A DNA stretch of 64,000 bases from an uncultured Chloroflexia bacterium (lineage in GTDB: Bacteria; Chloroflexota; Limnocylindria; Limnocylindrales; CSP1-4). Shown here in pieces: positions 1 through 64,000 of the stretch. A model generated the notes under the pieces. The model did not search any database. It saw only the letters and a program-made list of their open reading frames with translations, and was not told the DNA's origin. A program made the position numbers and the translations under genes. The stretch spans positions 32,001 through 96,000 of the forward strand of contig CAVYIM010000007.1 of NCBI GenBank assembly GCA_963768655.1, given 5' to 3'. Positions within the stretch are counted from its first letter, which is position 1. Each line of letters opens with the position of its first letter.

Positions 1-2
1 CC

Positions 3-869
3 GCTCTGCTGATCGTCTTTGCCGCGATCTCGGTTCGGATCGTGCCGCAGTGGGCGCAACTGGTCGTTTACCGCTGGGGCCAGGTCAACGAGAGCCTTGT
101 TCGCAGACCGGGCCTGAGGTTCCTGATTCCGATCGTCGACCGGGGCGTCCAGGTCGACCTGCGCGAGCAGTTCATCGAGGTTCCGCGCCAGACCGCCATC
201 ACCAAGGACAACGCGCCACTGGGCGTCGACTTCCTGATCTACTGGAAGATCGTTGACCCGATGATGAGCCAGATCAACGTGGCCAACTTCGCCGGCGCCC
301 TGCAGGGCGTCGCTGCTACGTCGCTCCGCTCGGTCATCGGCGACATCCCGCTCGACGACGTGCTCTCGCAGCGGGAGAAGATCAACGAGACGCTGCGTCT
401 CAAGCTCGACGAGGTCACAGAGCGCTGGGGTGGCAAAGTAACGACCGTCGAGATCCGCGAGATTCTGCCTCCGCCGGCTGTGCAGGAGGCGATGAACCGG
501 CAGCTCTCCGCCGAGCGAACCCGCCGCGCCGTCATCACCGAGTCGGAAGGCACGCGCCAGGCCACGATCAACGTCGCCGAGGGCGACAAGCAGTCGGCCA
601 TCCTTCGTGCCGAGGGCGATCGGCAGGCCGCGATCCTGCGTGCCCAGGGTTTCAGCGAGGCACTGAACACGATCTTCGGCGCCGCCAAGAACATCGATCA
701 GAAGACCATGACGTTGCAGTACCTCGATGCCCTCAAGACACTCGGCAGCGGGCCCGCGACCAAGTTCGTGATCCCGCTCGAGTTCACGCAACTCCTCGGC
801 CCGCTTGGAGCGATGGTCCAGTCTGGGATGCAGGCCGGAGATGCCGGCCCGTCCGCGAAGCGCGGCTAG
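3..869 (+). CDS. SPFH/band 7 (stomatin-like) protein, 5' end outside window
   Basis: Frame is open from the window start; ITKDN, LRSVIG, EIREI..P motifs and AEG-repeat coiled coil typical of SPFH proteins. Confidence 0.9.
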   Translation, partial: ALLIVFAAISVRIVPQWAQLVVYRWGQVNESLVRRPGLRFLIPIVDRGVQVDLREQFIEVPRQTAITKDNAPLGVDFLIYWKIVDPMMSQINVANFAGALQGVAATSLRSVIGDIPLDDVLSQREKINETLRLKLDEVTERWGGKVTTVEIREILPPPAVQEAMNRQLSAERTRRAVITESEGTRQATINVAEGDKQSAILRAEGDRQAAILRAQGFSEALNTIFGAAKNIDQKTMTLQYLDALKTLGSGPATKFVIPLEFTQLLGPLGAMVQSGMQAGDAGPSAKRG

Positions 870-1097
870 GTGGCTCCCTGCCGGGCCGGCTCGCCTGCGA
901 GACTACGGCTCGGCAACGGCCATGCGGGGTTGACCCGGGTGCCTCCCGGCCGGCCTGGCGTAGCCCCCTGGGGACTATGCCGCCGGTCCGGGAGGCTGCC
1001 TATAATCACAGCGTCCTGCGAGCGTCCCGGTCTTTGAGGGCGGCTGTCCGCCACGGTAACTGAATGACCGGGTGCGTCCGTTACAACAGGTGAGTTG

Positions 1098-2300
1098 ATG
1101 GCCGTCAGGATCCTAGTAGTCGATGCCGACCCGACCGTCCAGCGAGCTCTCAGTAATGCGCTGACCCAGGCCGGATATCAGCCGATCGCCCTGGGCGACG
1201 GCGCCGAGGCCTTGCGCGTCGCGCGAACGGACCGGCCGGCGCTCGTCCTGATTGCGGCGAACCTGCCGGGCGTCGACGGGTTCACGATCGTCAGCCGGCT
1301 GCGAATGGAGGACGGTCCCTCCACCCATACGCCGGTCATCCTGCTGCTTGCGGAGAACGAAGCCGAGCATCGGGGCAAGGCCCTTCGATCGGGCGCCGAC
1401 GACTACCTGATCAAGCCCTTCCATCCGGCCGAGCTGATGGCCCGGATGCGCAGCCTCTTGTCTCGGTACGCGCCGGCCGACGCGGCGCCTACTCCTGCCC
1501 ATCGCACCGCTCCGGCGGCGATCTCCAGGCGTCGCGAGCCGGCCCGAGTGATCCTGTTCTATGGAGCTAAGGGCGGCGTCGGGACGACGACGATCGCGAT
1601 CAACACAGCCATCGCCCTGCACAAGGAAATGGGCAAGAGGGTCTGCCTGATCGACGCCAATCTGCAGTTCGGCGACCATCGAGTCTTCATGGACCTGGGT
1701 CTGGACAAGATGAGCATCGTGGATCTCGCGACGTCGCCGGGCTTCGATCTGGACCTCATTCGCCAGATTCTGATCAAGCACGAATCCGGAGTCGACTTGC
1801 TGCTCGCACCGCCCTCACCCGAAACTGCAGAGCTGGTCACGTCGGACCATCTGCCCGAGATCATCAACTTGATGATGAACGAGTTCGACTACATCGTGCT
1901 CGACGTGGACAAGCGGCTGGACGAAGTGAATTCGAGGATCATGGACGTCGTCCAGACGATCTACCTCGTGATGACTGCCGACCTCCCGTGTTTGAAGAAC
2001 GTCCGCCTCGTGCTGGAGACGATCGGCCATCTCGGCTATTCCGACGCGAAAGTCAAGCTGATCCTGAACCGTTCAAACGCGTTCACGGGCATCAACGTAA
2101 AGAACGCGGAGAGCGCCCTCAAGCGGCGGATCGATTATCAGATCGTCAATGAGTACCGCGCCGCGATCGGCGCGTTGAACAGCGGCGCTCCCTTCATGTA
2201 TACGAAGTCGGATTCGGCGCTCGGCCGGAACATGCTCGAGTTCGTGAAGGAGATGGACAAGGACCTGACCGAGCATCCGACCGCCAAGGTCGCCCGGTAG
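1098..2300 (+). CDS. Receiver domain + MinD/CpaE(TadZ)-like ATPase
   Basis: N-terminal REC fold (ILVVD...GADDYLIKPF), deviant Walker A GAKGGVGTTT, DANLQFGD motif. Confidence 0.85.
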   Translation: MAVRILVVDADPTVQRALSNALTQAGYQPIALGDGAEALRVARTDRPALVLIAANLPGVDGFTIVSRLRMEDGPSTHTPVILLLAENEAEHRGKALRSGADDYLIKPFHPAELMARMRSLLSRYAPADAAPTPAHRTAPAAISRRREPARVILFYGAKGGVGTTTIAINTAIALHKEMGKRVCLIDANLQFGDHRVFMDLGLDKMSIVDLATSPGFDLDLIRQILIKHESGVDLLLAPPSPETAELVTSDHLPEIINLMMNEFDYIVLDVDKRLDEVNSRIMDVVQTIYLVMTADLPCLKNVRLVLETIGHLGYSDAKVKLILNRSNAFTGINVKNAESALKRRIDYQIVNEYRAAIGALNSGAPFMYTKSDSALGRNMLEFVKEMDKDLTEHPTAKVAR

Positions 2301-2370
2301 GTCTCATTCGGAGCCGGCCGCGAGATCGGCGGAGGGGTTCGGCGTGACGCTCGGCGGGTCGGCGTCCAGC

Positions 2371-2423
2371 CAGTGAAGGTCCAGATAAGCCGCAGTTGAG
2401 CCGGCCGGCGTAGCGTCGCCGAC
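2371..2423 (+). promoter_or_regulatory. comM promoter: three 11-bp-period repeats (CAGATAAGC-like) + -10 TAGCGT, leaderless GTG
   Basis: cagtgaagg (2371), cagataagc (2382), cagttgagc (2393), 9 nt, tagcgt (2411-2416), 7 nt, GTG at 2424. Confidence 0.6.
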
Positions 2424-3539
2424 GTGCTCGCCTCCTTGCTTTCGGCCACTCTCCACGGCCTGGACGGCCGCATCGTTCGGGTCGAGGTCGACGTCGCCCC
2501 GGGTTTGCCCGGCTTCACGATCGTCGGGCTGGCGGACACAGCGCTGCAGGAGGCCCGGGAGCGGGTCCGAGGGGCGATTCGCAACAGCGGCTATGAGTAC
2601 CCGCCGCGGCGCATCACGGTCAACCTCGCCCCGGCCGATCTCCGCAAGGGCGGCGCTTCGCTCGATCTGGCGATCGCCCTCGGCATCATGGTCGGGTCGG
2701 AGCAGGTGAAGGCGACGGGCCGCTGGGCCGTTCTCGGCGAGTTGTCGCTCGGCGGCGACCTGCGCCCGGTGCCCGGTCTGCTGCCCATGGTCGCCGCCCT
2801 GGCGCGCCGGCGCGTGAGGCGCGTGATCGTTCCGGCCGACGGCGCGGCCGAGGCGTCTCTGGCGGACGGTGTCGAGGTCGTGCCGGCGACGACCCTGGCA
2901 GAGGCTGCGACGATAGTGCGGGCGAACCGGCGGGGGCGGCCGCGGGAGACACCGCCACGCGTGGAACTGGCGGACTCGCTCGGCCTCGAGGCCGACGGCG
3001 GAGTGGCGCGGGACGCAGCGGCGACGCAGGCCTCCGCGGATGGCGGCGAGGCACCGGATCTGGCCGAGGTCAGGGGCCAGCTGGAGGCGCGGCGGGCCTT
3101 GGAGATTGCACTCGCGGGCGGCCACTGCCTGCTCATGATCGGCCCGCCCGGATCGGGCAAGACGCTCCTGGCGAGGACGATCCCGGGACTTCTGCCGTCT
3201 CTGGACGACGACGAGTCACGGGTGGCGACGATCATCGCCTCGGTCGCCGGTCCGTCGCCGATAAAGGGGCTGGTCAGGACGCGACCGTTCCGAGCGCCTC
3301 ACCACACCATCTCCTATGCGGCCATGGTCGGCGGCGGCCCCCACCTGTCGCCGGGCGAAGTGACTCTGGCGCACGACGGCATTCTGTTCCTCGACGAGCT
3401 GCCGGAGTTCGACCGGGGAGCCCTGGAGGCGCTGCGCCAGCCACTCGAGGACGGCCAGATTGCGATCGCGCGAGTGGGCCGGGCGGCAGTCTTCCCCTCG
3501 CGGTTCCAGCTCGTGGCGGCCATGAATCCGTGCCCGTGC
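2424..3539 (+). pseudogene. comM: comM/YifB Mg-chelatase-like ATPase, 5' part, interrupted by integrative element
   Basis: [42 protein letters not shown]; the expected CPCG is replaced by element sequence and a stop at 3572. Confidence 0.92.
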
Positions 3540-5112
3540 AAGTGGGAACTACACACGGGAATCTGTAGGTGACGAGGGCCCTGGCGGTCTTCTTGCCGTC
3601 GGCCCCGACGTCGGTGTGGACGACGATCCCCACGAGCAGCCGGACGAGCTCCTGACGCTGCTCGTCGGTCAGTCCCGCGTCCAGCCGGGCGCGAACCTCG
3701 CATAGGAGGTCACGGGCCTCCTGCGGGACGACTTCGCCACGTGGAGCCTGTAGCGCGCCCACGCGGGCTCCGAGGGCGTCATGCTCGTGTGCGATGCGGT
3801 CGAGTTCGTCGTCGAGTTCGCCGTCGGGAAGCCGGCCGCGGATGTTGAGAGACAGGGCCTGCTTGCGCTGCCCCTCCAGCGCTTCGAGAGCCCGCGCGAG
3901 GGTGATCGACTCCGCCTCGGCTATGGCTCCCTGCGCCTCGCGCTCGGCGACTCCATCGAGTTCATCAAGGACATCGCCTGGGTCACGCAGGAACCGCTCC
4001 ACGTCGGCCCAGACGGCTGGCTCGATGGCCTTCACTCGAACCGAGCAGGATGGGCAGCGACCCGCTATCGGCCCTCGCTCGACCAGTTCGCCGCCGCAGC
4101 GGTATCGGCCCCCGGAGCGGTCTGCGGAGCCGACCAGAGTCAGACCGCACATGCCGCAGTGGATCACTCCCCGCAGCAGGTAGACGTGACCGCTGTTCTT
4201 GGCCGACCGGCGGTTGCGGGCCAGGGCCTCCTGAGCGGCTTGCCATAGGGCAGGGGAGACCAGGCCCTCGATCGGGGCAGACGTGATCTCGTGACCGCGA
4301 CGTTCTGTCTTCTCGCCGCGCTGATCGATCCGCCGGCCGTACTGCAGCTCGCCGCGGTAGACCGGGTTGACCACGAGGTTGCGGATCCGGCCTGCCCGCC
4401 ACAGGCCCTGGGTAGCCTTGCCACGGACCCCTCGCCCATCCCGGGCGTAGTGCGTGGGGATACCCAAGGCGTTGTACTCGCTGGCGATGGCCCTGCAGCT
4501 CTGACCTCGCAGAGCGACGCGCTCGTAGACGTCGCGGACGAGGTCGGCAGCCGTCAGGTCGGCCCAGGCAATGGTCTGGTCGGGCACCAGTCGAGCCTTC
4601 TGCTTGAGCCCGTCCACTCGAAAGCCCAACGGGACTATGCCGCCGGTGTAGCGACCCTCTCTGGCAGCCCGCGCCATCCCGTCGGCGGACTTGCGCAGAA
4701 ACTCGACTCGGGCGTGGTCGTCGACGACGGCCTGGATGTCGAAGGCCAGGGGGCTCTGCTCACCCTCGGCGTAGCTGAGCAGGCGGATGCCCAGATACGC
4801 CAGCCTGCGCCGGATAAGGAGGGTCTCCGGGGCGTCTCGGCCGAGGCGATCGGTCTTGTAGACCCACAGCTCGTTGAACAGACCTGCCGCGGCGTCCCGG
4901 AGGAGCCTTCCACCATCGGGGCGATCCGCCATCGCCACGGTGCCCGGGACGCCATCGTCGCGGTAGCTGGCCACCAGCTCGACTTCGGGCTCGCGAAGCA
5001 GCCAGCGATCGAGAACGTCGGTCTGGGTCTTGATCGTCTCGCGCTCGCGCTGGTCCTCGCTGCTGACCCGCTCGTAGGTCGCAACCCGCCGGACCCCTGT
5101 GGCCACGGTCAT
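3274..5112 (-). CDS. Large serine recombinase 1 (C-terminus runs through attL into antisense comM)
   Basis: YERVSS catalytic motif, DRLGR, recombinase domain (NPVYRG), zinc ribbon CGMCG, coiled coil. Confidence 0.93.
3522..3561. other. attL of element 1 (crossover dinucleotide TG at 3531-3532)
   Basis: 31 bp tgcccgtgcaagtgggaactacacacgggaa (3531-3561) is repeated exactly at 37149-37179; sequence to the left is comM. Confidence 0.85.
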
Positions 5113-5315
5113 CGGATACCTCCCAGACCGCGGTCCGGCAGCTGCCTCGGGAGGCCAAGCACCACCCGCAGCGCAGCGACCATCGCCTCCTGGTCAGGCG
5201 TCCATGAACGCTCTATGTCGAGCGGTCTGGCAAGTCGCTGTCTCTTCGGCGGCGCGACGGAGGTAACTGACGGGGCGGAGGCCAGGTCCAGATCCAGATC
5301 ACGCGCATTCGACAT
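5109..5315 (-). CDS. Small protein coupled to LSR1 (candidate directionality factor)
   Basis: GGAGG RBS, ATGA overlap with LSR start, homolog at 38715-38906. Confidence 0.7.
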   Translation of the reverse strand: MSNARDLDLDLASAPSVTSVAPPKRQRLARPLDIERSWTPDQEAMVAALRVVLGLPRQLPDRGLGGIR

Positions 5316-5372
5316 CCTCCGGTTATGGAGCCACGTGGGGCGGGTGTCACGTCAGCGAACGCGTCGACGCTT

Positions 5373-6224
5373 TCAGTGACGTGATTTGGGCCAGTTGCGC
5401 TCGATCGTGCGTCGGTTGGGCTGCCAGCCGGTCTCGGCGCCGAGGGCGGAGCGCAGCCGTTCGAGTGCGGGATGGTCCGCCCCTCCGACCAGGCCCAGCA
5501 AGGAGGTCGGCGTGAGCGACGGGTCCTGCGCGACGAGCAGTGCTAGCGCCTTCCGCAGCCCCAATGTGTCGCGTCGGGTTGCTCGCTTCCGACCGCCGGA
5601 GTAGGGCGGGCGGATGGCTGGAGGCCCGACGCGACGGATGAAGATCTCGGCGCTGGCAGCAAGGTCAGCCTGGAAGCGGGCGCTTCGTCCGTGCCGGCTC
5701 GAATGTGTCGCGAGCTGACCCAGGAGGGCGGCCGAGCGGTAGAAGCCGCCCGGTGGCAAGAGATTGAGATCGTCCGCGAGATCTCCCGCCGGGCGTGTGA
5801 GATCCGGCTCCAGGAGCGCTAGCTGCGCCAGAACGAGCAGGACGCCCACATCAGTTGGGTCCAGGGGTGCGCCAGCTGACTCGATGCGCATGGCCAGTCC
5901 CCGGAGTTGCTCAACAAAGAGCGGCCCGATGCGAGCCGCCTCTTCTCGAACTGCCTCCGACACGAAGTTGAATGGGTTCGGCCACTCGGTGCCGTCAGGC
6001 CAGTAGGGCGTGGCGTCAAGGAAGCGGACCGCGACAAGGGAGACGACGTACTGGTTGGGCAGAGCGAGTGGCTCTACGAGCAACTCCAACGCCGGCCTGG
6101 CGGCCGCCACTTCTCTCGCCACCGCGGGGTGTCCAACCCAGCCAACGGTCACCGCCCGCGCCAGATCGAAAAGCCGCTTCTGCCGGCGATGATCCGGATT
6201 GCGGGGGTCGTATCCGCCAGTCAT
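5373..6224 (-). CDS. Hypothetical protein (start uncertain)
   Basis: Long ORF in same slot as unrelated ORF 39023-39739 of element 2. Confidence 0.55.
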   Translation of the reverse strand: MTGGYDPRNPDHRRQKRLFDLARAVTVGWVGHPAVAREVAAARPALELLVEPLALPNQYVVSLVAVRFLDATPYWPDGTEWPNPFNFVSEAVREEAARIGPLFVEQLRGLAMRIESAGAPLDPTDVGVLLVLAQLALLEPDLTRPAGDLADDLNLLPPGGFYRSAALLGQLATHSSRHGRSARFQADLAASAEIFIRRVGPPAIRPPYSGGRKRATRRDTLGLRKALALLVAQDPSLTPTSLLGLVGGADHPALERLRSALGAETGWQPNRRTIERNWPKSRH

Positions 6225-6425
6225 TCCCCGTCCCACTGCTGTCGTGCCATCGCGCTTACGCGCCTCAGCGGGGCCGGCCAGTCGCCGCCGCAGTGCTTGG
6301 CGGGATTCCAGACACGGTGAATCTACGCCACCGATGTGACCAAAACGGGCGTCGCCGGGCCAAGTCGAACGGAAGACAACAACCCGCGCCGGGTGCGGAC
6401 TGACAACCGGGATCAGGGGTAGGGC

Positions 6426-6508
6426 GGTCGGGACGCCTGGGGCAGCCGCCTCACCGGCTCGCACACGCTCGTCCGGCATCGGCCCGGTCACAGAGCGGAG
6501 CCCGACCC
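6426..6508 (-). ncRNA. Candidate structured leader RNA conserved in both elements
   Basis: Starts about 7 nt after the -10; ends pair (GGTCGGG/CCCGACC); about 40 nt identical in the copy at 39786-39869. Confidence 0.35.
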
Positions 6509-6514
6509 GGCCCG

Positions 6515-6560
6515 ACGTTAGCAAGCGCCACTTATCCGGGGCTTATCTGCGCCTTATCAT
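6515..6560 (-). promoter_or_regulatory. comM-type promoter of element 1
   Basis: GATAAG x3 at 11-bp period (cttatc at 6531, 6542, 6553 on +), 9 nt, -10 TAACGT. Confidence 0.65.
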
Positions 6561-6621
6561 CGCGGCCCTAGATTGACGGCCAAACGGCCGCTCTTCCACC
6601 CGGGGTGGTCGCCTTCTCCAC

Positions 6622-6659
6622 AAGCCCCCGCTGTCTTCCCCCTCAGGCGGCGGGGGCTT
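6622..6659 (-). terminator. Hairpin downstream of terS-like gene
   Basis: aagcccccgctgtct / aggcggcgggggctt inverted repeat; short T tail only. Confidence 0.45.
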
Positions 6660-6676
6660 CCCCTTTGTCGCGGCCC

Positions 6677-7087
6677 TCATCGGACGGGCCGCAGGTGACG
6701 GTAGCGGTCAGGGTCGGACGTCTTCGGAGGCTCGGCCACTGGCGGGAGCCAGCGGCGATCCTGACGGCCCTTGGGAGTGATGCCGTAGGTGTCCGCCCAC
6801 ATGCGGTACTCAGACGCACGAGCGAAGTCGCCCCGCTCCATGGCATCGTAGAGATAGACCACGCAGCGCAGCCCGGGCACGTCCCACGGCCCCCAGTGAG
6901 CGGCCCACCAGGAGCCGAACCACGCCTCCCAGGCCTCCACCGACGACGGCAGGAGGCCATCGGGCGGTTGCGGAACGGGGCCATGTTGCCAGCCCATGGC
7001 GGTGGTCACCTGCCAGTCGCCACGGGCGAGGGGGCGCCTTCCTCGACGGGCTCCGGGCGCCTTGGGAGCTGGACCGCTACCGCCCAC
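6677..7087 (-). CDS. Phage terminase small subunit-like protein (actinophage type)
   Basis: N-terminal GSGPAPK..ARR, Trp-rich middle, C-terminal ASEYRM....GITPKGRQDRRW. Confidence 0.65.
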   Translation of the reverse strand: MGGSGPAPKAPGARRGRRPLARGDWQVTTAMGWQHGPVPQPPDGLLPSSVEAWEAWFGSWWAAHWGPWDVPGLRCVVYLYDAMERGDFARASEYRMWADTYGITPKGRQDRRWLPPVAEPPKTSDPDRYRHLRPVR

Positions 7088-7212
7088 GGGAAAGCCCCAG
7101 ACTGCTACACACGGCGAGGGTCCTGTGCCGGGGTGCTGCGGGTCGGGCGCCTCCTCCGCAGCGACCCTCCCCCCGGTGGACCGCGCTCGCCCTGCCCCAG
7201 ACCGGGCCGCGC

Positions 7213-8148
7213 TCAGACACCGATCGCATCGGCCACCTCGCGCCAGGCTCGGTCCTGCTGGCCCTCGAGTCGCCTCAGGTAGACGCTCGTGACCGCCAGG
7301 CTCGAGTGGTCCAAGAACTGGCTCACCGACTCGATCGACTCGCCAGCGTCACGGCGCAATTTCGCAGCCGTGTGCCGCAAGATATGTACCCCGGTCGGCG
7401 CCATGCCGGCGAGCCGCAGGTAACGGCGGAAGCGGGCATAGAACGTCCCGCTCGTGACTCCCTGCGGCCGCGCAGCGGCCTGCCAGAGCGACTCGTCTGG
7501 CGCCATCGTCGCGAGCTCCTTGCCCGCGTCAGCCAGGGTTGCGCAGATGGCCTCGTAGGCGGGCCGGGGGAGTTCCCGTCGACCGCGCTTGCCGCCTTTG
7601 CCCCGGTAGGAGTAGAAGACGGTCTCACCCTCGAGGCTGAGGTCTCCTGCCCGGAGGCCGATCACCTCCGCTCGCCGGCGGCCGGTCAGGACCAGGGTCA
7701 GCAGGATCGCCCGGTCTCGTCGTCCCGCAACGGTATCGGGCACTACCGCGAGGAGCCGCCGCACCTCGTCCGCTCCGCATCCACGGGCCACCGACTGGAC
7801 GGCTCTCGGTCGTTCGATCGCATCGGTCGGGTTGGAGAGGACCAGACCCATCCGGATCAGGAAGCGGTAGAAGGAGGACAGGCAGGCGATCCGGGCTCCG
7901 ACCGTCGTAGCCGACGGTGTCCGCCCGGACTTGCCGATGCCGTGGACGAAGGCGAGGACGTCGGCTGGCTTGACCCGATCCGGCGTCTTGCCCAGATCCG
8001 CGAAGAACGGCCACAGCATCCGGCTGTAGGACTCGACCGTTCGTCGGGAGCCTGAGCGGTTGCCTTTCTCGACCAGGAAGCCATAGAGCGCCTGGTCCCA
8101 GGCGGAGGGGTCTCCGCTGGCCAGGGCGGGGAGTGGTTGAGCGGTCAT
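7213..8148 (-). CDS. Tyrosine recombinase 1
   Basis: TGRRRAE (R), GKGGK (K), HILRH, LDH, catalytic Y; N-terminal SAM-like domain. Confidence 0.93.
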   Translation of the reverse strand: MTAQPLPALASGDPSAWDQALYGFLVEKGNRSGSRRTVESYSRMLWPFFADLGKTPDRVKPADVLAFVHGIGKSGRTPSATTVGARIACLSSFYRFLIRMGLVLSNPTDAIERPRAVQSVARGCGADEVRRLLAVVPDTVAGRRDRAILLTLVLTGRRRAEVIGLRAGDLSLEGETVFYSYRGKGGKRGRRELPRPAYEAICATLADAGKELATMAPDESLWQAAARPQGVTSGTFYARFRRYLRLAGMAPTGVHILRHTAAKLRRDAGESIESVSQFLDHSSLAVTSVYLRRLEGQQDRAWREVADAIGV

Positions 8149-8258
8149 GGTGGGCGTCCTCGGGTACGGGCTGGACGCCCACATCAGTTACTCAGCCGGC
8201 CCCAGATAGCAACACCATGGCCAAATGGTGCCCATGGACGCCGGACCGAGTCGGGGCG

Positions 8259-8573
8259 TCAGCGATCGCCGGGCGGGTCCTGCTCAGGCGCCAGCGGGTT
8301 GATCGATTGGTTCCCAATCTGGCGCGCCCCTCCGAACAGGCTGAACTCACGCACCCGCAGCCGCCCGAGCCGGGGCACTCTTGGGGCGTCACTCCGCTCC
8401 ACGACATTTGCGAATGGTTCAACCTCCTCGATCCCGTGTTCTAGGGAGAGCGAGTAGATGTCGCTCGGCGGGTCGACGACGATGATGCCGCGCTCGAGCA
8501 AATCCTCTGCGGCGTCGGCGGAGAGTTCATAGGTAACGCCGTCGTAGACGAGCAGGCTCCTGCCGATCGCCAT
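8259..8573 (-). CDS. Hypothetical protein
   Basis: GGAGG upstream, protein-like composition. Confidence 0.5.
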   Translation of the reverse strand: MAIGRSLLVYDGVTYELSADAAEDLLERGIIVVDPPSDIYSLSLEHGIEEVEPFANVVERSDAPRVPRLGRLRVREFSLFGGARQIGNQSINPLAPEQDPPGDR

Positions 8574-8758
8574 CTCTGCCTCCGGATCCTCAAACCGGGC
8601 AACTCGTGGTTCAAGTTGCACTCACACAATTGTGACTCCGGCCCTGTCGTTTAGGTTCTACCGCGTTTCGTTGGCGCTGGCAGGATGGAGCGCAATGGCG
8701 AACGGACGCTATCGCGGCGTCGTGACGACCGCCTGCGGTCCCTTCTCGCGTGCGGCGG

Positions 8759-8980
8759 TCAGTCGACTTTGGCGAAGAGGCTGAAGAGACCGTTCAGCTC
8801 CTTCTCCGTCAGGCCGAGGTCATAGTCGATGAGAAGCAACTGAACCTCGATCTGCTCCACCTCCGCTCGTGAAGGCGTGGCGTTGGATACCCGTGCCGCG
8901 ATGGTGTGGGCCAGCCCTTCCAGCCTGGCCATGCGCTGGGCGGCCGCGTTGATCCGAGCAACTATCTCAGCGTTGGTCAT
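8759..8980 (-). CDS. Small helical hypothetical protein (73 aa)
   Basis: GAGGAG RBS, ATG at 8980. Confidence 0.6.
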   Translation of the reverse strand: MTNAEIVARINAAAQRMARLEGLAHTIAARVSNATPSRAEVEQIEVQLLLIDYDLGLTEKELNGLFSLFAKVD

Positions 8981-9558
8981 GGTTCTCCTCGTTGCCCCCG
9001 AAGAAAAGCGCGTCCTGAGGGGGATCAAACGCGCCCAATAGGTGGAGTCTAGAACGCAGCGGGGGTTCCTTGTCGGCGCTGGGCGGTGGCGCTTTCTGGC
9101 GCAGCGTTGCACGTCCACATGACGCCTTCTCGACACCGTGGCGACCCGCTGCCTCGCCAGACTCCGGGCCCGCTCCGCGAACAGATGCTCGCCCGAGCCT
9201 CCGTCGGCCATTTGGTCCGGCCTTCCCTGGCGGGGCCTCGACCCTGTCTGACCCAACGGTTGGCGCTGGCCTCTGTCGTCACCCACCAACGAGTCTTACC
9301 CCGACCCTCGATGCGACAGGCTTGCCCTTGCTAGTAGTCCCTGGTCACCGAGCACCATCGCCCGATCGTGAGGAGTCGAAAGGAGGAAGATCGCGACCAT
9401 CGGATTGGCCGCTGGTTCACAGTCAACCCTTGGGGAGCAGGCGGCCAGCAGTCGGACCTCGTTCTCGCCGGCCCGCGCCACAGGCCAATCATTCACTCAG
9501 TCATACTGCTGCCGTGGGGCGACGCCACAGGTGATTGGTAGCCGACGGGGAGTCGCTG

Positions 9559-10929
9559 ATGGGGTCGACGAAGACTTGCAGGCCGCGGGTGGGCGCTGTC
9601 CTGACCGGGTTGTTGCTCGTCGCCATCACGGGCTGCACGGCCGCCACACGCAGCCCGGCTCTTTCTGAGCGGCCAACCGCGGCTGCCAGTGAGTCGGTGG
9701 TAGCCCCTACCAGCTTGCCATCCTCGGCGCCCTCGTCGGTCCCAACGGATGTCCCTACCGCTGCGGCTTCGCCGTCTGATTACCCATATCCAGACGAGAA
9801 CCCGGGGCCGCCTCCGGCGCTGGCGAAGCTCACGACCGTGGATGTCTCCGGCTTCCAATCCGATGCGGCCAACAATGACCCGTACTGGGTCACCGTTGGA
9901 TCCGGCAGCGCGGCTCTTCACTACGACACCAGCAAGGCGAAGGGATCGATTCCGGTCCCATTGACCAAGGATGAACTGAATGACCCGCTTACTGGCGGTT
10001 ACCCGGACCTGTCTTGGAACGACCAGTTCGTGGTGATTACTACCGAATATGACATAGACCTGGAGGCCGGCGCCGCTGGGGGGTGTGGCTACGTGGCGGC
10101 GATTGCCTGGCAAATCCTGGTCGCCGTCATCGATAGCAGCGGGAAGCCTTCAGCCCCCACGGTGTTTGCCGTGGGTCAGAGCAACCTGAAGGTCGTTGGC
10201 CCGTCGAACACAGGCGCCGAAGGAGATGATTGTGCGTACCCGAGATTGCCCACGGTCGCGATGAGCGACGGCTTGATCGCCTACAACATTGAGAAGCCAT
10301 CTGTCGGCCAACCGTTCGGGTCCGAGATCCTGGTCCGTTCGTTGGCCGATGGCTCGACCGTTCGCGACTTGACTGTCCCCGACTACGTGGATTCCCTGCA
10401 GCTGTCAGGTCCGAACCTGGTCTGGATGGAGTTCGATGGCAATGTGGCGACCAGTCTGCCGCTCCGGATATCCACCGCGGCGAGCCCGGGCGCCCAGAAC
10501 TTCCTCGTCTACAAGACGCCCGGCGAAAGCGACCACTGGACTGCTCCGAAATACTGGCTCTCGGGGAACCTACTTGCATGGGACGGGTTTTCGACGGGGA
10601 AGGTCTGGCTCCGTGACCTCGCGACGGGCAAGCTCGCGCAGATCTCCCCAACCGGCGCAATCTGCGAACTCGAGGGTTTTGACGGCACCGACGCGCTGAT
10701 GACCTGCGGCGGCGACCCGAAGGTGTTGGCCTGGGCAGATGACTTCAGTCCTGATTGGGTCGTGTTGTGGTCATCGAGCGCCGGCGATCGCCTGCTGGTA
10801 AGCACACCGCCGGTCAACTGTTGGACCACGTGCGCCATGGCCAACGGCTCGGTCTTGGTGGACGTGACCGACGAATACGGGCGAGATACTTACTGGACCA
10901 TCCCCGTTGCAGCTCTGACCGGCAGTTGA
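9559..10929 (+). CDS. Secreted lipoprotein
   Basis: Lipobox ITGC, Pro/Ser/Thr linker, beta-rich body. Confidence 0.75.
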   Translation: MGSTKTCRPRVGAVLTGLLLVAITGCTAATRSPALSERPTAAASESVVAPTSLPSSAPSSVPTDVPTAAASPSDYPYPDENPGPPPALAKLTTVDVSGFQSDAANNDPYWVTVGSGSAALHYDTSKAKGSIPVPLTKDELNDPLTGGYPDLSWNDQFVVITTEYDIDLEAGAAGGCGYVAAIAWQILVAVIDSSGKPSAPTVFAVGQSNLKVVGPSNTGAEGDDCAYPRLPTVAMSDGLIAYNIEKPSVGQPFGSEILVRSLADGSTVRDLTVPDYVDSLQLSGPNLVWMEFDGNVATSLPLRISTAASPGAQNFLVYKTPGESDHWTAPKYWLSGNLLAWDGFSTGKVWLRDLATGKLAQISPTGAICELEGFDGTDALMTCGGDPKVLAWADDFSPDWVVLWSSSAGDRLLVSTPPVNCWTTCAMANGSVLVDVTDEYGRDTYWTIPVAALTGS

Positions 10930-11126
10930 GGGAGAAGCGCCATGGTCCAGGGCCGACGTCGCCTTCAAGTAGCACCCGACCGCCATGGCTTGATAGCGCA
11001 CGGGAGGACGAGGCCACTCGGTGCTGGCAGGTCGCGAGAGCGACGCTCTCAGGTTGAGATCAAGGTCTCAATCCCGTTGGCTACTGCGTCTTCAAGCGGC
11101 TCCTCGCGCCCCTCCCCGAGGCCGGC

Positions 11127-12572
11127 CTATTTGCCGCCAGCTGCCTCGCTGCCAACGATCTTCTGCTTGATGTCGGTGCTCGACTTGCTCAGGCCGGCGA
11201 TCAGTAGGTCCGGGGTGAGCCCAAACGCGGCCGCCACAACGAGGCCACGCGCGTCGCTGCCCAGATCGAGGACCTTGGAAAGGGAACCGGCGACGGCGGC
11301 AGCAACATCCGGGGTCGCGAACACGACGGGCGCGAGCGCGACTAGGAACACGCCCGCTACCGCGGCCAGCCCCGAGATCTGGGCAGTCGCAATGAGTCGG
11401 GCCTCGAATAGGCCGTAGTCGTCGACGGCAGAGTCGGCCTGCTCCTCGGCGCGAAGCCGGCTGAACAGGCCAATAATGGCGCCGGTAAGGAAGTACCCGC
11501 TTACCGCCACCAATGCCGATCGGCTGATCTCGCACACGATTGCCAGACCAACCATGAGGAATGTCACGAGGGCCGTGGCCAAGACGGCACGAAGGAGACG
11601 ATTGCGTTCCCGGATGAGACCTTCCCACTGATCGTCGCGGTACTCGTTGATCGCGGTACGCACACTCTTCACGACGGCGGAGGCGTCTTCGGACGGTGTG
11701 AAACCACCCACTGCCCCGGTGGGACCAAACAGGCCCTTGACGACCTCCGGGCCGATGGCTGCCTCGATTTCCTTCTGCAGCGTGGCACAGTTGGGGATGC
11801 TCGATCCGCTCAGTCGGTTGTAGTCGTAGATCGCGTCGCCAACGGCCGACGAACGGTCGATCTCGATTAGGGCCTCTTCAGCACGGTGGAGCGTGCGCCA
11901 GAGGTTCACATACCCCGTCGCCATCGCGAAGCGAAGGCCTGATTGGCCAAGCTCGATGTCAAGCGTTGACGAGTAGCTGCGCGCTTCAGCCAGTCGATCC
12001 CAGGCCTGCGGGTTGGCTGGTACGGGCTTGAGCTGCCACCAACTCTCGTATCCCATGCGCCAGGCGATGGAGTCCAGCAGACTGCGTAGCCTTCTGGCGC
12101 GAGGGAGAAGCTCGCCGTAGCTTCGAGACTGGGCGGTCTTGGCGCACGCCATCCAGTGGAATGCCGCCCCGCCTGTCACCCACAGGCTTAGGGCGACAGC
12201 CGTGCCCAGATAGAGCGCCTCCTGGTGTACCCGTCCGGTTCCGGGAGCAAGGTACGCGAGGACGACGGCCACAGCGCCGATGACTGGCAGAAACGGCGAG
12301 ATTGCCAGCAATGTGGCCCAGTAGGCCTCGTTGTAAGCGTTGTGGCCGAGGATGAGAGCGGCGGTCAGAAGCGTTGTCATCACGACGGCCACCGATCCGT
12401 CTGACAGGTCCTGGCGTATCCCGCCCGAGATGGGCCCCGGCAGGCCAAAGGTCCAAACGAGGAGCGCGCCGAGGAGTAAAGCAAGGGTCAGCAGGAAGGC
12501 GGCGCGCCAGCCGGCGTGGGTTTCGCGTTCCGGGTGCGGTGCTGGAAACCAGCTCAAGGATGGTGCGGTCAT
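11127..12572 (-). CDS. Multi-pass membrane hypothetical protein
   Basis: Two TM clusters around a helical soluble region; GGAGGT RBS. Confidence 0.75.
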   Translation of the reverse strand: MTAPSLSWFPAPHPERETHAGWRAAFLLTLALLLGALLVWTFGLPGPISGGIRQDLSDGSVAVVMTTLLTAALILGHNAYNEAYWATLLAISPFLPVIGAVAVVLAYLAPGTGRVHQEALYLGTAVALSLWVTGGAAFHWMACAKTAQSRSYGELLPRARRLRSLLDSIAWRMGYESWWQLKPVPANPQAWDRLAEARSYSSTLDIELGQSGLRFAMATGYVNLWRTLHRAEEALIEIDRSSAVGDAIYDYNRLSGSSIPNCATLQKEIEAAIGPEVVKGLFGPTGAVGGFTPSEDASAVVKSVRTAINEYRDDQWEGLIRERNRLLRAVLATALVTFLMVGLAIVCEISRSALVAVSGYFLTGAIIGLFSRLRAEEQADSAVDDYGLFEARLIATAQISGLAAVAGVFLVALAPVVFATPDVAAAVAGSLSKVLDLGSDARGLVVAAAFGLTPDLLIAGLSKSSTDIKQKIVGSEAAGGK

Positions 12573-12576
12573 GGAT

Positions 12577-12628
12577 ACCTCCCCCGTTCGGCAACGAACG
12601 GGGGAGGTCGCCTACATCGCTCCTCCCC
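12577..12628 (-). promoter_or_regulatory. RBS-sequestering hairpin with alternative pairing
   Basis: Perfect 14-bp stem acctcccccgttcg-gcaa-cgaacgggggaggt; second GGGGAGG at 12622-12628. Confidence 0.5.
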
Positions 12629-12959
12629 GCGGCCGCCGGACCGGCGCTCACTCTACTCGCCGCGCTGGGCCGTGCAAGAGTTTGGGCAGGGACCGGACGC
12701 TTGCGCGAATGGCCCGCGTCTCCGGCCTGCCGCCCCGGCGTAGTAGGCCAGCCCACGCGAATCCGTTGGTGGGTGCGCCCTCAAAGACCATTGCGGGGCA
12801 AGACTATTACGCGTCGACACCATGACCACATCGCGACGGGTCGGTGTCGGCACGCCGCCAAAAGGCGCACCATATCCTCTGGAGACACGGCGACGCATCT
12901 GAGATCGTCAGAGCGGCCAAGCCACGTCTGAGTTCAACCCAACATCAGGAGGCACGCGC

Positions 12960-13418
12960 TTGAGCCCGCTGTTCCCTCGCCGGAAGCAGCCAGCTCCTCA
13001 GCCACCGTCATCTCTGTTCGATCCGACAACGGTCGACCTTGTCGCATCCACCAGAAGCGGCGACGCCCGTCTCTACATAGTCCGGGACCAGCAATGGACA
13101 GGATCTGACCCCGAGATCAGGTCGCTGCAGGAGAAGATCCACAACTACGTGGGCTTTGCGCTCGACGGCGGCATGGTGGCTCTCTATCCGGAGCTCACCG
13201 CCCAGCCATGGGCGATCGTCATTGACACGTACACCGGGCGTCCGGACGCTCGGACAATCGACGTGCTCCAGCGAACTGGAGACGTTGTCCGTCAGTACGG
13301 CGGCGAGCTGGTTCTCCACGAGCTGCGGCCGCCCGAAGGGCCCGGCCTACTACCGATGACGGTGAGCGTGACGAAGCTCGGCACGGCGCTCGATCCTTCC
13401 GAGCCCTTCGACTTGTAG
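12960..13418 (+). CDS. DUF6572-like protein
   Basis: D..W....LQEKIHNY..F...G....YP pattern; AGGAGG RBS. Confidence 0.6.
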   Translation: MSPLFPRRKQPAPQPPSSLFDPTTVDLVASTRSGDARLYIVRDQQWTGSDPEIRSLQEKIHNYVGFALDGGMVALYPELTAQPWAIVIDTYTGRPDARTIDVLQRTGDVVRQYGGELVLHELRPPEGPGLLPMTVSVTKLGTALDPSEPFDL

Positions 13419-13584
13419 ATCTCCGTGGTCGAGCGTTCGAGCGGTACCGTATTGGCGCACGCTGGCGAACGAAGCGTGCCGGACCCGGCGACACGATGCG
13501 CGGATCGTGACCGGCTCAATCTCGGACGCGTGGCCGGGTGTCACCGTCAGGTCGGTGGTCGGACGAGCGAGGTAAGCACTCCCT

Positions 13585-15390
13585 TTAGGAGACCCAGTCG
13601 GGCGCTTCGCTCGCCGCCTTCCTCCATAGGGCGTAATTCGTCTCGCGAGTGGGCGCGTCCATCCTGGGCTTCCACTCGCGATCCTTCTGCCAGTTGGCCC
13701 GAAGGTCCTCGACGGTCTTCCAGAAGCCGACCGCCAGACCGGCTGCGTAGGCGGCGCCGAGGGCGGTCGTCTCGGCGACTTTGGGCCGGATGACCGGCAT
13801 GCCCAGGACGTCGGCCTGGAACTGCATCAGGGTCTCGTTGAACACCATGCCGCCGTCAACCTTGAGGGCCTTGAGCGGAACGCCGGAGTCGGCGTTCATC
13901 GCGTCGAGAACCTCGCGGGTCTGCCAGGCCGTCGCCTCGAGAACCGCCCGGGCGATGTGGCCCTTGTTCACGTAGCGGGTGAGGCCGGCGAAGACGCCGC
14001 GGGCATCGCCCTTCCAGTGGGGCGCGACCAGGCCGGAAAAGGCCGGCACGAAGTACACGCCGCCGTTGTCATCGACGGTCTTGGCCAGATCCTCGACCTC
14101 GGCGGTGATCCTGATCACTCCCAGGTTGTCGCGCAGCCACTGGACGAGGGCGCCGGTGATCGCGATCGAGCCCTCGAGGGCGTAGACCGCGGGCTGGTCG
14201 CCGATCTTGTAGCCGAGCGTCGTCAGCAGACCGCTCTTGGACGGCACCGCCTTCGTGCCCGTGTTGAGGAGCATGAAGCAGCCGGTGCCGTAGGTGTTCT
14301 TCGCCTCGCCGGGCGAGAAGCATGTCTGGCCGAAGAGGGCGGCCTGCTGGTCGCCTAGGTCACCGGCAACGGGCACGCCAGCGAGATCGCCAACGGCCTT
14401 GCCATAGACGGCGCTCGACGGCTTGACCGCCGGCAGCATGGAGCGCGGGATGGTCATGAGCTTTAGGATCTCGGGATCCCAGTCGAGGGTCGCAAGATTC
14501 ATGAGCATCGTCCGGCTGGCGTTACTCACGTCGGTGACGTGAACGCCGCCGTTGACGCCGCCGGTGAGATTCCAGATGCACCACGTGTCGATGTTCCCGA
14601 ACAGCAGGTCGCCTGCCTCTGCCTTGGCGCGGGCGCCGGCGACATTGTCGAGAATCCACTTGACCTTCGGACCGGAGAAGTAAGTTGCGAGCGGCAGGCC
14701 GACCTTGGCCCGCAGGCGGTCCTGGCCGCCCTGCTTGGCAAACTCATTGATGATCACGTCCGTCCGGGTGTCCTGCCAGACGATCGCGTTGTAGACCGGC
14801 TTGCCGGTCTTGCGATCCCAGACGACCGTCGTCTCGCGCTGGTTGGTGACTCCCACCGCAGCGAGGTCCGAGGCGGCGATGCCCGCCTTCTTGAGCGCGC
14901 CACGGATGACCTCGCCGCAGCGGGTCCAGATCTCCATCGCGTCGTGCTCGACCCAGCCCGGCTTGGGGTAGATCTGTTCGTGCTCTTTCTGATCGATCCC
15001 GACCACGCCACCGCTGTGGTCGAAGATCATGAAACGTGTGCTTGTGGTGCCCTGGTCCAGGGCGCCGACATATTGAGCGGAGGAAACCGCACCTAGTAGT
15101 CGCTGGAGCTGTTCGATCGCGGGTCGGGGGAGGTCGCCCACCTCAAGGTAGTGCTTGGCGAGACGACGGGCTTCAGGCTCGTTGCCGCCCTTCCGATAGA
15201 GCGCGACTGCGCTTATTGCCACGACGCCACGCGTGCGTGGGCGGTCAGACGGGACTCTGTCGAACGCAGCGGCTTCCCAGTGGGCCGCCTCAAGGTACGC
15301 CGCCGACGCAGCCTGTTCCTCGCCGCGCGCTAGAAGATCGTTGCCACGAATCATCAGTGCCTCGGCCCGACGGTGAAGATCAAGAGACAC
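13585..15390 (-). CDS. glpK: Glycerol kinase with extra ~105-aa N-terminal helical domain
   Basis: [43 protein letters not shown]. Confidence 0.9.
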
Positions 15391-15396
15391 TGCGAT

Positions 15397-15969
15397 CTAG
15401 GCCTCCTTCAGCCAGATGCGGCCGTTGAGGAAGCCAACGACCCCGGCCATAGCCGGTTTCGACCAACCTTGGGCGCGAACCTGTTCGATCTTCTCGCGCA
15501 GTCGCCGAGTCATCTTGGCTTCGTCGTCGAGGTCTATGCCCGACACCTCGAACAGCACGACGTCATCTCTGTCGAGGTTCAGGTCTGGATCGTCCGTCGC
15601 CTCCGCACCTGCCGGGACCAAGTAGTAATCCCCTCCTGATTCGGCCAAGGCCTGGCCGATCGTCACTAGCCCCACGCGGAGTTCTGCCGCACCCAAAGCG
15701 AGCGCGCAAGCACCATTCTCGGTCGCCTGTACCGCATTTCTGTAAGCCCGGACCAGCCTCGTGTCAGGCTCGGTCCAACGCAGTTCAACCTCGACGGACG
15801 CTCCAGGTTGCACGCAAACGCTCGCTGTTGCGGGCGGACGATGATGCCGACAAAGGCACACCCGAGCGGCGTCAGTAAGGAACGCCGCCACCGAGGCCGG
15901 CACGCCTGGATGCGTTCGGTGTAGGAAGTCCTGGTCGAGATCGAAGCCAGGTTTGGGGCTCAGTATCAT
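15397..15969 (-). CDS. Putative PD-(D/E)xK-like nuclease-fold protein
   Basis: ATENGA...GGDYYL...FEVSGI...K..Q pattern; 6 nt upstream of the glpK fusion. Confidence 0.5.
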   Translation of the reverse strand: MILSPKPGFDLDQDFLHRTHPGVPASVAAFLTDAARVCLCRHHRPPATASVCVQPGASVEVELRWTEPDTRLVRAYRNAVQATENGACALALGAAELRVGLVTIGQALAESGGDYYLVPAGAEATDDPDLNLDRDDVVLFEVSGIDLDDEAKMTRRLREKIEQVRAQGWSKPAMAGVVGFLNGRIWLKEA

Positions 15970-16087
15970 GTTGGGACAGGGTATTCACCTCCATCGGCAG
16001 GGACAATCCCTTGGCCCTGCCCAGGCTGCACCATGAGCAGATAAGTTGGTCAGGCCCAGACGGCGACTCGCCTCGAGTAACTTGGTG

Positions 16088-16609
16088 TCAGACCTTCATC
16101 AGGATGTCGCTCAGCCGGGAGAGCCTACGCCGGATGAAGTTCATCCCTTTGTTTGCCCATTCGGGAACTCCTTGGTACACGCCCCCGCTGAAGTCGGCAT
16201 CGCTCTCGAAGTGTGAGAGGTAGTCGGGGGCATACCGCTCAACGCTCCGCCTCGCCTCCTGGTACCAGGCGTCGATCCGGGTCTCCCATTGCGCCCGGAG
16301 GGTTTCATCGGACGCCCCGTCGGTTCCCAACTTCACGGCGCCAAGCTCCTTGATCAGCGCGTTGCCAGCTTGGAGGATCCGATTTAGCTCGAAGGAACCG
16401 GGCCGAAGAAACGACACGCGCGCTACCACCGGCCGGGCACTCGCGACGTAGGCCAGAACGCCGGCGACACCTGCCGCGACCAGGAACGGTGTCAACGTTC
16501 CCGCCTTGTCAGCGGCTTTGGGATCAGTCGCGACGAGGGTCGCCAGCGCAGCGAAATATGCCGTGAACAGGGCCGCGCACAGACCCGCCAGCAGCCGCCG
16601 CACAATCAT
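16088..16609 (-). CDS. 2-TM membrane hypothetical protein
   Basis: Two hydrophobic helices then a soluble helical domain. Confidence 0.6.
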   Translation of the reverse strand: MIVRRLLAGLCAALFTAYFAALATLVATDPKAADKAGTLTPFLVAAGVAGVLAYVASARPVVARVSFLRPGSFELNRILQAGNALIKELGAVKLGTDGASDETLRAQWETRIDAWYQEARRSVERYAPDYLSHFESDADFSGGVYQGVPEWANKGMNFIRRRLSRLSDILMKV

Positions 16610-17045
16610 GCCGCCCTCGAGCCGCTCATGGCCCGCAGAATACGCCAGGCGGAGCGCCCTCGAAGCAGCCGCTCAACGGCCGCCAGGATAGGGGGCGGGT
16701 CGACCCGGCCGATCAATATCGTCACCATCCAGCGATAGCGTGAGCCCAGAGCGGGCAGAGTCGCCGGTTCTGAGAGCGTGCAGCCGCTGGCCGTGTCCGC
16801 CGCGAACGGCAGCAGCCGAGAGTGTGCTTCTGCTTAGACCAGCCAGTTCAAACAGGGTAGACTACCCGGCGGTTCCTGCCCCAAGGGTCAGCACAACCGT
16901 CGCGAGGCTTCGAGGCGGCGACCCGCTCATCGGCGGGAAGAGCCGCTGGTAGCGTACCGGCGCTGTGTTGGACTTGAAGGCCCAACAGGGCCGGGGGTAT
17001 CTACGATTCTCGCTCTGCGCAGATTGGTTCACCAAGCAGCTGCTG

Positions 17046-17831
17046 ATGCATGCCACTTCTCGTCTGCTCCCTGTGCTGGCTCTGGGCTTGGTCGCTGTTG
17101 CCTGTGCTTCCACGAGCGCAGCCCCAGCGGCCCCGGGTGCCTCTACAGCGCCGGTTCAGACAGCGGCCGCCACAACCGCGGTTGCGGTCACTGAGTCGGC
17201 AACGGCCACAGCCCCGCTGACCGCGGCCCTGACATCTGCGCCGACAGCCACGGCGAGCGCGCCGCTGCGCCTGGTGGTGCTGGGCGACAGCATCACCGCC
17301 TGGGGCAGCTGGCCGGCCGCAGTGGATGCCGCCAGTCCGCACCTGGTGCTGGTGCACAACGCCGGCGTGGCGGGCGACAGCACCGCGCAGATGCTCGCCC
17401 GCCTCGACCGTGACGTGCTGGCCTATCAGCCGGACGTGGTGGTTCTCATGGGAGGTACGAACGACCGCTGCCTACGGAGTCAGCCGGCCACCGTGGCCCA
17501 GGCTGCTGCCAACCTGCGCGCGATCATCGAACGCCTGCACGCCGCCGGCGTACTGGTCGTGCTGATGACGATCCCACCCTGCCTGGGCCTGGCGCGCATC
17601 CTCCCGATGAATGCGGCCATTCGGCGACTGGCCGCCGTCGAGGGTACGCCGCTAGTCGACATCTACGCCGCGCTGGTGGGCAAGGGCGACGCCTACGTTC
17701 CGGCCTACCAATGTGGGGACGGCATCCACCCGAGCGCCGCTGGCTACGCGAAAATGGCCCAGGCAATCCTGGCGGTGACCAGCCAGTTGTGGCCGGAACA
17801 GCATCCGGCCCGCGCCGAGCCCAAAGACTAA
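17046..17831 (+). CDS. SGNH/GDSL hydrolase lipoprotein
   Basis: LGDSIT, NAGVAG, GGTND, DGIHP; lipobox AVAC. Confidence 0.88.
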   Translation: MHATSRLLPVLALGLVAVACASTSAAPAAPGASTAPVQTAAATTAVAVTESATATAPLTAALTSAPTATASAPLRLVVLGDSITAWGSWPAAVDAASPHLVLVHNAGVAGDSTAQMLARLDRDVLAYQPDVVVLMGGTNDRCLRSQPATVAQAAANLRAIIERLHAAGVLVVLMTIPPCLGLARILPMNAAIRRLAAVEGTPLVDIYAALVGKGDAYVPAYQCGDGIHPSAAGYAKMAQAILAVTSQLWPEQHPARAEPKD

Positions 17832-18061
17832 TTCCTGTGCTCGCTGAGCAAGCGTTTCGGCGCGCCTCCGCCTCGGCTGGCGAATTCCGCGGCTCCGCCC
17901 CGGGCCTTTTCGTGTCAAGTCCGCATTCATGACGTGATACATTAGCCTGCGACTGGCCCTGCGAATTACGCAGGGCCGCCGATGGGGTAGCGCAGGGGCG
18001 CTCGACCGGCTTTGCAGGCATCGAGGAGGGCTTCGGTGTGCGTACGTCAGGTTCGGCATTG

Positions 18062-21000
18062 ATGAATCGAACGATGCGGCACGGCAGGCTCGCTGCTGTA
18101 GTCACCGTCGCAATCCTGGTCGCAGGTCTGTCGCCCGTGTTGCCGGTCATAGCTGCCACAAGGCCCGGACCTCTCCCGCCCGTCCTGACGCCTAGGATCG
18201 ATCCTTCGGCCGCGCAGAGCCTGGCCCGCTCGACCGCTCCCACGGCCGAGACGTCGAGGCCGACGGCCGGCGCACCTGATGCCGCCGGTTCCGGCATGGC
18301 CCCGACCGAAGTCCCGTCTCTGCGCACGGCGTATAGCGACACCTACGACAACCACGACGGCACGTTCACTGTCCACGTGAGCCCCGATCCTATCAACTAC
18401 CAACCGACGGCTGGCGCGGCCTGGACGCCCATCGATCTGTCCTTCGCGCCGATCTCGGGCGGCAGCGGCCGAGTCAGAGCCGGGATGACGCCGGTCCCGG
18501 TCGAGGTCGGGGCGCCCGGCGACGCGGCTGGCTTTGTGAGTGTCGACACCGGCGAGGGCGTGATCAGCCTCCGGCTCGTTTCTGGGGCCAAGCAGGGCAG
18601 CTCGGCATCGGAGCCTGTGGCCGCAGCGGGCGGCGCCAAGGTTGCTGGCCTGCTCCCAGGCGTTGATCTACAGGTCAGCGCCAATCCCTCTGGCTTCAAC
18701 ACGTTCCTCGCTTTCGCCTCTAGACCCGCTTCCCCCTCGTTCACCTTTGAGCTGGACTCACCCGGGCTGACCCCTGCTCTGCAACCCGACGGCTCAATCA
18801 GTTTCCTAGACAAGAGCGGCATGACGGTTGCCACGATGCCCCATCCCTATGCCGAGGATTCGACGCCCGACGATCAGCGCGGCAGCGGGCAGATGACGGT
18901 CGACGTCGTCTATTCGCTCGCTACCCAGGGCGCCACCACCCTGCTCACGGTGAGCGTCGATCCGACCTGGCTCGCGAGCGCGGTCTATCCGGTCTATGTC
19001 GACCCGTCGGTCAATGTGAGTACCACCGCCAACATGAAGGACACCTTCGTCGACGCGATGTACCCGACAGAGAACTGGGAAGGCTTCAAACGCTCGGACT
19101 CCCCCTACTACTACGAGATGCTTCTCGGAGAAGACCCCGACAACTCGACGCAAGTCTGTAAGGACCTGCTCAGCTTTACGATGCCGGCCGCGGTTGCAAG
19201 CTCGACAATCGACTCGGCCACGCTCCAGATCTTCCCCTACTGGCAGTACGAGCACTACAGCGCGGTCACGACTTGGGTCGACCAGGTGACATCGAGCTGG
19301 AGCGCGGGGAGCGTAGATTGGAACAACCAGCCGAGCATCACCACGACCGGCGCCGTGACGGCGACGACAGTCCAGGGCACGACCGGATCATTCGACATCA
19401 CGAGTTTCGTGCAGGGCTGGGTCGACACCCCTTCGACTAACTACGGCATCCAGCTGAACGAGAACGGCAACGGCGGCACCTATTGGAAGCGCGTGATCTC
19501 GTCTGAGCAGACCGGCGCCAACATACCCACGCTAGCGATCACCTACAGCAAGCCTACGGCGACCGTGTCCGCACCGACCGGTAACGTGTGGACCAACAGC
19601 CGCACCCTGACCTGGGCCTACACCTCGACCGACGGCCCGGCCCAAGCCGCCTACGACGTCCAGGTTGCGACCGACTCTGGCTTTACCAACCTCGTCGTCA
19701 ACACGGGCAGCCAATCGGGCGCTGCCTCCAGCTACGCGATCCCATCGGGCACCACCCTGACCAACGGCACGACCTACTACTGGCGAGTCGAGGTTTCCGA
19801 TGGCCATATCTGGTCGGCCTGGACCGCCGCGGCTCAGTTCCGCTGGGACGCCACGGCGCCAGCCTGGAAGGGTTTCACCGCGCCCGCTGCGCAGGTCGAC
19901 CAGTCGGCGGCCTCCTACACTTTCGCCTGGAATGCTGCGACCGATTCCCCCGGGTCCGGGGTCGCTGGCTATAGCCTGCAGGTCCAAACGGCTGCGATCT
20001 CGTCTACAGCCAACGTGTGCTCCACGACATGGTCGAATTCTCGGTACGGTCCAGCCCCTAACCACCACCAGCTACGCGGTTTCCTCCATGACTGGCGCCA
20101 CGTGCTATCGAGTCGGCGTATTCGCCACGGACGCAGTCGGCAACCCAAGTAGTACGTACAGCTCCAGCCCGGTCCTGGTCGACACGACCTCGGCCAACGC
20201 CCCGACGGTCACCGACAACTGCACTTCGCTCGGCTCCTGCTATCGGGTCGGCAACACGATCTACTTCCGGCCTGCAGCAGCCGGCACGCTCAGCCTGACC
20301 TCGACCGGCACGGACAACGAGTCTGGCATCGCCTCCTCGACCTTCGGCGCGCTCTCGGCTCCGACCGGCTGGACCTATACCTCGGGCACGGTCACGGGCA
20401 ACCCGGCCTCTAAGAGCGTCACCTGGTCGAGCACGGCCGGCAGCACGACGCTCCAGATAACCACCACCAACAATGCCGGACTCGTTTCGCCCGCCACGAC
20501 CATCACCTTCACACCGGACTCAACGATCACAGGTTCCTTCACCACGCCCGGCAGCAGCCTCGTCGTTCAATCGGGCACGAGCTACTCGGTCGCCTGGACT
20601 GAGACAGAGACTGGATCTGGCGTCGCGAGCCGCTCGCTGCAGCGTCAGAAGGGGACCGTCGCCACGGCCGGCACCTGTACCGGAGTCACCTTCGCCAACG
20701 ACGGTAGCCCGTCCACATCTGCCTCACCGGTCAACGCCACCGGTCTGGTCAGCGGCAACTGCTATCGCTGGGCTCTGACCCTCACCGACAACGTCGGCAA
20801 CATTGCGACCCTAACGTCGGGTTCGGTCCTGGTCGACACGACCTCGGCCAACGCCCCGACGGTCACCGACAACTGCACTTCGCTCGGCTCCTGCTATCGG
20901 GTCGGCAACACGATCTACTTCCGGCCTGCAGCAGCCGGCACGCTCAGCCTGACCTCGACCGGCACGGACAACGAGTCTGGCATCGCCTCCTCGACCTTCG

Positions 21001-24000
21001 GCGCGCTCTCGGCTCCGACCGGCTGGACCTATACCTCGGGCACGGTCACGGGCAACCCGGCCTCTAAGAGCGTCACCTGGTCGAGCACGGCCGGCAGCAC
21101 GACGCTCCAGATAACCACCACCAACAATGCCGGACTCGTTTCGCCCGCCACGACCATCACCTTCACACCGGACTCAACGATCACAGGTTCCTTCACCACG
21201 CCCGGCAGCAGCCTCGTCGTTCAATCGGGCACGAGCTACTCGGTCGCCTGGACTGAGACAGAGACTGGATCTGGCGTCGCGAGCCGCTCGCTGCAGCGTC
21301 AGAAGGGACCGTCGCCACGGCCGGCACCTGTACCGGAGTCACCTTCGCCAACGACGGTAGCCCGATCACCAGCGTCTCCCCGGCAACGTTCAGCGCTCCG
21401 GTGGCCGGCTACTGCTACCAATGGGTGCTCACGCTTACGGACACCGTCGGCAACGTCGGAACCAGCACGTCAGGCATGGTCATCCGCGACACCAGCAGCG
21501 CCCTCGGGCAACAGAGCCAGCTGAGCCTTGAATTCCTGGGCTCTGGGATCGGGCGACGGGGCGGACGTCAACGTCGTCACTGGCGACCTGGTTGTGAGCC
21601 ATTCGATCGTGAGCCTGCCCATCCGCGGCAGCTCGGTCTCGCTCGATCTCACCTACAACAGCCAGGATCTCGCGAACGTCGGTCTCGGCACCGGCTGGCG
21701 CGTAAACGTGCAGCGGCGGCTCACGCTCAACCCCGACGGCAGCGTGACCCTCGTCGACTCCGACGGGGCGCGATACCTGTTCACGAACCCCGTCACCAAC
21801 GGCACCGTCACGACCTACGCGCGGCCGGCGGCTCTGTTCGCGACCCTGGTCGAGGACACGAGCCAGCAGAGCCAGTTCACCCTGACCTACAAGGACCTCT
21901 CCCTTGACCGCTTCCTCATCTCCGGGTCCGACGCGCTCCTGGTCCGCCAGCAGGATCGCTTCGGCAATGGCGTGACGATCGCTTACAACAGCGGAACCGA
22001 GGACATCTCGACCGTTACTGACGACACGGCCCGAGTCATCAACTTCACCTGGACCACCACTACCTCGCCCCATCAGCTCGCCTCGATCACCGACTGGGCC
22101 TGGATCAACAGCTCGGGCGTCGTCCAGACGAGCGCCACCGGCTCTCGCCGGACCTATCGCTTCTTCTACGACGGCAGCGGCGCCCTGATCGGCTGGGCCG
22201 ACCCGCTCAACGCGTCAGGCACCTGCCCGACCGGCGGGAGCCATCTGACCTGCCTGACCTACAGCGGCGGCCAGCTGACCGGCATTGCCAAGACGCAGAC
22301 CTACACCACCTTCAACGGCAGCTCGCTGGGCGCTGCCACCCGCGTGGCTTCGACGAGCTTCGCCTACTCTAGCGGCGACGTGGCCGGCGTCACCGACGCC
22401 CTGACCAACCAGACTACCTTCGACCGCTCGACACCGGGCCAGACCACCGTTCATCGGCCGGCCAGCGGCGCGGTCACATATGCCTTCGCGGCAGCCGACC
22501 CGTACGGCCGTGTCACCTCGGTCTCGCGCAGCCTGTCGGGCACGCCGATCGTGCAGACGACGGTCTGGGACGCCGCCTTCCCGACGCTGCCCGACTCGGT
22601 CACCGACAACTCGACCGGAGCTCTGAGCACGCCCTCGCGGACAGTGACGTATACGTACTTCGCAGGTTCGATGGGCAACCTGGCGCGGGAGGTCGAGCCT
22701 CTGACCGCGACGACCGACCGGCGGACCGATTACACGTACAACGCCAACAACGACGTGACCCAAGAGATCGTCAGCCAGGATGGCTCGACGACCCTTCAGA
22801 CCACCACTCGATACTGCTACGACAGCGGCTGCTCGCTCAGCGGCAGCGGCCTGTCGATACTCAGCGAAATCGACGACTACGTCTCGGGTAGCTCTGCCAC
22901 AAACGACACCAACGTCCGGACCGACTACGCCTACGACGCCTACGGGCAGAAGACCCGGACCACGCGCCACAACCGTGATGCAGCAGGTGCTGACCTCGAC
23001 GACCGCATCGACGCGTCGGTCTACAATTCGTATGGCGACGTGACGGCGTCGATCACCAACTATGCCGACGGCCAGGTGACCGGCGGCACCGACGTGACTC
23101 CCGATGCCAGCGGCGCCCGGACAGACCTGACGACCACGTACACCTTCGACACCGCCGGCAACGAGGTCAGCGTTGCCGACCCGCGCCGCGCGATCGAACT
23201 CGCTCTCGGATCTGCGGGTGCCGACGACTATGTCACCCGCTCCACCTTCGATGCCCTCAACGAGAACCTGAGTCAGACCACCCCGACGACTCCCGGGGTC
23301 AGCGGCGTCCCCAGAAGAGCTCGTCGAGCGTCTACGACGAATTCGGCTCGGTCCGAGCTGCAACCGACCTGAACGGTATCGTCACCGGCACAGCCTTCGA
23401 TGCCGGTGGCAACTCGACCGCTACCTATGAGATCGACCCCTCGCCTCTCGGCGCCTCACAGACGTCGTCTTCTACCTATGACGCCGCCGGTCGCCTGGCC
23501 ACCAGCAAGGACGCGCGGCAGGTCGCCAACGGCGCCCTAGGTCACACCGCCTACGGATATGACGATCTCGGGCAGCAAGTCTCCGTCACCGACGCCGCGG
23601 GGTCCAGCCCCGACATCTCAAGCGAGACGACAACCACTTACGATGCCCTCGGGCGCAAGACGGCAGACGACTACTCAGTCGGCGGTACGTCCTATACCTA
23701 CGATTTGGGAGGCCGAGCGCTCACGACCGACGACGGCCTGTCCTGCTCGACGAGCACGTACGACTACCAGGACCGGACCACGACCACTACCAGCGGCCTG
23801 AACACCGGGACCTGCACCGATGGCGGTGACGGCTCCACGACAACCAACACCTACGACGGCCTGGGTCGGCTCACGCTGGCCCAGATCACTGCGGGCGTGA
23901 ACGTCGGAGACAAGACAACCAACGATGTCTACGACTCCGCGGGCGACAAGCTCTCCGACTCGACCACCAAGTCCGGTGTGGTGGCGACCGCCACCACGCA

Positions 24001-25897
24001 GTTCAACCTGCTCGGCCAGGCTATGAGCGTTCTGGCTATCGATGGCTCCACTACGAAGTCCGACTATGATCCAGCCGGCAACGTGTCCGACAGCTGTCTG
24101 TGGGCCTCGGGCTCCACGGTTGGCTCGTGCTACCCGGTGGGCACGACTCCATGGACCAACCCGCCGACCAAGGCGACGAGTTCGGTCTACGACGCTGGTA
24201 ATCACACCATCGCCTCGACCGACGCCGCCACCGCGATGACCACGACCTACGACCCGACTCACGACTACGCGGTCGCCGCCACATACCTGCCGACAGGCTC
24301 GGGCCACGAGTATCAGACCTACTACACGTACGACTCCAAGCAACGCGTGACGGCGCTGACCCACCAGGACTGCACCCTCTCGACTGGCCACTCCTGCACC
24401 AGTGCGAACGTCGTTGGCTCCGACGCCTACACGTACGATGCCAACGACAACCGGACGCAGGTCACCGAGTACAACGGCGCTACCACGACCAACGACTACT
24501 ACTGCTACGACGCGAACAACCGGCTCGTCGCCGAGAAGTCGGGCAGCTCGTGCGCGACCAATCCCGACGAGACGTACACGTACGACGACTCCGGCAACCG
24601 CCTGACTGCGACCGTCGGTGGCGTAACTACGAACTTCGCCTACGACAGCGACGGCCGCCTGTGCGCCGTTGGGGCGACCTCCTGCAGCTCACCCAACGTC
24701 ACCTACGACGATGCCGGCCGAACAGCGACCTACAACGGCTGGTCTTACCTCTACGACTCGGCGGGCCGTCTGGTTTCGGCTTGCCAGAGCACGAGTTGCA
24801 CTGGCTCGGGCTTCAACCGAGTCGACTACACGTACGATGGCGACGGCAACCGTACCCAGATCGTTGACACGACTGCAGGAGGCGTCGCTACCACCACGAC
24901 CTTCACCTACCAGGGCGGCATCATGGTCGGCGAGTCGGTCAACGGCACGCCGTCGCGCGGCTACCTAGCAGCCGGCGGCTCGATGGCCGAGATGACCATT
25001 CCGAGCGGTTCGGAAGCCGGGACCTACATCGTGACCTGGAACGGTCACGATGACGCCACGAGCCTTAACTTGATCAACGGCGACGGCTCGCTCACCCCGG
25101 TCAACAGCTACAGCTACTCGACCTGGGGAACGCCAACGACAAGCGTGGCCAGCGGCGCCAGCGACCTGGCCTTCCGCTTCCTCTACATCGGCTCGGGCGA
25201 TGTCCAGTGGGACAATGACTTCAGTATCAGCCTAGAGTACATGCACGCGAGGAGCTACTCGCCTGCGTTGGGGCGGTTCCTGCAGCCTGATCCAAGCGGC
25301 GAGGATCTCGGTTACGCTTACTCGCAGAATGATCCCGTTGGGCACGCAGATCCCACGGGCACGTTTGCCATCCCGCGACTCATATGGGGGGTTGAGTGGG
25401 GCTACGAAGGGCAAGACTACGGCCTCGCCAATCTAGCCGTAGGCCTTGTCTGCGGACTCACGAGCTTCAGCGGCTTCTTCACCAGCTGGATTGGCTATTC
25501 GGTCGGTGCTGGCTGCACGATCGGCGGATACATCCTGGGGAGCACGCCAATTGGCGGGTTCCTAGAGTCGCTGGCAGGAAAGAAGGCAAAGGGCTCCACT
25601 GGATGGGACGTTATGGTTGAGACTCCGCACGTGTTCCTGCGCGTACTGTCCTATTGCCCGCCGGGCAGCCGCATTTGCTCAATCAGTCAGGTGCGCATAT
25701 GGATCAAGATGAGGCAATCCTATCGTGATTGGTGGTGCCGCTACTACTTCACGTATTCAACCTGGCAGCTCAACAACCCGGACTGGTTCAGTGGCTACAA
25801 TGGCGCCACTCCCATGTGCCCCAAAATGAACAACAACCAGGCCTCCATCCTCGTCTCGGCCGTGGGCCTCATCCCAATCCTTTTCGACATGCTATAG
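18062..25897 (+). CDS. Giant secreted RHS/YD-repeat protein (DNRLRE-like and Ig-like domains), broken by about 4 frameshifts
   Basis: ORF pieces 18038-20152, 19800-21524, 21528-23372, 23705-25897; YD repeats; core ending RSYSPALGRFLQPDP...DPTG, then variable tip. Confidence 0.8.
20170..21364 (+). repeat. Near-identical ~540-bp internal duplication (20170-20711 / 20824-21364), period 654
   Basis: Direct comparison; second copy lacks one G in agaaggggacc. Confidence 0.9.
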
Positions 25898-25976
25898 GGG
25901 TAGTGCTGGGCATACTCGACGGAGCATGGGCAACGAAAGGGCCAATAGGTTCGCCGCACATAGCGGAGGCTAGACT

Positions 25977-26339
25977 ATGGACAGGTCTTGGGCGGTGACT
26001 CAAGCGGCCAGAGCTGGTGCTTCGGTTGGGGCACTAGTAGGTGCGCCCGTGGCCTACGGCCAGAGCCGGATCCCGGGGGCTCTGGTGGTCGCAGGCTTCC
26101 TTCTCGGGGCCGCCATCGCCACTCAGTACGCGCTCCGGCGGCTGGAAACCTCCAAGCGGGTAGTTACTCCCGTAACGCTGACAGCGTATGCAGCCGTCTT
26201 CTTCGGGCTTCAGGCTGTGCCGGCAGCCGATGCTTACCTGGCGGCCATCGTGGTTTTCGCCATCATAGGCTTGTCGATGTGGCTGCCGAGCGCTTGGGCT
26301 GGAAGGTCAGCCCAGAAAGGTAGAGGCCCGACCCGCTAA
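25977..26339 (+). CDS. Membrane protein, probable RHS immunity protein
   Basis: About 4 TM, GGAGG RBS, directly after RHS tip. Confidence 0.55.
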   Translation: MDRSWAVTQAARAGASVGALVGAPVAYGQSRIPGALVVAGFLLGAAIATQYALRRLETSKRVVTPVTLTAYAAVFFGLQAVPAADAYLAAIVVFAIIGLSMWLPSAWAGRSAQKGRGPTR

Positions 26340-26444
26340 AGCCAAGCGCAAACCGGCGGAAGTGTCGGAGTTGTCCGGTCGGGTGATCGCCTTGGCGCGC
26401 TCGCCAGATGCACGCGTAGGTCTCGGGTCATTGACTTCAGCGCG

Positions 26445-27348
26445 GAGGATGTCCCGATCGTCGTGGAATTTCAGTGAGGGTCGGGTCTCCAGGTTGCTGA
26501 TCATATCGGTTGGTTGGTAGCGCTCGCCTCGCTTTCGATGTGGAGCTCGCGCTTCAGCGCAGCGGCAAGAATGGGCAGCTCCCGATAGCCACAGACTCGG
26601 CGGAACTGAGCCTCTGCGGCGAGCATCCCAGCGGCGGCCCAGCGCAGCGCCATCTCGCCCGACTCCCAGTTCTTCACCCGGCGGGCGTGCGTCTTGACGA
26701 TCTCGATCATCGATTCCATCGGGTTGGTCGACTCGAGCGTCCTCCAGAGCGAGCCGCTGATGCCCAGACGCGTCAGGGTGAGCGTGTCGTCGAGCCCCTC
26801 GCGCAGCGACGCGGCGGCTCCCGGACGGCTGTGGGCCAGACTGCGGGCCAGGGAGTGGAGGGCCGCCTTCGCCCTGTCCGGATCTCGCTCGGCCCAGGCG
26901 GCCCGAAGCCGGCGCTGGGCGAGCGGTCGTTCGATCTCGGGCAGGTGCTCTAGAACGTTGCGCTCTTTGTGGCGATGGCAGCGATGGATCGCCACGCCTT
27001 TGCCCAAGAAGGTGCGGATGGCCGAACCGATGGCGGAGCCGCCGTCGACGACGAAGAGGACGCCTGCGCTTGTGTCCAGACCGCGATCGCGCAAGTCCGC
27101 CAGGAGCGCGTTGACCACCGCGCTGTTCTCGGTCGTGCCCTCGACCACGCCGAGGGGCACCTTGTGGCCGGCGGCGTCGATCCCGAGCGCGCCTACGAGC
27201 AGGTGATCGCCCAGGCGAAAGCCATCGAGCATGAGCACGAGGTAGCGGCGGTCGTCGAGTCTGCGCCCGAGCAGCTCAGCCAGGCGCTCTGCCGTGGCGG
27301 CGAGGAAGCGGCGGCTGACGGCGGCGTGGCTGGTCGAGACGGCGGCCT
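26445..27348 (-). mobile_element. IS256-family element, 5'-truncated copy
   Basis: Near-identical to 3' 0.9 kb of the full copies incl. one terminal IR; identity stops at 27348. Confidence 0.9.
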
Positions 27349-27541
27349 TACGCGAACCCACGGTGCTCGCCGGAACTGGCCAACGGTGCTCGGACTCACC
27401 CCACAGTCGCGCTCCCTAGGTTATCGAGCCGAGCCTCAGCCCGCCAACTCTGCCGACGAGCCCACAGGGCCGCACACCTTCACCCGTAAAGTGTCGGGCT
27501 GACTCCAAAGACGGCTCCGATCCGATCGAGAACTGGCCGCC

Positions 27542-28006
27542 TTATCGTGGCATCCACCACGGCCACCAGGTCGGCACCCCGGACGGGCACAGGTAGCCCC
27601 GCATGTCGGGTCCGGACGGCGCCCAGGAGAGGGAGTGGGTGCCTACCAACACAAACGCGACGACTGCCGCGAGCCCTGCGGCCACCAGGAATCCAGCGGC
27701 CGGATGGATTCGCGCCGCAAGGAGGGACAGGAGACAGTTGGCCGCAGCGACTGTAGGGGCCAGTAGCACGAACTGGAGCCCCAAGGCAGGGTCATTGCCC
27801 GAGTCGAAGTAGACCCCGCAGTCGTCGGCAGCGGCAACCGCGATCCTCATGCCGATCCAGACGGACAACACCCCCAGCAGACAGGCTGCCAACGCGACTC
27901 CAACGTAGAGCCACGCGGAGTGGTGTCTGGCTGCTGGACTGGGGTTCGGTGGACCGCCTGGCCACTGAGGGCCGGTTCTGGCGGTGGGTTGGTTCAGGGG
28001 GTCCAC
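27542..28006 (-). CDS. Membrane hypothetical protein, probably leaderless
   Basis: 3 TM; TATGAT shortly upstream of GTG. Confidence 0.6.
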   Translation of the reverse strand: MDPLNQPTARTGPQWPGGPPNPSPAARHHSAWLYVGVALAACLLGVLSVWIGMRIAVAAADDCGVYFDSGNDPALGLQFVLLAPTVAAANCLLSLLAARIHPAAGFLVAAGLAAVVAFVLVGTHSLSWAPSGPDMRGYLCPSGVPTWWPWWMPR

Positions 28007-28172
28007 CGATGGATCATAGCAACGACGCTAAGCCGAATGGGTCCTGTCGACGACCCACTGGTCGGCGAAGGCGTGTTCAGCCCCGCTCCGCACCTTACCC
28101 GTATAGTGTCGGCTCTAATCCTCTGAGCCCGACCCAGAAGAACCTCGTTTGTGAGGGCAGCCTAGATGGCGG

Positions 28173-29036
28173 TCAGCCCGCGGGCTCGACTCCCACGAAC
28201 CGGTACGCCGCTCCAGCGCGCTCGACGTGGCCGAGATCTGCGAGGTGGAACCCGTGGATCAGGGAGCGGCGTTGGGCGGCGCGGTCGAGGAGCCGACGAC
28301 GTGTAACCACCGTCTGCGCGGGGTCGGCGTCCATGCCCGTCGTCCAGTCCGGGTGCGCGAAGTCCCACTCGTGGAAGACCGCGTCGCCGAGGGCGAGCAG
28401 CTTCGCCGCGCCGGACTCGATCTCGATCGCCACGTGACCAGGCGTGTGGCCGGGCGCCGGGACGATCCGCACACCGGGGCCGACCTCCACCGCGCCGTCG
28501 GTCAGCTCGAGCAGGCCGGCCTCGCGGAGTGGCGGGAGATGGAGGCGCGCGATCGCCGCGAGGTAGGCGTCGGTGGCCCGCGCGCGTCCCGGCTCGAGCC
28601 AGTAGTCCCACTCGATCGCCGACATGACGTGGCGGGCGTTCGGGTAACGGGGGACGCGGACGCCGTCGCGCACCCTCGTGAGCCCGCCGATGTGGTCGGC
28701 ATGGGCATGCGTGATCAGCACCAACGCTATCTCGTCGGGGGTGAGGCTGGCAGCGGCGAGGGACGCCTCTGTTCCCCCGATAGCCGCACCCCACTCGGCC
28801 GCCAGCTCCTCGCCCGCCCCGGCGTCGAGCAGCATCGGCCCGTCGGCCGTCCGCACCAGGAGCGGGCGGTAGGGCACGGGCAGCGAGCCGTCGGGGTTGA
28901 GCCGACCCTCAAGGAGCGTCCCGATCAGCGTGGGCTCGACGTCCGGGAACACGTCCGCCACCTCGTAGGCGGCGACGCCGTCGCAAAGGATCTCAACCTC
29001 ATGCGCCCCGACGCGGATCACGTCCTTTCGGATCAT
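28173..29036 (-). CDS. MBL-fold metallo-hydrolase (AHL-lactonase/YtnP-like)
   Basis: THAHADHIGG, GHTPGH, GDA, terminal H. Confidence 0.88.
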   Translation of the reverse strand: MIRKDVIRVGAHEVEILCDGVAAYEVADVFPDVEPTLIGTLLEGRLNPDGSLPVPYRPLLVRTADGPMLLDAGAGEELAAEWGAAIGGTEASLAAASLTPDEIALVLITHAHADHIGGLTRVRDGVRVPRYPNARHVMSAIEWDYWLEPGRARATDAYLAAIARLHLPPLREAGLLELTDGAVEVGPGVRIVPAPGHTPGHVAIEIESGAAKLLALGDAVFHEWDFAHPDWTTGMDADPAQTVVTRRRLLDRAAQRRSLIHGFHLADLGHVERAGAAYRFVGVEPAG

Positions 29037-29223
29037 CGGCCGGCCTCCCACAGGGTACGCAGGGACGCTAGAGCGACGGCAACTCGAGGTCAAGCCACCG
29101 CCGTCGCGCAACCAAGCCGAGCCCTCAGCTCAGGATGAACAACGTCGCCCGAGCACCGTGACGATGCAGCCATCGTGTTGCCGCCGTTCGACGCCGGCGC
29201 CAGTGGTTCTTGGCTCCGCGCGA

Positions 29224-30372
29224 TCACCCGCCGGCCGCGACTCCCCGGGCCAGGAGCTCGTCGTAGCGCACAGGATCCACGTTCCCCCCGCTCAGGATGG
29301 ACACCACGCGCCCGCTCGCCGGCAGTTCGTCCTCGTGGAACAGCCAGGCGGCGAGGGTAGTGGCGCCGGACGGTTCTAGCACCAGCCGCGCTTCCCGCGA
29401 CGCGCGGACCATGGCCCGGGCGATCTCATCCTCTGTCACGGTCACGATGCCGTCGAGATAGCGGCGCAACAGCTCGAACGGTATGCGCCCGATGTGGGTA
29501 GTCCGCTGGCCGTCGGCGATCGTCCGTCCGACCATGTCCGCCGGCCAGATCACGATTTGGCCCTGCTCGAGCGAGTCACGGGCGTCCGCGGCCAGAGCCG
29601 GTTCGACGCCGACCACGACGGCGTCCGGCCGAAGCGACTTCACCGCTACGGCCACGCCGCTGGCGATCCCGCCTCCGCCAACCGGGACCAGCACGGTGAA
29701 TGGTGCCGGTTCGGTCCGGCGGCCCCTCGGAGTCGTGGGTTTGCGCTCGTCGAGGGAGGCGAGCTGCTCGACGATCTCGAGTCCGATGGTTCCCTGGCCG
29801 GTGATCGTGGCCGCGTCGTCGTACGGCGCGACCAGCGACAGACCGTCGACCCGCGCCAGTTCGGCGGCCCGCTGCGCCCGCTCCTCACTCGATGGGCCAA
29901 CGAAGACGATCTCGGCGCCGTCCTCTTGGACACGCTCGACCTTGATCCGTGGCGCATCCGAAGGCATCACGATCACCGCGCGGACCCCGAGGAGTCGAGC
30001 GGCGCGCGCCACGCCTTGGGCGTGGTTGCCGCTCGAGTGCGCCACTACGCCGGCGGCACGGCGTTCCGCCGACAGCGCGGCGATGTTGTAGTAGGCGCCA
30101 CGCAGCTTGAACGCGCCGATCGGCTGGAGAGACTCCGGTTTCAGCCAAGCGCGGGTGCGCCCAAGTGGGTCGCCGTCCTCGGGCCGCCCGAAGGGCAGCA
30201 GCGGCGTGCGCACGACTACGCCCCGGATCACTTCGGCGGCGCCGCGGATGGCGGCCAGGGTGACCAGCGCCGCCTCGTCGAGCCGTGCGTCCGATCGAGG
30301 GTCCGGGATTGGTGAGACGGTCGGCGGCTCCGGCGCCACGGGCGGGAGCTGAGTCGGTCTTCGTGGAGGCAT
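29224..30372 (-). CDS. PLP-dependent threonine/serine dehydratase family protein
   Basis: KPESLQPIGAFKLRGA, SSGNHAQG, VGGGG, SGGN. Confidence 0.9.
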   Translation of the reverse strand: MPPRRPTQLPPVAPEPPTVSPIPDPRSDARLDEAALVTLAAIRGAAEVIRGVVVRTPLLPFGRPEDGDPLGRTRAWLKPESLQPIGAFKLRGAYYNIAALSAERRAAGVVAHSSGNHAQGVARAARLLGVRAVIVMPSDAPRIKVERVQEDGAEIVFVGPSSEERAQRAAELARVDGLSLVAPYDDAATITGQGTIGLEIVEQLASLDERKPTTPRGRRTEPAPFTVLVPVGGGGIASGVAVAVKSLRPDAVVVGVEPALAADARDSLEQGQIVIWPADMVGRTIADGQRTTHIGRIPFELLRRYLDGIVTVTEDEIARAMVRASREARLVLEPSGATTLAAWLFHEDELPASGRVVSILSGGNVDPVRYDELLARGVAAGG

Positions 30373-30643
30373 GTCCAGGCCACTATAGTGCCGGCAACCC
30401 TCTCGACCGCCGCCAGCCGGCCCTCGGGAAGCCGATCGAGCGAAGTAGCGGCGCTCCAGAAGCAGCCTCGCCTCGTGGCCTCAGCCCCGCGCCACTCGAC
30501 CAGCCGGCACGTCAATCGCAGTTCGTCTGTTTCAGCCCATACTTGGCCAGTCCCGGGTCGAACGACAGCCGCGTGGGATGAGACAGACTGGCACCGACCT
30601 TCACCTCGGGTTACGTAGCGGATCAGGACAGGAGCGGTCTCCA

Positions 30644-30751
30644 ATGACACTCGCCATCCTCGGCGTGCCAACCCACATCGCACTCATCGCGGTGGTCATC
30701 ATCGTGGTCGTCGTGGCGGCGGCATGGTGGTTGATCGACCGTCGCAAGTAG
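30644..30751 (+). CDS. 35-aa single-TM small protein
   Basis: AGGAG RBS; MTLAILGVPTHIALIAVVIIVVVVAAAWWLIDRRK (below ORF-track cutoff). Confidence 0.55.
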   Translation: MTLAILGVPTHIALIAVVIIVVVVAAAWWLIDRRK

Positions 30752-30795
30752 GTCACGCCGAGCGTTGTGCCGATCGCTCCGAGCCGGGCTACCTC

Positions 30796-30879
30796 GATCG
30801 ACCATTTGTGCCCGCCGTCACGGACGGCAAGACCGGTGCGATCCGCTTCTTCGGCCGTGTGGTCGATCCGTCCTCTTGG
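30796..30879 (+). pseudogene. Serpin C-terminal remnant
   Basis: DRPFVPAVTDGKTGAIRFFGRVVDPS matches the serpin terminal DRPF...TG.ILF.GRV.DP motif. Confidence 0.55.
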
Positions 30880-30959
30880 CGGACCCCGTCGCTATTCAGC
30901 CAGAGCGGCCATCGAAGCTACTGCCGAGTGCCAGAGTGCGAGCCCTGCCCAACTTCCGG

Positions 30960-31406
30960 CTGGTGACTGGCCGATCGCGCCTGGCGCAGCTCACGAGCAG
31001 GACGCTGGCGCCAAGTCGGATCGCCAAGCAAGGCGGATGGGCGAAGTTCGAGTTCACCGCGAGCGTCGACGCCATCTGCAATGTGAGCTACGTCCTATCG
31101 GATCGAAGCGCTGGCAGCGGGACCCAGGTGGATGCGAGCGCCGGCAAGGTGACCGAGGACGACATGTACATCTCTCCCAGCGTCGCTCCCGGCCACGGTG
31201 AGTTCACCCTGACGTGCACCGATATGGACGGTAACTCCAAGATGGCGACCGGAACGTTCGAGGTACTGTCCGCGTCGGCGACACCGACGCCTTCGGCAGC
31301 TCCGACAGCCCCTCCGACCGAGGCTCCGACGGAAGCGCCGACTGCGAAACCGACGGCCCGTCCGACCGAGGCTCCGCCTGCTGCTCAGACGCCGACTCCG
31401 TCCTGA
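30960..31406 (+). pseudogene. Fragment of secreted Ig-like protein with PT-rich tail
   Basis: Plausible coding only in the 3' part of ORF 30765-31406; no signal peptide. Confidence 0.4.
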
Positions 31407-31502
31407 ACACGACCGAGAAGACGGGACCAGAGACTGGGCTAGGGCTCGCCGAGATCGATGGAGTCATCGTCTCGGCGGAGTGCCGCTCGTCTTGTCTAGC
31501 GG

Positions 31503-33056
31503 TCAGCCGGCAGTCGGCACTCCGATCCAGAAGCGTGAGCCGTCATCGGTGGCGAGAAGCCCTGTAGGGCCCAGAGCCACATAGGGGTTATCCCACCACG
31601 GCAGGTCGCCGATCTGCTTGAGGGTGACCAGCTTGAGCTTGTCATCCTGGGCAATCAGGGTCAGCGAAGAGTTATCTGATGCTGCCCAGCCCCACCCAAG
31701 TCCGCAGCTTCGGCCAGCCAATATGGGCTGTAAGAACAGCTGCGGGAATCCCTTGACGAGATTCCAGGTCTTCCCATCGGTGGAGACCCAGGAAGCCAGG
31801 AAGCCCGACCCTGTATCGGGGGACCACTCCTGCGCCACTAGCATGTGGTCGTCTATCCGATAGACGTTCATGCTGATGGTTGACGGACCGGCCCTGGTTC
31901 CGCTCAAGTCCTCGGGGCTCCAGGTCGTGCCGTCGGGAGACCACCACAGTGCGACCTGATAGATGGACGTGTCCGGCTCTACGACGCCACAGCCGAGAAA
32001 GGGACCTTGATATGGGAAGAATTCTCGGCCCTTCGACTTGAGAATGGTACCGGGCAGGACGTAGCCGCCTGCGAACGAGACCGGGTCGTATGCCCATGAT
32101 CCGGTCGTGAGAGCCGGCGCTGGGAGCGCGCCAAGCTGCCAGTTCCTGCCGTCGCTCGAGGTCCAGATGCTCTGCTTGAGGTAGGCTGTCCCAAGTGCGA
32201 CAAAGCCGCTGGAGCCGCCAGAGATCGGGCCGATCCCGCCCGCTCCGAAGACGCTCGGCATGTCGATCGGGGTCCACGACTTCGCGTCCGAAGACGACCA
32301 CATCGTCTCGGGCGTGAGTCCGGGCGAGGTCGCGCCGCACATTCTGCCGCAGTCGACCTGCCCCCGAATCAGGAGGCTGTCTGGCCCCTCTTGGAACTGG
32401 ATGACCTCGAACACGCAGTCGGCTCGCTCGGCGGCGTTGAGTCCTCTGTCATAGCTCTTGAACCAGGAGTTCCAGACGCTGATGTCGATGGTCGATCCGG
32501 AGCTCCAGGTCAGCCCATCCGCCGAAACCCAGGGCGTCAGGGCACGGCTCTTCGGGTTCCATAGGAACTCGACGTAGCCGCCGCTCCAGGCTTCGAGTGT
32601 GGCGTTGTAGACGCCACTCGCGACGGCAATCTCGGATCGGGGCGGCACCGCTGGCGAGTGGCCACCGGGAATTGCGATCCAGTCGAGGCCGGTCCAGGTG
32701 GCGGTGGGAGTGGGGCCGACGCTTGGCAGCGGACCCGTGGGCGGGGGTGGCGTGGGTGTGGCGATCGGGATCGGGCTCGGAGTGGCGGTCGGCGCCGGTG
32801 TGGCGGTCGGCGTGGCGAGATCCGGCGACAATAGGGCGGCCAGGCTCGGGGTAGAGGTCTCCGTCGAACCACTCGCGGTCGCCGATGGCGTCGCCGAGGC
32901 GGAGAGCGACGGTGAAGCAGATGGGGATGCCGACGCGGTTGGCGACGGACTGGCCGCCGCGGTGCACGCCGCCGCGGTGAGGGCGATCAGCACCACCGCC
33001 GCCAGCCAGAAGCAACCCCGCCTGCTGCCGTGACCCAGATCAGATGCCCACTCCAT
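31503..33056 (-). CDS. Secreted lipoprotein with WxSxDGxxW (BNR/Asp-box-like) repeats
   Basis: Lipobox AAAC, PST linker, repeated WxSxDG. Confidence 0.8.
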   Translation of the reverse strand: MEWASDLGHGSRRGCFWLAAVVLIALTAAACTAAASPSPTASASPSASPSLSASATPSATASGSTETSTPSLAALLSPDLATPTATPAPTATPSPIPIATPTPPPPTGPLPSVGPTPTATWTGLDWIAIPGGHSPAVPPRSEIAVASGVYNATLEAWSGGYVEFLWNPKSRALTPWVSADGLTWSSGSTIDISVWNSWFKSYDRGLNAAERADCVFEVIQFQEGPDSLLIRGQVDCGRMCGATSPGLTPETMWSSSDAKSWTPIDMPSVFGAGGIGPISGGSSGFVALGTAYLKQSIWTSSDGRNWQLGALPAPALTTGSWAYDPVSFAGGYVLPGTILKSKGREFFPYQGPFLGCGVVEPDTSIYQVALWWSPDGTTWSPEDLSGTRAGPSTISMNVYRIDDHMLVAQEWSPDTGSGFLASWVSTDGKTWNLVKGFPQLFLQPILAGRSCGLGWGWAASDNSSLTLIAQDDKLKLVTLKQIGDLPWWDNPYVALGPTGLLATDDGSRFWIGVPTAG

Positions 33057-33112
33057 GCCATCCCCTTGTGCTGCCGCGGTCTCATCGAACAGGGTTGGGA
33101 CGCCATCATGAT

Positions 33113-42160: not shown

Positions 42161-43003
42161 CTACTTACTGGCCGCTTGCGCAGGTTCCCACCGCCAGGCA
42201 GAGCCACGCTTCGTGACATGCCCAAGGCTCGGGAAGGGCGGGAAGTGGAACGCGAGTACCAGGGAGCGGTTGCTCGCTGCCCGGTCGAAGAGCCGTCGCT
42301 TGGTCGCGACTGCCGCCTCGGGATCGTAGTCCCAGACCGGATACCAGCCGGGATGCTCCAGGTGGATCGGATGCATCGCCGCATCGGAGAGGTACAGGAA
42401 CTCTTCGCTCCCGGAGCGAATGGCGACCGCCATATGGCCCGCGGTATGCCCAGCGGCGTCGATCGCGAGGATGCCGGGGACGATCTCGGTCTCGCCGCCG
42501 AGCAGCTCCACCTGGTCCCCTAGCGGCAGCAGGTTCGCCCGGGCCCACTCCCCGAAGAACGGCGCGAGGCCCGCCAGGATGGCCTCGTCGGTCCAGTAGT
42601 CCCACTCGTTGCGGAACATGACATAGCGCGCGTTCGGGAAGGCCAGGTAGCCATCCGCATCGACGTTGCCACCGATATGGTCTGGGTGGCCGTGAGTGAG
42701 GACCACGACGTCGATCTCACTGGGCTCGATCCCGGCACGTCGCAAGTTGCCGTTCAGTTTGCCAACGTTGGGCGTCATGTCGCCCGCTCCCGTGTCGATC
42801 AGGACAAGGTTCGAGTCCGTCCGGATGACGAGGCCGCTGTACGGGGATGGGATCCTGTCCGGCTGATGGCCGTGGGCTCTCAGCGCGTCCGCGACCTCAT
42901 CCGGTGGCGCGTTGACCACGTAGTCCGTCGCGTCGTAGTCCGTGTCACCGTCGCTGACGGCGATGCAGTCCATGGTCCCGATCTTGAACGTGTAGGCACC
43001 CAT
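42161..43003 (-). CDS. MBL-fold metallo-hydrolase
   Basis: THGHPDHIGG, GHTAGH, FHFPPFP.LG. Confidence 0.9.
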   Translation of the reverse strand: MGAYTFKIGTMDCIAVSDGDTDYDATDYVVNAPPDEVADALRAHGHQPDRIPSPYSGLVIRTDSNLVLIDTGAGDMTPNVGKLNGNLRRAGIEPSEIDVVVLTHGHPDHIGGNVDADGYLAFPNARYVMFRNEWDYWTDEAILAGLAPFFGEWARANLLPLGDQVELLGGETEIVPGILAIDAAGHTAGHMAVAIRSGSEEFLYLSDAAMHPIHLEHPGWYPVWDYDPEAAVATKRRLFDRAASNRSLVLAFHFPPFPSLGHVTKRGSAWRWEPAQAASK

Positions 43004-43446
43004 GGCCGCTCCCTGACGTGCTGTCTCAGGTCACCGAGCGACGAACCTCTCGAGGCTGCGTCCGGCTTCGTCTGCACTAGTATTCGCTTTCAGCGGGCGA
43101 AATGCCGCTCTTTCCACCCGGTCGCTGACGCCGCGTAGCTCGGCGGTGGCTCGTGATCCTAGCCAGAGGGTAGCGTCGGCTTATCGCCGCGCAACAGGCT
43201 GGCTGTCGCCGGCTTGATGCGTGAGGCGAAGCTCGACCAGCGACACTCGACCGTCATCCTGACTGACCTCGCCGAACTGGCGAAGGTCCTCGTGTCGGCG
43301 GCGTGACCAAAGCAGTCACGTGACGTGACCGGCACCATCGCCCGCTCGTGTCGGGGCGATGGTCGGGGCGAGAGGACTTGAGGCCGAGATAACAAGCGAA
43401 CCCGCGGCGCAGAGGGAATGTGGCCGGCCCGGCCAGCGCGCGGCTC

Positions 43447-44094
43447 CTACTGAGAAACGACGAGCCAGAGCCGCAACGGCCCAAGAAAGACCCCCAGCAC
43501 CACGGCTCCGCAGAAGACGAACACGCCCAAGGCGATCAGGCCAGCCTTGAGACCCACGAGCTGCTGTGACTTCTTCGCTCTCGCCAGGGCCCGGCCGCCA
43601 ATGTTGGCCGCGGCTAGGGCGGCCACGAAGTAGACAGCCAGACCGACGCCGATAGCCGGGGCACTGCGCTCGCTGATGGCCGGGCCGATTCCTCGCGCCA
43701 CCCCGATCAGCCCCATCCACGGCGCCCACGACACGAACAGCTCTGCGAAGGCGAGGCTCCCCGCCCCTTTCACCGTGGCCGCCGCTCGGAACTCCTCGAT
43801 CGGGCGCCCACCTCTGGAGGCGATCCCATCGTGGAAGACGTAGCACAGGATGGCGTCGGTGATTCCCCGGATGTACTGAGCTCCGAAAATGAGGGACTTC
43901 CCGTCGAAAGCGAGCGGGGCTGACTCAGTCCATCGCGTGGTGGCCGTAGGCGCTGCGAATCTTGCGACCTCCCTCCCCTCCGAAGTGACACTGATGGTAA
44001 ATGGCCCTCCCGGCGCGGCCTCGAATGGCCGACGGGTGCCATCTTCGAGCGGGACCGACCATCGGTTGTGCATCAGGCGCATGTTGTTCTTCAC
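43447..44094 (-). CDS. Membrane hypothetical protein
   Basis: Soluble N-terminus, 3 C-terminal TM. Confidence 0.55.
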   Translation of the reverse strand: MKNNMRLMHNRWSVPLEDGTRRPFEAAPGGPFTISVTSEGREVARFAAPTATTRWTESAPLAFDGKSLIFGAQYIRGITDAILCYVFHDGIASRGGRPIEEFRAAATVKGAGSLAFAELFVSWAPWMGLIGVARGIGPAISERSAPAIGVGLAVYFVAALAAANIGGRALARAKKSQQLVGLKAGLIALGVFVFCGAVVLGVFLGPLRLWLVVSQ

Positions 44095-44436
44095 CTAGTG
44101 GGCCGCATGAAGCGGTGTCGGGCTTCGTCAGCCGTGCTTATCATCCATTAGGCCAGTTCAGCGCGGAGAAGATACGGCTGACCGCCCCAACCAGTTGCCA
44201 GGACAGTGTGCTCTGAGGCCACGAATGAAGGCGGCCAGTTCAGGTCCGTCGGAGCCGCCCCGGGAGCTGAACGCCGGGAACACCTTCGGTCGCGATTACC
44301 GTCCTCTGGGCAGACAGCTGACCCCAGACGGCGTTGCCGCGTCTGGAATTGGACCTGCGACTCGATCCGCTGTCTTGTCGTGCGGCCAGCTTCTGTCCGG
44401 CACGTTGACCGAATGGCGTCGAGCCCCTAACAAGCC

Positions 44437-44924
44437 TCAGTGAGTCCCAATTGGCGTCGGCGCGATCGTGAATGTACCTGTGGTGCGCGTGGTGCCTTGT
44501 CCGTCCTCGATCGAGACGGTGTGCGATCCCAAGGCTTGCCCTCCGGGTACTGCGGTTGAGAAGACCTGCCAGCCCTCGTCCACGGGGATGTTGGTCGCGG
44601 CCGCCCCGTCGATCATGACGGTGATCCCATCCTGGTCGGAAAGCGGTTTTCCAGATCGACGGTCATCCATACCGTCGTTCCCTGCGGGAATGTGTTCGCG
44701 CGTCCAGTCAGGCCGGGAAGACCGTAGTCGTAGCCGGTGCCGAACCAGACCGTCCCAGGAGGAGGCGGTGATGGGGCGGGTGTTGTTGCGCTCTGCCATA
44801 CGGTGATGCCGACCAGCAGGGCAACAATCCATGCCAGGAGTGTCCAACGCAGGCCGGCCCGCCGCGAGCGAGTTGGATTGCTCGCCTTCGCCAGTTGGAC
44901 ACGAGACGCCTCGATGTGGCGCAA
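44437..44924 (-). pseudogene. Frameshifted membrane-anchored Ig-like protein
   Basis: ORF 44613-44924 (TM + start of domain) continues in the frame of 44437-44847. Confidence 0.45.
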
Positions 44925-45041
44925 ACCTTGAACCGCGACGCCAACGGTGCCCCCGAAGAGACTCGCCTTCCAGCCCAGGAGTGCGCAGACGAGGAGGAGG
45001 CAGGCGACCCCCCGTCGATGCCGGGCTAGAGGTCCGCTAGT

Positions 45042-45696
45042 GTGACGCCTCCGCTGCTATTCCAGCCATCCAAGCCGAAGCTCCTACTGGTCGACGGCCC
45101 CGATGATGTCCGCTTCTTCGATAGGTTAGCAGCGCATTGCGGCATCACGGATCTCGAAGTAGTTCCCACCTGGGGCAAGTCCAAACTGTCTACCCTGCTG
45201 TCCGCCGTAGCCCTGACTGCGGGTTTCCGCAGGGTCTCGTCACTCGGGATCGTCCAAGATGCCGACCAAGATCCCGAGGCGGCTTTTTCGCCGGGCCATC
45301 GGTGCGCTCCGGAGCGCCCATTTACCCGTTCCCAGGCAGGCCATGTCAACCGCATCGGCCCCCGGCCACCCATCCGTGACCGTACTTGTGTTGCCGGACA
45401 TCACCTCTCCCGGAGAGCTAGAGGACCTGCTGCTCGCGTCCGTGCACAACGATCCGGCCATGCCCTGCGTTGAGGCCTTCCTCCAGTGCATCGACAAGGA
45501 AGTCCCCGGTAGGAGTCCATTGGATGCCAAGTCCAAGCTCTACAGCTACATCGCCTCATCAGATGACCCAAGGTTGCGCGTTGGAGAGGCCGTCGACCAC
45601 GACCTGTTCCCGCTCGACTCTCCTGCGTTCGAGGCTACTCGGCAATTCCTCGCCCTTCTGAACATGTCAGGCTCGGCTCCGACCGTCTCCCAGTAG
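45042..45696 (+). pseudogene. DUF3226-like TOPRIM protein, frameshift near 45290
   Basis: LLVDGPDD, GIVQDAD, then LPD...PGELEDL, AKSKL in the second frame; upstream remnant ends GLEVR*. Confidence 0.65.
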
Positions 45697-45906
45697 CTCT
45701 CTCCGCATGCTCTAGCAAGCCGCTGCCCGCGAGCGACATTGGCGCACGCTGGCCCACGCTGGCATGGCCTGCCGGCCCTCGGCCTGGGGGGCAGTGGACG
45801 GCTCTCTGTCGACATCTATCCTCCTTCCCCGCTATCGCCGGGGCCATTCCCTACCGGTCCAGGTCGCTACAATCCCATGCAACCCGCAACTGAGGGATTC
45901 CTCGCC

Positions 45907-46260
45907 ATGGCGAACTGGGCTGGCGCTGTGTTTCTGGCAGCCTGCGGTTGCTACCTGGCCTCGTTGTTCTCGTCCGACCTAGCAGTAGACCTGCTCGGCA
46001 CCTCGTACCAAGCGCTACCCTCATTCATCCGTCGGCAGATGTGGCGCAACCCAACGCCCCGCGCGCGCAATGGCGCGTTAGCGCACTTCACCCGCGGCTT
46101 CGATCTCTGCCTGATTGCTCTCTGCCTCTTCGTCTTCGTCGGCACGCTGGTCTACGGTGGATCGCCCGCCGAGGAGAGAGTCGTATCAGCAGGCGGCCTC
46201 ATCGTCTTGCTCGGATGGGTCTGCTATCTGCTTCGCTTGCCGCGCGCAAGGGTTCGGTAG
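45907..46260 (+). CDS. 3-TM membrane protein, paralog of 52645-53001
   Basis: Shared YLA.LFSSD.A.DLLGTSY.ALP.F.RRQMWR. Confidence 0.75.
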   Translation: MANWAGAVFLAACGCYLASLFSSDLAVDLLGTSYQALPSFIRRQMWRNPTPRARNGALAHFTRGFDLCLIALCLFVFVGTLVYGGSPAEERVVSAGGLIVLLGWVCYLLRLPRARVR

Positions 46261-46477
46261 CGGCCGAAGAGTTCTTGCCCGGACCGGGATGTGGTCTGGG
46301 CTTTCGGACGCGCGGCGGTCCCCACTCGGCGGACATAGCGGCATTTAGGCCCGGCCAGTCCCGCTGGCGACATAGACGAACACTCGCCCATGCTAGAGTC
46401 GCCGCGTCGGGCCGGCCCAGGTGGCCCAGGAGACTCAGCCCGCGCCGTGTATAGCGAACCGGGCGAGGGAACCTGTC

Positions 46478-46831
46478 GTGGATTCATGGACGCAGACTTG
46501 GCAATACGCAGCGCTCCTGGGCGTGACTCTGGCAATGGTCGCCTACGGGTCCGTCGCGGGCCTTGCTGCGCGCGGCCGGCTCTCGCCCACGCTGTCGCGA
46601 CCGGTCTCGTTGCTGGCATGGCGTCGGCGCCAGAGGACAGGCGTAAACCGCTCCGTGGCTCGTGTATGGGGGATCTTCCTCGGACTCTGGCAGGTCGTGC
46701 CGGGCTTCACGCTGTTGTCCTGGTGGCTCGACTGCCCCGGGGCAGTGCGTCTTGAGTGCGTCGCGTTCTTCGTCGTCGAGGCGGCCTGGTTCATGTACCT
46801 ACGCCAATTCATGGTTCCATCGCCGGCATGA
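46478..46831 (+). CDS. Small membrane protein
   Basis: 3 hydrophobic segments, GAGG RBS. Confidence 0.5.
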   Translation: MDSWTQTWQYAALLGVTLAMVAYGSVAGLAARGRLSPTLSRPVSLLAWRRRQRTGVNRSVARVWGIFLGLWQVVPGFTLLSWWLDCPGAVRLECVAFFVVEAAWFMYLRQFMVPSPA

Positions 46832-47056
46832 CACGGCCACCCAACTGAACCGCGGCCGGGCCCGGCCGAGGCCCCGCCCCCTGGTGACATTGGCGCACAC
46901 TCGCCCACGCGAGGGCGACCTCGCCCAGACTTGAAACTGCCTGGCACCGATGTCTCGCTGCTAGCCTATGCGCGACCTTCATGCCCGCCGCAACGGAAGC
47001 CCAACATTGGTCGTGGCTCCATGACGCGGTGGGATACAGTCGACCGAAGAGAAAGG

Positions 47057-49129
47057 ATGGGAATGACTTTCACCAAGGTGGCCTGGGTCGTCTGGGGTGT
47101 CTTCATTCTCTACTGGGCCGTCTCTGCCCGGCTCAGTCCCTCGCCTGCCGAGCGCCGCGAGGCATTGTCCGCGCGGTTGGTCTACTTGAGCTTGTTGGTA
47201 GTGGGCATTGCCCTGCTCGTGTTCGACCCGCCCTTCTACGGACCCCTGCTGTGGCGTTTCATCCCAGATGAGATCGGGGCCAATCTCATAGGTTTGGCCA
47301 TCTTGCTGGAGGTTGTCCCGAGTTCCGTGGAATTTGAGTTGAGGGGAGGGTCCTCCAGCCCGGAGCGTGAGCTGTCACGCTACGGGAGACCCGGAAAGTC
47401 GAACTGGAGGAACCCATGCCATCGTCCCACGTCCGGCCCCGCCCTGAGAAGCGATGCCGCCGACCTCGCCGTCTCGTTCACCAGCTTCCTGCTGAGCTGA
47501 CAGGGCGGCTCGAGGGCCATCTCGCCACGTTCGCGAGCCATCTGCGCGAGGGCCTGCTGGCCGCTTCGACCGCGGTCGGCCTCGAGGTCCTCGACGAGCT
47601 GATGGCGGCTGAGGTTGACGGCCTGGCCGGCCCACGCGGCCGCCACCGAGCGGATCGAGTTGCCTATCGCCATGGCAGTGAAGCCGGAACCGTGACCCTG
47701 GGCGGCCGCCGACTCCGCGTCGAGCGGCCACGTGTGCGAAGTGCCGATGGAGCAGCCGAGCTGCCGCTCGCGACCTACGAGGCCGCGAGAGCCAGCGATC
47801 TGCTCGCCGACGGGATCGTCGCCCGGATGCTCGCGGGGCTCTCGACTCGCGACTATCCGGTTGGCCTCGAGCCTGTTGGCGAGGCCATCGAGGAGGCCGC
47901 CGTCTCGACCAGCCACGCCGCCGTCAGCCGCCGCTTCCTCGCCGCCACGGCAGAGCGCCTGGCTGAGCTGCTCGGGCGCAGACTCGACGACCGCCGCTAC
48001 CTCGTGCTCATGCTCGATGGCTTTCGCCTGGGCGATCACCTGCTCGTAGGCGCGCTCGGGATCGACGCCGCCGGCCACAAGGTGCCCCTCGGCGTGGTCG
48101 AGGGCACGACCGAGAACAGCGCGGTGGTCAACGCGCTCCTGGCGGACTTGCGCGATCGCGGTCTGGACACAAGCGCAGGCGTCCTCTTCGTCGTCGACGG
48201 CGGCTCCGCCATCGGTTCGGCCATCCCCACCTTCTTGGGCAAAGGCGTGGCGATCCATCGCTGCCATCGCCACAAAGAGCGCAACGTTCTAGAGCACCTG
48301 CCCGAGATCGAACGACCGCTCGCCCAGCGCCGGCTTCGGGCCGCCTGGGCCGAGCGAGATCCGGACAGGGCGAAGGCGGCCCTCCACTCCCTGGCCCGCA
48401 GTCTGGCCCACAGCCGTCCGGGAGCCGCCGCGTCGCTGCGCGAGGGGCTCGACGACACGCTCACCCTGACGCGTCTGGGCATCAGCGGCTCGCTCTGGAG
48501 GACGCTCGAGTCGACCAACCCGATGGAATCGATGATCGAGATCGTCAAGACGCACGCCCGCCGGGTGAAGAACTGGGAGTCGGGCGAGATGGCGCTGCGC
48601 TGGGCCGCCGCTGGGATGCTCGCCGCAGAGGCTCAGTTCCGCCGAGTCTGTGGCTATCGGGAGCTGCCCATTCTTGCCGCTGCGCTGAAGCGCGAGCTCC
48701 ACATCGAAAGCGAGGCGAGCGCTACCAACCAACCGATATGATCAGCAACCTGGAGACCCGACCCTCACTGAAATTCCACGACGAGCGGGACATCCTCTCT
48801 TGCTGCTCGGCACAGGGTTTGCAGTCTGGGCGCGTCGACAGCTGGGGCAGTACTGGAGCGCCCGTGTTGCGCTTGCAGAAGGCCACCAGCTGATCCAGAC
48901 CGGCCCGTACCACCTTGTGCGCCACCCCATCTATCTCGGTGGCCTGGTGGGAGTCATGGGCACCGCGATCGTCATTGGAGAAATGAGAGGCCTGCTGTCG
49001 GTCGTCTTTGTGCTGGCTGTCGTCGTCCTCAAGATCAGAACAGAGGAAGCCTTCCTGGGTGAGCGGTTCGGTTCAGCCTACCGGCAGTATCGGGATGAAG
49101 TGAAGGCCCTCATTCCCTTTGTCTATTGA
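47057..49129 (+). pseudogene. Isoprenylcysteine carboxylmethyltransferase family gene disrupted by IS256
   Basis: N-part 47057-47308, C-part with GPY..VRHPIY.G and EE..L...FG..Y..Y. Confidence 0.85.
47309..48797 (+). mobile_element. IS256-family element, complete (1489 bp), transposase 47416-48741
   Basis: Terminal IRs gaggttgtcccg/cgggacatcctc, 8-bp TSD TCTTGCTG; LDG, VVDG, RCHRHK, STNPMES. Confidence 0.95.
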
Positions 49130-49444
49130 ATGCTTGGTCGCCCAACAACCGTAGGAACACCGACACGAAAAGGCATCGGAGATTCCGCTGCGCCGGCAGA
49201 GCTAGCCAGGAATGCTGGGAGCCCCAGTGGACTTCAGTCAAGCACTCGCAGCGGCGTCTGGGATCTGGTCACCGGCCGCCCGCTTCGCTGCTATGCGCGG
49301 ATCATGTCGTTGGGACTTCCAGTGCGCCGTGCCGCGCTGTTCGTCCGACGATCCCGGCCTGGCCGCTCGGGCGGCTACGTCGGGGGCCCGCTCAGACCGG
49401 ACCCGTGGCGACCCACCATCTGCCGGGTCATACTGGCTAGCCGT

Positions 49445-49930
49445 ATGGATCAACTTGGCCAGTCTGCCCTCGTCGCCGCTGTCGTTGGCGCTGTCGTTGG
49501 CGGCTTGTCGGGCTTCCTTGTTGCGAGACTTCAGCGGACGTGGGACCTAGATGCTCGGCGGGCGGAGGATCGAAAGGCGCGCTTGAGAGCGGCAGCCGAT
49601 GTGATCTTTAGGTTCCTAGATAACGTCAACGAATGCCGGCGCACGACCGGCTCGCCTTCGGGTCCCTGGCCTCTCTCGCGGCCTATCGACCGTTTGTCCT
49701 CAGCTGACCGGTGGGCGGTGGCATCGGTTTTGTCCATCTTCCCAGACAGGCCGACATGGCCAGGGTTCTTCTATCCAGCGAATTACCTCCTTCAAGGAGA
49801 GGTCCCGTCAGCCACTGTCTCATGCGCTGAATTGGACGACATCGCGGCGTTCGCTAAGCGCAGGTTGCTGCTCCTGACGGTCGAGTTGGAACGTCTGGGC
49901 GACCCTAGTCTCCGCAACCTCGAAAGGTAG
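49445..49930 (+). CDS. Hypothetical protein with N-terminal TM
   Basis: MDQLGQSALVAAVVGAVVGG...; lies between sites 49289 and 50011. Confidence 0.55.
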   Translation: MDQLGQSALVAAVVGAVVGGLSGFLVARLQRTWDLDARRAEDRKARLRAAADVIFRFLDNVNECRRTTGSPSGPWPLSRPIDRLSSADRWAVASVLSIFPDRPTWPGFFYPANYLLQGEVPSATVSCAELDDIAAFAKRRLLLLTVELERLGDPSLRNLER

Positions 49931-50108
49931 GGAGCGTGGCCCATTCCCGCTGTGCGGGAGAAACCCAACACTGGCGCGCGCCGCGGTCGTCGTCTCTCTG
50001 GCCATTGCGTCACGATGTTCGCATCGTGAATGCTGGCGACGCGAGCCCTAGACACTCATGGCATACGTGGACCTCCGCCTTGATCTAGTCTCGTGACAGC
50101 GGCAAGAG

Positions 50109-51597
50109 GAGGATGTCCCGCTCGTCGTGGAATTTCAGTGAGGGTCGGGTCTCCAGGTTGCTGATCATATCGGTTGGTTGGTAGCGCTCGCCTCGCTTTC
50201 GATGTGGAGCTCGCGCTTCAGCGCAGCGGCAAGAATGGGCAGCTCCCGATAGCCACAGACTCGGCGGAACTGAGCCTCTGCGGCGAGCATCCCAGCGGCG
50301 GCCCAGCGCAGCGCCATCTCGCCCGACTCCCAGTTCTTCACCCGGCGGGCGTGCGTCTTGACGATCTCGATCATCGATTCCATCGGGTTGGTCGACTCGA
50401 GCGTCCTCCAGAGCGAGCCGCTGATGCCCAGACGCGTCAGGGTGAGCGTGTCGTCGAGCCCCTCGCGCAGCGACGCGGCGGCTCCCGGACGGCTGTGGGC
50501 CAGACTGCGGGCCAGGGAGTGGAGGGCCGCCTTCGCCCTGTCCGGATCTCGCTCGGCCCAGGCGGCCCGAAGCCGGCGCTGGGCGAGCGGTCGTTCGATC
50601 TCGGGCAGGTGCTCTAGAACGTTGCGCTCTTTGTGGCGATGGCAGCGATGGATCGCCACGCCTTTGCCCAAGAAGGTGGGGATGGCCGAACCGATGGCGG
50701 AGCCGCCGTCGACGACGAAGAGGACGCCTGCGCTTGTGTCCAGACCGCGATCGCGCAAGTCCGCCAGGAGCGCGTTGACCACCGCGCTGTTCTCGGTCGT
50801 GCCCTCGACCACGCCGAGGGGCACCTTGTGGCCGGCGGCGTCGATCCCGAGCGCGCCTACGAGCAGGTGATCGCCCAGGCGAAAGCCATCGAGCATGAGC
50901 ACGAGGTAGCGGCGGTCGTCGAGTCTGCGCCCGAGCAGCTCAGCCAGGCGCTCTGCCGTGGCGGCGAGGAAGCGGCGGCTGACGGCGGCGTGGCTGGTCG
51001 AGACGGCGGCCTCCTCGATGGCCTCGCCAACAGGCTCGAGGCCAACCGGATAGTCGCGAGTCGAGAGCCCCGCGAGCATCCGGGCGACGATCCCGTCGGC
51101 GAGCAGATCGCTGGCTCTCGCGGCCTCGTAGGTCGCGAGCGGCAGCTCGGCTGCTCCATCGGCACTTCGCACACGTGGCCGCTCGACGCGGAGTCGGCGG
51201 CCGCCCAGGGTCACGGTTCCGGCTTCACTGCCATGGCGATAGGCAACTCGATCCGCTCGGTGGCGGCCGCGTGGGCCGGCCAGGCCGTCAACCTCAGCCG
51301 CCATCAGCTCGTCGAGGACCTCGAGGCCGACCGCGGTCGAAGCGGCCAGCAGGCCCTCGCGCAGATGGCTCGCGAACGTGGCGAGATGGCCCTCGAGCCG
51401 CCCTGTCAGCTCAGCAGGAAGCTGGTGAACGAGACGGCGAGGTCGGCGGCATCGCTTCTCAGGGCGGGGCCGGACGTGGGACGATGGCATGGGTTCCTCC
51501 AGTTCGACTTTCCGGGTCTCCCGTAGCGTGACAGCTCACGCTCCGGGCTGGAGGACCCTCCCCTCAACTCAAATTCCACGGAACTCGGGACAACCTC
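50109..51597 (-). mobile_element. IS256-family element, complete, transposase 50165-51490
   Basis: Same protein as 47416-48741; 8-bp TSD GGCAAGAG. Confidence 0.95.
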
Positions 51598-51652
51598 GGC
51601 AAGAGAAGTGGTGGACCGCTCACCGCAAGACACTACCCAAGGGGGAGGCCAG

Positions 51653-52606
51653 ATGTCGGTCGACATCCCGGCTCTAACTGCTGACCTGCAGGCCCAAGCC
51701 GCCAGCTCAGCCAATGAAATCGATCTCCGCATCCGGATCGAGCCCCTTATCGACATGGCTCGTGTTGGGCTGGGAGTAGCCACCGATCCGGAAAGGGAGA
51801 AGACCCTAGACGCCAGGAACAGCGTCGTTACGCTCCGAGGCCGGGCCGACACGATGTACGGCGGCCTCGTGATTGAGTACGAGCCGCCAGGCGCCCTGTC
51901 CACGGCCGGCGGCCTTGCCCACGCGGCCAAGCAGGCTCGGGAGTACATGCTGCTGTCGGCCTCGGTCTCGAGGCCCCACGAGCTTGACGCCCTGCGGCGT
52001 CACGCGGGCATCGTCTTTGACGGACGGCAGATCGGCTTCCTGCGCGCGACTGGACCCTCAGGCCCGGGCCCACTCCTGGTCCAGCTCGAAAAGATGATCC
52101 CGCTGGAGGGGCCATATCCGCTGAGCACCGGCTCGGTTAGCCAGCTCCTGCTCTACCTCCGGGCGCTCGGCAGGAAACGACTTGACGGCCGATCCCTGGC
52201 CGACACCTTTGGTCCGGAGGCGGGAAGCTCACCGCTGGCTCGGGATTTCGTCGCCCACCTGCTGTCTCGTATCGCGGACCCGGCGGCTCCACCGAAACCC
52301 CAGCTGCTTTATGCCGAGTGGATGCGCTCCTTCGGCGCCGTGTACGAGCAGGACACTAACAAGGCACGTCGCGATGCCGGACTCCTGGCGAAGCTGTACG
52401 GCGTTCCCCCAAGTACGGGCCTGCCGAGGCTCCTTTTCACCGTGCAGACGTACTACGCCCTGCTCATGAAGCTTCTGGCAGTCGAAGTGTTGTCGCTCCA
52501 GGCGGGATCACTGATTTCATCTGAAGCCTCCAAGGTCGCCAACGCCGGGCCCTCAGATCGCGCTCGAATCCTTGCCGACCTTGAGGCAGGCCGGCATGAT
52601 CCCTGA
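51653..52606 (+). pseudogene. N-terminal part of type IIG-like restriction-modification enzyme, truncated before MTase
   Basis: GRAD.....VIEYE.PG, Q...Y, FDG..I.F, LFTVQTYYALLMKLLA; no MTase motifs follow. Confidence 0.6.
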
Positions 52607-52644
52607 TCCGTACCAGAACAACCCGTAGCTAAGGACATCTCATC

Positions 52645-53001
52645 ATGCCAACCTGGGCGCAGGCGTCTCTTGTCGCGGTGTGTGGTTTCTACTTGGCAGC
52701 GCTGTTCTCGTCCGATATGGCGATGGACCTCTTGGGCACTTCATACGAGGCGCTGCCCGGATTCGTCCGTCGGCAGATGTGGCGCACTGCCGAGCGGCGC
52801 GGGCAGTCCAATGGCATGGTCGGATCATTGAGTCGGGTCGTCGATCTATGTTTGGTGGGTCTGTGCGTGTCCATATTCGTCGTTGTGCTCGTCTACCCCG
52901 GATCGGAGGTCGGTGAGCAATTCGTGTCGGTGGCGTACCTGCTCGCTCAAGTCGGGTGGTTCTGGTATCTCGCTCGCCTGCCACGGTCGAGAGTTCGATA
53001 G
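52645..53001 (+). CDS. 3-TM membrane protein, paralog of 45907-46260
   Basis: Direct protein similarity. Confidence 0.75.
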   Translation: MPTWAQASLVAVCGFYLAALFSSDMAMDLLGTSYEALPGFVRRQMWRTAERRGQSNGMVGSLSRVVDLCLVGLCVSIFVVVLVYPGSEVGEQFVSVAYLLAQVGWFWYLARLPRSRVR

Positions 53002-53024
53002 GCGCCGAAGACAATGGAGTTGTC

Positions 53025-53801
53025 ATGACGGCCACGGTACGACTCTGGATCGAATCGCCTCTCTCTCTCGATCAATGTCGCGTGCGCCTGGGGGCTGGGC
53101 TTGGCGTTGGAGGAGCTTTCCCGGCAGGATCTGGGGGCCGTGCCAGTCCAGTGATTCGACTGAAGGAGAACACGGTCGAGGCAAGCGTGGTCGGCCCATC
53201 GTCTGGCTCCAGGCGGCAGAGTTGGGGGCGACCTCTGGAATTTAGGGGTCAGCTCGTTGCCAGAGGCACCGGGGCCGATCTCATCGGTCAGACCCACGGC
53301 GAAGGACGGTGGCCAGCGATTCTGTGCTGCCTGTGCCTGGGCTCGTGGCCGTTTCTGCAGACCATCGCGCTTATTGCTCCGGGCGATTGGATTGTGTTGA
53401 TCGTCTTACCTGTCGTTGGCGTCGTGTTCGAGGCGTATCCATACGCCCGGCTTCTCGCGCCGGAGAGAGCGGCGATCGCTCTCGTCCGGTGGCTTAGTCC
53501 CGCCTTGGATGCGTCTCACACGTCGACTGGCATGGTTGGGGACAGGCTCGAGAGCCTCGTTCGTCGCTGCGCCGGGACTGTCCGTTCAATTGAGTATGTA
53601 GCGACGGGCTCGATTGCTGCGGTGATCGCGTTCATCACGCCACCATGGTGGCCCAGGGGACTGGTGCTCACAAACCGGGGTGGCTTCGTCTTGATCGCGC
53701 TCCTCGTAGTCCTGTTGGGTGCGGTAGGAACGATCACCAGCCTGAGGTCAGCTCCGAGACCGGCGTCCGCGCAACCACCTATGCCGCCGTCGATGCCATA
53801 G
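53025..53801 (+). CDS. Membrane hypothetical protein
   Basis: GGAG RBS, 4 TM. Confidence 0.55.
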   Translation: MTATVRLWIESPLSLDQCRVRLGAGLGVGGAFPAGSGGRASPVIRLKENTVEASVVGPSSGSRRQSWGRPLEFRGQLVARGTGADLIGQTHGEGRWPAILCCLCLGSWPFLQTIALIAPGDWIVLIVLPVVGVVFEAYPYARLLAPERAAIALVRWLSPALDASHTSTGMVGDRLESLVRRCAGTVRSIEYVATGSIAAVIAFITPPWWPRGLVLTNRGGFVLIALLVVLLGAVGTITSLRSAPRPASAQPPMPPSMP

Positions 53802-53912
53802 GCGAGCCTGTCGATCAAGTTCGGCTCGAGCTCCGCGGGCACCCTCGCCCGGACCTACGACCTAGTGTCCCGAGCCGCTGCAGGGTAACTGGTTTGCAGC
53901 TACGATTCGGCT

Positions 53913-54122
53913 ATGCCGAACCATCCAGCTCCGCCGTTGGTCATCAGCGAGTCTGAACGAGCATCCCTACTGGCCCTGATACGAGCGGGAACGACCGAGC
54001 AGCGACTCGCGATGCGGGCCCGGATCGTGCTTGCGGCAGCGGCCGGCACCGCGAACGAGCGGATTGCGGCCGAGCCATCAGGGTCCGACGCGGCTGCACC
54101 TGAGCCAAGCCCTTGGCCATAA
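53913..54122 (+). pseudogene. IS630-family transposase N-terminal remnant
   Basis: SERASL..LIR....QRLAMRARIVL.AA.G..NERIA. Confidence 0.6.
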
Positions 54123-54163
54123 CACGTTGTCGAAAACAGCTTCATCTGAGGTTGTGAGAGAAG

Positions 54164-54367
54164 ATGAGCGCGTGGGATGTTGTTGACTACTGCGGGATAG
54201 CAGTATGGTTGGTGTGGATGTTGTGGTTCTGGAGGACACTGGCGAAGACGTTCCTCAACCCTCGCTACCCGTCTCAGCTTGGTGTGAAGGCTGCGGTGCC
54301 GGTAATTCTTGCGGCTCTTGCTTTGGCGGCTGTGTCAGGTCTGCTGCTGATGGCACAGGGCGGGTGA
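54164..54367 (+). CDS. Small 2-TM protein
   Basis: 67 aa hydrophobic ORF. Confidence 0.45.
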   Translation: MSAWDVVDYCGIAVWLVWMLWFWRTLAKTFLNPRYPSQLGVKAAVPVILAALALAAVSGLLLMAQGG

Positions 54368-54571
54368 CCAGTTCTCCGTCGAAGCGCGCTGTTGACGAAG
54401 CCGGAACTCTAGAGGTGTTGTCGCGAGAACGGCGGCGTGGGACCCGCTTGTCCGCCGTCAGTAATCTTGGACACCCTCGATCTGCGCAGCTCTTGCCTGT
54501 CGCGGTCGGAGGCCGAACCCGATGGCAGAGTTCGCGTGTCCGATCCGGGAGTCGGGTTCAGGGGCCGCCCA

Positions 54572-54900
54572 TCAGGGTTTGAACAGTTCGGCCGTGGAAA
54601 TGGCGTAATGCCCGCCGTCGGCGCTGCCGCCGGCGATCAAGACTGTGCCATCGGGCAGCAGGGTTGCTGTCTGATCACCTCGGGGCGTGTTCATCGAGCC
54701 GATCAGGTGAATGCCGGTGGTGGGGTCGTACAGCCCGGCGGAGGCGGCAGAATCGTTGGTATTCTCGTTAGGGCTTCCATCGGTCTCGATGGCGCAGGTG
54801 TGGTAGCGGCCGGCGCTCACAGCGGTGAAGGTGCCGGCGGGTGGGGTGGCCTCGCTGTAGGTGTTGTCACCCCAGCAGGCCAGGGTTCCGTCGGTCCTCC
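54572..54900 (-). pseudogene. Fused remnants of RCC1-like and kelch repeat genes
   Basis: DGTLACWGDN..VSAGRYHTCAI then LYDP.TG...MNTPR...TATLLPDG.VLIAGG. Confidence 0.55.
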
Positions 54901-55212
54901 GCGATCTCTACCATCCCGTGTGCAGTGGAACGCCGAAGATCGAGGTCTGGGCGACGAAACGGCTCCACGAGGTCTAGCGGTGCACGCACGCGTCGCGCCG
55001 ACTCAATAGCCTGACTCCGCCCAGCTCCGCCGGTTACCGACGATCTCGGCCCGGTGCCAGCCAGTTCGCACGTCCGGTCGGGATCCGTGCTCGGTACTCT
55101 TGGGCACTATCGAGCTTCGCTCTGGCCCGGGATGCTACCGGGGCAGGGAGCCCGCCCGTCGTACATGGAAGCTGACAAGGCGCTTCCCGCGACAAGGATG
55201 GGGGGTAGAGAA

Positions 55213-56331
55213 ATGGACGGCGTCCAAGCCTGCGCGCGATGCGGCACAGCACTCACGCCGGGCATTGCCTTCTGCGGGGCCTGCGGTCTGGCCGTCGGAC
55301 GTGCCGCGGTCCCACCCACGGCTCCACCGACGGCCCCACCTCAGTGGGCGCAGGCACCCGGTCCGCCGCCGTGGGCGCAATCGCCGGTCCCACCCGTGGG
55401 CCCACCGGCACCGCCGCCGTGGGCTCAGGCACCCGCGCCGAAGCCCACGTATGTGCACCAAAGGTTCGTGGGTTGGTGGGTCCGGCTCTCGCGCCGAGGG
55501 AAGATCGGGACGAGCGTAGCCGTCGTGATGGCCATCCTCGTACTGGCAGCCATAGGAGGCAGTTCGGGAGCGAGCGGAGGAGCCGGCGGCTCTCCCAACC
55601 CGTCCGCCGGTGGGACCCCAGGAAACGTGGGCGCCGTTACGAGCGCCTCTACGCCGTCGCCTTTGCCGACGCCAACGGTTGTGCCTACTGCGACTCCCTT
55701 GCCGACGGCCGTGCCGGTGCCGACGGCCGTGCCGAAGCCGACACCCACTCCGTCACCTACGGCCGTGCCGACGCTCGGCCTCGACTTCAACCCCATCAGT
55801 CTTTCCGGGCGGGGAAACAAGGTTCCGAAGTTCACGATCCCCGAAGACGCGGCTGGAATCGCCACTATCACCAACCACGGCAGTGCCAACTTCGTGGTCT
55901 GGTCAATCGCTGCGGATGGCTCGCAGCTCGACCTCCTTGTGAACACGATCGGCAGCTACTCCGGAACCGTGCTCTTCGACACGGGCGCGAATGAGCACTC
56001 GGTTGCCTTCAGCGTCGAGTCGGATGGTTCGTGGACGATAGCAATCAAGCCTCTTCAGCTCGCTCGGTCGTGGGATGGAGTGTCGAAGTTGACCGGTCGC
56101 GGCGATGATGTAGTTCAGCTCCAGCAGGAGATAGCGGGCCTTGCGACGGCGACGATCACGTACTCGGGCTCCGGCAACTTCGCCGTCTGGGCGTACAGCG
56201 ATAGCGGCGCCGACTTGCTGGTAAACGAGATCGGCAAGTACAGCGGCGACACACAGTTGCCGGCCGGAACCGTTTTGCTGGCGATCAGCGCCTCTGGGAC
56301 GTGGACGGTCACCCCGGACCTCAGCGAATAG
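55213..56331 (+). CDS. Zinc-ribbon membrane-anchored protein with duplicated beta domain
   Basis: CARC...CGAC, Pro-rich linker, TM, two copies of NF.VW...LLVN.IG.YSG. Confidence 0.8.
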   Translation: MDGVQACARCGTALTPGIAFCGACGLAVGRAAVPPTAPPTAPPQWAQAPGPPPWAQSPVPPVGPPAPPPWAQAPAPKPTYVHQRFVGWWVRLSRRGKIGTSVAVVMAILVLAAIGGSSGASGGAGGSPNPSAGGTPGNVGAVTSASTPSPLPTPTVVPTATPLPTAVPVPTAVPKPTPTPSPTAVPTLGLDFNPISLSGRGNKVPKFTIPEDAAGIATITNHGSANFVVWSIAADGSQLDLLVNTIGSYSGTVLFDTGANEHSVAFSVESDGSWTIAIKPLQLARSWDGVSKLTGRGDDVVQLQQEIAGLATATITYSGSGNFAVWAYSDSGADLLVNEIGKYSGDTQLPAGTVLLAISASGTWTVTPDLSE

Positions 56332-56758
56332 CGAACGCAGAGGCCGGGGCAAGGCCACTTGAATCGAGGGTCTACTAGAGGATTGCCCGTCGGACCACGA
56401 CCGAAGCCGTCGCTATGAGCAGCTCGTGTCGATTGTGACAAACGGTCGGCTGGCTGCCCTTGTTGGGCGTTCTCTGACGATCTGTCAGCTCCTGCTCCAG
56501 TCGGCAAGTAGGACTGGAAACGAGGCGAGGTGTCCGCCCGACCGGGCGGATGACGGCTGAAACGGGTTCGCGCGTCCCAGATGGCGCCTGGCTGGCCGCC
56601 ACAGCGTCGGGTTCGCGGCCGTCCTAGTGCCGACCTGGTGGCCCACGCCCCATAGGCATGTGCGTCACCAGTGGAGCCCGTTCATGCAGAATCGTTTCGG
56701 CAACCTCATCGGCAACCTCAGGTGCAACGAACGGGTTGGATCCTTGAGGGAGGGCGCA

Positions 56759-58411
56759 GTGCGAAAAGGCGTGTTCTCCAGTGCAGCGGGCCGGCTAGCC
56801 GCACTCCGCGTCCTGGTTGGGCCACTCTCTTCCCTGCGCAAACACGTCCGCCTTGCAGTTGCCGTCGCGGCGGCTGCCTTCATGCTTCTCGCGGTCAACG
56901 TCTCGGGCTTTGTGCAGGGCTCGGATGCGAGCCTCGTGATCATGGGATTCGACCCAGATCGAGCCCAGCTCATTACCTCTCTGCTCGTGGGCGCTGGCGC
57001 GGCCGCCTTGGCTTACCTGTGCAGCGATCTGTTCGTGACCGCAGTGCTTCTCGGCCTCTTCGCGGCGACCATCTTGTACGCAGACACCTTTGCCCAGGAG
57101 ACGACCTCGGCACTTGCTTCCACTGGAGCTGACGGCATCTTCGATCCGGGTGGCTGGCTCTTGACCCTGGTGACGCTCGTGACTACAGCGGTGGTCGTCG
57201 GCTGGTCGGCCGCGACACTGTCAGGCCCAATTCGGCGGCACCTCATAGCGGCAGGCCAGGTTCTCGTTGGAGCCGTCAGAGAGCGGAGGATCGACCTGCG
57301 AGCGCTGGCCGGGCCGATTGTGGTGGCGGTCATTGCGACTCTGCTCGCGGTCTCAGTCCCCACTCTGGGAGACATGCTCAACTACACGCCCGACTCGCAC
57401 ATGTTGACCGGCGGACAGCCCCTGGAGGGCCTCGCGGGTGGCGACGGTTCCACGCCGTCGGCCACTGCAGGACCTGGCGACATGAACGGCATGGGTACGC
57501 CCTCGCCCTCACCCTCTCAGACGCCCACGAGTGGACCGGACCTGACCCCGAGCGCTTCGGCCTCTGTGGCTGCGAACTCAGGGCCTCGCCCGTGGCTGGC
57601 TTGGAGGCCGTCCGGGCCAGGCCGGGTGGAGACCGACGGGCTGCCCGCCCCATGGGTCGGCGGGCACACCCTCGACATCTCGGTGTACCTTCCGCCCGGA
57701 TACCAGACCAGCGGTCAACGACGCTACCCGGTGGAGTACGAACCGCTCGACTCGTTCGCGAGGTGGAATCAGGCATTTGGCGTCAAGGCGGAGCTCGACG
57801 TGCTCACAGATCAAGGCACGATCCCCGCCTCGCTCGTGGTGTTCATCGACACTTCAGGTGGTCCGTACCAGGACAGCGAATGCGCCAACTCCACGGACGG
57901 CGAAGAGTGGATGGGTCGGTTCCTCGGAGAGACCGTTCCGACGTACATCGACGCCCACTATCGGACGATCACCGAGCCCGCCGCCCGAACCCTGCTCGGG
58001 TTCTCGCAGGGCGGCTACTGCGCAGCCATGCTGATCCTCGACTACCCCAACGTCTTCGGCAATGCCGTCTCGATTTCGGGCTACTTCCACGCCGGGCTCG
58101 GGAGCGCGAACGCTTGGCGTCCCTTCGGCCACGATCAGAGCGTCCTGGATCAGTACTCGCCGGCGTTGGTGGCGCCGCAGTTGTCGGCCAGTACGATAAG
58201 CAGCCTGTACTTCGTCATCGACTTCGATCCTGCTCAACCCCTCTACGGGCCGGAGGGGAAGGCCTTCGTGGCAGTCCTACAGAGGTCCGGATACGCGTAC
58301 GCGGTTATCGATTCTCCGCAGCACCACAGCTGGACTCAAGTCCGGTACGGGCTGAGTCCGACCCTGGCACTCGTTGCCAGCCGGCAAGCGGGGGAGGCGG
58401 TATTCTCCTGA
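56759..58411 (+). CDS. Membrane-anchored alpha/beta hydrolase (esterase family)
   Basis: TM region, VYLPPGY, GFSQGG, HSW. Confidence 0.85.
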   Translation: MRKGVFSSAAGRLAALRVLVGPLSSLRKHVRLAVAVAAAAFMLLAVNVSGFVQGSDASLVIMGFDPDRAQLITSLLVGAGAAALAYLCSDLFVTAVLLGLFAATILYADTFAQETTSALASTGADGIFDPGGWLLTLVTLVTTAVVVGWSAATLSGPIRRHLIAAGQVLVGAVRERRIDLRALAGPIVVAVIATLLAVSVPTLGDMLNYTPDSHMLTGGQPLEGLAGGDGSTPSATAGPGDMNGMGTPSPSPSQTPTSGPDLTPSASASVAANSGPRPWLAWRPSGPGRVETDGLPAPWVGGHTLDISVYLPPGYQTSGQRRYPVEYEPLDSFARWNQAFGVKAELDVLTDQGTIPASLVVFIDTSGGPYQDSECANSTDGEEWMGRFLGETVPTYIDAHYRTITEPAARTLLGFSQGGYCAAMLILDYPNVFGNAVSISGYFHAGLGSANAWRPFGHDQSVLDQYSPALVAPQLSASTISSLYFVIDFDPAQPLYGPEGKAFVAVLQRSGYAYAVIDSPQHHSWTQVRYGLSPTLALVASRQAGEAVFS

Positions 58412-58531
58412 GCTGCCGGCGCGGAACAACCAGCGTAGGTCAGGCGTCTCCTAGGTGGACGAGGCTCTGACGCTCCAGGGCGATCCTTCATCCGTACTCA
58501 CCCGGTGCCTCTCTCGAAGCGGGGAGTGGGA

Positions 58532-60268
58532 ATGACCCTGGTTGAGCCGCAGAAACGAACGGCTCGAGTGGCGCGAGCGGCCCTCAGCTGGGGCGTCGCC
58601 ATTCCTGCGCTTATCCTCGCCCTCCTCTCCATCGTCTCACTCGCATACTTCTTAGGGTTCCTGCGGCCCCTTGCCCGAGGAGTCGACGCGGTCTGGCCAA
58701 TCGATGCAGGCGACGCCAGCCCGAGCTTCGCGCTTCTGTCCGCCGTCGGCCTGGGAGCCCTGAGCGTCGGGCTCCTGAAAGGCAAAGCCGTTGCCTGGTG
58801 GCTGGCGGTTGCCACCCTGGTCGTTGCCCTGCTGTGCCAGGCTGCGACTCTCGCGCACCCGCTCGGTGTCGTCGTCGTGGGCGGCCTGTTGTCTGTTCTC
58901 GTCGCCGACAACCGTCACTACGAAGTCGAGACCTCTGCCAGCTGGCGCCGGCGCGCTCTAGCCCTGATGGTGGCGGCGGGTGTGCTCGTCGGCCTGGAGA
59001 CCTCACTCGTCATCGCTGCCACGGGCTCATGGCCTGGTCCCCTTGGCCTCCTCAGCGACGCGACGGCAGCCTTGGGCAATGCCTTTGGGATCAGTGACGC
59101 CACGGCGGGTGATCTGCTCAGGGTCACCAGCCACAATGTGCTTCTGGCGCTGCTCATCGTGGCTGCCCGCCTGCCGATCGTCCTGGCCGCGATCGGGGTC
59201 CTTTCCCCTGCTCCGGAGCATGCGCCCGACCCCTCGACCCGGGCTCGGGCGCGGGAGATAGGTAGGCGGTTCGGCTGCGGGGCGCTACTGCCGTTCCAAC
59301 TCGGCGACGACAAGTTCGTCTTCGTTCCGGCCGACGCCGACGGCATGGTCGTCTATGGCGTCGCGGCCGGTACGGCAGTGGTCCTGGGCGACCCGATCGG
59401 TCCCGCCCAGGAGACTTCCAAGGTTCTGGCCGCCTTCCTCGCTCGATGCCACAGAGTCGGCAGGACGCTGGTCTTCTATCAGGCCAGCGGCCCCGGCAGC
59501 GGTGCCCTGGCCCAGGCCGGGTTTCGCGTGTTCCGTGTCGGCCAGGAGGCGGTGGTGGAGCTGGGCACCTTCGATCTAAGTGGCCCACGGCGGGCCAATC
59601 TGCGACACACGATCACGCGCTGCCGCAGAGCCGGCGTCTCGATTCGCTGGTTCGCCTCGGGCATCGACCCGGCTGTCGATCCGGGGCTCGGTGCCCAGCT
59701 TGCGGCGCTAGATGAGAGATGGCGCCTGGAAGTTGGACCCGAGCTCGGGTTCACGATCAGCCAGTTCGACGCGGCCAACTTGCGCTGGCAGCCAGTCGCG
59801 GTCGCGGTCTCGGAGACCGGCCACCCGCTCGGTTTTGCGACGTTCAGGCGCACGGGCACAGATGGCGGTTGGGTCGTGGACCTCATGCGCCGGGCTGGCG
59901 ACTCTCCGCCCGGTGTCGTCGAGTGGTGCATCGCCGAGGCGGCGTCGGCCTTCCGGGCCGGCGGCTCGAAGACCCTGTCGCTGGGACTCGCACCGCTGGC
60001 CGGGCTCGAAGCGGACGGGGTGGCCGAGGAGCGGCTTCTGCGTCTCGGCGCGTGGGTGGTCCGTCGCTGGTACGACGTGCGCGGGTTGGCGTTCTTCAAA
60101 GGCAAGTTCGACCCGATCTGGGTGCCCCGCTACGGCGCCATCAGACACCGACGCGATATCGTCGGCTTCGTTGTTGCCCTGTTGCTAGTACATGTGAGGC
60201 CAGTATCGATGTTGCCGCGATGGCGCCGCCCGGTCCCCCTGGCCGCGAGCGGCTCTTCTGCCCGATGA
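58532..60268 (+). CDS. MprF/LysX-like aminoacyl-phospholipid synthase domain (DUF2156) membrane protein
   Basis: VVLGDPIG, GQEAV, DLMRR, LSLGLAPL, GL..FK.KF.P.W.PRY. Confidence 0.85.
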   Translation: MTLVEPQKRTARVARAALSWGVAIPALILALLSIVSLAYFLGFLRPLARGVDAVWPIDAGDASPSFALLSAVGLGALSVGLLKGKAVAWWLAVATLVVALLCQAATLAHPLGVVVVGGLLSVLVADNRHYEVETSASWRRRALALMVAAGVLVGLETSLVIAATGSWPGPLGLLSDATAALGNAFGISDATAGDLLRVTSHNVLLALLIVAARLPIVLAAIGVLSPAPEHAPDPSTRARAREIGRRFGCGALLPFQLGDDKFVFVPADADGMVVYGVAAGTAVVLGDPIGPAQETSKVLAAFLARCHRVGRTLVFYQASGPGSGALAQAGFRVFRVGQEAVVELGTFDLSGPRRANLRHTITRCRRAGVSIRWFASGIDPAVDPGLGAQLAALDERWRLEVGPELGFTISQFDAANLRWQPVAVAVSETGHPLGFATFRRTGTDGGWVVDLMRRAGDSPPGVVEWCIAEAASAFRAGGSKTLSLGLAPLAGLEADGVAEERLLRLGAWVVRRWYDVRGLAFFKGKFDPIWVPRYGAIRHRRDIVGFVVALLLVHVRPVSMLPRWRRPVPLAASGSSAR

Positions 60269-61896
60269 CCCGCCTGGCGTCTTTGCGCGCGCTGAGCGGC
60301 CTGCGGACCCCCCTCCTCAGCGCGTCCGTCGCGGCCGTCATGATCGTGGCGTCGGTCGTCTCCGGAGCCAGAGATTCATCGAACACCACTCTCGAGCTCA
60401 TGGGTTTCGATCCGGATCGCGCCGAGCTGATCAGCTCGCTGCTGATAGGGGGAGTAGCCGCGGCCGCAGCCACCTTCGCCACCGGGAGAGGCGGCCAGGC
60501 GACGCTGCTGGGCCTCGGTGGTTTCGTCGCTCTGTTCGGCCACACCTTTCTTCGCGAGACCGGCGATGCCCTGGCATCGCCCGCATTCGAAGGCTACTTC
60601 GATCTCAGCGGCTGGCTCTTGACCCTGCTGACCCTGCTGACTGTCGGCCTGATCTCGGGCTGGATCGGGGCCGTGCTTGCTCTGTCGCTTCGCCCGGGGT
60701 TGATCGAGGCCGGCTCTGCCGTGCGCGACGCCATCGCGAGCCGGCAACTCGACCGTCGTCGGCTGCGACTGCCTCTCGCCGCGGCCCTTGTGCTGGTCCT
60801 GTTGATCATCACCGTGCCGGTCTTCGGTGACATGGTCAACTACACGCCCGATGCGAGAATGCTTGACGGCGGACCCCCGGCGGCGGGACTCGTTCCGGGT
60901 GGGCAGGTCGACTCCCCGACGCCAACGGCCAGCTCGCCCCAGCCGACGGGGACCGGCCTGGGTTCGACGCCACAGCCGACGGGGACCGGCCTGGGTTCGA
61001 CGCCACAGCCGACGGGGACCGGCCTGGGTTCGACGCCACAGCCAACTCCCTCGCCGGTCGACCCGCAGCCATGGTTGGCCTGGTTGCCATCGGGCGGCGG
61101 CTCGGTCACGTGGCCGGCTATGCGGGCTCCCTGGACGGGTGGCCCGATTACGAACGACGTGGCCATCTACACGCCACCGGGGTACGAGCGAGGAGGTAGC
61201 CGGCGCTATCCCGTCCTATACGAGACGCCCTTCGGATACGGCAGCTGGGATTCGGCCATCAACATCAGGGGGATTCTTGACGCACTGATCGACAAGGGGG
61301 CGATTCCGCCGATGATCGTCGTCTTCGTGAACTCGGGCGACGGGCCGTATCCCGACACAGAGTGCGCCAACTCGGTCGACGGCGCGGAGTGGATGGATAC
61401 GTTCATCAGTCAGACGCTTGTGTCGTACGTCGACACGCACTACTCGACAATCGCCCAGGCTAGCGCACGAGCCATAACCGGCTTCTCGCAGGGCGGCTAC
61501 TGCGCCGCCATCCTGGCGCTCCGCCATCCGACCGTTTTCGGTACCGCCATCCCGATGTCAGGTTACTACTGGGCAGGAGCGGCCGGCTCCAATTCGAGGC
61601 TTCCATTCGGCGGGAACGCCGCTGCCTTGAGGGCCGCCTCGCCAATGGTCGTCGCTACCGAGCTGCCAGCGGCGGAGCGTGCTTCGCTCTTCTTCATCGT
61701 GGGTGCCGAGGCCAGCCAGCCCTTCTACGGTCCCCAGGCCACCGCGTTTGAGAACCTGCTGGCCGCCCAGGGCTACTCCTACGTGGTGCAAGACGCCAAC
61801 GTTAAGCACGGCTGGGTTCAGGCGCGGCACCTGTTCCCAGGTGCAGTGGAGGCTTGGGCCGCGCATATGGTCGCTGCCGGGGTGTTCGCGTCGTAG
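60265..61896 (+). CDS. Second membrane-anchored esterase, paralog of 56759-58411
   Basis: ATGA overlap; MGFDPDRA, YTPPGY, GFSQGG, HGW. Confidence 0.85.
   Translation: MTRLASLRALSGLRTPLLSASVAAVMIVASVVSGARDSSNTTLELMGFDPDRAELISSLLIGGVAAAAATFATGRGGQATLLGLGGFVALFGHTFLRETGDALASPAFEGYFDLSGWLLTLLTLLTVGLISGWIGAVLALSLRPGLIEAGSAVRDAIASRQLDRRRLRLPLAAALVLVLLIITVPVFGDMVNYTPDARMLDGGPPAAGLVPGGQVDSPTPTASSPQPTGTGLGSTPQPTGTGLGSTPQPTGTGLGSTPQPTPSPVDPQPWLAWLPSGGGSVTWPAMRAPWTGGPITNDVAIYTPPGYERGGSRRYPVLYETPFGYGSWDSAINIRGILDALIDKGAIPPMIVVFVNSGDGPYPDTECANSVDGAEWMDTFISQTLVSYVDTHYSTIAQASARAITGFSQGGYCAAILALRHPTVFGTAIPMSGYYWAGAAGSNSRLPFGGNAAALRAASPMVVATELPAAERASLFFIVGAEASQPFYGPQATAFENLLAAQGYSYVVQDANVKHGWVQARHLFPGAVEAWAAHMVAAGVFAS
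60940..61043 (+). repeat. 33-bp x3 in-frame tandem repeat (QPTGTGLGSTP linker)
   Basis: cagccgacggggaccggcctgggttcgacgcca three times. Confidence 0.9.
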
Positions 61897-62142
61897 GTCG
61901 ACCACGGCGCGATGCGGGTCCACATTCAAGCTGAAGCCGGCACGATCCAGCGATCGTGGCGATCGTCGTGGCGGCGACCAGCCACCCGGCTTGGGTCGGT
62001 GCCGATGCGCCTAGCCATGCCCCGCCTGCGTGGGTAGGATGAACTCGCTTGTCGGCGATCGGGTATTGGCCCTCGCAACGAGCGACGGATCCGGAACATG
62101 GAGGCCTCGACTGTGTCCGGTAGCGAGAGGGAGCTTGGTTCG

Positions 62143-64000: not shown

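Follow-up and report, generated by a model that had tools for sequence, protein, structure and literature searches.

What are the short palindromic sites beside a tyrosine recombinase gene in this Chloroflexota genome, and how do unrelated genes come to lie between them? The same order of site spacers is found in many soil Chloroflexota genomes, and the genes in between are unrelated. In the window, i.e., the whole stretch of 64,000 nucleotides that was analyzed, two series of such sites are each headed by a recombinase gene (Table 1). We propose that the sites are tyrosine-recombinase core sites, and that recombination between sites with the same spacer probably swaps cargo slot by slot while the register is kept.

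Table 1. Recombinase genes, sites and cargo of the two arrays, in window positions
Feature	Position	Strand	Remarks
Xer-like simple tyrosine recombinase, copy 1	7213..8184	-	323 aa; heads array 1; PF00589 and PF02899
Conserved leader, recombinase start to head site	8185..8212		ends (A/T)AGCAA; kept in 26 relatives' loci; similarity stops at site
Array 1, head site, class A	8213..8230	+	CACCAT ggccaa ATGGTG; 19.7 bits
Array 1, cargo slots	8231..29159		from ORF list
Array 1, class B	8707..8724	+	CGCTAT cgcggc GTCGTG; 13.8 bits; exact class spacer
Array 1, class C	9353..9370	+	CACCAT cgcccg ATCGTG; 20.6 bits; spacer again at 43333 and in relatives
Array 1, class D	10981..10998	+	CGCCAT ggcttg ATAGCG; 11.9 bits; between convergent ORFs
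Array 1, class E	12818..12835	+	CACCAT gaccac ATCGCG; 16.4 bits
Array 1, class F	13492..13509	+	CACGAT gcgcgg ATCGTG; 19.9 bits; between convergent ORFs
Array 1, class I	16029..16046	+	CACCAT gagcag ATAAGT; 7.7 bits, weak right arm; exact spacer, correct place in series
Array 1, class J	16723..16740	+	CACCAT ccagcg ATAGCG; 16.0 bits; spacer again at 61941
Array 1, class L	29160..29177	+	GACGAT gcagcc ATCGTG; last recognized array 1 site
Tyrosine recombinase, copy 2	40275..41210	-	heads array 2; 82% identical to copy 1
Array 2, head site, class B	41276..41293	+	CACCAT cgcggc ATCGTC; 20.3 bits
Array 2, class C	43333..43350	+	CACCAT cgcccg CTCGTG; 14.6 bits
Array 2, weak class F candidate	49289		6.2 bits; exact spacer
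Array 2, class G	50011..50028	+	CACGAT gttcgc ATCGTG; 19.9 bits
Array 2, class I	56411..56428	+	CGCTAT gagcag CTCGTG; 10.8 bits; exact spacer
Array 2, class J	61941..61958	+	CACGAT ccagcg ATCGTG; spacer shared with 16723 site
Array 2, classes K and L	64782 and 65934 (window-equivalent)		beyond window end

Sites, spacers and the adjacent recombinase

Each site is 18 bp long, with 6-bp inverted arms (CACNAT and ATNGTG) flanking a 6-bp spacer. The eight array 1 sites of classes A to J had been listed in the original prediction, and all are present with the coordinates and letters given there. The consensus proposed for them, CRCBAT-N6-ATVGYG, is exact in six of the eight; the class B and class I sites deviate in the right arm (GTCGTG and ATAAGT), and we accept both because they carry exact class spacers (cgcggc, gagcag) at the same relative position as in other genomes. 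At least 12 spacer classes can be told apart: gaccaa, cgcggc, cRcccg, ggcttg, gaccac, gcgcgg, gttcgc, gcacgc, gagcag, ccagcg, caggtc and gcagcc. Within one class the spacer is nearly invariant (ggcttg is exact in 13 of 13 class D sites) and the arms, symmetric 6-mers of CACNAT and its complement, are variable. The flanks of 100 internal sites hold at most 0.4 bit per position, conservation being restricted to the 18 bp, with a weak cGA preference left of the left arm. Searching 51 genomes of the genus with the class B pattern gave 77 matches versus 1 for the reversed control. attC sites are imperfect hairpins of roughly 55–140 nt at cassette ends; no attC-like hairpin was found in 80-nt folds around 13 sites (z from +1.10 to -2.62, |z| below 2 in 10 of the 13), which had no common structure, in line with the earlier view that attC hairpins are lacking.

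Additional sites suggested beyond class J fared unequally. The one at 29160 proved to be a class L site (gcagcc), a class that comes after K or J in four other arrays; the one at 28091 reaches 13.9 bits, but its spacer recurs nowhere among the sequences examined, and those at 30890 (5.8 bits) and 31454 (below 11 bits) are unsupported. Similarity between the two recombinase modules does end at the left arm of the first site, AGCAACACCAT. The stated distance of about 65 bp between this site and the recombinase start fits the 311-aa form of most homologues, whereas the first ATG (8184) is 29 bp away. Going beyond what had been predicted, we observed that the spacer classes, at least 12, are ordered and oriented, that array 1 reaches 29177, and that a second array runs from 41276.

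The sites are strongly enriched beside the recombinase gene. CRCBAT-N6-ATVGYG has 8 matches in the window versus 0.27 expected, a number reached in 0 of 100 shuffles; the 3.37-Mb genome has 22, with 6 inside 8213–16740. A matrix scan had been proposed as a check, and an independent matrix, trained on the recombinase-adjacent head sites of 26 relatives' loci with array 1 excluded, bore out the enrichment: at 16 bits or more, its hits number 43 genome-wide, 9 across the window and 5 within 8200–16760, where 0.09 would be expected from a background of 10.3 per Mb. The 181.8 kb beside the 26 relatives' recombinase copies contain 67 sites scoring 14 bits or more, versus 4.8 expected, and a site of the same type heads every one of these copies, just upstream of the recombinase start. 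The arrays are one-sided: for 39 distant copies (66–80% identity), 55 sites were found in 210.8 kb of the promoter side, whereas 242.7 kb of the opposite side gave 6. In four relatives, the sequence 3' of the recombinase (3.9, 8.9, 11.3 and 20 kb) contains 0, 0, 0 and 1 sites scoring 13 bits or more, respectively. The head class in the 26 loci is A in 13 (spacer gaccaa, ggccaa or tgccaa), B in 10, C in 1 and another spacer in 2. On a recombinase tree with 69 tips, we counted 37 changes of head class (47.6 on average in shuffles, with a minimum of 41), so that switches of the head must be frequent.

The product of copy 1 consists only of a core-binding SAM-like domain (PF02899) and a catalytic domain (PF00589), without an arm-binding domain. 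Its R-K-HxxR-H-Y residues line up with those of XerD in an alignment that covers all six; R169-171, K196, H267, R270, H293 and Y302 are invariant in nine homologues, and the catalytic set is intact. Against the integron-integrase models, the protein scores 45 bits for TIGR02249 (cut-off 265), which agrees with the reported lack of an IntI signature, and 29.8 for NF011946 (cut-off 435); it also fails the XerC and XerD models (91.5, cut-off 335; 87.8, cut-off 329.6). Judged by these scores, the array-heading enzyme is neither IntI nor XerC/D. Among 8,000 scored candidates, 3,483 are homologues at E ≤ 1e-20, and 376 loci lie in species-representative genomes, mostly of uncultivated Chloroflexota from peat, fen and soil. 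A recombinase lineage at 62% identity has a different site type, CMCTAT gtgtga; the site type thus shifts together with the recombinase lineage, and the spacer sets are lineage-specific.

Order, orientation and breakpoints

We examined order in 28 arrays with 124 exact-spacer sites and 95 neighboring pairs. All sites but one (123 of 124) have a single orientation. Ascending class order holds in 93 of the 95 pairs, compared with a mean of 47 and a maximum of 62 in 10,000 label shuffles, although this statistic is partly post hoc since the class letters were assigned from the observed order. A shufflon or other invertible-segment system, also considered, was rejected since it needs inverted sites and only 1 of 124 is inverted.

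Gene-content breakpoints had been expected at the sites, and the array comparisons confirm them. In 589 same-spacer pairs between 66 arrays, 582 have no common flank, 7 have one and none has both; in the 7 pairs with one common flank, the arm is identical in 5 on the shared side and in 1 on the unshared side. The points at which arrays cease to be homologous coincide exactly with the sites. The class L sites of the two arrays in the window illustrate this pattern: A 98.6% identical 1.9-kb copy of the right flank in array 1 begins at the class L site of array 2, and the left flank and left arm differ. Similarly, one F-G slot is common to three arrays in which the adjoining slots differ. Array 1 itself has seven small slots, each holding one or two ORFs, from 8231 to 16722, followed by a 12.4-kb slot between J and L; all nine sites fall between long ORFs, and the cargo ORFs have both orientations. 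Most of these ORFs have no Pfam, NCBIfam or PADLOC match, those that could be named being DUF6572, FGGY kinase, GDSL lipase, CBM96, DUF6531/RHS and MBL fold. Only three stretches of this cargo match other genomes of the genus at the DNA level.

A plausible mechanism of exchange and its alternatives

We suggest a plausible mechanism for the exchange. Both 6-bp inverted arms would bind the same protein, cleavage would flank the 6-bp spacer, and strands would be exchanged across this spacer as the overlap; the class series begins 30–70 bp upstream of the recombinase gene. Since tyrosine recombinases require matching overlap sequences, productive recombination would occur only between same-class sites of two arrays, the partner array being either another copy in that cell or one on incoming DNA. 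A crossover at class X would fuse the two arrays into a cointegrate, and a second one at class Y would resolve them. The net outcome would be a swapped X-Y segment, down to a single slot, with the order unchanged, giving multi-allelic cargo slots in which invariant “addresses” enclose unrelated genes. The array comparisons support the originally predicted pdif- or integron-like cassette platform tied to the element’s own recombinase, and the adjacent Xer-like enzyme is its presumable catalyst. No circle, cointegrate or alternative junction was found in the one public run with this stretch, which gave short low-depth contigs only. Some points count against exchange by slot. Six conserved base pairs per arm are short for a tyrosine recombinase, and similarity among the recombinase copies stops exactly at the stop codon, where there is no site. 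Arrays headed by B, C or E (B in 10 of 26 loci and in array 2) need a junction of the leader with a non-A site, and same-spacer exchange gives none; the frequent changes of head class on the recombinase tree are likewise left without an explanation by this reading.

Such heads would be accounted for if the arrays were attB-like landing sites, at which an integrative element carrying the recombinase inserts at a spacer-matched site. Heads of class A, B, C or E would then be natural, as would the variation of head class among the 26 loci, its many switches on the recombinase tree, and same-strand tandem copies; the recombinase is multi-copy across the genus, with two same-strand copies in the window, five within 350 kb in G462 and three within 133 kb in G361. 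However, such an insertion should duplicate the site at the other end of the element, and no site lies 3' of the recombinase, where similarity ends at the stop codon. Deep slots also differ, with breakpoints at sites, and insertion at the head alone is insufficient for this; we therefore regard a docking platform of this kind as unlikely. Integron-type capture, in which circular single-gene cassettes enter at the head site and are excised between neighboring sites, would fit the recombinase at the head, divergent from the array and with the first site beside its start, the slots of one or two ORFs, and the existence of orphan arrays without recombinase (C3:268147-284660 and C8:87375-90724), as with CALINs. 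At least 12 spacer classes in fixed order and orientation, the low IntI score, the lack of attC-like structure and ORFs in both orientations speak against it, and since the spacers at the two ends of any slot differ, simple one-slot excision is disfavored as well. Capture of this type is consequently highly improbable.

Another enzyme could act on the sites, given these orphan arrays and the class B sites of genomes in which no such recombinase was detected; the adjacent enzyme would then be a passenger or regulator, and the host Xer or a neighboring large serine recombinase would use the sites. A large serine recombinase indeed adjoins both recombinase copies in the window, but tblastn gave no match to it beside 22 other sequences (11 extended arrays, 4 left flanks and 7 1.5-kb flanks). 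Moreover, a conserved 6-bp overlap enclosed by inverted arms is the layout of tyrosine-recombinase sites and does not fit a serine-recombinase att, and the site type tracks the recombinase lineage. We consider use by another recombinase very unlikely. The sites might also be regulatory palindromes or terminators, for instance transcription-factor operators kept by descent in a syntenic element whose intervening genes have merely diverged. They are palindromic and intergenic, and the probable promoter region of the recombinase gene includes part of the head site. Yet two of them lie between convergent ORFs, no terminator-like or sigma-70-like pattern was found in 7900–9500, and tblastx detected few homologues in the same slot. 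Outside the 18 bp the flanks are unrelated from the first base on, yet the class-specific spacer is kept, and operators need no conserved spacer. This explanation is extremely unlikely, and exchange by slot at same-spacer sites is the reading that we favor.

Relation to known cassette systems

To our knowledge, only two systems in which genes move as cassettes by site-specific recombination have been well described, namely integrons and, in more recent work, dif modules. Full-text literature searches found no description of a conserved fixed order of mutually different spacers. With about even chances, the arrays represent a third natural cassette platform, in which one recombinase and a dozen or more incompatible spacers provide address-coded, register-preserving exchange. 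If so, each slot would act as a separate locus with a great many alleles in Chloroflexota of soil and freshwater, and each lineage would have its own spacer alphabet. The spacer order explains how segments that share no homology at all can replace one another at homologous positions. Because the recombinase family is large, with its loci mostly in the peat, fen and soil Chloroflexota mentioned above, these arrays may rank among the chief channels through which genes move in an abundant soil lineage. Multiplexed genome engineering could also profit from one enzyme that serves a dozen or more naturally orthogonal sites, which would be a natural, ready-made counterpart of laboratory heterospecific lox cassette exchange.

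The closest known system is that of the Acinetobacter dif modules, followed by integrons. According to PMC13141974, crossovers there occur within pdif sites with identical or near-identical 6-bp spacers, and exchange of single modules by cointegrate formation and resolution has been proposed; cores of short arms and a 6-bp spacer, and unrelated modules bounded exactly by sites, recur in our arrays. pdif sites, however, measure 28 bp, have one arm for XerC and a different one for XerD, switch orientation from each site to the next (C and D modules), and are plasmid-borne and served by the host’s housekeeping Xer pair, whereas here the arms are symmetric 6-mers, nearly all sites point one way in ordered classes, and a dedicated recombinase gene heads each array on the chromosome. 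The hosts here are Chloroflexota and the arrays are tens of kb long. With integrons the arrays share a tyrosine recombinase at the head, divergent from small cargo units and with the first site beside its start, and the occurrence of arrays without recombinase. They differ in having neither IntI nor attC hairpins and in cargo of both orientations. In integrons cassettes enter attI in any order, so that their order records capture history; the fixed class order and orientation make our system unlike an integron, as the spacer class fixes the position. The variable-DNA hotspots of SXT/R391 conjugative elements and mosaic phage modules likewise place variable cargo at fixed positions of an ordered element, but there conserved backbone genes define the positions and homologous recombination brings about the exchange, whereas between the slots here only the 18-bp sites are conserved. 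Finally, this scheme recalls engineered cassette exchange with heterospecific, or orthogonal, lox sites, in which one recombinase acts on identical arms, the spacer sets compatibility, and a segment between two different spacers can be swapped in register (see PMC10850332). Those sites were designed in the laboratory, whereas the ones described here occur in nature, and each lineage has its own set of a dozen or more classes.

Sites in the window and their enrichment

The site has a length of 18 bp, with 6-bp inverted arms (CACNAT and ATNGTG) around a 6-bp spacer, and the eight sites listed in the original prediction agree with the sequence in letters and positions. Two of them, at 8707 and 16029, have a deviant right arm, but their spacers match classes B and I exactly and stand where the series requires them (Table). 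The consensus proposed at that time, CRCBAT-N6-ATVGYG, has 8 matches in the window, where shuffles give 0.27, and 22 in the 3.37-Mb genome, 6 of which lie between 8213 and 16740; the stricter CACSAT-N6-ATSGTG has 9 exact matches genome-wide, 5 inside the window. Since this consensus was derived from the same sites, we built an independent test: a weight matrix of the 12 arm positions, trained only on the head sites (those just upstream of the recombinase start) of 26 relatives' loci, was used to scan the window's genome. With a cut-off of 16 bits the matrix found 43 sites in the genome and 9 in the window, including 5 in 8200-16760 against the 0.09 expected from a background of 10.3 per Mb. 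All nine sites of array 1 are located between long ORFs, two of them between convergent ORFs.

Spacer classes, recombinase copies and arrays (window coordinates unless a contig of the same genome is named)
Feature	Spacer	Array 1	Array 2	Other location	Remark
Recombinase		7213-8184 (-)	40275-41210		copy 1 heads array 1, copy 2 heads array 2
Class A	gaccaa	8213			
Class B	cgcggc	8707	41276		
Class C	cacccg/cgcccg	9353	43333		
Class D	ggcttg	10981			
Class E	gaccac	12818			
Class F	gcgcgg	13492			
Class G	gttcgc		50011		
Class H	gcacgc				
Class I	gagcag	16029	56411		
Class J	ccagcg	16723	61941		
Class K	caggtc		just beyond window end		
Class L	gcagcc	29160	just beyond window end		
Orphan array				C3:268147-284660	B, C, F in order; recombinase copy not found nearby
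Orphan array				C8:87375-90724	L, J, I on the other strand; recombinase copy not found nearby

Other elements near the sites were also considered. The stretch at 12730-12800 was rejected as a site component, its 50-70-nt repeat reading as a conserved coding-sequence 5' end on the minus strand; a 50-85-nt stretch recurs at C3:266421, C3:290102 and C3:304948 and in many genomes of the genus, and reads on that strand as a conserved protein N-terminus (MRAHPPTDSRGLAYYAG...). The 15-nt motif TTGGCGCACGCTGGC and its variants, with GACA before it, are intergenic in both arrays (13452, 45739, 46373 and 46890); as a site companion the motif (13452, 45739, 46890) was rejected because it does not consistently adjoin sites. 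Neither Rfam at gathering thresholds nor a tRNA scan gave a match in the window.

The recombinase family and its ordered arrays

Recombinase copy 1 is a simple tyrosine recombinase of 323 aa (PF02899 and PF00589), whose catalytic R-K-HxxR-H-Y residues, aligned to XerD, are invariant in nine homologues with identity down to 61%. It misses the curated cut-offs by far (XerC, 91.5 vs 335; XerD, 87.8 vs 329.6; integron integrase, 45 vs 265). The gene is multi-copy in the genus: a search of 36 other genus genomes found it in 13, with as many as 14 matches in a single genome, and a search of 24 sister-family genomes found it in none. Homologues are very numerous in metagenomes: among 8,000 scored candidates, 3,483 reached E <=1e-20, and those with an organism given belong to Candidatus Limnocylindrales (Chloroflexota). 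Relatives are encoded at 376 loci of species-representative genomes; at E <=1e-50, a sample of 401 genomes from 217 genera of the phylum had one in 12 genomes, from 9 genera.

The upstream DNA of 26 recombinase copies has the same type of site just before the start codon in every case, directly preceded by a conserved (A/T)AGCAA. The possibility that AGCAA is the -35 box of a recombinase promoter is unsupported, as neither a sigma-70-like promoter nor a terminator-like pattern was found in 7900-9500. Scanning 181.8 kb on the promoter side of these head sites gave 67 additional sites scoring 14 bits or more, where 4.8 would be expected, and the opposite side of the gene gave essentially none. 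Spacers recur in the same order across arrays. When exact spacers only were counted, at an arm score of at least 9 bits, 123 of 124 sites in 28 arrays had one orientation. Ascending neighbours made up 93 of 95 pairs in these arrays (mean 47 and maximum 62 in 10,000 trials with labels shuffled within arrays), a statistic that is partly post hoc because the class letters were taken from the observed order; an unordered set could reach 93 of 95 under no labelling. Matches to the class B pattern number 77 and are spread over 37 of 51 genus genomes, whereas the reversed control matches once.

More distant copies have arrays as well. For 39 copies with 66-80% identity, the count of sites scoring 14 bits or more is 55 on the promoter side (210.8 kb) and 6 on the opposite side (242.7 kb), and the ordered series of these lineages differ partly from that of the window (for example tcggag, A, gagaac, gggtgg, E, ggaagc, ctggtc, or gccggg, E, F, gtccgc). 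Two complete genomes with 62%-identical copies have arms changed to CMCTAT/ATAGGG and a series of gtgtga (8/8 arrays), gcagac (7/8) and caactc (3/8); their copies, 5 within 350 kb and 3 within 133 kb, are all on one strand. By these comparisons, the array is a trait of the family rather than of a single genus. As a separate observation, locus L014 (G001:C2, about 5161-5600), in another genome where the recombinase was not found, has a homologue of the slot A-B gene (74% DNA identity), slots being named after the two sites that bound them. It is preceded by GAAAGCAA and CACGAC ggccaa ATAGTG, that is, the end of a head-type leader and a class A site with the recombinase gene absent.

Breakpoints, cargo and surroundings

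The anatomy of the array system and its comparative footprints can be read directly. Sites of the same class have an almost invariant spacer, variable arms and flanks that are unrelated up to the 18-bp edge; among 100 internal sites, all flank positions have 0.4 bit or less, the one preference being a weak cGA left of the left arm. Comparison of the 40-nt flanks in 589 same-spacer pairs of internal sites (66 arrays) found no shared flank in 582 pairs, a single shared flank in 7 and two shared flanks in 0. In the 7 one-flank pairs the arm is identical on the shared side in 5 and on the unshared side in 1, which would be the expected trace of a crossover between the arms. One F-G slot is common to three arrays in two genomes, and their E-F and G-H slots differ. 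Likewise, the class L sites of arrays 1 and 2 have right flanks that are 98.6% identical over 1.9 kb, and differ in their left arms (GACGAT vs CTCGAT) and left flanks. The direct repeat that starts at these sites (29145-31529 and, on contig C7, the window-equivalent 65918-69177) continues at 90% over 0.5 kb, has a 0.87-kb insertion in the second copy and encodes a PLP-dependent enzyme and a Pro/Thr-rich protein.

A DNA-level comparison with 50 other genus genomes matched no more than three stretches of 8185-17000. At the protein level, homologues were found for few slots, each in the same or a compatible slot; as tblastx between slots, run with no low-complexity filter, gave many weak Ala/Arg/Pro-rich matches, only those above about 80 bits were used. 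In one run of public reads, 21% of sampled words of 7200-17000 were present, and three runs yielded nothing beyond short contigs of low depth and cross-matches to glycerol kinase of other organisms, with no joints at sites; this outcome is neutral as to recombination.

The majority of slot proteins have no family match. Named cargo includes DUF6572, an FGGY kinase, a GDSL lipase, a CBM96 protein, DUF6531/RHS proteins, MBL-fold proteins, a PLP enzyme, an esterase, an LPG-synthase-like protein and Mutator-family IS copies, and PADLOC, applied to 10 proteins (8 from array cargo and 2 from the recombinase-side modules), assigned none of them to a defence family. The FGGY (glycerol-kinase-like) gene in slot F-I (13616-15072) has a second copy in this genome at C5:527039-528495, with 95% DNA identity, and most genus genomes have a single copy with 70-89% identity to it. 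Neither end of the copied stretch falls at a site, which suggests that cargo enters slots by another route. In array 2, two identical inverted copies (47309-48797 and 50109-51597) of a 1.49-kb IS with a Mutator-family transposase (441 aa) flank the class G site together with a weak candidate for class F; slot J-L of array 1 contains 904 bp of this IS (26445-27348). The slot D-E gene may contain a frameshift, since two ORFs there (11127-12572 and 11986-12756) overlap but differ in frame. A long ORF at the window end contains tandem repeats with a unit of about 138 nt (62394-63529), and the 19800-21524 ORF contains a 654-nt duplication (20170-21492); both resemble domain repeats in secreted cargo proteins.

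On the other side of the recombinase, a conserved 3' backbone was rejected: similarity among 14 copies stops exactly at the stop codon, where there is no site, and the left flanks are unrelated except for the window's two copies and one pair of relatives. Two ORFs downstream of each tyrosine recombinase copy in the window is a large serine recombinase (3274-5112 and 37069-38811; 73% DNA identity over 1.7 kb). It was rejected as a partner, as tblastn found none beside 22 other sequences searched. Between array 1 and recombinase copy 2, the block 31503-37174 encodes two family-less proteins, a further protein with only a sub-threshold DUF5763 match, a ParB-N/DNA methylase fusion and an AAA_25 ATPase. 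Its homologues follow class L in the same relative place in another genome (G025:C6; methylase, 79% identity), so that a larger plasmid- or phage-like element may include the arrays.

Proposed exchange and comparison with known systems

Inverted arms with a 6-bp overlap are the standard core of a tyrosine recombinase site, and the requirement of the enzyme for matching overlaps is established for Cre, Flp and Xer. Such a requirement would conserve spacers within a class while arms drift, keep the classes in register and hold all sites in one direction. The catalyst, the positions of cleavage and the pathway are inferred: the recombinase would first join two arrays by a crossover at sites of one class, and a later crossover at a different class would exchange the segment between the two classes, down to one slot.

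Several observations do not fit this proposal. Among the 26 relatives' loci, 13 have a class A and 10 a class B head spacer, with other heads too, and on a 69-tip recombinase tree the head class changes 37 times, against a mean of 47.6 and a minimum of 41 after shuffling. Joining the conserved leader to a different class is impossible by same-spacer exchange. The orphan arrays, the end of similarity at the stop codon without a site, and the serine recombinases, found beside the window's copies but not beside the others searched, are likewise misfits.

The logic of this exchange is that of engineered cassette exchange with heterospecific lox sites. The system is not an integron, as the array has neither IntI nor attC; it differs further in its fixed order and in cargo of both orientations. 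In the main texts of the openly accessible literature, no ordered recombinase-headed array of this kind was found described, and no such element in Limnocylindria or Chloroflexota. For Acinetobacter dif modules the same scheme of exchange has been put forward, in which a cointegrate forms at one pdif site and is resolved at another with a matching spacer, and PCR with sequencing demonstrated crossovers within sites whose spacers are identical or nearly so (PMC13141974). These modules have distinct XerC and XerD arms, alternating orientation and the host Xer pair, whereas the array here has neither such arms nor the alternation, and its adjacent recombinase is by score neither XerC nor XerD. 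We place the array among the site-specific cassette and module systems, and its new feature is the conserved order of spacers.

Follow-up and report, generated by a model that had tools for sequence, protein, structure and literature searches.

A 64,000-nucleotide stretch of DNA (hereafter the window) from a Candidatus Limnocylindrales MAG (Chloroflexota), an uncultured peat bacterium, carries two neighbouring gene arrays. Each is headed by an Xer-like tyrosine recombinase gene and partitioned by 18-bp lox-like sites, and the gene content between the sites differs. We propose, with a probability of about 0.65, that these are cassette arrays with their own recombinase, whose heterospecific sites would allow exchange only between like centres. 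An initial annotation had interpreted the centres as an address code for cargo slots, a natural form of recombinase-mediated cassette exchange (RMCE); comparison with related arrays, at the level of sequence, supports that interpretation.

Two arrays headed by Xer-like recombinase genes

About 33 kb separates the two arrays, which are directly oriented and have six centres in common (Table 1). Since they coexist in this state, recombination between them must be rare or regulated, a point against the reading that we propose. In each case the recombinase gene adjoins and diverges from the array, with the first site 35-70 bp away, and the DNA homology between the arrays runs through the recombinase gene and ends at the first site. 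Array 2 extends beyond the window to centres CAGGTC, at window-equivalent position 64788 (C7:96788), and GCAGCC, at 65940 (C7:97940). This agrees in part with the initial annotation, which had predicted ACCCGT and GCAGCC past 64000: ACCCGT is absent there at ≤5 mismatches. Orphan arrays with no recombinase gene nearby are found on C3 and C8, which also speaks against that reading.

In an alignment of the recombinase to XerD (1a0p) spanning its TGRRRAE, GKGGKRGRR, HILRH, LDHSSL and SVYL stretches, the residues R..K..HxxR..H..Y line up, so that what we take to be the catalytic R-K-H-R-H/W-Y set of tyrosine recombinases is present. Identity with chromosomal XerC/XerD was rejected, as the equivalog models, with cut-offs of about 330 bits, scored 82-92. 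A dif dimer-resolution system was likewise rejected, since the arrays have numerous sites whereas dif is a single site. The integron-integrase models also failed (TIGR02249 of NCBIfam has a cut-off of 265 bits and scored 45.0 and 46.4; NF011946, with a cut-off of 435, scored 29.8 and 25.2), and the IntI4 structure is a weak, partial match only. Further tyrosine recombinase genes elsewhere in the genome are 25-31% identical.

Table 1. Recombinase genes, sites and shared block of the two arrays (window positions; in the text a site is cited by the first base of its centre)
Feature	Array	Position	Strand	Remarks
Xer-like tyrosine recombinase (323 aa)	1	7213..8184	-	Pfam Phage_integrase and SAM_1
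Proximal site, GGCCAA, class A	1	8213..8230	+	Exact motif; 35 bp from recombinase start; array 2 homology ends at left arm
CGCGGC, class B	1	8707..8724	+	Weak arms, 3 mismatches; placed via vocabulary and order of other arrays
CGCCCG, class C	1	9353..9370	+	Exact motif
GGCTTG, class D	1	10981..10998	+	3 mismatches
GACCAC, class E	1	12818..12835	+	1 mismatch
GCGCGG, class F	1	13492..13509	+	Exact motif
GAGCAG, class I	1	16029..16046	+	Degenerate right arm; class I strong in L033, L042
CCAGCG, class J	1	16723..16740	+	2 mismatches
Possible site, ACCCGT	1	28091..28108	+	2 mismatches; in no other array
Distal site, GCAGCC, class L	1	29160..29177	+	98.6%-identical array 2 block starts here
Block common to arrays 1 and 2	1	29178..31529	.	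98.6% identity, then 90%; PALP-family gene and downstream sequence
PALP-family enzyme gene	1	29224-30372	-	Within block shared by both arrays
Xer-like tyrosine recombinase (311 aa)	2	40275..41210	-	Pfam Phage_integrase; 83% identical to array 1 copy
Proximal site, CGCGGC, class B	2	41276..41293	+	Conserved proximal flank and left arm; class B ATCGTC right arm
CGCCCG, class C	2	43333..43350	+	1 mismatch
GCGCGG, class F	2	49289..49306	+	Degenerate arms, 4 mismatches; right flank as class F of L014, L055
GTTCGC, class H	2	50011..50028	+	Exact motif
GAGCAG, class I	2	56411..56428	+	3 mismatches
CCAGCG, class J	2	61941..61958	+	Array runs on past window

The site motif is concentrated in the arrays

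The sites follow the 18-bp motif CACSAT-N6-ATSGTG. Its 6-bp arms form a symmetric inverted repeat around an asymmetric 6-bp centre that sets polarity, as in simple tyrosine recombinase sites. Conservation is limited to these 18 bp; flanks further out are conserved neither within nor between classes. Conserved arms of 6 bp are short for the binding site of a tyrosine recombinase, which counts against the reading that we prefer. Exact matches number 5 in the window; allowing up to 1, 2 or 3 mismatches raises this to 9, 17 and 88, respectively, and in 100 dinucleotide shuffles the number at ≤1 mismatch averaged 0.42 and was at most 3. Exact sites occur at 0.117 per kb in the arrays versus 0.0012 in the rest of the genome; of the 9 in the whole genome, 5 are in the window. 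Among other genomes of the genus, 16 of 18 had the exact motif, compared with 2 of 12 in a sister family; a reversed-pattern control gave 0-1.

The 11 sites positioned by the initial annotation all lie where it placed them and have the 6-mers it gave, and three centres that it had listed by name only were located (GGCCAA at 8219, GGCTTG at 10987 and GACCAC at 12824). By called ORFs, 15 of the 16 listed sites are intergenic; the exception, 49295, lies within a weak ORF. Three sites with 3 mismatches (8713, 16035 and 56417) and one with 4 (49295) are not callable from their arms alone, and were accepted because the vocabulary and order recur in other arrays. We considered whether the whole pattern could be an accident of GC-rich DNA, or of selecting among matches to a degenerate motif there. 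At the 3-mismatch level the site density in the arrays is not above that of the rest of the genome, four of the originally annotated sites are of that weakness, and weak sites with a vocabulary centre number 53 on the forward strand versus 14 on the control strand, so that about one quarter may be noise. The enrichment, the order of centres, its held-out validation, the breakpoints and the genus distribution nevertheless all exceed every control, and chance is refuted.

Centres share one vocabulary, polarity and order across related arrays

In 135 related loci, we found the same 6-bp centres in a single polarity and a single order. The order is GACCAA > CGCGGC > CRCCCG > GGCTTG > GACCAC > GCGCGG > GCACGC/GTTCGC > GAGCAG > CCAGCG > CAGGTC > GCAGCC, in which the distal classes I-L are based on few arrays because the fetched loci extend only 10 kb. 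Just 38 distinct centres occur among 110 strong sites, none of them as a reverse complement, and no site type is repeated within an array. GTTCGC recurs in other arrays as part of the normal vocabulary, and the extra centres CCGAGG, CCGATG, CGAAAC and GACAGA are found only proximal to class A.

The initial annotation had noted that five of the six array 2 centres (CGCGGC, CGCCCG, GCGCGG, GAGCAG and CCAGCG) are collinear in array 1. This is correct, and permutation of vocabulary and order in homologous elements extends it: ordered pairs in 26 arrays fell 81 to 1 in favour of the majority order, a result equalled by none of 2000 shuffles. Here and in the other comparisons, related arrays are non-independent samples. 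Order-breaking sites among 111 non-redundant arrays amounted to 5 of 227 canonical and 1 of 138 strong sites. When 54 metagenome arrays were held out, 52 of their 59 strong sites used the vocabulary fixed in advance; 30 ordered pairs were concordant and 0 discordant (0 of 5000 shuffles as good).

Cargo identity switches at site edges

Slots measure 0.3-12 kb and may contain several genes in both orientations, with 108 of 160 ORFs running along the array and 52 opposed to it. The cargo is diverse, 120 proteins matching 104 Pfam families, and is almost never homologous (40 homologous pairs between arrays, from 137 inter-site segments). The genes of arrays 1 and 2 are unrelated, as first annotated, except for IS copies and an MBL paralogue of 46% identity.

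In shared cargo, identity starts and stops at site edges, resolved to the base level. Internal HSP ends lay ≤20 bp from a site in 39 of 68 cases, versus 4.8% for random positions. For example, the CGCGGC>CACCCG slot is 98.2% identical between L087 and L129, with a recombinase region of 86% identity and an unrelated preceding slot; L105 and L116 have in common exactly the GACCAC>GCGCGG slot. At 13 of 16 internal breakpoints of recently shared cargo, the centre is the same in both arrays. These mosaics and shared breakpoints support the slot-by-slot cassette swapping suggested at the outset. Joins between unlike centres, which count against it, also occur: one cargo lies to the right of GTTCGC in L079 and to the right of GCACGC in L081, and array 1 has beside its GCAGCC site an MBL-fold cargo with 92% identity, in inverted orientation, to cargo beside CGCGGC in L022/L111. 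Overall, 18 of the 40 homologous cargo pairs occupy non-overlapping slots, with 38-75% protein identity except for IS copies and one 80% pair.

Two explanations would leave the recombinase out of cargo exchange. The sites might be operators bound by a regulator, perhaps the recombinase homologue acting as repressor, and retained through common descent within a variable region of conserved synteny in which other processes turn over the cargo. Their palindromic form, their position between ORFs (15 of 16), the location of the first site within the upstream region of the recombinase itself and the distance of some sites from any recombinase gene would all fit. This model nonetheless gives no account of position-specific conservation of the 6-bp centres or of a single polarity, leaves the precise identity switches at site edges unexplained, and is at odds with the lack of conservation outside the 18 bp within a class. 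We consider it improbable, in line with the initial annotation, which had held that operators do not explain ordered spacers. The second explanation, general homologous recombination or template switching at the short 18-mers with the neighbouring recombinase uninvolved, is slightly less probable still. The breakpoints do coincide with the only sequence common to otherwise unrelated cargo, yet an 18-mer with 12 positions shared by every site offers very little length for RecA-dependent exchange. Moreover, exchange at the common 12 bp would not alone maintain a strict order, polarity and one copy per class, and in most fetched loci the arrays are headed by a recombinase gene that is dedicated and highly conserved.

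First-site hybrids

The initial annotation had read 41282 as a CGCGGC site. The centre is confirmed, but flanking homology makes this site the recombinase-proximal, positional counterpart of 8219. It is a hybrid, because the proximal flank and position are combined with the CGCGGC centre and the class B right arm. Across the arrays, the conserved proximal flank and left arm occur with centres of class A, B, C or E, the hybrids retain the right arm of the centre's own class, and the four states are interspersed on the recombinase tree. It follows that unlike-centre joins, or integron-like first-site events, recur, which counts against the reading that we prefer.

These hybrids bear on an alternative that we regard as unlikely, an integron-like platform in which cassettes move singly, being cut out and then inserted at the proximal site by one strand-pair exchange with no matching of centres, the order being a record of ancestral array assembly. 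A recombinase gene that adjoins and diverges from the array, a proximal flank joined to several classes with the right arm of each class kept, and extra centres confined to the proximal side of class A, as if end-added, are all expected of such a platform. Unrestricted excision followed by reinsertion at the first site would however scramble the order, and only 1 of 138 strong sites is misplaced. Internal slots show replacement of cargo with both ends at like-centred sites; the integron-integrase models failed (45 bits against 265); and the sites are of an 18-bp duplex type rather than attC hairpins.

A proposed mechanism of slot exchange

Returning to exchange between like centres, we infer three things: the neighbouring recombinase acts on the sites, the reaction is gated by the identity of the centres, and exchange takes two crossovers. 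Tyrosine recombinases of the Cre/Flp/Xer type require matching centres to complete strand exchange, and the block that a spacer mismatch would impose here is carried over from their behaviour. Unlike-centred sites of one array would thus be mutually inert and the array would not delete itself. A site could pair with its like-centred equivalent in a second array, whether that array is resident in the cell or arrives on incoming DNA, and two such crossovers would exchange everything between the paired sites. With repetition, cargo would turn over while the site order stayed collinear across the population. There is about an even chance that the arrays represent a third natural gene-cassette platform alongside integrons and dif modules, with a dedicated Xer-like recombinase, a fixed series of about 12 mutually orthogonal lox-like sites, cargo whose address is its position and which is exchanged one slot at a time, and an order kept by the recombination rule itself. 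If so, they may also illustrate a double-strand, pre-integron cassette system.

Comparison with known systems

The closest analogue is the dif modules of Acinetobacter plasmids (pdif, XerC/XerD), in which different 6-bp centres likewise bound accessory modules. In one account, replacement of a single module is proposed to proceed via a cointegrate that is formed at one pair of like spacers and resolved at another (PMC13141974). The length of the centre agrees, whereas pdif sites have unlike 11-bp XerC and XerD arms in place of symmetric 6-mers and alternate in orientation (C and D modules), in contrast to the one polarity of our 110 strong sites. The pdif modules are plasmid-borne, use host XerCD and are not reported to follow a fixed order; here, the arrays have a dedicated Xer-like paralogue at their head, and the roughly 12 centre types share a single order throughout the genus. 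Because of this analogue, the principle, of which the initial annotation had known no description, is not wholly undescribed; what appears to be new is that the recombinase is dedicated, the polarity uniform and the order conserved.

Integrons (IntI, attI, attC) resemble the arrays in having a recombinase gene that adjoins and diverges from the proximal site, followed by hypervariable, mostly unrelated cargo. Orphan integron arrays without a recombinase (CALINs) exist, comparable to the orphan arrays found here. However, attC is a folded site of 57-141 bp rather than an 18-bp duplex palindrome, and the integron order is shuffled whereas the order here is fixed, with multi-gene slots in both orientations.

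Engineered Cre/loxP and Flp/FRT spacers (RMCE, Brainbow-type) follow the same logic of serial incompatible centres, with one recombinase, inverted arms and an asymmetric centre setting polarity. Those heterospecific arrays are man-made and have 13-bp arms, while the present ones are natural and have about 12 centre types, which would be incompatible by analogy. Shufflons and other multiple-inversion systems (Rci/sfx; Xer-like hsdS inversion) also use a dedicated tyrosine recombinase on several short sites in one locus. The sites of those systems are inverted and drive inversion of gene segments, whereas the sites described here are direct, with a sole inverted like-centred pair, in L090.

Breakpoints between related arrays

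Similarity between related arrays often starts or stops at the sites. The 137 arrays were reduced, by near-identity, to 111 non-redundant arrays, and megablast HSPs shorter than 250 bp, as well as ends lying 30 bp or less from a sequence end, were dropped. The remaining internal HSP ends lay within 20 bp of a site in 39 of 68 cases and within 12 bp in 26 of 68, compared to 4.8% and 3.0%, respectively, of random positions; about half of the site-proximal ends belong to the first site, nearest the recombinase gene. Comparison at the base level confirmed that identity changes at the site edge. The arrays at loci L087 and L101 are ~98% identical from the recombinase gene through the CACCCG site and unrelated thereafter. 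In L129, the slot between CGCGGC and CACCCG is 98.2% identical to that of L087 and L101, with a recombinase region at 86% and an unrelated preceding slot. Between L105 and L116, homology (91%) corresponds exactly to the slot between GACCAC and GCGCGG. The same centre was present in both arrays at 13 of 16 internal breakpoints, in a test that is independent of the centre vocabulary.

Vocabulary, polarity and order of the centres

The comparison set comprised 55 loci from species-representative genomes and 80 from metagenomes, each covering no more than 10 kb of the array and oriented with the recombinase gene to the left of it. Nearly all recombinase relatives are found in peat, fen and soil MAGs that bear the label Candidatus Limnocylindrales or Chloroflexi; some of these carry many copies, with at least 9 loci in one MAG (SPRUCE 597) and at least 3 in several others. 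The motif CACSAT-N6-ATSGTG was 97-fold (exact) and 22-fold (1 mismatch) denser in arrays than in the rest of the genome. Among the 110 strong sites (at most 1 mismatch) of the genome set, only 38 distinct centres were seen and none occurred as a reverse complement; thus, all sites have the same polarity. In the 111 collapsed arrays, 170 strong sites used 43 centres, and the chance that two random strong sites share a centre was 0.081.

We assigned the letters A to L to the recurrent centres, which follow the order GACCAA (A), CGCGGC (B), CRCCCG (C), GGCTTG (D), GACCAC (E), GCGCGG (F), GCACGC (G), GTTCGC (H), GAGCAG (I), CCAGCG (J), CAGGTC (K) and GCAGCC (L). The fixed spacer order that the initial annotation expected of homologous elements held under permutation. 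For centres seen at least twice, in the 26 of 57 arrays with at least two such sites, 81 pairs were ordered one way and 1 the other, a result equalled by none of 2000 within-array shuffles (minority pairs: mean 16.2, minimum 7); kinship among arrays inflates this and all other order and vocabulary statistics. That the arrays are more than plain inherited copies is shown by their cargo. In a held-out set of 54 metagenome arrays without a near-identical copy in the vocabulary-defining set, the vocabulary accounted for 52 of 59 strong sites, and the 15 arrays with at least two such sites gave 30 concordant and 0 discordant pairs (0 of 5000 shuffles equal). When weaker sites with a vocabulary centre were included and sites outside the longest order-respecting chain counted as misfits, the order was broken by 5 of 227 sites in 85 arrays, and by 1 of 138 strong sites. 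A wrong-strand control yielded 14 weak sites versus 53 forward, which suggests that about one quarter of the weak vocabulary-centred sites are noise. At the level of whole genomes, 16 of 18 further members of the genus contained the exact motif, with as many as 21 copies in one genome, and so did 2 of 12 sister-family genomes; the reversed pattern gave 0-1. The hits listed again conformed to the order, as in D, F, L on one contig (G009:C33) and I, J on another (G005:C45).

Classes A and E differ by one base and the other classes by 2-6. Variants within the two variable classes, A (GACCAA, GGCCAA, CACCAA, TGCCAA) and C (CACCCG, CGCCCG, TGCCCG, GGCCCG, GACCCG), differ at centre positions 1-2 only; positions 3-6 are the least variable inside a class. 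Some arms are class-specific (right arm ATCGTC in B and ATGGTG in A, left arm CACGAC in G), and sequence outside the 18 bp is not conserved within a class. At six loci (L034, L035 and L051, from one MAG, and L031, L033 and L038) the recombinases are only ~70-74% identical and the centres partly different (TCCACG, GTGGTG, GCCGGG). Arrays with distant recombinases retain GACCAC, GCGCGG and GAGCAG and have a recurring order of their own, TCCACG, GCGCGG, GTGGTG.

Recombinases and sites of the two window arrays

The window (66% G+C) is part of a 3.37 Mb assembly in 9 contigs, on which it occupies C7 32001-96000. The two Xer-like recombinases (see table) are 83% identical (257 of 311 residues). Both score far under the NCBIfam cut-offs for XerC, XerD, XerA and integron integrase, and their catalytic stretches were recovered by alignment to XerD (1a0p). 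They are the only close copies in the genome, the remaining tyrosine recombinase genes being 25-31% identical.

Principal features of the two window elements
Feature	Position	Strand	Remarks
Xer-like tyrosine recombinase, array 1	7213-8184	-	Pfam Phage_integrase and SAM-like N-domain
Xer-like tyrosine recombinase, array 2	40275-41210	-	Pfam Phage_integrase and SAM-like N-domain
Large serine recombinase, array 1 side	3274-5112	-	~2 kb past the 3' end of the Xer-like gene
Large serine recombinase, array 2 side	37069-38811	-	~2 kb past the 3' end of the Xer-like gene
Duplicated block right of GCAGCC	29145-31529 (array 1); C7:97918-101177 (array 2)		PALP-family enzyme and 213-aa ORF

The site coordinates of the initial annotation all proved correct. 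The window contains 5 exact motif copies, of 9 in the genome, and 9 at up to 1 mismatch, whereas 100 shuffles averaged 0.42 and never exceeded 3; relative to the ORFs called here, 15 of the 16 sites of both arrays are intergenic. Four of the annotated sites have 3-4 arm mismatches. Since motif density in the arrays is no higher than the genome background at 3 mismatches, site calling by arms alone at that level was dropped, and these four stand only through the comparative evidence from other arrays. Genome-wide, weak sites with vocabulary centres are mostly scattered noise away from clusters on contigs C7, C3 and C8.

The pairing of CGCGGC at 41282 with that at 8713 was right as to the centre, but the two are not simple counterparts, the flank marking 41282 as a proximal site. 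With a proximal-site flank, a CGCGGC centre and the class B right arm ATCGTC, site 41282 is a hybrid. Of the sites predicted for array 2 past 64000, GCAGCC was found (C7:97940, window-equivalent 65940) but ACCCGT was not, at up to 5 arm mismatches; the array continues there with CAGGTC at 64788, and an ACCCGT centre was seen in no array besides array 1. TCAGCC at 30896 and 67672 was not counted as a site, having 5 arm mismatches and lying inside a duplicated block.

Comparison of the two window elements

DNA homology between the elements is confined to three regions: the recombinase gene with its upstream flank, a part downstream of the gene, and a right-hand block. The first (78% identity) extends as far as the first site's left arm. 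The right-hand block (98.6%) starts exactly at GCAGCC (29166 in array 1, C7:97940 in array 2); its array 2 copy carries an additional ~870-bp insertion, beyond which the two copies align again at 90%. The far end of the block showed no site, and the PALP gene of the block was present in none of the 135 fetched loci, which span only 10 kb into the arrays. The genes between sites are unrelated across the elements, as first described, except for IS copies and an MBL paralogue at 46% identity. The arrays share six centres in direct orientation and nonetheless coexist.

A near-identity search of both arrays against plasmids returned no match for array 2 and, for array 1, glpK-like fragments alone; consequently, there was no annotated relative to draw on. 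In a search of public reads, the sampled words were recovered to 21% in one run, and three runs gave short, low-depth contigs, mostly glpK-like pieces of other organisms, with no informative joints at sites.

The two large serine recombinases are 69% identical to each other, and homologues occur in 18 of the 135 fetched loci. The array 2 side (31503-37174) encodes a phage-type ParB-DNA methyltransferase and a primase/helicase-like AAA_25 protein. An ORF at 6677-7087 matches a small-terminase Pfam model and a minor-tail PHROG; a terS-like gene was present in 2 of the 135 loci, each covered for no more than the first 10 kb of its array. The start of one IMG/VR contig (L136) falls within a recombinase homologue. 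Possibly, an integrated phage-like element carries the arrays as its cargo arm.

Cargo content and its slots

Cargo is diverse. Across 137 inter-site segments of the collapsed arrays, tblastx detected only 40 homologous pairs between different arrays, and in a Pfam scan of 120 of the 160 called cargo ORFs the proteins matched 104 families. Kelch propellers (5) and HAD hydrolases (3) recurred; ClpB-like ATPase, glutamine synthetase, ArsA, glycosidases and sigma factors were single cases. Among the cargo of the window are glycerol kinase, a GDSL lipase, RHS/DUF6531 and MBL-fold proteins, esterases, an LPG-synthase C domain and a PQQ-type propeller. ORF direction followed that of the array in 108 of 160. 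Compatible slots held 22 of the 40 homologous pairs, with 24.5% expected, and all high-identity non-IS pairs were slot-compatible except one, in slot C-E of L011 and slot A-B of L081.

The slot between CCAGCG and GCAGCC of array 1 spans 12.4 kb and encodes CBM96/Ig, DUF6531 and RHS-repeat proteins at 18038-25897, around which GC skew is strongly negative (about -0.15). Full, inverted copies of a Mutator-family IS (47416-48741, plus strand; 50165-51490, minus strand) flank GCGCGG and GTTCGC of array 2 in a composite-transposon-like arrangement; a partial copy in array 1 (26444-27348) is 99.8% identical. A truncated PEMT/ICMT-like ORF (48800-49129) adjoins one IS copy.

Proposed mechanism and known systems

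These results confirm that the ordered sites are real. In Cre, Flp and Xer recombination, matching centres determine the recombination partner (a homology rule). We infer from sequence that the recombinase binds and acts at these sites under the same rule. A lox-like system would be the simplest account: one recombinase would act on symmetric arms, and the asymmetric centre would confer polarity and partner specificity. Unlike centres in series would guard an array against self-deletion, and like centres in two arrays would allow a two-crossover swap of the stretch between them. An array deviating from the order would duplicate classes and lose material, so collinearity would maintain itself. 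Exchange by slot is supported by the independent comparative evidence.

Several other identities were rejected. Abutting transposon ends with target duplications are ruled out, as the two centres bounding a cargo differ; parS sites or Type I restriction-modification targets are ruled out by centres that are variable yet position-specific. An integron is ruled out by the lack of an IntI signature and of attC-type sites, and the chromosomal Xer-dif system was likewise rejected as the identity of the window arrays. The nearest described system is that of the Acinetobacter plasmid dif modules. Unlike these, the window system has a dedicated recombinase, symmetric arms, uniform polarity and chromosomal multi-copy arrays; the chief difference is its fixed order of ~12 centre types. 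No description of it was found in the literature searched, subscription journals being outside that scope. It belongs with module arrays bounded by tyrosine-recombinase sites, and there is a real chance that it merits a category of its own.

If correct, this reading would give an abundant uncultured soil and peat lineage a positional gene-exchange system, in which window arrays of up to ~25 kb renew their content slot by slot and retain the 6-bp address at each boundary. It would represent a new organising principle among bacterial ways of pooling accessory genes and account in part for the hypervariable gene content seen in this lineage's genomes. It would also offer about a dozen candidate orthogonal sites for one small recombinase, of use in multiplexed cassette exchange, and a natural test case for the strictness of centre homology in tyrosine recombination in vivo.

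Observations that fit less well

The proximal flank occurs with centres of class A, B, C or E, and arrays in these different states are intermingled on the recombinase tree. The interspersion of A-first and B-first arrays is compatible with either repeated joins between unlike centres or homologous exchange inside the recombinase gene. Additional centre types occur only on the proximal side of class A, a hint that the first site may act like attI. One cargo is preceded by H in one array and by G in a second. In array 1, the MBL-fold gene to the left of GCAGCC (28173-29111, minus strand) matches, inverted, cargo of loci L022 and L111 at 92% identity over 1062 bp. At these loci the cargo sits right of CGCGGC, and the alignment includes the palindromic arms; this amounts to an inverted move between slots.

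Two further site clusters lie on other contigs of the assembly. That at C3:268153-286898 reads, in order, CGCGGC (B), CACCCG (C), GGCTTG (D), TACCAC, GCGCGG (F) and GCGGCC; that at C8:82977-88626, on the minus strand, reads CCAGCG (J), GCAGCC (L) and CGTTCC. Their strong sites are all intergenic. No Xer-like gene was found on C3 or C8, and the clusters look like orphan arrays.

Locus L090 carries, 2076 and 3936 from the recombinase start, the centres CAAGCG and CGCTTG, which are mutual reverse complements; CGCTTG is one base off GGCTTG. This is the sole inverted like-centred pair seen, and it delimits a candidate invertible segment of 1.9 kb.
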